A stretch of DNA of 64,000 bases from Asterias rubens. Taxonomy: Eukaryota. Positions 1-64,000 of the stretch are shown here, piece by piece. The position numbers and the translations under genes are program-made. Position 1 is the stretch's first letter, and each line of letters opens with the position of its first letter. The stretch lies in the NCBI RefSeq assembly GCF_902459465.1, contig NC_047064.1:21080001-21144000 (forward strand). The letters run 5' to 3'. Below the pieces are notes generated by a model. It was given only the letters and a program-made list of their open reading frames with translations. It ran no database searches and had not been told where the DNA came from.

Positions 1-1090
1 CATCCTCCAAACCGAGGCTGGGATGCAAACAAGTATGGCACCCTGTTTATCAAACGAGTATGTCAAGAATGTTAAATGTGCACGGCATGAGCATGTTCAA
101 ACATGGAGTCATGATGACAAACACTAGATGATGTTTCTCAAAAGTTATCAAAATTGGGTCAATTTTTATTTTATTTTATTTTCTGGTAAAAAATGTCAGG
201 ACCAAAACGTTGTGCTTGTGATTCTGCAATTGAGTAAGGATTATATTTAACTTATTTATGTTTATAATAATTTTTTGTATTTCTATTATTAACATGGCCC
301 ATGCATTTTGTTGTTGTCATGGTAAGTTTCACACACCGGAAATGCAAAAAGATAATGAATATTGTTGTCCATATTGTACTAATTAATGTTAACCGAAACA
401 TTGCTAAAAGCAAAATTACGGTGGCGGGTAAAGAGACCAAAATAGTTTAAATCTCTGTTTAACTTACATGTATAACCAATGGACCAAAATCATTACAGTG
501 TTTACGGGATGTAAAATCAATGCAAGACAAACAATACCGGTGTTTTCATTATTAGCATCTAATCCATATTCATCACCGGTTTATAAATATTCATCAATGG
601 CGTATGGGGTATGCGTTACCTTGTTATGAATATTGACCGTATTAGACTATAACGTTCGTCATTAACACATACTATGGGCATTCGTCACCCGTTTATAATT
701 ATTCATCGTGACGTTAGGTATGCGTCACGAATATTGAGCCAATAGACTGAATGCTCACCAGGGGCGTATCATGAATATTCATCATTCGTTTGAATGACTG
801 AAGTCAACGAACCGTATCCGTTGCATGTGTTGTAGCATCTGTTACCATAGTTTGTATGTATCACGTCAAAGCAGCTAGATTATTAATTATTAAAAATCAT
901 AATTTTAAGAAAACATATTAAGGGATACGAATCCAGTTTGAGTTCAATTTTTACGCAAATGAGGATCAAATTATATACCAGGGGTTTTGAATGCTACACT
1001 TCAAAAACTCCCGGCTGAGAAATTGACCCGAGTTCTTGGTCCCATTTCTGGGCCAGGCTGACCCCGAAAAGTGGTTAGAATGGGATTTAA

Positions 1091-1471
1091 AGACATTGGA
1101 CACTATTGTTAATTACTCAAAAAAATTATTAGCAGTAAACCTTACTTGGTAACGAGTAATGGGGAGAGGTTGATGGTATAAAACATTATAAAAAAGGGCT
1201 CCCTCTGAAGTGGAGTAGTTTTCGAGAAAGAAGTTATTTTCCACGAATTTGATGTCGAGACCTCAGATTAGAATTTGAGATATCGAAATCAGGATCAGAA
1301 AGCACACAACTTCGTGTGACAAGGTTGTTTTTCCTTTCATTTTTATCTCATCTCGCAACTTCGATACCGATTGAGCTCAAATTTTCCTAGGTTTGTTATT
1401 TTTATGCTTATGTTGAGATACAGCAAGTGAGAAGACTGGTCTGTGACAATTACCAATAGTGTCCACTGTCT
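1091..1471 (-). mobile_element. MITE family A (Kolobok-type non-autonomous DNA transposon), full length
   Basis: TIR agacattggacactattg...caatagtgtccactgtct, TTAA at left flank, body matches copies at 6341, 49986 and 55666. AG..CT termini with TTAA TSD is the Kolobok signature (established); classification is inference. Confidence 0.85.
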
Positions 1472-1950
1472 TAAAACTCAGCTTGTGCGTCATTGTGACC
1501 CCTTTTGGGGTCGTTATGACGGGTTCCGGGTCAGAAATTACCATTTTCTGACCCGGATGTTTTTAAAATATATTTCCGGTAATCACTTTTTTTTTTACAG
1601 TCCTATCAAAAAGACGCAGGATGTTTAAATGTTGATGTTTCATTTTGATTTTTTTTTAAATCACGAGGACTTGACTGTGTGTGTTTTCCTCAATTTTGAG
1701 TTCCATAATACGCAATTTTAAGAACGTCAAATTCTAGTTAATTAATTTGGAGGTCGAGTCTTGTTTAAGTGTTATAATTTGTATATTGGGGCCAAAGAAA
1801 TCTGAAATCTCCGAAATAGTTCGGTATATTAAGTAAAGTTTTTAAAAAGTTACATAATATTATATTATACTATTTGTTTACTGTTAACCATGTACGTGTA
1901 AATATAAACCTATTTAAAAATTCATCTGGATTGAAGTTGCAGTACCTCTG

Positions 1951-2040
1951 TATGGTGGCTTTAAAGGGACATCGCAAATATATATTGGCGTCAATATTGG
2001 CGTCAATATATATTTGCGATGTCCCTTTAAAGCCACCATA
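1951..2040. mobile_element. 90-bp palindromic micro-MITE, IS3EU-like termini
   Basis: Perfect 37-bp arms tatggtggctttaaagggacatcgcaaatatatattg / reverse complement; 6-bp direct repeat cctctg at 1945-1950 and 2041-2046; termini TAT...ATA. Confidence 0.75.
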
Positions 2041-2848
2041 CCTCTGCCACATTTCTGATGTCAATCTACGCATTTTTATTAACCTTTGTGTTGCAACTTT
2101 TAAACATCAACCATTGGTACAGTATTGGTGACTACATTTTCAGCGGCAAACACTTTATTATTTGGTGACATCTGGATTTGAATAAGGTATAACAAGAACA
2201 AAGCAAACTTTACCAGTTTATTATTAGCCCGTAATGCATGTCGCAATTGCTGTACATAACTACAAAACCTTGCACAGTCATATATAAACCAACACCATGG
2301 CGTCCATCTTGGAATTGTAATTTCCTCTTCAACTGTGGACGGACCTACCCGGTTTCCAAAGATGCATTGCGCAACATTTCCAAGATGGCGCCTGTGCACG
2401 TGGGCTATTCTGTATTAATCCTTTCTTGGAGACTTCTGTGATTAGAAGAAGCCTATCTTAAACAGATTAATTTGAACAATATATTATTTCATTTTGATTG
2501 TTGGATATCTCAAAATACCATCTGTAAAGATCTATGTAATATAACCAAATGTACATAAATGTGTATGGTGTATCTCTATTTAACGAAACATCTGTTTCTA
2601 TTTCCAAAGGACCAATGTCATGCTATACGCAACTTGTAAAGCAGTAAACTCATGAACACAAAATAAAACATAACTCAAACAATGTGATATTCTTATGAAA
2701 ACATTCTTGTTATGTTGGAAACAATAAAAACAGTTTATGCACAATTCAGAAGATAGTATTATTCTTTGCTTTAATTCATTTGTAGTTTGTCTGATATTGA
2801 AAAACCGCCAACCGGCCCCAAACAAGAGGTATAATTAACGGTTTTTAA

Positions 2849-3362
2849 AGGCTCTGCAGCCGATTTCACGAAACGCTGGGATTAATCCTAACTCGAGTTA
2901 GGAAGGGTTCAATGCGTCCTACGTAATAATATCCGTATTTGGATACGGAACTGAACCCGTCCTAAGTCCTAAGATTAATCCTAAGTTAGGAAGAGTTTGG
3001 TGAAATCGACGGCTGGACACGTTTGGTAATCACTCAAACTATATAATTAGCATGAAATCTTACTTGGTATCAAGCTATGGAGAGATATTGATAGTATAAC
3101 ACATAATGAGAAACGACTCCCCTCTGAAGTGACGTAGTTTTTGAGAAAGGGGTAATTTCTCACTAGTAATTTATTTGCATCTGAGAAAGACGTCAGGCTT
3201 GAAGTCTGCCTCATGCATGAAAGCACACAAACTTTCTGTCATTGTTTTCTTGCAACTTAGAAGACCAATTGAGCTCAAATTTCCACGGATTTGTTATTAA
3301 TGCATTCGGATACATCAAGTTCGAATACTGATCTTTGACAATACCAAACGTGTCCAGTGCCT
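2849..3362 (-). mobile_element. MITE family A copy with family B inserted in its left TIR
   Basis: ttaa|aggctctg[insert]gacacgtttggtaat ... accaaacgtgtccagtgcct|ttaa; body homologous to family A. Confidence 0.8.
2857..3015. mobile_element. MITE family B
   Basis: Termini cagccgatttcacgaaac ... gtttggtgaaatcgacggctg; homologous to 22409-22590. Confidence 0.75.
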
Positions 3363-4360
3363 TTAAGGAGGGAAAATTTTCTCTTTAAATTCGAAAGATC
3401 TGCAGCTGGATTGTTAAATCATTTTGCTCTTATCCCTTGTATTTACTAGGCCCTTTAGATAAAAACACTGGTATCTCTTCAAAGAGAAATCCTTTAAAGA
3501 AATAAATCCACGTTTTTACCAAGTGCATGCAAGAGAAATGAACGACAAGGTGGAAAGTAAAAAAAAAAGACACAGTAGAAGGTTTCTAGAAGTACGAGAT
3601 GATTTTCTAAGTATATTAAGCGACGGCGCCGTGAGGGTTAGACTTTTTTGTACATTTTCATAAAGATCAAATCCGAACCAGGTTTTATTGGGAAGCTTTC
3701 CTTCTGGATTAAGATCACCTCAGCGAACAGGGAAAATACATCTCAATGCGATATTGTCACGTCTTCTTAGAGTCATTCGCTTAATGGATGTGTACATGAC
3801 GCGGGGGTTTAGTGAGCAGAAGACACTATCGCCTGCTCGCACGCGGTCACAACATTTTGGCGGGAAAGTGGCTCCACGTTGCTAGGGCGAGTTTGGGGGA
3901 GTCCTGCAAGGTCAGAATTTAGAACGAGTAGACCGTGTGTTCAACACCTTTTAAGGGGGTTCGAATCTGATTGGAGATGTACTCAGGGCGGTATTTAAGA
4001 ATGAATTCAGAATAATGAAATTGGAATTCGGTCTAATCATCGACAATGTATAAAATGGTTTTTTTATTTTTACATCTTGGGACATGTTCAAGGCGGTTTT
4101 GGGTAGAGTGGGGGAGGAGACACGAAAAATCGAAAGTTGGAAACCGATTTATTTTCAATTCTGCTGATGTGATGTTGTGTAGATTTCATTATGGTACTGG
4201 GAAGTCTGATGGACGATTTGAACTGTGACCTCTGACTAAGCGCCATGGGTGAAGATCATGAAAGTTCAACCTCGTAACCACGTAAGATGAAATCATGAAG
4301 AACACTGTGAAGCCAGATTGTTGCGGACTGAGAAAGAGCCTACTAAAAATGTTTTAGATG

Positions 4361-4401
4361 GCCTGACGTTTCGACCCTATCGTAAAGTCTGTCTCGAAGG
4401 C
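4361..4401 (-). ncRNA. degenerate minimal type-I hammerhead ribozyme remnant (Penelope/retrozyme-type)
   Basis: Minus strand: gcct-TCGAGAC-a-gact..ggtc-GAAACGTC-aggc; stem I gcct/aggc, stem II gact/ggtc, GUC triplet; core non-canonical. Confidence 0.4.
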
Positions 4402-4431
4402 TTTAATGACATCACATCAAACAGTAACATA

Positions 4432-4668
4432 GCCCAATTTCATAGAGCTGCTAAGCACCAAAATTTGCTTAGCATGAAATTTCATCCATGATAAAAACGT
4501 GATTTCCGACAAAATTTCCATTTGTTTCATGTTGCTTGTTACTGGTCTTCAGCTGTTGTTTGCTTATCCTATAAATCACGTGGAAAATTGGTTGGTAATC
4601 CTGTTTTTATCAAGGAAGAAATTTCATGTTAAGCAATTTTTGTCTGCTTAGCAGCGCTATGAAAATGT
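4432..4668. mobile_element. MITE family C (imperfect TIRs)
   Basis: gcccaatttcatagagctgctaagc ... gcttagcagcgctatgaaaatg inverted ends. Confidence 0.6.
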
Positions 4669-5111
4669 ACACTGGTAACTAAATGAAACATAAGCAGTGA
4701 AGTGATACATGACAAGACAGAGATAGAAAGCACACAGACAAAAGCAAGGGGTAAACAACGGAGATGGAAATAATGGGTGGGGAAGGGGCTAGTGTCACCG
4801 CAAGAAGATCGAAACACAGTTTTAAGCTTAAAGGTAATGCATATTTAGTTTCAATCTTTCCAAACAACAATAATGTTTAGAATAAAAATGGTTTGCGCAT
4901 TTCTAATTGGTTTATATTCTTGCTTTATTGTAGGTAGGTAAAACGTAAAAGTCCCTTTTATTCGATGGATTTGAATGGGTTCGTGCAAACAGGCCTCATT
5001 TCACCACTTCAAAAAAGAAAAATACACATCAATCGGTTAAAAAGCAACATCTCTACACTTTTGATTCATTTACAACATCTAGAATAGAATTGTGAAAATA
5101 CTCCGTTACAG

Positions 5112-5239
5112 CTTCTTCAGAATGTCTACGTAGATGGATTAAGTCCCAGAGCGGAGGAAAAGTATACAACTACAACTCTGTAGAGCGGAATGAAAGGGAG
5201 GAGGGGGCGATGTTGTGCATGGGCGAAGAGACCGAATGA
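5112..5239 (+). CDS. candidate terminal coding exon of an unidentified upstream gene
   Basis: Acceptor ccgttacag, phase-1 open frame SSECLRRWIKSQSGGKVYNYNSVERNEREEGAMLCMGEETE* looks protein-like; no homology recognised and the acceptor is weak. Confidence 0.2.
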
Positions 5240-5831
5240 ATTGAGAACTCCAAACAACAGTAAGAAACTGATGTAAAAAAATCGATAGTTTTTTCACCTA
5301 ACTTTTTTAAATAATAATAATAATATCAAAATTGTATGGGGATATTTTATTTGGGTGAACAAAATAAGTTGTACAAATCGGGAATTCTAACGGGATCTTC
5401 TTAAGAGAGGACTTTTTTTTTAATTTTTTTGTCAAATTTAAATTACCTTGGATTTGTGTAAGTAAACTTCGTGTTGCACTTTTTAGAGCCATGTGCTACT
5501 CTTGGGGTTTCTTAAACGGGCGATCACAGGTACTGGTCAAAAGAAGTATTTTTGGACACTTGCCAAGAGCTGAATAAATAAGAAGAAACCCAAGGCAAAC
5601 ATTTTACACTTGTGATCATTGTGGTCATTTACAAATCTGTAGCTAGCCTCACATGTGAATATTTTCTGTAATTGCGTGGGTTTGCATTACTTTGGGTTTT
5701 CCTCCTACATCTAAAATTCATTTGCATTGTTCGTCATAAAATCCTCTGCACACGTATATTCAGACCTTGGTTTGATAACACGAAGAAGAAAACATAAACA
5801 TAAAAAACTAGTGTTACTTGCATAATGTATA

Positions 5832-5939
5832 AACTGCCGTTTAAAACCGGCAGGGTCGTGGCCGTGCTATAAAGGCACTCACCTTCGGCTCGGGCCTCTA
5901 TCACACGGCCACGACCCTGCAAGGTTTTAAACGCCAGTT
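5832..5939. repeat. inverted repeat, about 35-bp arms
   Basis: aactgccgtttaaaaccggcagggtcgtggccgtg ... cacggccacgaccctgcaaggttttaaacgccagtt with a ccttcggc-containing loop. Confidence 0.7.
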
Positions 5940-6340
5940 CAAGAACGAGTCACTACACTTTTATTCACATTTATTCCCCTTTTTGGTTAAAATGCGCAAT
6001 AAAGTATGAAACTCTGTAAAAGTTTGTAAAATCCGTTTTCCGACGTCCTTGAGCTCTGTATACGTGTGTTGCATTTTTATGACGGAGACAGTTTTCGGAT
6101 ATGCATTCGTGCGCGTAGTAGTATGCATCTGAACGTATCCGAAAACAACCGGTTATAAACAGCTCCAGCTGGTCATTATCAACCATTTAAACACCCCCAG
6201 GTGACGTGCTCTCGACCAATAGGAATAGTGAAACTGTCGGGGGTATTCATGAATGCAGATCAATGTATAAATTATTGTTAAATTTTGTAAAACGAACCGT
6301 GTTATTCATGCGTGTCAACAATCTACATAAACTTATTTAA

Positions 6341-6713
6341 AGACACAGGAAACTATTGGCAATCGTCAAAGACCAGTCTACTCACTTGGTGTATCTATGC
6401 ATAAAATAAAAAATCTGTGAAAATTTGAGCTCGATTGGTCGTCGGAGTTGCGAGATAACTATGAAAGAAAAAAACACCCTTGTCACACGAAGTTGTGTGC
6501 TTTCAGGTGCTTGATTTCGAGACATCAAATTCTAAACTTGAGGTCTCGAAATCAAATTCGTGGAAAATTACTTCTTTCTCGAAAACTACGTCACTTCAGA
6601 GGGAGCCGTTTCTCACAATGTTTTATACTATCAACCTCTCCCCATAACTCATTACCAAGTGAGGTTTTATGCTGATAATTTTTTTGATTAATTACCAATA
6701 GTGTCAACTGCAT
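6341..6713 (+). mobile_element. MITE family A, full length
   Basis: ttaa|agacacaggaaactattggcaat ... attaccaatagtgtcaactgcat|ttaa; internal match to other copies. Confidence 0.85.
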
Positions 6714-7380
6714 TTAATGATGATACGAAATGATTGAATATTTTATTCAAGAAAACTGATATAAGATACGTATTCGAACCAATGCCTCATCAATTGGAAG
6801 ATACAGCTAAAAAATTATTAAATTCCTTTTTAAATAGAGGGCCTAGTTCGGAGGTGGGAGACCCGTGGCGTGACACTAGCGTGGAGTCGTCTCAACTCAA
6901 TAAACAGGGAGGCGATTGTTAGCTTGCTATTCAATCCGTGAAGTCGAGGACTCTTTTTAAAAAGCGCGGGAGCTTGGCTACACTGGAGGTTTTTTTTTTT
7001 CTTTTTTTTTCTTTCTCAAACAGTTGTTGATTTAAGTCAGATTTTCCGCGGGCTTTAGATGTAAATACCAATCGAGAAGTCCGTCTCCATTTCGATCGAT
7101 CGAGGCAACCTATTCAGAGGGATTTTTTTAGTGGGGCGAAATGATTCAAATTACAGCCTACAGAATACTGGGGCTGCTCGGTTTACTGGAGAGACCACAT
7201 CTTGAGTGTCTGTGATCAAGGGATGATGGAGTAGAAAGTGGAATTGGTGAAAATTAGAAATGTTAGTGTAAGTGACTGACTTATAATTATTATTTTTTTT
7301 TTTGGATAAAGTCTTTGTCTCTGCCAGGGTTTTTTTCCCAATAAAGAGAGTAGTTTGCCTGCTTTCAAATTTCTATTAGA

Positions 7381-7566
7381 AGGCTTCAGGCCTGAAGTCT
7401 TTTAGTATTCGAGTGAAAAAATACCTCTTCCTAAAAAACACTACGTTACCTCAGAGGGAGTTTTTTCACAATGCGTTATACCATCAACAGCTCCCCATTG
7501 CTCATTACCAAGTAAGTTTGTATGCTAACAATTATTTTGAGTAATTACCAATAGTGTCCAGTGCCT
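7381..7566 (+). mobile_element. MITE family A, 3' half
   Basis: Ends gagtaattaccaatagtgtccagtgcct; 5' half missing. Confidence 0.7.
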
Positions 7567-9487
7567 GGATGTTGTGACAGTTTGTAGATGGGGATCGATG
7601 TCTTGGGACAGTTATTTCTCATTAATTGCACCCGGAATGTCGACAACCTTCCAGCTCATACCCACTAAGAATACATCATCGATAATCGATAACATATCAC
7701 ACAGCAATACAGACACTCTACACCGCTAATTAAGCCTTTATTTTTACAGTCTTCTGTGGTACTAAAGCCGCTAATTAAGAAATTATGGTAATGACGGGAT
7801 TTGTTTAGACGTGTTAGTTTCGATTTGGGTGCATTTGCGATCATTACAAAATTGTTCAGGGTAATGGCTTGGGGATAAAACAAACCATGTCTACCGAGAG
7901 TGGAAAAGGAGTGGTTGAATAACACGCTGGGAAAATAATTTCAAACAAAAAGTTACCCGGTCGTAGCAATGATTGTATAAAGCGTTGTTACAATTATTTA
8001 AATTTAATTTATTTACAGGGTGTATAGGTGTCAAATTCATCCTGAAAAGTGAAGTTTGGAGTGTTCTAAATTTATTTAATTGAGTAGAAATACACAAGTA
8101 GAAATATCCTGTCAAATAGTAATCTGTGCTTGCAATACAAAATTGTAAAGGGACATGATATAAAAAAAAAAATCACAAAGTGTTACCCGTTTAAGATTTT
8201 TTAATAAACCAAATCTCTCTATACCATTTTCAGACATTTTTGGACACTAGATTATTAAACCAATGCACTATTTTCTAAAACCAATAAATATGGGTTTCCT
8301 TTGACGTTTCTCTCTCGGCATATCACTGTAAAACAAAATGTCAAAATTCATTACTTCGTATCTGAACTGATTCGATTAACGAACACACAGCGCTGTGAGT
8401 ACATGACATTTATATTCATGGTTGTACAGATAAGGTGGATAAACTTCCCACCCCCGTTTAATTCGGTCCGACCCCGCTCCGGCCGTTCACGACGGGGGGG
8501 GGGGGTCGTCGCTGGAGACGGTGGATGGAGGAGAGAGCTCTGATCGATGGTAGCCAATGGAAATCTCGGACGAACATGGACCGTTTAGCTTAATTGATTA
8601 GACTGGGTCTGTGCGGACCATCGCCTCGCTGGGCCGGCCGTCCCACCAGCCAGCAACACCGTCCAGTTTGATAGAATCGGGCGATATACACACCCGGTGT
8701 GATGGGTTATTATTAATCGACAGAGGAATCTAATCCTGGAATCTGTGACTACATCAAAGTGGAGGATTTGATCTGGAAGTGGCGGGGGAGGGAAATAAGG
8801 GGAGGATGAAATTTACTTCTCTTTGTTGTCTGAGATTGTCTTCTTGTTCATATAAGAATCGGCTACATAAGGACAGTTTGCCTTTATGGTCCCAACTCTT
8901 ACATTGGAATTCATAAACATACATTGTTGACTTTGTAACATCATGCTCAGTTTTTAAAGATGAATTTTTATGTATATTTACCAAAACGTATTGAGGCTAT
9001 AATATTTGGTATGTCAGATGAGCAAAATTATTGGAAAATAATTTACCATGCATTATAAGACAAACGTTCCGATGTCTTATTTTAACTAATGAACCACAAT
9101 GACACGAGCTCATACAGTTCATATATAAAGGTCATCTTTATGTAGTATATTGAAGGCACACGTCCAACATTTCTGGACATTCAGACTATTACTGAAATCA
9201 AAATTTACAACATTTCGGCCGAAACAGTTTCATTTATGTTTAATATTTTTAAAAATTTTGATTTTGTACAAAATTATTAAACAAAACGGCCGTCGAGTTG
9301 ACGTAATGGTCTTGTTTCATGCACCACTATGGATATTGTATCAGAACGAGGCATTCCAGCCTCGATATCATTCGATTGTGAGGAAATTAAAACGGACGGA
9401 TACAGCGATAAAAAAAGTATATTGACCCTTAACAAGATTATGCCCCAAGCTCAAATAGTGCCTCAACTGAGGTCAACAGAATAATGG

Positions 9488-9596
9488 CGGCTACAGCTAC
9501 GGCTAAAGGCTGTTGCTAAGGATGTTACTGATGACGTCATTGCTATTGAAACACATGATGACGCGATATGACGATCCGGAGCCATAGCCGTAGCCG
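9488..9596. repeat. short inverted-repeat element around a TGACGTCA palindrome
   Basis: cggctacagctacggct ... agccatagccgtagccg (15/17 complementary). Confidence 0.45.
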
Positions 9597-10320
9597 ATAA
9601 TTCGAACATTGCTTTTATCAATGGGTTTGTCGAGCAGTACGCGGTTGACCGCTCTCTCACCATGGCTTTGGGTCTGCTTTTCGAAATTCACATATTCGTC
9701 CCTGTTTGTTCATTGGTTGCCGGCCGGCTGTTTTGACAACGGTTAACATTTGGCTTTGTCCAATCAGGGTCCAAGTAAGGAGTTTCCCTCCCAGGGTTTA
9801 CTATTGTAAACATGGTTGGAAACAAAGTAAACCATGTGGACGAGGTTGTTGTATGGCCCTTTTCGAATCCACGGCCTCGGCTTAGGATTCGGCTTAGGCT
9901 AGCTAGGCCCCTCAGTTGTTTTGCCGTTCAGGGCTTCAGACCAGAGAACAGAACCCTTGAAGCCGAAGCCAAGTCGTGGATTCAAAAAGGCACATGTTTC
10001 TTGATATCCAAGATGGCGGTCATTGCAAGGGGCACATTGACGTCTCACTGAACTATTGATAAGATGTATTCATACATAACTGCATTTCTTATATTACGAC
10101 GTGATGTCATGCAAAACTGAAATATTATTATTGTAGCATCTTAATCAAAGGAGAGCGCAACACGAAAAAAGGTTCCCGCTCTCTCTGACATGAACTGTCT
10201 TTGTGGATCCGAAGAGTTCAGCCAAGACAATAATCGAGTTTGTGGTAATAATACAAACCCGGGATCATAAAAGAATACGCGGGGAATCTTTGTTGACGAA
10301 TGGTTCGGGCCCGCCTTTTC

Positions 10321-10340
10321 AGAGAGAGAGAGAGAGAGAG
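10321..10340. repeat. (AG)10 microsatellite
   Basis: Direct reading. Confidence 0.95.
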
Positions 10341-11297
10341 AAGAGAACAGAATAGATTCGATATTATTTCCACTTCATCTTTCGCTGCCTTACGATTATT
10401 AAATATAGATTCGGGTTAACCGTAAGAACCCTCTCCATCATGCTCCATCAAGTTTTCTGTTTGGAAAATACCCTGAACAGCTACACATGTACACCGTTAA
10501 TTTGATAGCGTCAAAGCTGATGACCATATCAATGAACAAAATGACTCGCAGCGATCCGACTTCCTGCCATATTTGTAATGATTACGCGGGGTTGTGTTTT
10601 CATAATCACCGGCCGATTTCCAGACGCGGGAACACCAGGGTTTATACAAGAAAGAAAGAAAGAAAGAAGAAAAAAAGGTTTCTTTTTTCCCGCGTCCGCG
10701 GGTCCTGACGATTCTTAATAATGACGGCAACTGAAACGACAAATTAGGCCCCGGAGTGCGAGCGGGTTTCTCGCGGGGATGGGCCCTTCGTATTCTGGCT
10801 CTGTACCCGTTGTTTAACTACCTGTACAGCTGGGCAAGCCAATATGTCGGTAATACTTTTTCTACCCGTTGAATCGCTGGTAGCTATCTGGCGGGACGGG
10901 TTTTTTCCTTTTTTGTGTATCATGACTGCTGGGTGTTCTTCTTGTATTCAATTTAGGGAAGTAACTTTGGTAAACATGCCAGCTTTATTTTGAAAAGGTC
11001 ATTTTTACTGAGGGGTGTTGTGGATCGTGGGCAAACAGAACGACTATTTCTGATGTCGTAATGTCGTGAATATAGATTGCTTTACAATTTAAAAAATTGG
11101 AATTTCGTATCACGTTGTTTTGGTTTTGTTTTAGTTTTACAAGCTTGTTGTCATTGTTGAATTACAGTTGGCATATATAAAATAAACACAAAAATACAAA
11201 GAAAATTTGGCATCGAATCCAACAGATCATCGTATAGTCTAAATGTTCTTCCTCCATGGTCTATTTAATAGAGAACTGGTGCAACGGAGCTATTATA

Positions 11298-11366
11298 AGA
11301 CGGCTATTCCACTACTGCTATACGGCTTATTGTATACGCCGTAAAGCAGTATTGGAATAGCCGTCT
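11298..11366. repeat. 69-nt hairpin, 29-bp arms (27/29), 11-nt loop
   Basis: agacggctattccactactgctatacggc-ttattgtatac-gccgtaaagcagtattggaatagccgtct. Confidence 0.75.
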
Positions 11367-14275
11367 GTGTTTACTGACGTAGTTCATCAAGACTCGGTGC
11401 TTAATGTTGATATCTCTTAAGTTCAACGGCAGTTACAAGAAGCCACAGCGGGATGGGAGGGGCCAATCCTTTCAACTCAAATTGAAAGTGGCAGAGAGAA
11501 ATACTATTAGCCTCGGCACTTACGTCGGATAAGCGGGTCCCGAGAAGGTAGTTGACCCGTGTAGCTTCCCCCGCTAAAAGTGAATTTACCCACTCGACCC
11601 CGGTAGAGTTTAAAAGAGGCCAATGTTTTCACCGACTCCCCGACCCTCCCTCCAAATCAAATTGCCCCCGATTTAAGTTCTGGGTCACTACTACTAGGAC
11701 GAGCTGGCCTATTGAAATATCATTGTCCGGTATGGAGGGGGGAAGTGCTTGGGAAGGGGGTAAGGAGCGGTCGAGCCTTGCACCCCCCGTGAGGTGTACA
11801 CCACTCTCCGGACATGTCTCGGCGCTGGATATCGCTGGTTGGTCGTCCCTGGGAAAAAAGCTGATGAAGCTCAGAGCAATAGAAGGAGAGAGGGAGAGAG
11901 CGGTCGGTTTGTGGTGCTGCTCGATTATTGGATTACCCTCCCGCTCCCTTTCAAAAGACACCGATAAGTAAGAGACCGGCGTTAATTAACCAAATTGATT
12001 AATCCGGGCGTATCTGTAACACAGTGATTAAGGAAGCTTTATCACCAGCAGAGTGGATGAAAACATCTCTGCCGTCTCATCATGCGTGCCGACGGATGAA
12101 AACTCCTGCCAATTGTGCCTCCTCCGAGCCAAATGCGCAATCGAGTAAGATGGGTAATTCAGTCGCCGGTTATCCGTCATATTTGGCCGGTGGCTGCCCG
12201 GTGCTTGGCTTTTAGACTTCATTGAAGTACAAGGTCTTTCCCCACACCCTACGACTGTCGCATGTCTCGATAAAACAAACACAACTTATGAATAATTCAG
12301 CATGGTTAAACTGAAGCATATTAATGCCATTCTGGTTAACTGTACACATGAATTCTCTCAAGGATTTTTAGGTGATTGAATTCTTCAAATATACACTCCT
12401 ATTAGTGTCACACCCTAGGCTCTTGCAAGTTTCTTGATGAATTAGAAAACTTGTGACTATTCAATGAATAATTCAAGAAAAGTTAAGCTGAAGTAATGCC
12501 TCGTTGACTTCTTCGGCAACAAAGTACAGCTCTCAAACGACTGTTGCATGTCTTAGAAAGTATGATTCACAAAAAAGGTTGCCGTTCTCTGTGGTTTATC
12601 AAAAATAAAAGGGACAAATTCCACACTGGAAAACTCGCTGTTAAATTTCAAACGTTCCCAGAGTGCATGATTTGTTGTTGTTAACATTTTGAAAATTATT
12701 TGTATTTTATTATTTTCAATTTTATTATTGAAAGTTAATATTTGTACAATATTTGTACAAGAAAATAGAAAACTATTCAGGAAAGCCTAATGCCTACTTA
12801 GGACCAACATGTGAGAGAAAAATCAATTTCGTTTCCGTAATTGGTTAATAATAATGATGCCATTATGAATTTATCACAAAAATGCATCAAAGATATTAGT
12901 TTATTATTATAGCAAAGCATAACATTTCTAATTCAATGTACCCTAAACGCTCAAAATAACCATAATATACACAAATCAAAGCCGTGGTTAACAACATAGG
13001 GCGTCCTGAAAATTCCCACCCAAACTGTGAACCAGGTATTTTGGTTATATTGATCCAAAGATTATAATGTCATTTCGTGGCCTATAAATCTCATCCATTT
13101 GCCATAATTCTGGGTCAAAATTGAAAGTGATATTTTGTTCCCAGACACTTTTTAAACCACAGCGTGGTCACGCATTCATTACGCAAGGCTCCCATAGGGA
13201 TCAGTTTTCATAAATACAGCGTGATTCCCGTAAAGTATGCACACAGTGCAGAAGAAAACTCTTGCTCCGACTATATTTTTGGTTGAGAGTACCACACCGT
13301 GTAAGCATCTCCCCTAGAGGTTTGCCCGAGAATATTGAATCACCGAGGAGCCCCAACAGAGATGAGCACGTATAGACCCCTGGACACCATCAAATAAGAC
13401 CCGTGAAGTGCACTCTTCCGGACCTCAATTCGATGGAAATTGGTATAACACCCTTGTTTGTCGTTCCAATTTCTCATTCATTTAATCCCTATCCAGATTT
13501 TATAGCCCGACCCGAAAGCCCACTCGTGTCTTATTAGGTTGAAAGTAACATTTCTGCGTCTCCCATCATCAGCAGCGAGCGGGGAGGGACACACTACAGA
13601 CGGGGCGAATAGTACCGCCGTCCCGGGCTCAGTGTCAAGTGTTGGACGGGTCGAGAGCGTAAATTGACTTTTTATCAAAGCTAAAGTGTCACTGTCACAC
13701 ACTCAAAACATACCAGACATTTATACAAGCTGCATCTGAACTCTCTCCACAAACTGTTCCATTACACGACCAAGGGCTGAAGCGTTTGACTAATTCCTGA
13801 CTTTTTATTTTTTTTTATTTGCCGTACGAAGCAGCTGCAACCGTACCTCTTAGCGACTCACTCTGCTGCCGGTAAAAAACACCGTGAGTACGGTGATATT
13901 TACGCTGGTGTGAGGGCCAATTAGCAGCTGTAATTCGCCGTGTTCGGAGCCCATTTGCCGGCGCACTTCAGACAGTAAAGATTCCCGTCGAGTGCATGTA
14001 CTGGTGCTTTTTGAATGCACCTTACAGCCAGCTGGTCTGTAGTTCCAACATGGCGGGTACTCCACACAGAATTACGCGGGAAATGACGGCACTTCAGATT
14101 TGGTTTAGTTCTGTGATTGTCAGCAACATCAAAAACTACGAAAATTTTATAATACAGTGTCAAAGTTATACTTTGCAATTATAACAAAAAAAATGATGAA
14201 AATGTAAACCACATTTTCATTTTTCAGTCAATAAAAACAGATGCTTTCAGATCAAATTTCTAAAAATGTATTTAA

Positions 14276-14481
14276 TCACTGTTTGAAGGAAAATGATGAG
14301 GGAGAAACGCCCTCTTTTGATAATTTCGAAGCACAGTTGTTATTAACTTGGTTCGTTTTGGAAATAACGACTTCATCTTCATCTTCGTCTTGGATAGCGT
14401 TTGCAGATCCCGTTTTCCTTTCTCTCCGTGCTTTATTTGAAAACAAAGACTCTCGTGAAAGGTTTACGTTCGGTAGTAACT
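14276..14481 (-). CDS. candidate alternative terminal exon of the MREG-like gene
   Basis: Acceptor cattcatattaag, phase-1 open frame (E)LLPNVNLSRESLFSNKARRERKTGSANAIQDEDEDEVVISKTNQVNNNCASKLSKEGVSPSSFSFKQ*; compatible with a phase-1 donor ACTG|GTCAGT inside the last MREG exon (exon end at 14993). Confidence 0.4.
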
Positions 14482-14861
14482 CTTAATATGAATGGCACAA
14501 TAAGAATTGTTAGTTAGAACTTTACAGCAGCGTTCGATAGTATACAAAAATTACAAAGCATTTTGAGAAACATTTACACTTCACAGTTATGTTGTTATGT
14601 AAATAAAATGTTAACATTTTAACAAACATTGTTATCAAGCACTCAATCTAAAGTGTCTTTAATTTGAGAAATTGCCACCCTAACCACCCTAAAAAGTAGT
14701 TTCTGGACACCAAGAGCAAATAATAGTTGTCCATAAATATCCATTACGTCACAGAGTCCTGTCAACACAAAATTATTCACTGCGTCAATTTCATTCCTTG
14801 TGATAAAATAAGGCAAGGTATCGTTATCAAACTAACAAAACAAAAACATAATAATAGAGAA

Positions 14862-17800
14862 TCATTTGGAGACGGTACTTTCAGCTCTGTTTCCCTGCTT
14901 CGTATCCAAAGCCTCCCTGTCTAAACCATTGGCCGAGCCATTCTCGGGACTCTTCGGTGTCTCTTCGGTGAATTTCGTGGGTTCGGACTGACCAGTTCTT
15001 TCATCAGTTTCTCGTATTGGGGCTTTTTTGTGCCTTTTCGGTTTTTCGATTTTCTTCGGAAAGAGTTCTTTTGCTGCTTCAAGGAAGTCATCGGTTATAT
15101 CCAGATCTCGAAGACGATCCTTCAGGAGAAAATAAAATTACAATACGTTTTTGTTTAATTTTAATATTTATATTTTCAACCTTTATTTATGGGGTAAAAA
15201 TGATAAAATTCAAATCAGCCTCCTTAAGGATGTGGAGCTTTTATCTCTGAAATAAACCAATCAATTATGAGGTAGCTATAAATATAATGTCAACGCAGCT
15301 TCCTCCTAAAGAAAATGATGCATGCAGTATTTTTATATCAGTAAAATAATATTAACAAACTTAATCAGCGCCCTCTGTTGGCCAAAGTAAAGCCAACAAT
15401 GAAATTAATTTCTGATTGCTGCCCTCTGTCTTTTGTGAGAAAAACAGGATGTGCACAATTAGACGAAAGTCTATCTCAGTTGTGTTTTTGTTTGATTCAA
15501 AATTTAACTACAGAAGAGTAATTTTATTATTTTATGGGATGAAAACCCCATTAATTACATGTTAGTATAACAACTTGAACCTTTAATTCAGGTCACCACT
15601 ATACTAGGCCTAGTTTTTGACTACTTCTAATCCCAAATCATAACTCTCTAAAATACACAGCTCTGGGTTTTGTGAACATTAATCCTAAATAATTCTAACA
15701 GCAACAATCAAGAGGGCGCTGTTTGTCGTACCTGCCAAGTGACGCTTTACATGTTTACTTATTTATTACACATGCAGTCAACAACACATTAGTGCCAATA
15801 ACATGATGGATACAGGAAATAATGTTAAGTTTTAGAGGAAAATCCAGGTGGGAACTGAAAACCTCATCCACATGCAAGGCTTTGGTCTGATGTGGGATTC
15901 GAACCGTGGTCCACTGAGGTGAAAGGCAAGGAAAGAAACCACTTTATGGGCAAACTTTATCCCTTAAAGCCATATGACACTTCGGTAAACAGTGCTGTTC
16001 AAAGGCCCACACTATCACAACTAATATATAAAATAACGACCCTGTGAAAATTTAGGCTCATTCGGTAATCGGAGTCGGGAGAAAATAATGGGAAAACCCA
16101 CCCTTGTTGCCGCACATTTCGCCGTGTCATGACATGTATTTAAAATAAATCCGTTATTCTCGATATCGAGAATTGACAATTTTTTAATGTTTTCTCAAAA
16201 AGTAAAGCATTTCATGGAATAATAATATTTCAAGAGAAGTCTTTCACCAATACCTTCTGTAAACACTGTAAGTTATTTGTAAATCTGTGATTTTTTTTTC
16301 TGTTCCGAAAGTGTATAATGGCTTTAAAGGATTTGGGTACTTTTTTTAAACACAAAACATAATGTTCACAGATTAATATTAAATTTACTCAGTTTGAAGA
16401 TAATGATGGTAGATAGCTTCCCTTAAAATATTACTTGCTGTAGTTTTTGAGAAATGGGTAAAACAATGTCACAAAAATAATTTTCGTGTCAGTCTGTCAG
16501 TGAGGCGAAAATTATTTTGCATGTAAAAACGTGTTAACCAGTTATGGTATGTTATGGTAAAATACCATAACTGGTTAATACGTTTTTGCATGATAAAACT
16601 GAGACTAAAACAATTTTTGTGACATTGTTTTACTCATTTCTACTAAAAAAATACAGCATCTCAGCAAGTCATATTTTAAGGGAAGCTTTCAACTATCATT
16701 ATCTTAAAACTATTTAAGTTTAATGTAAATATGTGGACATTGTGTAAAAAGTACACAGACCCTTTAAACAACAAAACATAAATAAAAACATTAAAATGCA
16801 AGTTTTAACCTGGGACTCTAGTAAACAAGCAAAGAGTTACAAAATGTGATTATTTTAAAGAAACTTTTGTTTCCAAACTGACCAGTATGACTGCGTATCT
16901 GTGTCTCTGTACGGGTCCATCGCCGAATATTGAAGTCTCTCGTACCAGCACATCGTGGAGATGATACGCTTTGACTGAGGTGTTAGGAGCGGCGGTCTTG
17001 GTGACTGAACTCACTGCAAGTAAGTTGGTTTGTTCATCAGCGAAACCTGCGAGTCAAAAGATATATATTATAAATATAATTTTTGGGGTTGAACATTATT
17101 ATTATTTGTTGTGTTGTCATTATTATAAATATAATGACAACACAACAAACATGAACAGGTAACTTAGTGCAGAACGTTACACTTAGTTACCGGTTCATGT
17201 TAATGTTTGTTGCATATGTTGTTACAGCAGAGGCACCTTGACGGACGTACGAAAGAAAACAAATTGATCAAGCAATTCTGGGTTCAGTTTTCTTTTAAAC
17301 AAACTACATGTTGTGCAGGAGTCACAGAATGAAATATGGGAGGTGTAGGACATGTTGACGGCATCACGCCGGAGAACCAATTGCCATGAACAAAGGCAGA
17401 AAGCTAGGTATATAGTGAATTGTTTACGTAACACGTAAACGAGTTAGAGTACAGCTGGAGGAATTTGTAATCCTACTGTTACGTAAAATCCCCCCCAAAA
17501 AACAATTGTGTTGTCATATACAGCTTTCGAGAAAGACTCGAAACGTCACAGGTCAGGCCATTAACTATCTTTTTCATTATACCGTAGGGCTGGTCATTTT
17601 GGTTGATAAGCAGTTTGCAACAGCTAACTCTATTTTTCTAAATAATCTAGTTAATTTTGTAGTTAACTTCTATCAGCATTGTAGACAATAATATAAAGGA
17701 TACATTAACATTGTTATCAGAAAACTTCAAATTTAAAGGAAGTCATAAAATGTAACACCGTATGTTGTTTTTATAGCTTCTGTTGTTGACTTTTTGTGGT

Positions 17801-20677
17801 TTATAAACCTTTATCACGGTGCAGCCATCTTGAATTTCTCCCATTGATATCAATGTAACCAAACCGAGGCTGGATGAACAAAATAGTCTGGTTCTTGTTT
17901 GAAAAGGTATTAATGGCATATATTTTGGTATTCGATACGAGGAACATGACCAAGATGGAGGCAGCATGATGAAGGTCTATTACTTGATGTTATGTATTTT
18001 TTTTTACCAAGTTCCATTAAGACGCGTTTCCACCTGTCTTGGAGTTTCTTTCTCACTTTTCTTACTTCCTCAACCTTCTGGTGCCACATCAGCTCACTCT
18101 ATATAGAAGAAATTGAAAACATTGATAACTTGTTAATATAATTAATTGCCAAGTGCCAATCTCATACATGGGCTTCAGTGAAGAATAACTAGCAGGGAAC
18201 TAGTATCCGTGTGACCCTTGAGAAGAGGTGCCGTGTGAACACTGAGAAGGGTTATATAAGTGCCGTGTGAAGGAGTGGAATGTGCCGTGGGACCCCTGAG
18301 AAGGGATAGTCCCGTGTGACCCCCGAGAAGGGATGTAGTGCCGTGTGTCCGTGTGATCTGAAAAGGATTGTTAGTGCCGTGTGACCCATGAGAAGTGCCG
18401 TGTGACTCCTGAGATGTAGTGTCGTATAACCCCAGAGAGGGGGCGTAAAATAAAGTACCGATTAAGACATGACAAGCCAGTCACAAGTTACCTCGTTGGC
18501 TGCCCAGTCCTGCTTGTTCTCAAATTTAGTATTTTTTTGTGTGTTTTTTAAAAAGACTTAAACTTGCTTTATAGCAAAGTATTTTGGCTTCGTAGAAACA
18601 TGGCCTTTGCCCGTAGGCCTACCTGCTCGGTACGGTAACCAATATTGCTTTACCAAAATATGGGAGCCAGCACAGACCATCTACACAACAACGTATTTCT
18701 AGCTGGTAATCTATTTCCACTGAGCATAATCGACTTTTGACTACAATGCCAACTAAAATGCTAATACAGTGTTTGATGTTCGAGATACGCACCCATCAGT
18801 TTCAGCTAAGCAACAAACTCGTGCTAAGCTGCCCATGAAATCGAGCCCCACCTATAATCGATTCGTAAAGAGTTCAATTCTGTAATGGGGGTGTAATAGA
18901 TATCACTCGACAGACTTCGATCGATAACCAGAATAGACTGCAACCATTATCAATGTCAAATACTCGGGGGCTCAAGGTGCTTTCATCCACGAGGGTGAAG
19001 CGAGATTCAATAATGACAGGTACGGGGGCAAGAGCGTCGCACAGCCCGGGGTGATTCGAGAGGGAAGTCACGGGGGAACAGGGGCGCCCGGACTCTGTAG
19101 TGGGGGCGGAGGGGGGGGGGGGGGTACATGATACTAATAAACCCTCAAATGGAGTGGTTGATGATTGCTACAAACAAAATGGTCTTCCGTTTTGTGCAGA
19201 ATTTATACAATTAATAAATTTACAACTGATCTGCAGACAAGTTAAACCAAAATTTTCAAGTTTTCAATGGGAGACTTTTTGGACGCTAGGTGGCAGCAGA
19301 CTCACCAGGTAAATTCAGGGTTCTTGGAAATGTGAGCATGGTAAGATCTTGGTAGGTCTGTTTGTCAATAAAGTTGTGTGCATTAAGTATGAGTGAACAT
19401 ATTTGTCAGCCCCTCAAAATCAAACTAGATTACCCATTTAAATGCGTAGAATGGTCTAGTCTAGGACATCAAGCACTAGGACATCAAGCACTTTGAAGGT
19501 AAACAGTGAAATAAAAAACATGTGCATTTACTTGTCGTGCTATCATCGCCCACTTTAATGTTTTGAAAGAGTGAGTGGGCCTACCGGCATTCTATTGGAT
19601 TCGCTTCATGAATCTTGAAGAAGTTCAACTTCTTAGACTTGTCGTCAACAATAATTTTACCACAAATTGAATAAACAAAACCCAATGAAATGACTCCAAA
19701 GTTTCCAATTCACCTCTCTGGTGGTCGCTTTGCGTCTCTCATCCAGCATCTCGGACAGCAGCTGATCGTCTTCTGAGATGCTATGCGTGACGTCATCGGG
19801 ATTAGTCCACAAGTTGAGGTCATCTGTGGCTGACCTTCGGGATGCTATGACGCCATCTACGAGGGAGCCGTTACCATTCCTATAAAGAGATGAAATCAAA
19901 TCTTGCTTGACTTCTGAGGCTAATACTTAATTGGATACTCAGCCGAAGAAAACATGAATATGCATGAGGACAAATTACCCCTCCCCCCCCCCATCGGAAA
20001 AGGGGGGTCACGCCCATGTATGAATAATTTTCGTCCATATTATCAGTGTGCATAATAATCAAATCCATCCTGTCCCCGGAGATTCTGACAACCATGTGGG
20101 AAATTAACATAATTATAGGCTGAAGGAGGAGGAGTCAGAAGAGGGCGCTTTCAGAAGGAGTTTGTACATAGTTCGCCGTAGTGGGAATCTCCTGCCACAC
20201 CGGTCAGAAGTCCATGCGTGCGCCCGTTTTGCGGGGCCGCCCGTTTTGCTGGCCGCCCGTTCTGCTGGCTTAGAGGCACTAGACACTATTGATAATTATT
20301 TAAAATAATTGTTGGCATAAAAACCCACTTGGTAACGAGCAATGGGGAGATGTTGATTGCATAATGCATTGTGCGAAATTACTCCCTCTCATGAAGTAAC
20401 GTAGTTTTTGAGAGAGAGTGGTAATATTTCTCACTCAAATAAAAATTAAAAGACTTCCGGCTGCACGCAAACAAAATGTGTGCAAGGGTGTTCTTTCATT
20501 ATTATTTGCAACTTCGATGACCAGTGGAGTCAAAATTTTCACAGATGTATTATTTTATGCATGTTGGGATACACCAAGTGCCTTTAAAACCGTAGCCTAC
20601 CTTACAAGCGGTGACGCCTCAGAATTCGGCTCATCCAGCTGATCGTAGTTGTTGTCTCTCCTGCAGCAGAAATACAT
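14862..20677 (-). CDS. MREG: melanoregulin-like protein, 5 coding exons, 251 aa
   Basis: Exons (minus) 20677-20601, 19879-19714, 18098-18008, 17046-16883, 15119-14862; all GT-AG, phases 2/0/1/0 consistent, total 756 nt. Translation MYFCCRR...DDLNLWTNPDDVTHS...KVRKKLQDRWKRVLMELGF...ETSIF...RYAVILDRLRDLD..DFLEAAKELFPKK aligns by eye to vertebrate MREG (NLWSMPHDVSH, RWKCILEDLGF, EETNIF, RYLFVVDRLIALD); N-terminal Cys pair fits palmitoylation. Confidence 0.88.
15845..15942 (-). mobile_element. tRNA-derived SINE fragment
   Basis: Minus strand carries a B-box GGTTCGAATCCC followed by tgtggatgaggttttcagtt; no full cloverleaf. Confidence 0.5.
15968..16323 (+). mobile_element. MITE family E (TTAA-flanked, Kolobok-type)
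   Basis: ttaa|agccatatgacacttcgg ... ccgaaagtgtataatggct|ttaa; second copy at 23289. Confidence 0.8.
16328..16763. mobile_element. MITE family F, near whole-length foldback, TTAA-flanked
   Basis: ttaa|aggatttgggtact ... agtacacagaccct|ttaa; inner arms aaaaacgtgttaaccagttatggtat / ataccataactggttaatacgttttt; second copy 51708-52078. Confidence 0.8.
18208..18440. repeat. degenerate minisatellite (about 10 units of 21-32 bp, core ccgtgtgacc..gagaag)
   Basis: Direct reading; lies in MREG intron 2 about 110 bp from the exon-3 acceptor. Confidence 0.8.
20274..20583 (-). mobile_element. MITE family A with internal deletion near one TIR
   Basis: aggcactagacactattgataatt ... gatacaccaagtg|cctttaa; the deletion joins at an agtg microhomology. 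Confidence 0.75.
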
Positions 20678-21446
20678 TCTCCTTTTACACTTGTTGAGTT
20701 GATTTACCCACCACAAACACAATGACTGCAAATCATACCTGCTCAATCACGTCTCGTATTCGCGTCTACAGATGCTATAAATATACCATAGTGTCTGACC
20801 GTGCTTAATATACCTGAACAAGGTCAACAAATTGTTGAAGTTTCTTGTCTTTCCTCCAGTCAGAATGCGTCTAAATCCACTTGCGTTTTTTTAAATTCAC
20901 AACGAGTAGTGAAGTCACCCCTCATGGAAGGTCCGGATAAGATATGTTAACATACACTTCCGCATATAGAGAGCAGCGTGGAAACTAAGCACCAAGGACA
21001 TTGATACAATCACAGTTTCATTTCATAGCTGTTGTAATACCACACCAACAAAAAACTAAACCATCATGTGATGATAGGTTTGCAAACGTGCAAAGTTTAA
21101 CTTGTAGATAATGACGGTCCAAGTCCATTCGAGGGGGGATGTCATCCATTTAGAGACAAACTAATTTTGCAAAGTTGTTCGTAGTTTGTCAAGTTTAATA
21201 CACAGCACGGTTGGGGACTTATATATTCTATAAAACATACATTCGGTTTCGTGTTGATATGGGTGTACTTTTATTATCGCTTAAGCAAATACGTGCGTGG
21301 CTCTGGGAAGGCTTGGACCAAACTCTATAAAGCTGAGAAATTACAGTGGGACACCGATTGCAACAATGTGAAAGTTATGGTTTGCTGGCTGGGACCCTGT
21401 TTCTGTTAATCGTGATGTTGTCATGTGCTTTAGCAAGCTATAGTGG

Positions 21447-21597
21447 GTGCGTTCGTTTAGCTTCCCTGGGTCAACCCCGGTGTGTGATGGGGTTTTTTTC
21501 CAGGACGAACGTGAGTATCTATCTGCACACGTTTATCCTGGGGGAAAAAAAAACACGCCACCACCGGGGTTGACCAAGGGGAGCTAAACGAACGCAC
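21447..21597. mobile_element. palindromic MITE (family G), copy 1
   Basis: gtgcgttcgtttagcttccctgggtcaaccccggtg / caccggggttgaccaaggggagctaaacgaacgcac; inner IR ccagga..cgtg / cacg..tcctgg. Confidence 0.75.
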
Positions 21598-21614
21598 ACA
21601 GTGTTTTACATAGT

Positions 21615-21857
21615 GTGCGTTCGTTAGCTTCCCTGTGTCGTCGACCCTGCAGTGCTCACTCGGGTGAGCCCCTGACAAGAGCTAATCAAACGATCACACT
21701 CGCCCCCTCGTGGTGACGGCATGCGCCTCAGGTCACCCCCAAGTGACCCACACTCCACAAGCAGGGAACTGGGGGCTGACCCGGGTGAGCCCCGTCAAAG
21801 CTATTCAAACGTACCGCGGGGCAACCCGGGGTCGACCCAGGAAGCTAAACGAACGCC
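21615..21857. mobile_element. family G-TIR element, copy 2, different interior
   Basis: gtgcgttcgttagcttccctg ... gtcgacccaggaagctaaacgaacgcc. Confidence 0.65.
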
Positions 21858-22317
21858 CAAATTGGGGCAGGGTCTTGACGGCGCTGCTTACCGCAGAAAT
21901 CTGCGCCTTGCGCCATGTAAAGTGCATTATTCCATAGGCTGCAAATTCATAAGCGCAGAATACAGCGGTTTAAAGCAGAGCGAGAAAACTGGGCTCCGGA
22001 AGTGTTTGATATGGTATTAATTTGTCAAAGAGGGGATTTTTACAAAGATTTTTATCAACATGGAGAGAATCGAAACTCAGGAAATGTAGAATTTGGTTTC
22101 ACATTGTTGCAATGTACCGTTGCCAAGTTGGAGTTCATTTTGAAAAGTATACAATTCAGGATATGTACTCAAAAAATTAAGGGAGAAATTAGTTTATTTT
22201 AATCTTACGACCTGCCTTGAAAGAAATAAGTTCCGCCAAAGATGTGTAAACAATGTTATAAACATTCAGGCTGGCAATTATCAAAAATTTTGAATTGTGA
22301 AATAAAGGCGTGCTTTG

Positions 22318-22617
22318 GGAACTTCGATGACCACAATATTGAGCCAAAATGATGACAGGTTTGTTAATTTATGCATATTATGTTGGGATACACCACTTGA
22401 GAATACTGCATCCGATTTTACGAAACACTAGGACTAAGCCTATAACTCGAGTTAGGACGAGCATGGGACGAGTAACCCGTCCTAACTTAGGATGGGTTCA
22501 GTGCGTCCTAACATTTTATACGAAACTAAACTCGTCCCAAGTCCTAAGATTCATCCTAAGTTAGGAAGAGTTTGGTGAAATCGACGGTTGGTCTTTGACC
22601 AAACGTGTCCTGTGCCT
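22318..22617 (-). mobile_element. MITE family A fragment interrupted by family B
   Basis: gttgggatacaccacttgagaatactg[insert]gtctttgaccaaacgtgtcctgtgcct|ttaa. Confidence 0.65.
22409..22590. mobile_element. MITE family B, copy 2
   Basis: catccgattttacgaaac ... gtttggtgaaatcgacggttg; homologous to 2857-3015. Confidence 0.75.
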
Positions 22618-23288
22618 TTAAGTTGGGATTTAAGAGGTGGATACGTAGGTTTTCAAGATGTTTTTTTTTTGTACGTGTGTTTCCTGTATAGCCCAGCAAA
22701 TATCACGATACATACCACACCCCAAAGTGGTTTATATACGTGTGTACGAACTTGGTTATATATTAACGAAATAGGTAAGTTTGCAGAAGGCGTTATCTAG
22801 ATAAGCAAACACAAATAGGGCTTATGCAAAACGCCGAAAGGTCAAAAATTCAATACATAAGATAGATACAGCATTCAGAGATCTGAAAGGTGGATAGACG
22901 TTTTTTTGACGAGACTATAGGCAATTTATGAGGTTTCTTTTATAGGACATACCTGTTTATGAGCTTAAACATTCTGAGAACTAAAGTCAATAAGCGATGG
23001 GGGTCAGCCAACAACTACACGCCAAAATTGTGCGCGTACATGCCCCGAAGGCCTGTGTATTTTACAAGCAATCCTGCAACGATTGCCGTTTCTTCGTCTT
23101 GTAAGTGGAAAGTCAACTTTGAAAATGGAAATGAGGGTTTGGGGAACCCACCCATTCAGTCAGCAGTAAGCACATACTGGAGAAGGTGTGTAAACTCCTC
23201 AACGCAAGAGTTTCAACCTGAGAACTAGTTCGATTTGTTTAATAGATGGAGGCGAGAACAAAACCAGAGTAAGTATATCTTATTTTAA

Positions 23289-23655
23289 AGCCATTGGACA
23301 CATCCTAAACAGAACAAAAAATAAAAGTTCACAGATTTACAAATAGCTTACAGGGTTTACAGAAGGTAATGGTGAAAGACTTCCCTTTAAATATTGTTAT
23401 TCCATGAAATCCTTTACTTTTTGAGAAAACATTAAAACAACTATCAATTCTCGATATCGAGAATAACGGATTTATTTTAAACACATGTCATGACACGGCG
23501 AAACGTGCGGAAACAAGGGTGGGTTTTCCCCGTTATTTTCTCCCGACTCCGATTACCGATTGAGCCTAAATTTTCACAGGTTTGACATTATTTTTTTGAT
23601 ATAATGTTGTGATACAAGAAGTGTGGGCCATTGGTCAATACTGTTTACCGATGTT
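23289..23655 (-). mobile_element. MITE family E, copy 2 (contains the left breakpoint of the triplication)
   Basis: ttaa|agccattggacac...; reverse complement of 15968-16323; right end degenerate. Confidence 0.7.
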
Positions 23656-23760
23656 GTGCGATTGCTGTAAGACTGTGGTTATGCGTAATGATTTGGAAAG
23701 TTTTTTAATTTCAGTGCCTCTGTTGTGATGTGTTTTGTTGTCATTTTAGCCTGTAAGAAA

Positions 23761-23985
23761 GACTCTTTACTGAAAATGTGAGACCGGACTCAAGCTTGGG
23801 TGTTTCTGATAGAGTGTGGGTTCGAGTCCAAGTCTTGGCACTTGAGCAAGACTACTTTGCTGTCTTTTTCGGGTGTTACATTGGGCCGTGTATACCATGG
23901 CGATATGGGGCAGATGGTAACCCCCCCCCCCCCCAACAAATGTTCCATTGGACTAGAATTTACAAGTAAAACCTTCGCAGAACAC
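23761..23985 (+). mobile_element. unit-1-specific insertion containing a tRNA-derived SINE fragment
   Basis: B-box GGTTCGAGTCC at about 23819-23829; sequence absent at the homologous site in units 2/3 (gcctgtaagaaac...taaaccatgg). Confidence 0.55.
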
Positions 23986-24407
23986 TAAACCATGGAGGTA
24001 GAAACAGTTAAGGTTTCTTGCTCATAGCAAGTAATCTTGGTAACAGGTTTCATCGTGCTCAAGAACTACAGTGATTAAAAGTTGACTTATGTGGCGTGGC
24101 ATCCTTGTCTTCATCAGCAATAATAACTGTTTTCCGAGATTAAAACAATCCGAGTATAATAAATAAATAAATAGTAATCCGAGAGAAAAAACATTATCTG
24201 TTGCAAAAACTGACCACCAACCGAAAGGACCTATAAATTAATGCTACAGACTTCATTCCAGTCTCAGTGATGTCATGGTCCGGGCAGAAGTGCCCCCACC
24301 CCCCCCCCCCCCCACCCAACCTCTATAGCGTTGAAAAGTCAGGCAGTATAAGCAGATTCATATTCTTACCGTAAATATTATTGGGGATCTGTTTCTTTCT
24401 TGACAGC

Positions 24408-26056
24408 ATGAATTTCAAAGCCAACGTGTTAATGTTTGTGACGTTCTCCTTCGCGGTTGTGTACATCTTTATTGCATGTAAGTATGTTTACCTTATGGGT
24501 GGGGGTACGGTCATTGATGACAACCATAGTATGATATGCAAAGGCAGGAAGCAATGTCTAAACAGTTGTTTCAGTATTTTACTGAGCCAAGTTTTCATCT
24601 AAAAAAACAGTAGAGGTAACCTTTGAGAATAATGTTGGTTTGATATTATCTGAATTACTAAATTTAAAGTTTTGTCTTTTTTTCCCCTATATAAATAAAT
24701 AGGCCCTTTATATCTCTTCCACTCATCAGCACTCATCAGTCTCCTGACAATGACTAGAGCAAGCTAGTCGAAACGTTGAGACCAATATTAAGAACTCACT
24801 CCGCGGTAGTGAAGTTGTTAACGATCCACTAAAAGCTAAAGTAGTAGTCCCAGCCGATTTTCTACCTTCCACCCCAGGTAGTGGTTAAAAAGCAGGATAG
24901 TTCTTTTCAGAGCTGAGAAGTCTCCCGAATACCGAAAACCTTCTACGCGGTAGAAAAATATAAAGCAAGACAAGTTCTCAAAAGAACATAATCTAACTGG
25001 CGAGTAGATGCACATGGTGTCACCGCAAACTAAAATACATATACTGTTTTACTTCCCTTAGTTTCGACAGCACGAATAAATGCCACGTGTGTTGATACCC
25101 CCTCTTGGAAGTCAGATGCGTACAAAGTTGACACAAACCTACGAATTGAAGCTACGTATAACCAGTTTCAACCTACAAAAACCGACAACGGCGTTATGAT
25201 AAATCAGCTAGCACTGGGCTCTCCGGCAGGTCATGATGCCTCGACCCGGCTATCTCCCGGGGATGGGGATGGGGGTAGTTCCCCGGAGCCGTACCAGTGC
25301 ACCGCATCGGATCTTCAGAGGCGATCCGGCACCATCCTTCTGACCACCACCAATTCTGCTTATTTGGACTTCACAGAAAATTGGCTTGAGAGCATCAGGC
25401 GCACGAGAGCCTGCCCTAATATATCGGTGGTTACTGAAGATGACCAAGCGTTTAATTACCTCTCCAATAAGACAATGGCCGGACTGAATGTCTTGAAGAC
25501 TCAGACTGCTAAGTCAACAACTGGAAAGCTCGTCTTCAATACCAAAGAGTACAAGAAGTTCGTCAATAAGAGACAGGGGTATATCTTAGATCTACTGGAA
25601 CAGGGCTGGGAGGTTCTGTTCAGCGATGTGGACACTTTCTGGCTACGGGATCCGTTTCTATTTTTCCAGGGGAACTTTGACATGGCACTTGAGGAAGATA
25701 ACCATAAACCAGCCTCATACTGTGCCGGGTTTGTCTACTTTCGACCAACCGAACGAACCATGCAGTTTGTCAAGGAGTGGATCCGGTTTATGGCCAACGA
25801 CAAGACCATGAAGCCGGATCAAGTGGTTATGAATATCATGATCCGGCGAAAAGTGATAGCCGGATTGAAGCTCCGGGTTCTTGACTCCAATAAATTTCCG
25901 AATGGGAAATTATTTTTCGATGACGAATGGAGGAAGGACAAAAAGGACTTTGTTGTCGTGCATAACAACTGGATTGTCGGACACGATCCGAAAGTTGAAC
26001 GGTTCCGAAACTGCAGTATGTGGCTCGTTGATCACAACGAAATCAAGTCTATGTGA
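24408..26056 (+). CDS. nucleotide-diphospho-sugar transferase (PF03407/GT77-like), copy 1, 354 aa
   Basis: Exon 24408-24477 (MNFKANVLMFVTFSFAVVYIFIA, TM anchor, GTAAGT phase 1) + exon 25062-26056. Motifs LDFTENW, LFSDVDTFWLRDP (DxD), YCAGFVY, DQVVMN, FPNG, VVHNNW match my recollection of RGXT/MGP4-type enzymes. Confidence 0.88.
24739..25030 (+). mobile_element. retrozyme/Penelope-derived remnant headed by a minimal hammerhead (24739-24782); copies at 34590 and 44020
   Basis: gtctc-CTGACAA-t-gactag-agcaag-ctagtc-GAAACGTT-gagac: perfect stem I (5 bp) and stem II (6 bp), core has A instead of G8. Extent of the element beyond the ribozyme is approximate. Confidence 0.55.
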
Positions 26057-26414
26057 TCCGGTGTGGCAGGAGGTTCTGTCCCCCAGATATTTTGCTCCCA
26101 CGGCGAACTGTGTACAATGTACTTTACTTCTCATAGCGCCCTCTTTTGAAACACCCTCCTTCACAGGCCACATTATTTTCCCATTTTGGGGGACATAATC
26201 TCCGGTGGACCGATTTCCCTGGGACACCCGGAACTCGTTTTTTTTGTTAGAACTCATCCACAAAGTGCTTTCACTATGATATATAAATTGTTAACACTTC
26301 ATCAATTCATATCAACTCATCAGGGTAGAATTATTACACATTATTATTATACACATAATTTCGGGCTACGACGAAACAAAATTCTTTCCAAGATGGTAAA
26401 CAAAAAAAGTCACC

Positions 26415-26536
26415 ATGCTGCAACTCTGACTTCATCGGAAGGTTAGCATGCCTTTTCGTGTGCTATACGGTTAAATGGAAATCGCACAGTTAGCACAAAA
26501 TCTGCTGCTGGGGCACTGAAGTCAGAGTTGCAGCAT
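26415..26536. mobile_element. 122-bp mini-MITE with perfect 20-bp TIR
   Basis: atgctgcaactctgacttca ... tgaagtcagagttgcagcat. Confidence 0.7.
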
Positions 26537-28502
26537 ACTGAACAAATTGTTCTTGAGATTTTCTCAGAAAGTTACTATGCATTAATTTGTTGTTCAAGAT
26601 TCATCACAGGGGGTTAAAGTAAGACTGCATAAGTTTGTGATCTACTAAAGAAAGGCAGACAGCTTCTCCATCTCAACCTTGATGTAATCTCTAACTGGGA
26701 TCACTAATAATCACAGTGGTGCACCCGAAAGGGGGGGTGGGGGACGATGGGTCTGGGGGATTGATCCCAGCCCCTCCAAGGTATTCAATTTGTTTGTTTG
26801 ATTTGTTTAGATTTTTTGTTTTTCGGGGAAAATATGGCCCACCCCCAAAAAATAATAAATCCTGGGTGTGTCACTGCTGATAGTTTAAATTCTGATTCTG
26901 GTTAAACCACATCAGCCCTCAACAAGAAACAAATCGCAAACCATGAACACTTTAAGTAACTTTAGAAACAGAAGAGTGAGGTTTGTTGGTGGGTTTATTA
27001 TGTAAAGTATATAAATTGACTAGTTTGTGACCTAACAACTGTACAAAAATGGTAATAAAATTGTAAATTTTGAAGAGCCCAGTTGTTTCTTGGTTGATTG
27101 ATTATTTTGTTGATTTTTGGAATGATGCGTTATTTAAAAAATTGGGTCAAAGGTCACGATAACATATTAAAGATCATAGTGACTTGTACAAAAATAGTCA
27201 TAAACTTGTAAATTTTGAAGAGCCCAACTGTTTCATAGTGGATTCTGATAGAGGAAGACATGCTCTATCAACTGATTTTTATGTCGTTGATTTTTGGAAT
27301 GATACATTATTTCAAAAACGGGGTCAAATGTCACGATAACATATTAAAGATTACAGTGACCTACATTTCAGAAAATTATTATTGATAAAAGAATTGATTT
27401 GAGCGTGCAATTGTCATCATTTTGATACCAAATTTGCATATGTGTGATGAGAATTGACATGGTTATGACATATTTTTACCAAAAGGTGGTATTTTACCCA
27501 AAAAATGTCAGATTTTAGTGGTTTCTGCCCTGACCACATGGTAAGTCCGATCGGGCTAAAAATTGCTGTGCATTCATTGCTCATAAGGACCTACAATCAC
27601 AGCAATTTATATCAAAATCGGAAGACATGAGGTAAAAAAGTGCGTTGGTCTGACATGGAATGACCCATATGTGTTTTGTGTTTTGTGTCGTACAAAAAGT
27701 ACCCATTCGATAAGGGTGGTTACAATTTAAACCATGTATTTTGATTTGACAGTAATAGCACCAACAATAATGTTGTTCCTGTTTTCAGACCAATCGATCT
27801 TTCTTTTCTTTTTTCTTTTTTCTTGTTATCGCCTCCCGTCCTTTGACGCCCTTAGACTCAACTTTGCTAGCATGTTTTTGATTGACTTAACGTACAAGTA
27901 ATACAAAACAAATCTTTAAAAAAAAAAAAAAAAAAAATTAAAATAGTATAAAATAAACAACAAACTAACAATGTTCATTTCAATCGTTTTCATTTAAAAA
28001 GAGAAAAATGTGGGAAAACGCTTCATATAATAATAAGTGATACCCAATCTACGTTTTCTGGCTTCATCTAGCGTCCTTTCTTTAATGATAACACACGGAG
28101 GAAGAAAAAAGAATAAACTTTTTCCTCCATGCAATAACCATAATATGGGCTAGGTATGCCTACCAATTATACCTCCATGCTAGTCTTGGTGCAATACGTT
28201 AGTATTCACTATCACTCAACTATCGAAGAACGCCTTGCACCCAGACTACCTCCATGCATTGAGCAAGGAACCCCAAGATCCAGAAAAGTGGACCAGACGT
28301 GGATGTGGCTTAATGGCGGATTGACGGTGGTCAATATACAAACATTGACACATACCAGTTGGTTTCGCCCTTCTTCCTCCATGGCTTCGCCAACTTTAGA
28401 ATGGGGGGCGCTATTTGCATCACTTAATAGCGATTACGTAATGTCTTTCAAGGCGAAGGTACACATTCATTCTATTCAGCTAGCTGTACAAGGCCTTCAT
28501 GC

Positions 28503-29226
28503 CAAAGATTAAAGAGCACCGCAAGGCACAGGATGCGGAACTGAAGCTTTATCTATTGTTGGAACGTGAAATACGCATGGGCGCCATTTCAGCAAGTGAA
28601 TGTTTTGTTTCCCATTGATAGGAAAGGTCATTGTCTGCACTGAACTGCACTGATCTATTGTTGTTACTTGCCGAAATGGGTCCTACTACTTGCCGTCAAC
28701 TCGCCGTCAACTCACTTGTGCCGTCAACTCGCCGTCAACTCCTCCAATATACATTTAAAATCCACAAAAGAAGCATAGAACGGTGACTTATCAGCTAAAA
28801 GAGAACTTGCGTAAGTTTTAGGTCGTATTTCGGAATAAAAATTGAGTTTTTTTTCTTGTGAAAAAATTATCTCGAAGCAGCAAAACCGTCGGCCGCCATC
28901 GTGCTTTTTATATGGATTAATCTTGGCCCAAGATGTCAATGATTGGTACTTTTTTTATCAACACAAAGTCGTTTTTGTGAATAAATTTGTACCGAAAACC
29001 ATGAGAAATATGTAGTTCAGCCCAGACTTAACACTTCCGTGCCCCATTTATAAATTTTTCAAGTAAATTTAATGAGTTGACGGCACGAAAATGATTTGAC
29101 GGCGAGTTGACGGCAAGTCGGCGAGTTGACGGCAAGTAGTAGGACCGGCCGAAATGGCATCCAGTGGGATTTCACATTTCAGCCCGAGTTCCGCATCTTG
29201 CGCCTTGCGGCGCTCTATAATCTTTG
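28503..29226. mobile_element. foldback MITE (CA..TG termini, 8-bp TSD; hAT- or P-type) hosting a nested element
   Basis: TSD cttcatgc at 28495-28502 and 29227-29234; 40-bp TIR 36/40; empty site present at 38651 and 48079. Confidence 0.9.
28679..29146. mobile_element. nested MITE (GG..CC termini, 9-10-bp TSD; Merlin- or MuDR-type)
   Basis: Perfect 28-bp TIR ggtcctactacttgccgtcaactcgccg; subterminal gccgtcaact repeats; gccgaaatg duplicated at 28670-28678 and 29148-29156. Confidence 0.9.
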
Positions 29227-29555
29227 CTTCATGCTACTGAGTTGTATTGCATTAACAACATACAGAGCAGCAGGGACCAATAGTCGTTGTCACTTGTGAG
29301 ACAATCTACTTCATTCCTTGACGAGTATTACATGTTTAAAAAAAGATCATCGTATGGTGTCCATTTAACACTTGCTGTGTCTTGTAGTTGGCTTCGTTTG
29401 TTGCTAGAGTCATTTAATTATATCAAAGATACAGTGTATTGGGCTGTGCATTCACGCAGCAACCGTACACGAAGACAACCATTTGAATGCTTACCGATCC
29501 AAAGGGAAAGGGAGAAACTGCAGAATTTGATGAAAGTAAGTATACAAACGCAAAG

Positions 29556-29561
29556 GTAAGT
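29556..29561 (+). promoter_or_regulatory. consensus 5' splice donor of a putative non-coding first exon (repeated at 38982 and 48410)
   Basis: AAG|GTAAGT plus a second AAA|GTAAGT at 29536; each downstream GT gene has an acceptor immediately before its ATG and so needs an upstream exon. Confidence 0.35.
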
Positions 29562-30078
29562 CGAGCTTCTATCAATGTTATGTAATAGATCAAACTTGAA
29601 CTTAACATTTGGGTTGATCAACGAGGAAATTTCCGTATCCTGCCACCACTTTGTCATTTTGATATGAAATAAATTAGTGAGAAAATAGAAGTAGCTGTTG
29701 CAAACTGCGTCCCAACCAAAGGATGGTATAAAAATACATAATGGCCTGTCGACGTTTTGACTTATTTATACCCATGCTTTAGCCATGGAGGCTACCTCCA
29801 TGCTTTTAGCACAGGCTTTCTCGAAGGCTAAATGAGAACACAACAAACATGAACAGAAAATCAGTGAAACAGAAATACCTGAATAGAGAGAGAGAGTAAT
29901 AGAGAAATGAGTATAGTTTTATTTTAAAAGGAGATCCTTTTTGTAAAAATTAGTGGGAAAGTGGTGGCAGGATACGGAACTTTTCCCAATTAACTGGCAA
30001 CCATTTCCAGGCAATCTCCAAGAAAGTGATTTTATTTCAGCTGCATCATTGAGGGCGCTGTAGTCACAAGGGTTTTAA

Positions 30079-30282
30079 AGGCAGTGGACACTATCGGTAA
30101 CTGTCAAAGACTAGCCTTATAACAAACCTGTGAAAATTTGAGCTCAACCGGTCATCGAACTTGCGAGCGGAAAAAACACCCTTGTCACACGAAGTTGTGT
30201 GCGTTTAGATGGTTGATTTCGAAACCTCAAGTTCTAAATCTGAGGTCTCGAAATCAAATTCGTGGTAAATTACTTCTTTCTC
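30079..30282 (+). mobile_element. MITE family A truncated at the duplication junction (also 39507-39711; continuing copy 48936-49217)
   Basis: ttaa|aggcagtggacactatcggtaactg ... ttacttctttctc joined directly to gggccattgg. Confidence 0.8.
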
Positions 30283-30685
30283 GGGCCATTGGTCAATACT
30301 GTTTACCGATGTTGTGCGATTGCTGTAAGACTGTGGTTATGCGTAATGATTTGGAAAGTTTTTTAATTTCAGTGCCTCTGTTGTGATGTGTTTTGTTGTC
30401 ATTTTAGCCTGTAAGAAACACTCATTTAAACCATGGAGGTAGAAACAGTTAAGGTTTCTTGCTCATAGCAAGTAATCTTGGTAACAGGTTTCATCGTGCT
30501 CAAGAACTACAGTGATTAAAAGTTGACTTATGTGGCGTGGCATCCTTGTCTTCATCACCAATAATAACTGTTTTCCGAGATAAAACAATCCGAGTATAAT
30601 AAATAAATAACTAGACATTAGGTGTTTGTGAACAAACACAAAGCTGTTCCGTGTTCTTTTGCTTTGATTATGTGTTAACATTACC

Positions 30686-31160
30686 AAGGAGTCTATAACT
30701 GAAAAAAAGTTTGAAAAATACTGTACAGTGTCTTGAGTTACGGTGCCACCATGGGGTCGCGGTAACCTAAGGCTAATCTCTAACGCCCAAGGAGTCTGTA
30801 TCTGAAAAAAAGTTAGAAAATCGGTTGTGTAGTTCTTGATATATGGTGCCACTTCTGGTTGACCCGGAAGTAGAGGTCAACTTGGGGTCATGGATTTTCA
30901 AAGTTTATTTTTAATGCCTTAGGAGGATAAAACTGAACAAACAGGATTGAAAATCGGTTGTATAGTACTTTGCGTATGGTCCCACTTCCGGTTCACCCGG
31001 ACGTAGAGGCCAACATGGGGTCACGAGTTTTCACAGTCAATATTAATGTCAAGGAGTCTGTAAGTGAAAACAAATTGAAAATCGGTTGAGTAGTTCTTGA
31101 GATATGGTCCCACTTCCGGTTGACCCGGAAGTAGAGGTCAAATTGAGGTCACGGTTTTTC
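30686..31160. repeat. about 130-bp degenerate tandem repeat x4, three units carrying an acttccgg/ccggaagt-type hairpin
   Basis: Units start near 30689, 30789, 30921, 31051; also present in unit 3. Confidence 0.7.
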
Positions 31161-31183
31161 CAAATTTTTCCAAACTACAAACA

Positions 31184-31582
31184 GTCGACATTCTTAAAGA
31201 AGAATGTCGCTTCCTGTGATAATTTATCTCGGAATGTCGACATCCTAAAAGTAGGATGTCGTCTTCCTGTGATAATTTATCTCGGGATGTCGACATCCTA
31301 AAAGTAGGATGTCGTCTTGCTGTGATAATTTATCTCGGTATGTTGACATCCTAAACGTCAGTTGTCATCTTCCTGTGATAATTTATCTCGGGAAGTCGAC
31401 ATTCTAAAAGAAGAATGTCGTCTTCCTGTGATAATTTATCTCGGAATGTCGATATCCCAAAAGTAGGATGTCGTCTTGCTGTGATAATTTATCTCGGGAA
31501 GTCGACATCCTAAAATTAGGATGTCGTCTTCCTGTGATAACTTATCTCGGGAATTAAGTTGACATCCCGAAAGTAGGATTTC
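31184..31582. repeat. 53-bp hairpin minisatellite, about 7.5 copies
   Basis: Units at 31184, 31236, 31289, 31342, 31395, 31448, 31501, 31558; consensus gtcgacatcctaaaagtaggatgtcgtcttcctgtgataatttatctcgggat. Confidence 0.9.
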
Positions 31583-32199
31583 TTTTGTTGAAAGGATTTT
31601 ACTTGTATACGTTTTGTTAACTAGTATTACATTTCCAACAATATTTATAATATTCATGGTCATAAACTACGTTAAACTAAAATAATGGACGAAACAAAAT
31701 GTCCCACGTAAAACTCCATAAGGTTTGGAACATAATGGTCCCGCAAGTTCAAATACACGCGAGACTTGCTTAGTCTACACAGAAGGTAATAAATAATTTA
31801 TTACAAGCAAATGCAATCGTACAATAATAGAAAACAAAAACTAAAAATCAATGCAAAACACATGTAGGGGATGGAGGGGCCCATACAAAGCAAACCTTAA
31901 CGAGTACGGACCCCTCCCCCTTTTTTTGTAACGAAGAAAGCAATGTAAGCAATTCTATTTAGTGGGTGTAATCTTATGTAGCGGCAAAACAATTCAAAAT
32001 TACAGGAAGAACAAACACAAAAACAGTTAGCGTAAATTAAAACTTAACAATTTATTTAAATGAAACAGATAAACAAAATACCCAAAATAAATACTAGAGA
32101 AATTGGGCCCCACAACTCTTGCTGGGAAAAAAACCATGTCGAAATATACCATTGTTATCCATGAGAGACGTTTTGTAGTCACCTTGGTTGGGGAGCGAG

Positions 32200-32534
32200 G
32201 ACGATTGCACTTTTGGTATTGTCATTGTTAAACTCCGGTTCCATTGTGTGCTGTATGTTTACCCTCAACGCATAGATTTTCTTGTGAATAGTAGCTGTGT
32301 ATGATTCATGGTTCGCTGAATAATGTGGCGATAACAAACTTTTATCCTTTTGATCACCATCAGCCCCATGTATAATAAACTTCAACTGCTGACGATTGCA
32401 CTTTTGGTATTGTCATTGTTAAACTCCGGTTCCATTGTGTGCTGTCTGTTACCCTCCATGCAAATAGATTTTCTTGTGAATAGTAGCTGTGTATGATTCA
32501 TGGTTCGCTGAATAATGTGGCAATAACAAACTTT
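32200..32534. repeat. direct duplication of about 143 bp, period 191
   Basis: gacgattgcacttttggtattgtc...aataacaaacttt at 32200 and 32391. Confidence 0.85.
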
Positions 32535-33200
32535 CATCATTTTGAACTGAATGCTTGATTTATTATCTAGAGGTCAATGCTTGAGGCCAGTAAGAGTATT
32601 GTGCACGTACACCATGTAGTTTTTGTTGGAAACCGTTTGCTAACAGCCATTTATGTTACCCTTTGAAATAAAATCAGAAAATTTATAAGTTTGCTTGTTG
32701 CATAAAATTAAATTGAAGATGATGCCTGAATTGATTTTTTCAATCAGAGTTGGACTCTAGACTGACGTGTTGGACTCCTTGAACACTCCAAGTGGTTCAA
32801 TAGGTAGTGAAATTCCAATACTTATGCTGATGTTCTCATGATGTCAGCATCAACAGGAAGTTCCAACAACTTTGTCCCCTTGTACAATTAAATATGCAAA
32901 TATGGGTCACGTGGTTAATTAATTACGATGTTTAATTTTTTTGGGGGTCGGTGGTTTGATGTTTGATCTAGTACAAGTTGATTTCACAGAACTCTTAACC
33001 ACCAAACTCTGCGCTTATGATCACCATTTTTCGCTTACTGTGTTTTTAAACATCATCGTGTCATGCATGCACACAGGTTATGTTGGGCTAACATTTGAGA
33101 AAAAGAAAAGGCAACACTATCGATATAAAGATAAGAATCAAACTTAAATATTACAAAAAGAAATATATTTTTAGTTTTGGGGGATAAAACAATATTGATT

Positions 33201-33270
33201 TCTGACGGAGATTCGAACTCGCAATTCTCAAATGTGTAGTCGCGACTGATGACCACTAGGCTAGAAGGGC
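33201..33270 (-). mobile_element. tRNA-like SINE head (copy at about 42631-42702)
   Basis: Minus strand A-box TAGCCTAGTGG and B-box GAGTTCGAATC; acceptor stem does not pair, so not a functional tRNA. Confidence 0.5.
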
Positions 33271-33435
33271 ACGATGTAAAAATGGTGGGTTTTTACATGT
33301 GTGCATCAACAGAGGGGATTATGATCCGGCGAAATAATTCTCGTTTCATGATTTTGCGACCATTGTCACTAAATATGAACTGCTAACGCCTATAACTATT
33401 AAGTAGGGTTGAAATGTAGTATTAGATGCCTTAAG

Positions 33436-33474
33436 GGGGTTTTTGACGACGACGTCGATGTCGTCAAAAACCCC
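33436..33474. repeat. perfect 15-bp inverted repeat, 9-nt loop
   Basis: ggggtttttgacgac-gacgtcgat-gtcgtcaaaaacccc. Confidence 0.85.
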
Positions 33475-34258
33475 TATCTAATTACGCACGTTCGTTTTAA
33501 CGAAAACCCATGCACAGAGTAATTGGTCCAGAACGCGGTTATAAAAACAACGACAAATTTAACGCACGTTCTAACGAAAATCCTAAACCTCCGTACGTTG
33601 TGCGTGTACAGAGTAATGTGTCCAGAACGCAGGTAGGAAACAAAATAGTATAGACTCCTCTCAAGAAGTCAACAACTCATCGAGGTACATACTGTGTTGT
33701 ATTACCGAAGAGAATGTTTCACAATAACATGAAAGTGACTGCATCAAGTTTACAAATTAAAAATTCAAATGAAGACCACGTGGTTAATTAATTAAGAACG
33801 TTAACACTTTTTTATTAGAGTAAAGCTTATGTTCTAAGCTTCAATTTGATATATGATTTAACTCTTTTATCCTTATACTTTAGGAGACGGAGCCTGAACA
33901 AAAATGCTGTACAAACGCAATGGGGTTTTAGGCGGAAACAAAGAATAATAATAATAATAAAAATAATAAAAATCTCGACGAAAACAATACCTGTTCCGAC
34001 GGTAGGTCGGAACAGCGAAATAGTAATCCGAGAGAAAAAAAATTATCTGTTGCAAAAACTGACCACCAACCGAAAGGACCTATAAATTAATGCTACAGAC
34101 TTCATTCCAGTCTCAGTGATGTCATGGTCCGGGCAGAAGTGCGCCCACCCCCCCCCCCCCCCCCCCACCCAACCTCTAGGGTTGAAAAGTCAGGCAGTAT
34201 AAGCAGATTCATATTCTTACCGTAAATATTATTGGGGATCTGTTTCTTTCTTCACAGC

Positions 34259-35856
34259 ATGCATTTCAAAGCCAACGTGTTAATGTTTGTGACGTACTCC
34301 TTAGCGGTTGTGTACATCTTTATTGCATGTAAGTATGTTTACCTTATGGGTGGGGGTACGGTCATTGATGACAACCATAGTATGATATGCAAAGGCAGGA
34401 AGCAATGTCTAAACAGTTGTTTCAGTATTTTACTGAGCCAAGTTTTCATCTAAAAAAACAGTAGAGGTAACCTTTGAGAATAATGTTGGTTTGATATTAT
34501 CTGAATTACTAAATTTAAAGTTTTGTCTTTTTTCCCCCTATATAAATAAATAGGCCCTTTATATCTCTTCCACTCATCAGCACTCATCAGTCTCCTGACA
34601 ATGACTAGAGCAAGCTAGTCGAAACGTTGAGACCAATATTAAGAACTCACTCCGCGGTAGTGAAGTTATTAACGATCCACTAAAAGCTAAAGTAGTAGTC
34701 CCAGCCGATTTTCTACCTTCCACCCCAGGTAGTGGTTAAAAAGCAGGATAGTTCTTTTCAGAGCTGAGAAGTCTCCCGAATACCGAAAACCTTCTACGCG
34801 GTAGAAAAATAAAAAGCAAGACAAGTTCTCAACAGAACATAATCTTACTGACGAGTAGATGCACATGGTGATACCGCAAACTAAAATACATATACTGTTT
34901 TACTTCCCTTAGTTTCGACAACACGAAAGAAAACCACGTGTGTTGATACCCCCTCTTTGAAGTCAGATGCGTACAAAGTTGACACAAACCTACGAATTGA
35001 AGCTACGTATAACCAGTTTCAACCGACAAAAACCTCGACCCGGCTATCTCCCGGGGATGGGGATGGGGATGGGGGTGGTTCCCCGGAGCCGTACCAGTGC
35101 ACCGCATCGGATCTTCAGAGGAGATCCGGCACCATCCTTCTGACCACCACCAATTCTGCTTATTTGGACTTCACAGAAAATTGGCTTGAGAGCATCAGGC
35201 GCACGAGAGCCTGCCCTAATATATCGGTGGTTACTGAAGATGACCAAGCGTTTAATTATCTCTCCAATAAGACAATGGCCGGACTGAATGTCTTGATGAC
35301 TCAGACTGCTAAGTCAACAACTGGAAAGCTCGTCTTCAATACCAAAGAGTACAAGAAGTTCGTCAATAAGAGACAGGGGTATATCTTAGATCTACTGGAA
35401 CAGGGCTGGGAGGTTCTGTTCAGCGATGTGGACACTTTCTGGCTACGGGATCCGTTTCTATTTTTCCAGGGGAACTTTGACATGGCACTTGAGGAAGATA
35501 ACCATGAACCAGCCTCATACTGTGCCGGGTTTGTCTACTTTCGACCAACCGAACGAACCATGCAGTTTGTCAAGGAGTGGATCCGGTTTATGGCCAACGA
35601 CAAGACCATGAAGCCGGATCAAGTGGTTATGAATATCATGATCCGGCGAAAAGTGATAGCCGGATTGAAGCTCCGGGTTCTTGACTCCAATAAATTTCCG
35701 AATGGGAAATTATTTTTCGATGACGAATGGAGGAAGGACAAAAAGGACTTTGTTGTCGTGCATAACAACTGGATTGTCGGACACGATCCGAAAGTTGAAC
35801 GGTTCCGAAACTGCAGTATGTGGCTCGTTGATCACAAAGAATTCAAGTCTATGTGA
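34259..35856 (+). CDS. nucleotide-diphospho-sugar transferase (PF03407/GT77-like), copy 2, 337 aa
   Basis: Exons 34259-34328 and 34913-35856, phase 1, intact ORF with the same motifs as copy 1. Confidence 0.88.
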
Positions 35857-36686
35857 TCCGGTGTGGCAGGAGGTTCTGTTCCCCAAATATTTTGCTCCCA
35901 CGGCGAACTGTGTACTTTACTTCTCATAGCGCCCTCTTTTGAAACACCCTCCTTCACAGGCCACATTATTTTCCCATTTTGGGGGACATAATCTCCGGTG
36001 GACCGATTTCCCTGGGACACCCGGAACTCGTTTTTTTTGTTAGAACTCATCCACAAAGTGCTTTCACTATGATATATAAATTGTTAACACTTCATCAATT
36101 CATATCAACTCATCAGGGTAGAATTATTACACATTATTATTATACACATAATTTCGGGCTACGACGAAACAAAATTCTTTCCAAGCTGAGATGGTTTGAG
36201 AACTGAATTAACGCACGATGACCAGGGGGGAATAATGTTGGAAGTGCTTTGAGATGCCCTATGGGTGTGAAAAGCACTCCATAAAAACTGGTTATTACTA
36301 TTATGGGTTGATGCAGGTTTGATTTTGATATTCAGCTGCAGCTACAACACAATAAATCAAATACTTGTGGATTTCAATTTGTTACTATGATGTCTAAAAA
36401 TGCCCTACAGTAATTGATCATGCATGCACATTCACAAACCAAATCAAATCAGGATACAAACACGGTTGTATTCGTTTTAAATTATTTATTCATATTATCC
36501 AAATTTATTTATTATAAATTATTTATATGTAAAATATAATTTGTTAAAATTATACATATTTAGACTTTAAGATTAAAGGTGGAATAAATTATCTTTGTTA
36601 AAAAATATGTGCAAGTAATACACTAATAAATTTGTTTTTAAAGATGCATTGTCATAGTTTGGTCAAAATTTAAGGTCACAAATTAA

Positions 36687-36888
36687 AGGGGCTATCTCAT
36701 CTGTCCTGCGGCTGTGCATGGAAATATTAACTGATGAACCCACCACATGATAATTTACATCCCAGGCATGGACATGCCCTTCCAGGATGTAGATGCGAGG
36801 GTGCCCAGGGTGTAGGTCACCAAGTGGTGGGTTCATCATTAGTTTATATAGTGCCATGCACAACTGCAGGACAGGCGAGATAGCCCCT
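36687..36888. mobile_element. foldback MITE, about 60-bp imperfect TIRs (copy 46116-46317)
   Basis: ttaa|aggggctatctc...gaacccaccac / gtggtgggttc...gagatagcccct. Confidence 0.7.
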
Positions 36889-37579
36889 CTCAATGTGGTA
36901 CATTGCTATTTGGTAGGGGTAGGAAAAGTTATCAACTTTCATATAATACATTGATCATTGAATGGTTCTTCGCCATCAAAATTGAATACGAAATTGCTTG
37001 TTAACAAGTTAGTTTTATGCTAACAATTAGTTTGAGTAAGTACCGATAGTACCGATAGTGTCCAGTGCCTTTAACCTCTCTGAGGAACAAATGTATTTAA
37101 AACATATTATTGTCCTATATTTTGCTAAAAAACTGTACATTTATTTGAACTGTTTCAAAAAATGAAATTAATATTTTTGTGCACACAGCTTGATCTCATT
37201 GTTGGACCTTCTTTATTGTTGTTCCCGCCTGATGTTCATGTTATTTTCGTTTTCTGAAGGTGACTGTTTCTGTAACTGTAAATTGTTTCTCAAGTCGCCA
37301 TGGTTACTGAAGCAAACTTAAAGTGTTTGTTTTTTTACAATGAAAACTCGGAAAGATCATGACTGGGAAGTGGTGTGAGTCAAATGGCTTAATACTAAAG
37401 GGTTCATGGATGAAAACCGTTATTTTGCTTACACACATTATTTTCATTCATAGATGAAATTGAAAATAAATAATTGTGAATAGGCAGTCGTTGGGAGATG
37501 ATCTGTTTATATATTATTTATTGGGGTGACCTTGCCCGAGGATGACATTTTCGTGGGCAAGTAAGCTAGATTACCATCA

Positions 37580-37711
37580 TCCGGATTACTCCTAGAACTA
37601 TTTCGGTTTCATCTGCTATCGTCTCCAGTAACGGGAGACGATAGCAGACGAAACCGCAATATGGGAGACGATAGCAGACGAAACCGCAATAGTTCTAGGA
37701 GTACATCCGGA
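37580..37711. repeat. about 47-bp inverted repeat with a 30-bp tandem duplication of the inner right arm (copy 47009-47140)
   Basis: tccggattactcctagaactatttcggtttcatctgctatcgtctcc ... (gggagacgatagcagacgaaaccgcaata)x2 gttctaggagtacatccgga. Confidence 0.8.
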
Positions 37712-40615
37712 TATGGAGTGATTGTCCACAGTATGTATAATTTGGCCGGTGGGGCGAGTTTGCTTAAGGACACTTTTTTATTTATTTTTTTATTTTTATG
37801 AATGACAGCATTGAAATAAATGTTACTGAATTGAATTACCAAAATATGTGATTGTGAACTGAACAAATTACCATTCCCCTGATCTACATTTGGACCGCTA
37901 TCAATTTGCAATTCAACTGCAATTATATTTCATAATAAAAACCGCAATGGCTCAATATAAAAAAAAAATAACAACGTACTAAGTAACTACTCAACTAGGC
38001 TAAAGTAACACTAACAGTAACAGTGGTCCGGTATAAATATGTGTAGGTCCCTACGTATTTTTCACGCTGTTCCCCAAAATATCAGAGATAGGCCCTATGC
38101 CTAGTTTGAAATTAAAAACAGTTTAAATAAAATTACAAATTTAAAATGCCCGCTTGCCTAAGTTAAAAGTTTAATAAAGAACGTCAACAAGGTCAACGTG
38201 ACAGAGAGGCTTACCCTGCCATGCATACACACAGTTGCGCAGAACCACATATCCAGTTGTTTTAATCACAACCCAAGCACTCACAACTGTCATCGCTGAC
38301 TACTGAATCTGAAATTCTGCACGAAATTACTGTACGATTCTATAGCGACTTGTTTGTACTGTAGTATTAGTTGTAAGCCCAAAGTCTCCATGTACTGTCA
38401 AGCGACATTTTATAAAGTAACTTGCCAACCAGAAACTGCGCATGCGCTGGTTTCGCCCAAATATTTGTAAACAAAAGAAAGGTCTATATACAAACATTGA
38501 CACATACCAGTTGGTTTCGCCCTTCTTCCTCCATGGTTTAGCCAACTGTAGAATGGGGGGCGCTATTTGCATCACTATTATTATAGTGATTACGTAATGG
38601 CTTTCATGGCGACGGTACACATTCATTCTATTCAGCTAGCTGTACAAGGCCTTCATGCTACTGAGTTGTATTGCATTAACAACATACAGAGCAGCAGGGA
38701 CCAATAGTCGAACTGTCACTTGTAAGACAATCTACTTCATTCCTTGACGAGTATTACATGTTTAAAAAAAATCATCTTATGGTGTCCATTGAACACTTGC
38801 TGTGTCTTGTAGTTGGCTTCGTTTGTTGCTAGGGTCATTTAATTATATCACAGATACAGTGTATTGGGCTGTGCATTCACGCAGCAACCGTACACGAAGA
38901 CAACCATTTTGAATGCTTACCGATCCAAAGGGAAAGGGAGAAACTGCAGAATTTGATGATAGTAAGTATACAAACGCAAAGGTAAGTCGAGCTTCTATCA
39001 ATGTTATGTAATAGATCAAACTTGAACTTAACATTTGGGGTGATCAACGAGGAAATTTCCGTATCCTGCCACCACTTTGTCATTTTGATATGAAATAAAT
39101 TAGTGAGAAAATATAAGTAGCTGTTGCAAACTGCTTCCCAACCAAAGGATGGTATAAAAATACATAATGGCCTGTCGACGTTTTGACTTATTTATACCCA
39201 TGCTTTAGCCATGGAGGCTACCTCCATGCTTTTAGCACAGGCTTTCTCGAAGGCTATAAATGAGAACACAACAAACATGAACAGAAAATCAGTGAAGCAG
39301 AAATACCTGAATAGAGAGAGAGAGTAATAGAGAAATGAGTATAGTTTTATTTTAAAAGGAGATCCTTTTTGTAAAAATTAGTGGGAAAGTGGTGGCAGGA
39401 TACGGAACTTTTCCCAATTAACTGGCAACCATTTCCAGGCAATCTCCAAGAAAGTGATTTTATTTCAGCTGCATCATTGAGGGCGCTGTAGCCACAAGGG
39501 TTTTAAAGGCAGTGGACACTATCGGTAACTGTCAAAGACTAGCCTTATAACAAACCTGTGAAAATTTGAGCTCAATCGGTCATCGAACTTGCGAGCGGAA
39601 AAAAACACCCTTGTCACACGAAGTTGTGTGCGTTTAGATGGTTGATTTCGAAACCTCAAGTTCTAAATCTGAGGTCTCGAAATCAAATTCGTGGTAAATT
39701 ACTTCTTTCTCGGGCCATTGGTCAATACTGTTTACCGATGTTGTGCGATTGCTGTAAGACTGTGGTTATGCGTAATGATTTGGAATGTTTTTTAATTTCA
39801 GTGCCTCTGTTGTGATGTGTTTTGTTGTCATTTTAGCCTGTAAGAAACACTCAGTTAAACCATGGAGGTAGAAACAGTTAAGGTTTCTTGCTCATAGCAA
39901 GTAATCTTGGTAACAGGTTTCATCGTGCTCAAGAACTACAGTGATTAAAAGTTGACTTATGTGGCGTGGCATCCTTGTCTTCATCAGCAATAATAACTGT
40001 TTTCCGAGATAAAACAATCCGAGTATAATAAATAAATAACTAGACATTAGGTGTTTGTGAACAAACACAAAGCTGTTCCGTGTTCTTTTGCTTTGATTAT
40101 GTGTTAACATTACTAAGGAGTCTATAACTGAAAAAAAGTTTGGAAAATACTGTACAGTGTCTTGAGTTACGGTGCCACTTCATGGGGTCGCGGTAACCTA
40201 AGGCTAATCTCTAACGCCCAAGGAGTCTGTATCTGAAAAAAAAGTTAGAAAATCGGTTGTGTAGTTCTTGATATATGGTGCCACTTCTGGTTGACCCGGA
40301 AGTAGAGGTCAACTTGGGGTCATGGATTTTCAAAGTTTATTTTTAATGCCTTAGGAGGATAAAACTGAACAAACAGGATTGAAAATCGGTTGTATAGTAC
40401 TTTGCGTATGGTCCCACTTCCGGTTCACCCGGACGTAGAGGCCAACATGGGGTCACGAGTTTTCACAGTCAATATTAATGTCAAGGAGTCTGTAAGTGAA
40501 AACAAATTGAAAATCGGTTGAGTAGTTCTTGAGATATGGTCCCACTTCCGGTTGACCCGGAAGTAGAGGTCAAATTGAGGTCACGGTTTTTCCAAATTTT
40601 TCCAAACTACAAACA

Positions 40616-41014
40616 GTCGACATTCTTAAAGAAGAATGTCGTCTTCCTGTGATAATTTATCTCGGAATGTCGACATCCTAAAAGTAGGATGTCGTCTTCC
40701 TGTGATAATTTATCTCGGGATGTCGACATCCTAAAAGTAGGATGTCGTCTTGCTGTGATAATTTATCTCGGTATGTCGACATCCTAAACGTCAGTTGTCA
40801 TCTTCCTGTGATAATTTATCTCGGGAAGTCGACATTCTAAAAGAAGAATGTCGTCTTCCTGTGATAATTTATCTCGGAATGTCGATATCCCAAAAGTAGG
40901 ATGTCGTCTTGCTGTGATAATTTATCTCGGGAAGTCGACATCCTAAAATTAGGATGTCGTCTTCCTGTGATAACTTATCTCGGGAATTAAGTTGACATCC
41001 CGAAAGTAGGATTT
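40616..41014. repeat. 53-bp hairpin minisatellite, unit-3 copy
   Basis: Same array as 31184-31582. Confidence 0.9.
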
Positions 41015-43688
41015 CTTTTGTTGAAAGGATTTTACTTGTATACGTTTTGTTAACTAGTATTACATTTCCAACAATATTTATAATATTCATGGTCATAAAC
41101 TACGTTAAACTAAAATAATGGACGAAACAAAATGTCCCACGTAAAACTCCATAAGGTTTGGAACATAATGGTCCCGCAAGTTCAAATACACGCGAGACTT
41201 GCTTAGTCTACACAGAAGGTAATAAATAATTTATTACAAGCAAATGCAATCGTACAATAATAGAAAACAAAAACTAAAAATCAATGCAAAACACATGTAG
41301 GGGATGGAGGGGCCCATAAAAAGCAAACCTTAACGAGTACGGACCCCCTCCCCCCTTTTTTTGTAACGAAGAAAGCAATGTAAGCAATTCTATTTAGTGG
41401 GTGTAATCTTATGTAGCGGCAAAACAATTCAAAATTACAGGAAGAACAAACACAAAAACAGTTAGCGTAAAATAAAACTTAACCATATATTTAAATGAAA
41501 CAGATAAACAAAATACCCAAAATAAATACTAGAGAAATTGGGCCCCACAACTCTTGCTGGGAAAAAAACCATGTCGAAATATACCATTGTTATCCATTAG
41601 AGACGTTTTGTAGTCACCTTGGTTGGGGAGCGAGGATGATTGCACTTTTGGTATTGTCATTGTTAAACTCCGGTTCCATTGTGTGCTGTATGTTTACCCT
41701 CAACGCATAGATTTTCTTGTGAATAGTAGCTGTGTATGATTCATGGTTCGCTGAATAATGTGGCGATAACAAACTTTTATCCTTTTGATCACCATCAGCC
41801 CCATGTATAATAAACTTCAACTGCTGACGATTGCACTTTTGGTATTGTCATTGTTAAACTCCGGTTCCATTGTGTGCTGTCTGTTACCCTCCACACATAG
41901 ATTTTCTTGTGAATAGTAGCTGTGTATGATTCATGGTTCGCTGAATAATGTGGCAATAACAAACTTTAATCATTTTGAAAAGAATGCTTGATTTATTATC
42001 TAGAGGTCAATGCTTGAGGCCAGTAAGAGTATTGTGCACGTACACCATGTAGTTTTTGTTGGAAACCGTTTGCTAACAGCCATTTATGTTACCCTTTGAA
42101 ATAAAATCAGAAAATTTATAAGTTTGCTTGTTGCATAAAATTAAATTGAAGATGATGCCTGAATTGATTTTTTCAATCAGAGTTGGACTCTAGACTGACG
42201 TGTTGGACTCCTTGAACACTCCAAGTGGTTCAATAGGTAGTGCAATTCCAATACTTATGCTGATGTTCTCATGATGTCAGCATCAACAGGAAGTTCCAAC
42301 AACTTTGTCCCCTTGTACAATTAAATATGCAAATATGGGTCACGTGGTTAATTAATTACGATGTTTAATTTTTTTGGGGGTCGGTGGTTTGATGTTTGAT
42401 CTAGTACAAGTTGATTTCACAGAACTCTTAACCACCAAACTCTGCGCTTATGATCACCATTTTTCGCTTACTGTGTTTTTAAACATCATCGTGTCATGCA
42501 TGCACACAGGTTATGTTGGGCTAACATTTGAGAAAAAGAAAAGGCAACACTATCGATATAAAGATAAGAATCAAACTTAAATATTACAAAAAGAAATATA
42601 TTTGTAGTTTTGGGGGATAAAAAAATATTGATTTCTGACGGAGATTCGAACTCGCAATTCTCAGATGTGTAGTCGCGACTGATGACCACTAGGCTAGAAG
42701 GGCACGATGTAAAAATGGTGGGTTTTTACATGTGTGCATCAACAGAGGGGATTATGATCCGGCGAAATAATTCTCGTTTCATGATTTTGCGACCATTGTC
42801 ACTAAATATGAACTGCTAACGCCTATAACTATTAAGTAGGGTTGAAATGTAGTATTAGATGCCTTAAGGGGGTTTTTGACGACGACGTCGATGTCGTCAA
42901 AAACCCCTATCTAATTACGCACGTTCGTTTTAACGAAAAACCATGCACAGAGTAATTGGTCCAGAACGCGGTTATAAAAACAACGACAAATTTAACGCAC
43001 GTTCTAACGAAAATCCTAAACCTCCGTACGTTGTGCGTGTACAGAGTAATGTGTCCAGAACGCAGGTAGGAAACAAAATAGTATAGACTCCTCTCAAGAA
43101 GTCAACAACTCATCGAGGTACATACTGTGTTGTATTACCGAAGAGAATGTTTCACAATAACATGAAAGTGACTGCATCAAGTTTACAAATTAAAAATTCA
43201 AATGAAGACCACGTGGTTAATTAATTAAGAATGTTAACAATTTTTTATTAGAGTAAAGCTTATGTTCTAAGCTTCAATTTGATATATGATTTAACTATTT
43301 TATCCTTATACTTTAGGAGACGGAGCCTGAACAAAAATGCTGTACAAACGCAATGGGGTTTTAGGCGGAAACAAAGAATAATAATAATAATAAAAATAAT
43401 AAAAATCTCGACGAAAACAATACCTGTTCCGACGGTAGGTCGGAACAGCTAAATAGTAATCCGAGAGAAAAAAAATTATCTGTTTCAAAAACTGACCACC
43501 AACCGAAAGGACCTATAAATTAATGCTAAAGACTTCATTCCAGTCTCAGTGATGTCATGGTCCGGGCAGAAGTGCCCCCACCCCCCCCCCCCCCCCACCC
43601 AACCTCTAGGGTTGAAAAGTCAGGCAGTATAAGCAGATTCATATTCTTACCGTAAATATTATTGGGGATCTGTTTCTTTCTTGACAGC

Positions 43689-45285
43689 ATGCATTTCAAA
43701 GCCAACGTGTTAATGTTTGTGACGTACTCCTTAGCGGTTGTGTACATCTTTATTGCATGTAAGTATGTTTACCTTATGGGTGGGGGTACGGTCATTGATG
43801 ACAACCATAATGTGATATGCAAAGGCAGGAAGCAATGTCTAAACAGCTGTTTCAGTATTTTACTGAGCCAAGTTTTCATCTAAAAAAACAGTAGAGGTAA
43901 CCTTTGAGAATAATGTTGGTTGATATTATCTGAATTACTAAATTTAAAGTTTTGTCTTTTTTCCCCCTATATAAATAAATATGCCCTTTAATATCTCTTC
44001 CACTCATCAGCACTCATCAGTCTCCTGACAATGACTAGAGCAAGCTAGTCGAAACGTTGAGACCAATATTAAGAACTCACTCCGCGGTAGTGAAGTTATT
44101 AACGATCCACTAAAAGCTAAAGTAGTAGTCCCAGCCGATTTTCTACCTTCCACCCCAGGTAGTGGTTAAAAAGCAGGATAGTTCTTTTCAGAGCTGAGAA
44201 GTCTCCCGAATACCGAAAACCTTCTACGCGGTAGAAAAATAAAAAGCAAGACACGTTCTCAACAGAACATAATCTTACTGACGAGTAGATGCACATGGTG
44301 TTACCGCAAACTAAAATACATATACTGTTTTACTTCCCTTAGTTTCGACAACACGAAAGAAAACCACGTGTGTTGATACCCCCTCTTTGAAGTCAGATGC
44401 GTACAAAGTTGACACAAACCTACGAATTGAAGCTACGTATAACCAGTTTCAACCGACAAAAACCTCGACCCGGCTATCTCCCGGGGATGGGGATGGGGAT
44501 GGGGGTGGTTCCCCGGAGCCGTACCAGTGCACCGCATCGGATCTTCAGAGGAGATCCGGCACCATCCTTCTGACCACCACCAATTCTGCTTATTTGGACT
44601 TCACAGAAAATTGGCTTGAGAGCATCAGGCGCACGAGAGCCTGCCCTAATATATCGGTGGTTACTGAAGATGACCAAGCGTTTAATTATCTCTCCAATAA
44701 GACAATGGCCGGACTGAATGTCTTGATGACTCAGACTGCTAAGTCAACAACTGGAAAGCTCGTCTTCAATACCAAAGAGTACAAGAAGTTCGTCAATAAG
44801 AGACAGGGGTATATCTTAGATCTACTGGAACAGGGCTGGGAGGTTCTGTTCAGCGATGTGGACACTTTCTGGCTACGGGATCCGTTTCTATTTTTCCAGG
44901 GGAACTTTGACATGGCACTTGAGGAAGATAACCATGAACCAGCCTCATACTGTGCCGGGTTTGTCTACTTTCGACCAACCGAACGAACCATGCAGTTTGT
45001 CAAGGAGTGGATCCGGTTTATGGCCAACGACAAGACCATGAAGCCGGATCAAGTGGTAATGAATATCATGATCCGGCGAAAAGTGATAGCCGGATTGAAG
45101 CTCCGGGTTCTTGACTCCAATAAATTTCCGAATGGGAAATTATTTTCGATGACGAATGGAGGAAGGACAAAAAGGACTTTGTTGTCGTGCATAACAACTG
45201 GATTGTCGGACACGATCCGAAAGTTGAACGGTTCCGAAACTGCAGTATGTGGCTCGTTGATCACAAAGAATTCAAGTCTATGTGA
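43689..45285 (+). pseudogene. GT77-like copy 3 with a -1 frameshift (or sequencing error)
   Basis: Exons 43689-43758 and 44343-45285; ttatttttcgat of copies 1/2 reads ttattttcgat at about 45143-45146; the shifted frame ends at 45358 and loses VVHNNW. Confidence 0.75.
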
Positions 45286-48200
45286 TCCGGTGTGGCAGGA
45301 GGTTCTGTCCCCCAAATATTTTGCTCCCACGGCGAACTGTGTACTTTACTTCTCATAGCGCCCTCTTTTGAAACACCCTCCTTCACAGGCCACATTATTT
45401 TCCCATTTTGGGGGACATAATCTCCGGTGGACCGATTTCCCTGGGACACCCGGAACTCGTTTTTTTTGTTAGAACTCATCCACAAAGTGCTTTCACTATG
45501 ATATATAAATTGTTAACACTTCATCAATTCATATCAACTCATCAGGGTAGAATTATTACACATTATTATTATACACATAATTTCGGGCTACGACGAAACA
45601 AAATTCTTTCCAAGCTGAGATGGTTTGAGAACTGAATTAACGCACGATGACCAGGGGGGAATAATGTTGGAAGTGCTTTGAGATGCCCTATGGGTGTGAA
45701 AAGCACTCCATAAAAACTGGTTATTACTATTATGGGTTGATGCAGGTTTGATTTTGATATTCAGCTGCAGCTACAACACAATAAATCAAATACTTGTGGA
45801 TTTCAATTTGTTACTATGATGTCTAAAAATGCCCTACAGTAATTGATCATGCATGCACATTCACAAACCAAATCAAATCAGGATACAAACACGGTTGTAT
45901 TCGTTTTAAATTATTTATTCATATTATCCAAATTTATTTATTATAAATTATTTATATGTAAAATATAATTTGTTAAAATTATACATATTTAGACTTTAAG
46001 ATTAAAGGTGGAATAAATTATCTTTGTTAAAAAATATGTGCAAGTAATACACTAATAAATTTGTTTTTAAAGATGCATTGTCATAGTTTGGTCAAAATTT
46101 AAGGTCACAAATTAAAGGGGCTATCTCATCTGTCCTGCGGCTGTGCATGGAAATATTAACTGATAAACCCACCACATGATAATTTACATCCCAGGCATGG
46201 ACATGCCCTTCCAGGATGTAGATGCGAGGGTGCCCAGGGTGTAGGTCACCAAGTGGTGGGTTCATCATTAGTTTATATAGTGCCATGCACAACTGCAGGA
46301 CAGGCGAGATAGCCCCTCTCAATGTGGTACATTGCTATTTGGTAGGGGTAGGAAAAGTTATCAACTTTCATATGATACATTGATCATTGAATGGTTCTTC
46401 GCCATCAAAATTGAATACGAAATTGCTTGTTAACAAGTTAGTTTTATGCTAACAATTAGTTTGAGTAAGTACCGATAGTACCGATAGTGTCCAGTGCCTT
46501 TAACCTCTCTGAGGAACAAATGTATTTAAAACATATTATTGTCCTATATTTTGCTAAAAAACTGTACATTTATTTGAACTGTTTCAAAAAATGAAATTAA
46601 TATTTTTGTGCACACAGCTTGATCTCATTGTTGGACCTTCTTTATTGTTGTTCCCGCCTGATGTTCATGTTATTTTCGTTTTCTGAAGGTGACTGTTTCT
46701 GTAACTGTAAATTGTTTCTCAAGTCGCCATGGTTACTGAAGCAAACTTAAAGTGTTTGTTTTTTTACAATGAAAACTCGGAAAGATCATGACTGGGAAGT
46801 GGTGTGAGTCAAATGGCTTAATACTAAAGGGTTCATGGATGAAAACCGTTATTTTGCTTACACACATTATTTTCATTCATAGATGAAATTGAAAATAAAT
46901 AATTGTGAATAGGCAGTCGTTGGGAGATGATCTGTTTATATATTATTTATTGGGGTGACCTTGCCCGAGGATGACATTTTCGTGGGCAAGTAAGCTAGAT
47001 TACCATCATCCGGATTACTCCTAGAACTATTTCGGTTTCATCTGCTATCGTCTCCAGTAACGGGAGACGATAGCAGACGAAACCGCAATATGGGAGACGA
47101 TAGCAGACGAAACCGCAATAGTTCTAGGAGTACATCCGGATATGGAGTGATTGTCCACAGTATGTATAATTTGGCCGGTGGGGCGAGTTTGCTTAAGGAC
47201 ACTTTTTTATTTATTTTTTTATTTTTATGAATGACAGCATTGAAATAAATGTTACTGAATTGAATTACCAAAATATGTGATTGTGAACTGAACAAATTAC
47301 CATTCCCCTGATCTACATTTGGACCGCTATCAATTTGCAATTCAACTGCAATTATATTTCATAATAAAACCGCAATGGCTCAATATAAAAAAAAAATAAC
47401 AACGTACTAAGTAACTACTCAACTAGGCTAAAGTAACACTAACAGTAACAGTGGTCCGGTATAAATATGTGTAGGTCCCTACGTATTTTTCACGCTGTTC
47501 CCCAAAATATCAGAGATAGGCCCTATGCCTAGTTTGAAATTAAAAACAGTTTAAATAAAATTACAAATTTAAAATGCCCGCTTGCCTAAGTTAAAAGTTT
47601 AATAAAGAACGTCAACAAGGTCAACGTGACAGAGAGGCTTACCCTGCCATGCATACACACAGTTGCGCAGAACCACATATCCAGTTGTTTTAATCACAAC
47701 CCAAGCACTCACAACTGTCATCGCTGACTACTGAATCTGAAATTCTGCACGAAATTACTGTACGATTCTATAGCGACTTGTTTGTACTGTAGTATTAGTT
47801 GTAAGCCCAAAGTCTCCATGTACTGTCAAGCGACATTTTATAAAGTAACTTGCCAACCAGAAACTGCGCATGCGCTGGTTTCGCCCAAATATTTGTAAAC
47901 AAAAGAAAGGTCTATATACAAACATTGACACATACCAGTTGGTTTCGCCCTTCTTCCTCCATGGTTTAGCCAACTGTAGAATGGGGGGCGCTATTTGCAT
48001 CACTATTATTATAGTGATTACGTAATGGCTTTCATGGCGACGGTACACATTCATTCTATTCAGCTAGCTGTACAAGGCCTTCATGCTACTGAGTTGTATT
48101 GCATTAACAACATACAGAGCAGCAGGGACCAATAGTCGAACTGTCACTTGTAAGACAATCTACTTCATTCCTTGACGAGTATTACATGTTTAAAAAAAAT

Positions 48201-49644
48201 CATCTTATGGTGTCCATTGAACACTTGCTGTGTCTTGTAGTTGGCTTCGTTTGTTGCTAGGGTCATTTAATTATATCACAGATACAGTGTATTGGGCTGT
48301 GCATTCACGCAGCAACCGTACACGAAGACAACCATTTTGAATGCTTACCGATCCAAAGGGAAAGGGAGAAACTGCAGAATTTGATGATAGTAAGTATACA
48401 AACGCAAAGGTAAGTCGAGCTTCTATCAATGTTATGTAATAGATCAAACTTGAACTTAACACTTGGGGTGATCAACGAGGAAATTTCCGTATCCTGCCAC
48501 CACTTTGTCATTTTGATATGAAATAAATTGGTGAGAAAATAGAAGTAGCTGTTGCAAACTGCTTCCCAACCAAAGGATGGTATAAAAATACATAATGGCC
48601 TGTCGACGTTTTGACTTATTTATACCCATGCTTTAGCCATGGAGGCTACCTCCATGCTTTTAGCACAGGCTTTCTCGAAGGCTAAATGAGAACACAACAA
48701 ACATGAACAGAAAATCAGTGAAGCAGAAATACCTGAATAGAGAGAGAGAGTAATAGAGAAATGAGTATAGTTTTACTTTACAATGAGATATTCCTTTTTG
48801 TAAAAATTAGTGGAAAAGTGGTGGCCGGATACGGAACTTTTCCCAATTAACTGGCAACCATTTCCAGGCAATCTCCAAGAAAGTGATTTTATTTCAGCTG
48901 CATCATTGAGGGCGCTGTAGCCACAAGGGTTTTAAAGGCAGTGGACACTATCGGTAACTGTCAAAGACTAGCCTTATAACAAACCTGTGAAAATTTGAGC
49001 TCAATCGGTCATCGAACTTGCGAGCGGAAAAAAACACCCTTGTCACACGAAGTTGTGTGCGTTTAGATGGTTGATTTCGGTTGATTACTTCTTTCTCAAA
49101 AACTATGTCACTTCAGAGGGAACCGTTTCTCACAATGTTTTATACCATCTATACCTCTCCCCATTACTCGTCACCAAGTATAAGGTTTTTATGCTTATAA
49201 TTATTTTTAGTAATTACAAATCTCGTATTATTTCATCGACGTTTACTGTGTTTTTTTATCGCGATTTTTTTGTTCGTGGTATGTGCCTTTTTTATGTCCC
49301 GTTCGGTTCCTTCCTGAGTGAACAGTGGCTGCCAAGCCACTTTATGCAACGGCGACATACACAATACTTTGATTGGAACCAGCCCCCCCCACCCCCCCCC
49401 CCCCCCCGAGACAATTTTTTTATAAATAAATAGAAAATAAAATAACAAAATATGTGTCCTGAAATCTTATGCTGAGAAGCATGCCTCTTTATTATTGCAG
49501 GCATAAGGAGACAATTTTAAGCATTATTCTAAAACTTTTGAGTTTTGTTTCTCAAGCTAATTTTTTTATCACAATGAATGAAAAGACACATTGGATAGGT
49601 CACCACATATGAATATATTACTTTGTTTATCCCTTTATTAGATC

Positions 49645-51573
49645 ATGCTGATTTTCACCTGTCGGCGCTGGAATGGAAGACAGCTCGCCATCTTGGTTGT
49701 GGCGGCAAGTATAGGATTAGTGGCGTGGTCCGGTAAGGAAATCCAACCAACGAAACCCCTAAATATTATTATAATCATAAATTTAGAATCAGCTTGCAGG
49801 TCTGATACTTTACAGTGGCTTTGGATACAGAGGCAATGAAGGCGATTGCATCCATGCCCCCTGGTCATTTCCTTGGTGCCCTTGAAATGCTCCAGTAGAA
49901 ATTTACGTTCCTTATGTTGCCCTTGCCCGTTCAAAGACGAAGTATACAGGCCTGACCTTATCAACAAAATTTTGCTTGTGTTTAAAGACAGTGGACACTA
50001 TTGGTAATTGTCAAAGACCAGTCTTCTCACTTGGTGTATCTCAACATATGCATCAAATAACAAACCTGTGAAAATTGGAGCTCAATCGGTCGCAGAAGTT
50101 GCGCGATAATAATGAAAGAAAAAACACCCTTGTCACACGAAGTTGTGTGCTTTCTGATGCTTGATTTCGAGACCTCAAGTTCTAAACTTGAGGTCTCGAA
50201 ATCAAATTCGTGGAAAATTACTTCTTTCTCGAAAACTACATCACTTCAGAGGGAGCTGTTTTTTTACAATGTTTTATACTGTAAACCTCTCCCCATTACT
50301 CGTAATCAAGAAAGGTTTTATGCTAATAATTATTTTGAGTAATTACCAATAGTGTCCACTGCCTTTAAATCTTGTGCAATAAAAAGGAGGTATAAGGACG
50401 CAAAGTTTATTTATCCAAACGAATTCTTCAGATGAACATTTTTTAGTCGCAGTATTTTTATAACAAAAACTCAATCACCAAATGCTATTTTCTTATCTGA
50501 TAGTTCAATGTTCAATCAATCTTACAGGCTGGAAACACCACGCTGACATAATGTACCGAATGAAACGATTGAAAGACTTTGACCCCACGTTTTTAGTACG
50601 GTTTGTTGAGGCACCGAAGTTACCGGGCGTGCGAGCCACACCAAGCCCCTTGCAGGATATTATTGCAGTTACTCATCTGATAACTCAAATTTCAATCCCT
50701 CCTACAGGCTGGAAACGCCACAATGAGCAAATGAACCGAATGAAACGGTTGAAAGACTTCGACCCCACATTAGTACGGTTTGTTGAGGCACCGAAGTTAC
50801 CGGGCGTAGGAGCGACTCAGAGCCCCTGGCAGGATGCCGTCTCAGACCCACGCCCAGTCGTCCTCGCAACCACGAACAAAGCCTTCTTGGACTTCACTGA
50901 AAACTGGTTGGAAAGCATCAAGCGAGTGGGCACTAAGCCACGGATTCTAGTCGTAGCCGAAGACGAAGAAACGCAGCGGTTTCTCTACGGGAGACCGGAC
51001 GTCCACGTGGTGATTTCAGAGGGTTTCAAAATACCCGCTCACAAACTGGAGTGGGACTCACCTATCTACAACGCTATGGTGAACAAGCGGCCGGCTTACA
51101 TCTATCAACTCCTAGAAAAAGGACACCATGTGCTCTTTAGTGACGTTGACACTGTGTGGTTGAAGGAACCATTCCAGTTTCTTGATGGTGAGTTTGACAT
51201 AGCAGTAGAAGAAGACCAACACAAACCGTACATCGCTTACTGCGCAGGGTTCGTCTACTTTAGGTGTACAGAAAAGACCAAAGAGTTCGTAAAGGAATGG
51301 CTCCGCCGATTGCACGAATCACAGACTAGTATCTCAGATCAGGTGATTATGAATAAAATGCTGATCGAAGAGAAGCTCCCAGGATTAAGAAAGAAAGTGA
51401 TGTCATCCCAGATTTTCCCGAATGGCAAACTTTACTTTGCTAATTCTCAGTTTTATGAGAACCACCACGAGAAAGCGGCTGTAGTGCATAATAATTGGGT
51501 ACAGAGCAAGGAGGTCAAACTGCAACGGTTCAAAGCAAACAATTTGTGGTTCGTTGAAGACAGAGAAGGGTAA
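49645..51573 (+). CDS. nucleotide-diphospho-sugar transferase (PF03407/GT77-like), divergent paralog 4, 317 or 377 aa
   Basis: Exon 49645-49732 (MLIFTCRRWNGRQLAILVVAASIGLVAWS, TM, phase 1) + exon from 50528 or 50708 to 51573; motifs FLDFTENW, LFSDVDTVWL, YCAGFVY, DQVIMN, FPNG, VVHNNW. Confidence 0.88.
49986..50364 (+). mobile_element. MITE family A, full length with intact TTAA TSDs, in paralog-4 intron
   Basis: ttaa|agacagtggacactattggtaatt ... aattaccaatagtgtccactgcct|ttaa. Confidence 0.9.
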
Positions 51574-51707
51574 AGCAGTGACCTGTCAACTCTTACATAC
51601 TGCGAGGCCATTTTGTTTGTTGTTGCATTCCGAGTTTGTCCAATCGCAAACTTGGGAATTGCTACTATAGGTGTTTACACAAAATGTGATCAAAACCATA
51701 TCTTTAA

Positions 51708-52078
51708 AGGATTTGGTTACTTTTTGTAACACAAAACACAATGTCCACAGATTTACATTAAACCAACACCGTTTGAAGATAATGATAATAGAAAGCTTAC
51801 CTTAAAAATGTTAGTTGCTGGGGTGCTGTAGGTTTTGAGAAATTGGTAAAACAATGTCATGAAAATACATTTTTACATGCTAAAATAATTTGCGTCTCAT
51901 GATCAGAGAGACGGAAATTATTTTCATAGCATTGTTTTACTCATTCTCAAAAACTACAGCACCTCATCAAGTAATATTTTCAGGGAAGCTTTCTACTATC
52001 ATTATCTTCAAACTGTGTGAGTTTAGTGAAAATCTGTGGACATTGTGTTTTTTGTCCAACAAAAAGTACATAGACCCT
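51708..52078. mobile_element. MITE family F, copy 2
   Basis: ttaa|aggatttggttact ... agtacatagaccct|ttaa. Confidence 0.8.
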
Positions 52079-53274
52079 TTAATCACATTTTTGTAACTTC
52101 TTGTTGCAAGGAAATTACTCGAATAGTATATTAATTTTGTTTTAGTATTGCTAGGTATTGAAACCAAATGTGATTCATCAGCTATAATTGGGAACACCCT
52201 TTACTTTTTTTCGGGTTTTTTTTTGCAAAAAAAATCCCAAATGCACAAAATAACAAACCTGTAGACATTTTGGGCTCAATTTGTCATCGAAGCTGCAAGA
52301 AAAAAAATGAAAAATTAAACACCATTGCTGCATATAATTACATATGTGCTTTCAGATGCCAAGGCAAGACTTCATACATGACCTCTTTCACTGAAACTAC
52401 ATGTACATTACATCAACGGATGTTGTTTCTGACAGTGTTTTAAAATGTCAACAGCTTTTAACCAAATAAGTTTTAAATTACAAAAAATGCCTTAAAGGTC
52501 AAAGGAATTTGTTTGAAATATTTGTGAATTATTTATATCGTTCAAAATAAACTCATGGCCTAGGCTATTATTATTCGTTTTAAATATTTAAGCGTCAATA
52601 AAATAATATGCATCATGACGCAAAACCTGACCCCAAAAATGTGAATTTACTTTTTTGTTTAACTGAAAGTTGTTCTAGATAACAGACGAAGCAGGTGGGC
52701 TTGGCCATAGTAGCTCCTAAATTGTTATGATTTGGTGAAATTTATACCAATGCGAATTACTCTCAAAAACTTAGTGTTTTCAGCTTTAAATTAGATGCTT
52801 AGAGTCATGTTAAAGTGTTAGCGGTAACCAACTCGACAGAGCCTGGTAATTTATGGACAACCATTCACATTTTCCAGATAAAAACATTGAGAATTCGTGA
52901 TCGTTGTGATCTGAAAAGTTAAGTTCCAATTATCACCCAGCAAAGCTCCAAAAACACAAACTAAATTTTTTCCTGTTGGGCCACAATGTTAATTAAGCCT
53001 CAATCAAAAGTGCGAAGACAATCGGAGTTTTTAATTCGGATATTGCATTTGTTCAGGCTCTGCCTTTTCTCTACTTGCTGGCATCATTTCAAGTTACCTA
53101 GAAATAGCACAGTGGTCTCACTTTGTGGCAAATTTTGGATATCCGTTTGAAAGGTTCCGATCTATGAAAACTATAGAAAGACTTCTCTCCCCCAGTGGTC
53201 TTTACTTAAAAGTTTGCTTCTATATAACCCACGTTGGGGTGACTCACTGAAGAGAGGAAGGGGCTGTTTACATG

Positions 53275-53285
53275 TATATAATATA
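53275..53285 (+). promoter_or_regulatory. TATA-like element upstream of SLC34 exon 1
   Basis: tatataatata about 190 bp upstream of the proposed ATG; position only. Confidence 0.3.
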
Positions 53286-53473
53286 GAGCGATGGGGAGCA
53301 GAGGACTCTTTCGAAAGGGGGTGACGTTGCCGGTGTTTTTGAGCTCCTCAAGACATAGGCCTAGGTGTTTCCTACCGGTGCGGTACCAGCTCAAATTCAA
53401 CGGTTGGGTCGCTTGGCTGGCTGGACAACAAGGACCTGTTTTGGGGAGGGATTTGTTCATCTAAACGCTCATC

Positions 53474-56400
53474 ATGACGCGAACGGAGGACACTGAAGAT
53501 CTGGTAAGTGTCCCAAATACGTCTTAAGATTTCATTCACTATAATACCTGTAAATAACAATACATGATGTATATGTAGTTACAGTCTCCTGAAGACGATC
53601 AGAGCATACTGATTGAAACGTTGAGTTGTTAACCACCGGTTCTTTTTAGAACCAACACTACTCGAAAAAGAGATTTTCACATGTACTCTCACCATAGACC
53701 TTATCGCAAACACCAATGCGCAAGCGCAGACTGTTGAATGAGGTGCATTGTGGGATATATATGGATCAAATTTGGATACCAGCTAGACCACAATGCACCT
53801 AATTCCAAGCTTTACGCGCGCGCCCGGTATTTGCGAAAAGGTCTATGCATGCATCATACTTTAGTATGATTCAGACAGTTTGTATCTGCGCTTCATCACC
53901 AGACATTTCAAGGATCACCTATCTTGAATTTTCAGAATAACGTCTTGTGTGTTGTTTATACACGGGGTGCGTTTCGCTTGGTAACAAACAAAATAAGTGC
54001 TTCGGTTGAACTTGCCATTGGGGGTCACTGACCATTGACCGAACAAGTTATTGGTTACAGCCGCAAAAAAAAGAACTCAAGGTGTTTCGGTGTTGCCGAC
54101 CATCGCACCAGACTTCAGGACCAAATTATTAGCTAAGCACAACAAAATTATGCTTACCAGAGCAAGGTTTCCAGCCAAACTACCATTTCACAATGTCATG
54201 TCAAATTGAGAATAGTATCCTGCTTATTTTCGCTTAGCAGAAATTATTATTTGTGATTGTGTTACGATGCTTTATTAAGTATACTGCCTTGTTCAGAAAT
54301 ATATAGACTAACTCTGCGTTTAGAACAGCGTCGTCCCTAACAACTTTGAAACATCAAAGGCACAGTCCCGTATTAGATTTATTTCCTGAAATTGCACAAT
54401 CGTTAATTTGCCACATCCCCTTGCCTTCGAATTTAATAATGGAGTAGGGGTTACACATTGAAACATATTGACATAATATCAAGGTGATTGAGCTGGCATG
54501 AACTTATTTCCATAAAGCAACCTCTAATTTGCATGCACTATCCTACTGACGTCAGTAAGATAATTTTGTTGAACTGAAAAATGTTTTCAAACAGTTTGTA
54601 AACGCAAAAAAACACTGTAAAGAGAAAGTAATTGACATTGAAGTAAGCTTCATTGTAATTGATTGTGTGGTTTTTTTCACACTCAAGTTCTTAGATGGAT
54701 AGTCTTACCACGACATGAAAACAACCACAACCTGAGCATGTTACAAATTGCCAGATATGCGTAATATTAATTATGAAAGATGCCATACAGTAGTTGTTAA
54801 CAATGTGGCGAAATCGGTCATCTTTTCCTGACGATGAGGGCGCTATACAAACGGACAAAGCAGAGCCATGTGGGTTTTTTTTATAGAGAGTTCCGATCAG
54901 AAGCCATTTTTGTGGTTAAACAAATCCTTGGCTAATACAGGATGCCAGACTAGTCAGCCTATTGGGTTGTGCTGCATTTGGACCGAAAATGACATCTACA
55001 CGTGACCAAATACAAATGTTCCCTCTGAGTCGCAATTTTGCCATACACAGCCATTTCGGCCCAGGCCCAGATATATGTATTTTTATCATTTGAGTGAGAA
55101 ATTACCTCTTTCTCAAAAACTATTTTACTTCAGAGGGAGCCATTTCTCACAATAACTATAATTTCAACAGCTCTCGATTGCTCGTTACCAAATAATTGTT
55201 ACGCAAACAATTGTTTTGAGTAATTACCAATAGTGCTCATGCCTTTAAGTACCATGCCAAACACAAAATGGCTGCCATGATGACGTCAGACCAGACCCGT
55301 CTTGGAACGCACAACGGAAGACAAACAACTAAAACCAGGATATCGCCTGATGACTGGAATTGTGTTCATTCTAGACAGACACAAGGGGGTTATGAATAAG
55401 ACATGGGAAGGGGAAGGGGGTAAATTATGACTCAGTCTGTTGCTTAATATAGGGCTCCCTACAGTGACAGTTAAGCGTCAGTGAAGGAAGGAGGTATGCA
55501 CGGTCTGATGCATGACTGCACGGGCCAACGTCAAACGGCACCAGGTTGGGTTTATAGGGAGATGTTTTCTGGCAGGAAATTGGTCTTAATATAGTTTGTT
55601 TAAATATTTCAATGCAAATAATTTGTATTTGGTTATCCATATAGGTCTACACCTATGTGTGTTAAAGACAGTGGACACTATTGGTAATTGGCAAAGACCA
55701 GTCTGCTCACTTGTATTGCTGTATCTCAACAAATGCATAAAATAACAAATCTGTGAAAAATTTGAGCTCAATCGGTCGTCGAAGTTGCGAGATAATAATA
55801 AGAGCAAAAACACCAAGGTCACACGAAGTTGTATTATTTCAGATGCTTGATTGACCTCAAATTCTAAATCTGAGGTTTCGAAATCAAATTCGTGGAAAAT
55901 TACTTCTTTCTCGAAAACTACGTCACTTCAGAGTGAGCCGTTTCTCACAATGTTTTATACTGCCAACTTCTCCCCATTACTCGTTACCAAGTGAGGTTTT
56001 ATGCTAATAAATATTTTGAGTAATTACCAATAGTGTCCACTGCCTTTCAGCACTGCATTTATAATCTGATGTTTCCTGAGTCCTCTGATATGTATAGTTA
56101 CTCATTGCTGGTACGTGACCTTTGCCGGCCGTTCTACAGCAGGACCAAACTTCAAAAAGCCTAAGCACCAAAAACGAATGCTTAGCACATACAATAGTGC
56201 TTACGGGTTACCAACCAAAATCACATTGTCGTAACTGGTATGCCGCTAAATTTTTGCTTAGCAAGTAAGTTGTCAAGCAGTATTTTTCTGCCTGAAGTAT
56301 GTATACTTCAGAGGTAGTTATTTCTCACAATGTGTTATACTAGCAACAGTTTCCAAAACCACAAGACCTGTACTGTAACTTAAATGATTTGAACTTTATC

Positions 56401-59104
56401 AAATTTCCACAGGTCATGGATCCGGACCATCCGAGCAATCATCGCCAAGAGAGGCTCCGGAGCTTTGGTCGTGTCGCCGGAGGAGTGCGTCGATACACGG
56501 GTAGCTTCAAGAAGCGAGTCCGGAAATCCGTGAATTCCTTCATCGATGGAGGAGAGATTGATGAGGAGGTTGACCCGTGGGCTCTTACCGAAATGGAACA
56601 GACCAGTGAACCCTGGTCCGGTAAGTCAGTTTTTGACCTTTACAAGCCGTCTGGTTGACCCGTGGGCTCTTACCGAAATGGAACAGACTAGTGAACCCTG
56701 GTCCGGTAAGTCAGTTCTTGACCTTAGAAGCTGTCTGGTTGACCCATTGGCTCGTTTAATACCGAAATGGAACAGACTAGTGAACCCTGGTCCGGTAAGT
56801 CAGTTCTTGACCTTTACAAGCTGTCTGGTTGACCCGTGGGCTCTTACCGAAATGGAACTGACCAGTGAACCCTGGTCCGGTAAGTCGGTTCTTGACCTTT
56901 GGAAGCTGTCTAGTTGACCTATTGGCTCTTTTAATACCGAAATGGAACAGACTAGTGAACCCTGGTCCGGTAAGTCAGTTCTTGACCTTTACAAGCTGTC
57001 TGGTTGACCCGTGGGCTCTTACCGAAATGGAAAAGACCAGTGGACCCTGGTCCGGTAAGTCAGTTCTTGACCTTAACAAGCTGTCCAGTTGACCCATTGG
57101 CTCTTACCAAAATGGAACAGAGAACCCTGGTCCGGTATTAAGTCAGCTCACCCTCCTATTATTACGCCCCTGTTCTCACAATTTCCAATTTCGCTTATAA
57201 AAACACACCCCGGGAAATTCCCGGGGAATTTTTACCCCACTATTAAAGCTTTATTGTCACTTTTTCTTTCACCCTTATTCGAATTATTTAGAGTTAACGA
57301 CCTGTGGGAAGATTCAGCGTGTCGTAGTGGACTGGATTGGCCGTCCTCTAGGCGTCATCATCCTGCTATATTTCTTTATTTGCTCGCTGGATTTGATGAG
57401 CTCGGCGTTCAGACTTCTTGGAGGTAAGGAGCAAAAACTGATGATAATATTCACAAAATCTTGCGAAAAATGGATAGTAACCATCAGAATTGAAACTTGG
57501 GGTAGGAAGATGTGCTTGATTATAACAATTAGTTGCCATCAACCGTAGCAACTTGCCATGTGGTAATTTTTGTGAAATTTAGGTTACGCCGCACAAATCG
57601 TATTGTTCAAAAATTAAAAACAAACAACAGTACGTTGGCGTTAGCGTGTGCAAGATTCCTGATAGTGACACTGGGGTTTTATATAGAAATCCATTGAAAG
57701 GAACTTGACATTTTGACCTTCTGTTGAATAATGGCAGATTACCAAGATGGATTGATCCTAGTACCTAGACTCCTTCATATCTGTTTTCTTTAACTCATCA
57801 GGTAAGGAGGCCGGTGAAGTGTTCGCTGACAGTACCCTGTTGAATAACCCCATCTGCGGCTTGATGATCGGCATTCTAGCCACAGTGTTGGTCCAGAGTT
57901 CAAGTACATCCACGTCCATCGTAGTCTCCATCGTGTCGGCTGGAAGTAAGACTATATGGCACCGGCTCTGGCTTAGGCAGCACTAATCATTTAAAGCCAA
58001 AGTTGTGTACGCTGAATCAAAATGGCTACTGTAGTCAAGCCAAAGCCAGTATCGTGGTTTTGAACCACTTTTTCTACAATACAATCAAACGTAATATTTG
58101 GTATGGTGCCTTATCAACGTAGAAGTGAAAGAAGAATCAAAAACATAGGATAAAAAAAAAATCACATGGTGCTCATTGGGATTTCTCTCTTCCCATTTTT
58201 TGGTTACTTCGACGTTGTCTTTGAGTTGATGTTTTCAGACGCCATGTAGGATTTGTAGAAATTGTTGTTCATTTTTGTGCAGTATTTCTGTCTTGTGTTC
58301 TACTCTGGTGTGTCTTATTTCAATGTCTTTTCTCCTGTTGTGTATGTGTTTTTGGCATGTTCTTGCTGTTTTTTTATCTGAATAAATTCACTAAATAAAT
58401 CAACTTCTTCCCGCCAATCAACTTCTTCCCGCCAATAGTCTTACAAGTGAAGCCGGCAATCTTCATCGTCATGGGCGCTAACATTGGTACCTCTGTCACC
58501 AACACCATCGTGTCCATGGCACAGTCAGGCAATCGCAATGAGTTCAGACGGGCCTTCGGTGGAGCAACCATTCACGACATGTTCAACTGGCTGTGCGTCT
58601 TCTGCCTACTGCCGGTGGAAGTGGCTACACACTATCTTTACCACTTCACGAGTCTCATCGTGAATAGCTTCAACATGACTACAAACAAGGGCACTAAAGT
58701 TGAACTTCTCAAGGTGCTGACCAAACCATTTTCCAAGAAGATTATTGACGTGAGTATGACGTACAATAGACCCAAAGCTTGGAGGAAGTGTTAGGTTTAG
58801 ATGGAGTGGGCTCCACCCAACAATGCCATAGTAGGTAGTACACTGCAAAAGCTGGGGTAAAATTTACACCGTGTGTGTTCTCACATGATACCCCCCCCCC
58901 CGAAAAAAAAATATATATATATATATATATACACTATCAAATAATAAACCACAAGGGAAACTGACTGGGAACATTTTTAAATGATTTTGGATTGAACAAA
59001 GAAAAATTGACTAGAGTGGGATTTGAACCAACGACCTCCGGCACGTTAAACCGGAGGTCGTTGGTTCAAATCCCACTCTAGTCAATTTTTCTTTGTTCAA
59101 TCCA

Positions 59105-59138
<34 letters not shown>

Positions 59139-61319
59139 AATAAATAAATAAATAAAAATCAACAATTACAACAGGGTGTGGTATAAACTGTTTTAAAAAA
59201 ACTCATCTCTGCCAACTGGTCACATTGGTGTTATTTTTAACACCATAAGGTGTTAATTTGTAAGGTGTTAATTTGTATTCTCTCTTAGGTATAAGCCTCC
59301 ATGGTATAAGACCACAACTATTATGGTGTTAAGTTTAACACCCTTGTTTTTGCATAGTAAGCACTCCCACGTTAATCGTGAGAGATAATCTACCTAGTAT
59401 AAACCATGTTAATAGTGTTATTATGAATTGTTTGTCAATGCAGATTGACAGTAAAGTCGTCGCCAAGATCGCACTTGGTGACATCGATCCCAGCGAGGCC
59501 AAACTCCTCAAGGTGTGGTGTAAGAAAGAAGAAGTGGCGGTCTTTGTCAACACTACGATGACGCCACCTACGACAATGGCCGGCGAGGTGACCAGAGCTG
59601 GATTCCCGCAAGACCCAGATATGGTTACTGAATACATCGAGGTTGGAGTAGAGAAATGTGAGTTTGTCAAGTCAGTGTTTTCTTTAGACCTCCTTCAACC
59701 TTCAATTGTGAAATCCTTGTTCAGCTTTATAGTTATACTGGGATGGTTCAGAAATGACGTCACAGACAAAGTGCATAAGAAATAACAGGTGGCCACAAGA
59801 CAAAAAGACTGGCAATGGACGATAAACTTAGAGGGCGTACAAACTGTATGATGAGTTTGAGGGGAATACGAAGTATTCCAAAGACCTACAACTTCAAAAA
59901 CATCACATTGCCCATTATAAAAGTTTACCCTAAAGCCATTCCTCCAGAGGACCATGTCACACGAGGCAATTTACAGGCAATAGATCCAGGCAATATCCAA
60001 GAAGGAAAGCCATTCACATTTTGAATGTTCATATTTTTGTTAGGGATCGTAAGACGATGTCTGCAAAATGACTCAGGAGTGCGACCAATAAGTTCCTATA
60101 AATTATAGCATGCACTGTTGGTTGCCTCCAAGTTCCATCATGTGACATGGCTCTTTAGACACCCAGTAACAAGGAGCAATTTTAAAAGAATCTCAATGCA
60201 TAAAAGGCTTGTAATTATTAAATGCATCTTTTCATCCCTAGAACCTTGCTCCAAGAATCTCTGACGTTCATGATAATATTTCTGCCATTTTATGCATAGT
60301 TTTCTTCTTGTCTTGCAGGTAAATACTTGTTTGCCGATACCGGTATATCAGAGAGGGGTGTAGGGGCCATCCTCCTCATCCTTACATTGATCCTTCTCTG
60401 TACCTGCCTCATCCTTATGGTGAAACTTCTTAACTCCATCCTCAAGGGTCGCATGGCCGGCATCATCAAGAGGGTCATCAACGCAGACTTCCCCCGTCCA
60501 TGGCATTGGGTCTCCGGCTACCTCGCCATCATTGTTGGTGCTGGGGTGACGTTCATAGTGCAGAGCAGCTCTGTCTTCACGTCAGCGTTGACGCCTTTAG
60601 TTGGTCTTGGTGTCATAACCTTAGAGAGAGTCTACCCCTTGACCCTGGGCTCCAACATCGGCACCACAGCCACTAGCCTCTTGGCTGCTATGGCAAGCTC
60701 AGGCGACAAACTCAAGAACAGTATCCAAATCGCCCTGTGTCATCTCTTCTTCAACATCTCCGGGATCTTGATTTGGTATCCAGTCCCGTTCATGAGAAGG
60801 ATACCGGTCAATCTCGCCAAGAGCCTGGGGAACACCACAGCCAAGTACCGGTGGTTTGCCATCTTCTACTTGTTCATCATGTTCTTCTTTATACCCCTGT
60901 TGATCTTCGGACTGTCTATGATCAGCATGTGGCTCTTGCTAATTGTGGGTGTCCCATTTATCCTCTTGTCAACATTTGTTGTTGTCGTAAACATCCTGCA
61001 AGCTAAAAAACCTCACCTCCTCCCCAAGAAACTCCGCAATTGGGACTTCCTCCCACTCTTCATGCACTCCCTAGCACCATTAGACTCCGTCATCACTAAA
61101 GTAATGCACGCCTTTGGAAGATGCTGCCCGTGTATTAAGAAAGACAACACTGGGGAGGAAGATGGTAAAGATTTGCCGCTCCACAATGGAAATACAGCCC
61201 AAAATCTGGCAGTTCACTATGATGCTGTCAACAAGCGCACAAGCACATTGCCGTTAAATTCAGCCACTCTTAATAGTGCAGAGCCAGACTCAGAAGCACC
61301 ACGCACCCACTCGGTTTAA
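53474..61319 (+). CDS. SLC34A2: SLC34 (NaPi-II) sodium-dependent phosphate cotransporter, NaPi-IIb-like, about 679 aa
   Basis: Exons 53474-53503 ([10 protein letters not shown], less certain), 56413-56620, 57292-57423, 57802-57945, 58439-58749, 59444-59657, 60319-61319; all GT-AG with phases 0/1/1/1/0/1, total 2040 nt. Signature motifs [63 protein letters not shown]. Assignment to A2 rather than another SLC34 subtype is not resolved. Confidence 0.95.
53584..53627 (+). ncRNA. minimal type-I hammerhead ribozyme motif in SLC34 intron 1
   Basis: gtctc-CTGAAGA-c-gatcag-agcata-ctgatt-GAAACGTT-gagtt; core intact, stem I only partly paired. Confidence 0.5.
53693..53847. mobile_element. 155-bp MITE with 22-bp TIR
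   Basis: catagaccttatcgcaaacacc / ggtatttgcgaaaaggtctatg (20/22); inner perfect IR aggtgcattgtgg/ccacaatgcacct. Confidence 0.75.
55096..55244 (+). mobile_element. MITE family A, 3' fragment
   Basis: Ends gagtaattaccaatagtgctcatgcct|ttaa. Confidence 0.65.
55666..56045 (+). mobile_element. MITE family A, full length
   Basis: ttaa|agacagtggacactattggtaatt ... aattaccaatagtgtccactgcct|ttca. Confidence 0.85.
56568..57147 (+). repeat. 7-copy 84-90-bp minisatellite made of the exon end plus 5' splice site
   Basis: Units start 56568, 56653, 56737, 56827, 56912, 57002, 57087. Confidence 0.95.
58978..59114. repeat. perfect 64-bp inverted repeat centred on a tRNA-Asn(GTT)-like anticodon loop
   Basis: Arms 58978-59041 and 59051-59114, loop cacgttaaa; right arm continues as variable loop, T-arm (ggttcaaatccc) and acceptor-like strand. 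Confidence 0.9.
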
Positions 61320-61605
61320 TAATGGCACACTTGCTGTCCACCATTTTGTTTTATAACAGCTTTGACAATGAGATGCAATGTGCAAGTCAAGTGCAGGTAA
61401 TAACATTATTTTACTTCTACTATCTTGTTATCGAGAACTTTCGCGTCGCTTCGTAGCAACTTACATCGTCCTTGTCACAACAATATGCATAAATAATTTG
61501 TCAGAAAGGAGGTGTTGTTTCAGAACTGCGAATTATTTGTCTTGTCGTTATTTTTACCAATGGTCTTCAGCTGTTATAAGTTGTGTGACAAATTGAACTA
61601 AAAAC

Positions 61606-61611
61606 AATAAA
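61606..61611 (+). terminator. candidate polyadenylation signal for SLC34
   Basis: AATAAA about 290 nt after the stop codon; position only. Confidence 0.3.
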
Positions 61612-64000
61612 TAAACATTTTGATAAAATTTGTATTCTCTTCGATCGGGCAAGCAAGATTGTAGTCCTGTTATGAACCAATGCTCCAATGATGTTAAACA
61701 GCGCCCTCAGTTGTCAAGTCATGGTCTATAAAATAGCTAAGTATGAACTTGTACTAGTCGCTCCATCATTCACACCCGTTCATCATCCAACACAATGTAC
61801 CGTAAACTTTGCATTTATTATTATTAGGCATAATGTATCTGCTGCTGAAAATTTCCAGGAGCTCCTGCTCGACTGTGGGGGTGTGTGTGGGGGTGTGTGT
61901 TTTTGCATAATTTTTTTTACTCACTCTTAAAAAAGATAATCACTTTTTAATGTTATTGTAAAGGCTGTTACCAAAAATAATAATAATCTTTCCTTTTTTT
62001 CTGGGAATCTCTAATTCGACATTCTTTTTATTCATCCAAGTTTATTTGGGGTAAAAAAATCGGTCGAATGCCTAGAGAGTTGTCAAAGTTAACGGTTGGG
62101 GAGAACTCATCTCCAACAAATAATTTGCAAAGTAACACTGCATGCCAGTATTCAAAAAATAAGTCAAAAATCACACGGACAGAAATGAACAAAATTCTTA
62201 GACAAAAAAAGGAATATGATACCTGGTTAGGCCGCCGGCCGCAGTCGTCCACCTCTGTGTATAAAGAGGAGGCAAAGGTCACTGTTGTGCCGCTCGTGGG
62301 GTGTACAATTTGTTGGCAGTGATTTTGGGGCTTTTGTAAACAAGTGTGTGGCTAGCTGTAAACAAGGGTTACTAACGCCTTATCAATATTATCATCATGT
62401 ATACATAATATAAATACTTACAAGTCTAATGCCATCAATGATTAAAAAATTCGAAAATTATTACTTCCTAAAAAAGTAAAATGCATCCGGTCACAGACTG
62501 AAACACCAAAGTCAGATTAACTGTCTTTTGTATGAAACACGATTTCACAGAGGGTGTGAAATTCTCAAATATTTTCGAAGATAAGAATTTGTTAGGAGTA
62601 CTTGTCCTATCTTCCTCCATGATTTTACTCACCAATACTTTATCAAAAGTTGCAACCGTAATTATAGCCGATATGATCTATGAACGGATCACCGAACTAA
62701 TTTTGTGCAAAACAAAATTTCGCAGGACGTGAGCTCCCGTTTGTATCTTGGAGGTAGAAACTCTATTTCTACCTCCGTTGGTGGTTGGAACATGGTTGGG
62801 AACAAGAGGACGGTAAATTTTATTTCAAAACCTTCCTTGATTATTTGATTTTGAATGTAAAAATGCTATTACGCACCTGAGAAAAGTACATTAAAACAGA
62901 TTATTCTCTTTAAAATAACAATGTCGTCGTTTGAAGGAATTTATTTTCAACAACAATTTTGCAAACCTGTGTGCCGCCCCATACAACCCACCTTCTTCGT
63001 TCACAGTGACAGTTTCTACAATATGTCAGCAGGCAGACTGTGTTGGGGCTGGATCATGGAATTAAACTTAGTTGTAACATGGAGTAACGGTCCTTCCTCT
63101 AAATGTCTATTCAATCTATGCAACCTTAATTCCCCTAATTTGTTGCACCCAATAATGGATTCTTTTTCTTTATACATGTACCTTGTGGGCTGTTGTTTAC
63201 ATTCATGCATGTGGATCCTGCTTTGTGCGAAATAAAAGTCCTTTCTCTATGATACAAAGACAAGGATTTCCGTCCGTTAGTAAATTGGAGGGAAAGCCAG
63301 TTATATGCGGATAGTACTTCAAGGAAACCCCTTTGGGAAATACCACTTTTTGAAGGTTACACCTCAACATCATTGCATTGTTTTGAATTATTTTTCGTTA
63401 CAATTGTTACCAACAATACTAAGTAAGCTATAAACCAATATGCAAACAGTCAATTTATCCAACTTATGTGAATCAAATGTCAGTAAATTAATTTAACAAA
63501 ACTACGCCGCATTTGAATACCCCTACACTAAAATGGAATTGTCCCGCTTCCGTTAAAAATAGAACACGGCATCAGACATGTGGACGAAACCGATCGTGTG
63601 GTCGTGTGGCTGCATACAGATGCCTATCATGTGCCTCCCGTACCGTGTAGTTTAGCATTGGTGATCATGTGCCTCTCATGTGCCATTTTATGAATGAAAC
63701 GTGCAGCGCTAGCGTACTGCTGTCATCAAAAGAGTGACGTATAGGAAATGAGCCAATTTGATTGGTTCGTAGGGCGAACTCGCACGGAGATTTCAAGAAA
63801 TATACTACGCGCTTTTCAGAAAACCGGCATCTTGTTAATGGCTGACAGTCTGAAAGGATACTCCTTTTCTGTGTTCTCCAAAACTAAAACTTAAGATTAT
63901 TTTCCGTCTCTATTTAATGGCGAATTTTAATTGCCCTGACGATGTGCATGTTATAATGCAACTGCCGACATCGGTGATAACCGGGCCGCCGCCCGTGTAT

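Follow-up and report, generated by a model that had tools for sequence, protein, structure and literature searches.

The window analysed here, a 64,000-nucleotide stretch of Asterias rubens DNA, contains what we regard, at a probability of about 0.8, as the A. rubens version of a conserved sea-star MREG/GT77a/GT77b/SLC34 locus in which GT77a has been amplified to three copies; the encoded proteins are probably type II Golgi GT-A proteins that act as retaining transferases. As the sequence-only reading had proposed, four type II PF03407/GT77 genes lie in tandem on the + strand and span exactly 24408-51573. All four scored above the 22-bit cut-off of the PF03407 profile (112-131 bits, E 8e-38 to 5e-32), which confirmed their family membership, and 10 PF03407 loci were found in the A. 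rubens genome. Two RefSeq A. rubens proteins mapped to the window at 100% identity, so the host is Asterias rubens, an asteroid as had been supposed. RefSeq already models copy 2 (XP_033624313/4) and GT77b (XP_033624959/60); XP_033624314.1 and XP_033624960.1 are copy 2 and GT77b themselves, and their names are automatic transfers. The genes are real, and taken by itself the cluster is a tandem expansion of a glycosyltransferase family, lineage-specific and of an ordinary kind. We found no paper that describes the array of three copies, the lesion in copy 3 or the sharing of 5' exons.

GT77a is present as three near-identical tandem genes, 1.7% and 0.3% apart, and GT77b (50482-51573) is the fourth gene. 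In all four, a small exon encodes the N-terminal membrane anchor and a large exon encodes the stem and the GT-A catalytic domain with its DxD motif. The anchor exons are present with canonical GT/AG splice sites. The features are as follows.

24168..34017, + strand: repeat unit U1, with GT77a copy 1, a 5' exon used by the gene that follows and 3.4 kb of filler with a 53-bp minisatellite
24408..24477, + strand: GT77a copy 1 exon 1, beginning at ATG; signal-anchor helix MNFKANVLMFVTFSFAVVYIFIA; donor GCAT/GTAAGT; tblastn with P0001 and P0002
25062..26056, + strand: GT77a copy 1 exon 2, stem and catalytic domain, frame intact; PF03407 E 8.4e-38
29332..29555, + strand: alternative 5' exon in U1; donor AAAG/GTAAGT; P0205 residues 1-74 at 100%
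34018..43449, + strand: repeat unit U2; 10,440-nt alignment at 99.17%, offset 9424
34259..34328, + strand: GT77a copy 2 exon 1, membrane anchor; P0002 residues 1-23 at 100%
34913..35856, + strand: GT77a copy 2 exon 2, exact match to XP_033624314.1; P0002 residues 25-337 at 100%
38758..38981, + strand: U2 counterpart of the alternative 5' exon, upstream of copy 3; donor context as in the others; within the 99% U1/U2 alignment
43450..49079, + strand: repeat unit U3, truncated, stopping at the unique sequence that precedes GT77b; middle segment of U2/U3 99.88% identical
43689..43758, + strand: GT77a copy 3 exon 1; P0002 residues 1-23 at 100%
44343..45282, + strand: GT77a copy 3 exon 2, equal to copy 2 until a one-base deletion at 45139-45142, then frameshifted
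48186..48409, + strand: U3 counterpart of the alternative 5' exon, serving GT77b isoform X1 (XP_033624959.1); P0211 residues 1-24 at 96%; donor context
49636..49732, + strand: GT77b exon 1, membrane anchor; P0017 residues 3-33 at 100%; splice context
50708..51573, + strand: GT77b exon 2, catalytic domain; P0017 residues 32-320 at 99.7%; PF03407 E 3.8e-33

Exon 2 of copy 1 aligned ungapped with P0001 residues 33-361 at 97% identity (tblastn) and contains a 51-nt stem insert that is common to A. amurensis. The stem of GT77b has an in-frame partial duplicate just upstream of exon 2, at about 50443-50667, which was seen as a second tblastn match.

Self-comparison of the window resolved a tandem array of 2.6 units with a period of about 9.43-9.85 kb and an inter-unit identity of 97-99.9%; the self-blastn offsets for U1 were 9794-9851 and 9424, and the repeat families were D1-D14. 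Since gene parts and filler alternate, unequal crossing-over is the most likely origin of the array. Such an event between two earlier copies would have left three gene parts separated by two stretches of filler. The similarity of the copies would then have been maintained by gene conversion or by repeated re-duplication. The 5' exon found in every unit may originally have belonged to the downstream gene and would now splice into the next GT77 gene, which would make the array a tidy case of unequal crossing-over that takes a neighbour's 5' exon along. The annotated isoform X1 (412 aa) has this structure, as the alternative 5' exon of U1 lies upstream and is spliced to copy 2 exon 1. A spliced RNA contig showed the same architecture. 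This 1821-nt contig, from a third RNA run, leads from the upstream 5' exon through exon 1 into exon 2, with the join exactly at the predicted acceptor 44343; such a transcript requires a GT77a copy that has another unit upstream of it.

The order MREG (on the - strand), GT77a, GT77b and SLC34 is kept in Acanthaster and Patiria, with one GT77a in each. In A. amurensis, MREG lies upstream, followed by three GT77a copies, GT77b and SLC34. The copies grouped as (rub1,(rub2,rub3)) versus (amuC,(amuA,amuB)). Distances among the A. rubens copies were 0.3-1.7%, those among the A. amurensis copies 2-3%, and those across the two species 2.8-3.5%. The GT77a copies thus cluster by species, which indicates gene conversion or independent duplication; dN/dS among them is based on single-digit counts. 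GT77b shows only about 44% protein identity to the three GT77a copies, and its clade in the protein tree contains sea-urchin orthologs, which marks it as an old paralog. The GT77a clade comprised sea-star proteins only in this limited sample of 35 proteins. These results agree with the earlier proposal of a young triplication beside one old paralog. The family was found in all echinoderm classes sampled. Published work on annelids, on a clam and on a sea cucumber also includes RGXT-like annotations, and in the annelid Alvinella the family has grown to 31 members, alongside carbohydrate sulfotransferases (PMC12403961).

Copy 3 as assembled carries a T5 to T4 deletion, at which the tblastn match switches frame (45136-45145), and its last ~48 residues, including the invariant His307 and Lys317, are dropped. 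The forms of this T-run disagree among the reads, and the U3-versus-U2 part of the triplication might be an assembly artefact, in which two haplotypes were placed in tandem, a homopolymer error arose in copy 3 and only two GT77a copies are real. U2 and U3 diverge by only 0.1-0.3%, as expected from this explanation; a DNA contig of run X2 and an RNA contig of run X9 contain the 5-T form only, and the A at 45058 that is private to copy 3 was seen in 0 of 7 RNA reads and in neither contig. However, three of ten raw RNA reads, from two runs, have the 4-T form, which is therefore carried by some real molecule, and minority variants can be lost from contig sets. The window has no N runs and the array region no gaps; the read comparison passed over the repeats at the array junction 43449/43450. 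Furthermore, the A. amurensis genome, which was assembled independently, has three copies too. An artefact is therefore unlikely.

The protein model of copy 2 (AF2, pLDDT 87.9) shows a helix over residues 2-26 and a disordered stretch over 39-69, and its Rossmann-like core starts at residue 97. Exon 1 encodes MHFKANVLMFVTYSLAVVYIFIAF, and the single anchor helix followed by the disordered stretch corresponds to a type II layout. The proteins are predicted to reside in the Golgi membrane; their tail is short, and a single anchor helix leads through a disordered stem to the GT-A domain. Across 82 homologs, N113, D197, P204, H307 and K317 were invariant and D195 nearly so. Copy 2 contains the DxD motif as D195-V-D197 and retains both H307 and K317. 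The DxD would form the metal and nucleotide-sugar site; an invariant His lies near the C-terminus. Among solved structures, those matching the model were retaining enzymes with the GT-A fold from families GT8 and GT6. The best 11 Swiss-Prot structural matches were all Arabidopsis or Dictyostelium proteins with GT77 enzyme names. Among the Swiss-Prot structural matches no vertebrate GT77 was present, the vertebrate proteins being of GT8 type, which supports the earlier remark that no GT77 member is known from vertebrates.

The reviewed relatives ranked in the order RGXT1, RGXT2, MGP4 and RGXT3, then XEG113, RAY1 and RRA1-3, and then AgtA. The four Arabidopsis proteins of the first group were the best reviewed matches in both structure and sequence (E 1e-19 to 3e-21, 25-26% identity), and they share with the sea-star proteins the PF03407 domain, a length of ~340-380 aa, the type II anchor-stem-GT-A organisation, the DxD and the C-terminal His. 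A direct sequence match was also obtained to a plant MGP4 ortholog (E 6e-25, 32% identity). Unlike the RGXTs, which are plant proteins with about one quarter identity, the sea-star genes are animal genes, and animal GT77 genes fall into separate clades that have expanded in particular lineages. To our knowledge, animals make no pectin. RRA1-3, XEG113 and RAY1 have the same family, fold and Golgi type II layout and differ in their arabinofuranosyl sugar and linkage. Dictyostelium AgtA belongs to the same catalytic family (E 2.4e-12) but lies further away than the RGXTs do (20% identity). AgtA is a cytoplasmic UDP-galactose:fucoside alpha-3-galactosyltransferase acting on Skp1. It lacks a membrane anchor and has a WD40 propeller (PMC8724618).

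The cluster is thus composed of hitherto uncharacterised members of a known enzyme family and provides reasonable candidate genes. Judging from family membership, the most likely activity is a retaining transfer in the Golgi lumen, by which Xyl, Gal or Ara would pass from its UDP-sugar to a glycan and be attached in alpha linkage. The RGXTs, as the nearest characterised relatives, point by analogy to the 3-OH of L-fucose as a possible acceptor. The earlier view that GT77 enzymes add a sugar alpha-1,3 onto fucose held for RGXT and AgtA; as a trait of the whole family it did not, because RRA1-3, XEG113 and RAY1 are arabinofuranosyltransferases. Since GT77 includes such enzymes, the donor, the acceptor and the linkage may all differ from those of RGXT and AgtA. 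In the papers searched that mention GT77 or the RGXT name, we found no enzymatic or tissue evidence for any animal GT77, and no function of an animal GT77 was known from our searches.

ARIS is one candidate glycan among several for these putative transferases. Fragment 1 of ARIS is [4)-b-Xyl-(1-3)-a-Gal-(1-3)-a-Fuc4S-(1-3)-a-Fuc4S-(1-4)-a-Fuc-(1-], and fragment 2 also contains Gal-(1-3)-Fuc (PMC3528131). The sequence-only reading had given alpha-D-Gal-(1->3)-alpha-L-Fuc plus Xyl for the repeat, which matches fragment 1. It had also been aware of no identified ARIS transferases, and our literature search likewise found no published ARIS glycosyltransferase; for the echinoderm egg-jelly glycans that trigger the acrosome reaction, the chemistry is solved and the genes are orphan. 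GT77a and/or GT77b might be the UDP-Gal:fucoside alpha-1,3-galactosyltransferase that forms the Gal-alpha-1,3-Fuc of ARIS, with the amplification in Asterias tuning ARIS output or gamete recognition. As ARIS contains alpha-Gal-(1-3)-Fuc, the idea is chemically coherent, and AgtA, by its Swiss-Prot name, makes exactly this linkage. Formation of alpha-Gal from UDP-alpha-Gal requires a retaining enzyme. By this general chemistry, alpha-Gal would be the sole linkage in the ARIS repeat that suits a retaining UDP-sugar transferase. The GT77a clade, sea-star-only in the limited sample, would fit as well, as would the restriction of the amplification to Asterias, whose ARIS structure was the one solved, compared with Acanthaster and Patiria. 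On the other hand, the closest characterised relatives are xylosyltransferases, with AgtA further off, and one of the 10 A. rubens paralogs, or an enzyme of another family, could perform the Gal step. In two RNA runs, exon 2 was covered at a low depth of about 2-5 reads per site, and exon 2 was nearly whole in at least 8 small run assemblies from at least 6 studies, which suggests broad rather than gonad-restricted expression if those assemblies are transcriptomes. Some Acanthaster member of the family, not necessarily GT77a or GT77b, occurs in a file holding Table S1.2, genes up-regulated in oral somatic tissues, although its assignment to that table is only probable. We therefore consider it very improbable that GT77a is the sulfated-fucose alpha-1,3-galactosyltransferase of ARIS, and equally so that the array, homogenised by gene conversion in Asterias and with one copy being lost, would reflect selection on the output or specificity of an egg-jelly glycan. 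If true, animal GT77 enzymes would thereby gain their first assigned function, and the sperm-activating glycans of echinoderms their first known enzyme. The list of candidates is short: a conserved pair of genes, each present once in Patiria miniata, a laboratory species.

The enzymes have about an even chance of decorating glycans other than ARIS, for example glycolipids or the N- or O-glycans carried by secreted mucins and adhesives. The same Acanthaster entry in the probable oral somatic table points in this direction, as does the spread of the family through all sampled echinoderm classes, and the Alvinella expansion points to general diversity of extracellular glycans in marine invertebrates. 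One version of this explanation is arabinose transfer. Starfish gangliosides are reported to contain arabinose. The plant arabinosyltransferases RRA1-3, XEG113 and RAY1 matched the model at E 1e-14 to 1e-17, but they are more distant from it than the RGXTs are, with 17-23% versus 25-26% identity.

All four long open reading frames of the cluster matched Pfam PF03407 (Nucleotid_trans, the CAZy GT77 domain), with E values of 8e-38 to 5e-32 and scores far above the cut-off of 22 bits. Three of them belong to the near-identical tandem genes GT77a copies 1 to 3, and the fourth belongs to an old paralog, GT77b.

Long open reading frames from the ORF listing, each with PF03407
25196-26056, + strand, GT77a copy 1
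34957-35856, + strand, GT77a copy 2
44387-45358, + strand, GT77a copy 3
50482-51573, + strand, GT77b

In the word search, Asterias amurensis gave the best protein match at 98% identity, followed by Asterias rubens at 97%. In tblastn, the A. rubens RefSeq protein XP_033624314.1 ("...xylosyltransferase 1-like isoform X2") matched copy 2 at 100% and also matched copy 3 as far as a frame change, and XP_033624960.1 ("3-like isoform X2") matched GT77b at 100%. Since these A. rubens RefSeq proteins are found at 100% in the window, the host is A. rubens, an asteroid as the sequence-only reading had supposed. The RefSeq models on copy 2 and GT77b also indicate that these genes were already annotated, with names transferred automatically. 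The four-gene GT77 cluster described in that reading was borne out by the reading frames and PF03407, with one correction: copy 3 as assembled has a lesion. The cluster represents lineage-specific tandem expansion within an enzyme family that is already annotated and uncharacterised.

The AlphaFold2 model of copy 2 (pLDDT 87.9) predicted an N-terminal helix (residues 2-26), a disordered stem (39-69), and a compact alpha/beta domain. The top structural matches among reviewed UniProt models were Arabidopsis RGXT1, RGXT2, MGP4, and RGXT3, in that order (E 3e-21 to 5e-19, 25-26% identity), followed by XEG113, RAY1, and RRA1-3, and then by Dictyostelium AgtA (E 2.4e-12, 20% identity). Vertebrate and other GT8-type proteins (GLT8D1, GXYLT1/2, LARGE, glycogenin), none of them GT77, ranked below AgtA. 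The solved structures matched by the model were retaining GT-A enzymes (GlyE, glycogenin, Gat1, ABO and alpha-3-GalT enzymes), and a sequence search of solved structures gave no PDB relative at E up to 1. Among the 2629 cluster representatives found by a full HMMER scan was a plant ortholog of MGP4 (E 6e-25). Together, the Pfam, structural, and HMMER matches support GT77 membership well, and we could only infer the donor, acceptor, and linkage. The literature search found no functional work on GT77, RGXT, or AgtA in echinoderms, or on any animal GT77.

Each gene has two coding exons, as determined by tblastn and splice-site context. Exon 1 (about 70-71 nt, donor GCAT|GTAAGT) contains the ATG and codes for a hydrophobic signal anchor, which is MHFKANVLMFVTYSLAVVYIFIAF in copy 2. 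The stem and the entire catalytic domain are encoded by exon 2 (about 0.95 kb, acceptor CCCTTAG|TTTCG). The ATG of copy 1 at 24408 and the stop of GT77b at 51573 match the two ends of the interval in the sequence-only reading. An additional 5' exon was found upstream of three of the genes.

Upstream 5' exons
29332-29555, + strand, extra exon in unit U1, feeding copy 2 (RefSeq isoform X1)
38758-38981, + strand, extra exon copy preceding copy 3, with the shared donor
48186-48409, + strand, extra exon copy feeding GT77b (RefSeq isoform X1)

The donor AAAG|GTAAGT is common to all three copies of this exon. The RefSeq X1 isoforms and the shared donor indicate that the 5' exon in each unit splices into the next downstream GT77 gene. 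Duplication thereby gave the new GT77a copies the upstream exon of GT77b and probably the GT77b promoter. In GT77b itself, part of the stem/acceptor region is also duplicated in frame at 50443-50667, directly upstream of exon 2, with 55% identity to residues 3-78 of XP_033624960.1.

Self-comparison of the window divided the array into three tandem repeat units, each with one GT77a copy.

Repeat units
24168-34017, U1
34018-43449, U2
43450-49079, U3 (truncated)

The array consists of three gene parts separated by two stretches of filler, the arrangement expected when two pre-existing copies undergo unequal crossing-over. In the 1.45 kb around exon 2, divergence was 1.7% between copies 1 and 2 and 0.3% between copies 2 and 3. 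The copies can also be told apart by a 51-nt insert in the stem of copy 1 and by K/M and K/E differences at two codons of exon 2. The middle segment is 99.88% identical between U2 and U3, and a different 2.8-kb segment occupies its place in U1. The region 3' of the gene in U1 (26393-29226) differs from that in U2 and U3 (36186-38650 and 45615-48078) save for about 170 nt. Part of the U1 version is common to all three A. amurensis units, which points to a replacement or insertion in U2/U3 that predates their own duplication. There are no N runs across the window.

A transcript contig also bears on the array. The 1821-nt contig of run X9 aligned to 47938-48407, followed by 73 unplaced letters that fit the 71-nt exon 1, and then to 44343-45614. 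The order is thus upstream 5' exon, exon 1, and exon 2, with the junction to exon 2 falling precisely on the predicted acceptor, and shows that the GT77a transcript is spliced. Because the 5' exon sits downstream of the GT77a gene in each unit, the same contig demonstrates that two or more units are truly tandem. RNA depth over exon 2 was low, about 2-5 in two raw RNA runs of about 12 million reads each. Exon 2 was found almost whole in many small run assemblies from at least six studies, which hints at broad expression if those assemblies are transcriptomes.

Alignment with copies 1 and 2 showed that copy 3 has one T fewer in a run of five (45139-45142). The frame shifts after ...NGKLF, resulting in the loss of H307 and K317, both invariant in the family alignment of 82 sequences. 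The five-T form was present in the sole DNA contig of run X2, in the RNA contig of run X9, and in 3/5 and 4/5 raw RNA reads of runs X24 and X30; the four-T form was present in three of the ten raw RNA reads from these last two runs. The copy 3 lesion is probably real and transcribed, the alternative being an assembly error. At 45058, the assembly has A in copy 3 only and T in copies 1 and 2, and the A was found in none of seven raw RNA reads and neither of two contigs, all of which had T. A consensus error in a near-identical repeat is possible at this position.

In A. amurensis (CP134956.1), the order is MREG (- strand), three GT77a genes, GT77b, and SLC34, with GT77a products of 362, 371, and 351 aa ("LOW QUALITY") and a GT77b product of 317 aa. 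Acanthaster planci and Patiria miniata have the same locus order with a single GT77a. Since the order is kept in three other sea stars, the GT77a/GT77b pair and its neighbours are ancestral to sea stars. Among the genomes covered, GT77a was amplified in the two Asterias species only, and the six Asterias copies clustered by species in the tree (support 100/99). Either the two Asterias species share the array and gene conversion has homogenised its copies, or each of them underwent its own duplications. One of three GT77a copies has a lesion in each species, and the lesions are not the same; in A. amurensis it is the third copy, C (about 10001-11546 of locus sequence L002), which RefSeq marks as LOW QUALITY and which ends in ...MWLV*, losing only the last eight residues. 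The six copies differed by 0-4 synonymous and 0-9 non-synonymous changes per pair, and dN/dS ratios of 0-2.4 carry no weight at such single-digit counts.

In a 35-protein tree, GT77b had sea-urchin orthologs (support 100/99), and the GT77a clade contained 14 proteins, all from sea stars (99/97). The A. rubens genome has ten PF03407 loci, and the family was found in every echinoderm class sampled. Recent horizontal transfer was rejected given the conserved phase-1 intron, the many paralogs across sampled echinoderm classes, and the conserved synteny. The proteins named in word-based searches, including one from a divergent sea-urchin member, were all from echinoderms, and the evidence for the family in other animals therefore comes from the literature: papers on annelids, a clam, and a sea cucumber contain automatic RGXT-like annotations, with 31 family members in the annelid Alvinella (PMC12403961).

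The sequence-only reading had proposed that the cluster may build the egg-jelly glycan ARIS or other fucose-rich glycans, with alpha-Gal-(1-3)-Fuc plus Xyl in the ARIS repeat. A review agrees with this structure, giving fragment 1 as [4)-beta-Xyl-(1-3)-alpha-Gal-(1-3)-alpha-Fuc4S-(1-3)-alpha-Fuc4S-(1-4)-alpha-Fuc-(1-], and fragment 2 likewise with Gal-(1-3)-Fuc (PMC3528131). The literature search found no named ARIS glycosyltransferase. In standard glycosyltransferase chemistry, addition of alpha-Gal from UDP-alpha-Gal requires a retaining enzyme, and alpha-L-Fuc and beta-Xyl require inverting enzymes. On this chemistry, Gal-alpha-1,3-Fuc would be the sole ARIS step plausible for a GT77 enzyme, and Dictyostelium AgtA forms the same linkage. 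However, the closest relatives act as xylosyltransferases, arabinosyltransferases also belong to GT77, and ten paralogs share the genome. The occurrence of the family in every sampled echinoderm class and in the annelid, clam, and sea-cucumber annotations, and the possible broad expression of exon 2, also argue against a role in ARIS. So does a crown-of-thorns (Acanthaster) expression supplement, in which some "3-like" member of the family, gbr.125.52, appears in the file holding "upregulated in oral tissues" and is probably among the genes with raised expression in oral somatic tissues. The ARIS reading is a legitimate candidate-gene proposal, at present unsupported, and we consider it very improbable that the predicted enzymes make the Gal-alpha-1,3-Fuc of ARIS.

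Several other repeats were observed in the window. A minisatellite with a 53-bp period and 6-7 units lies in the filler of U1 (31104-31668) and U2 (40484-41101). At 48872-49250, RNA depth was very high (about 1100-2500 per strand), as was DNA contig depth, with many opposite-strand joints around 48957-49180; the stretch, where U3 ends, probably belongs to a transcribed repeat of very high abundance that forms hairpins. A dispersed repeat of about 390 nt is present in three copies that are 86-88% identical (6336-6717, 49977-50368, and 55656-56047), one of them a short way upstream of exon 2 of GT77b, and A. amurensis has related copies in the same places.
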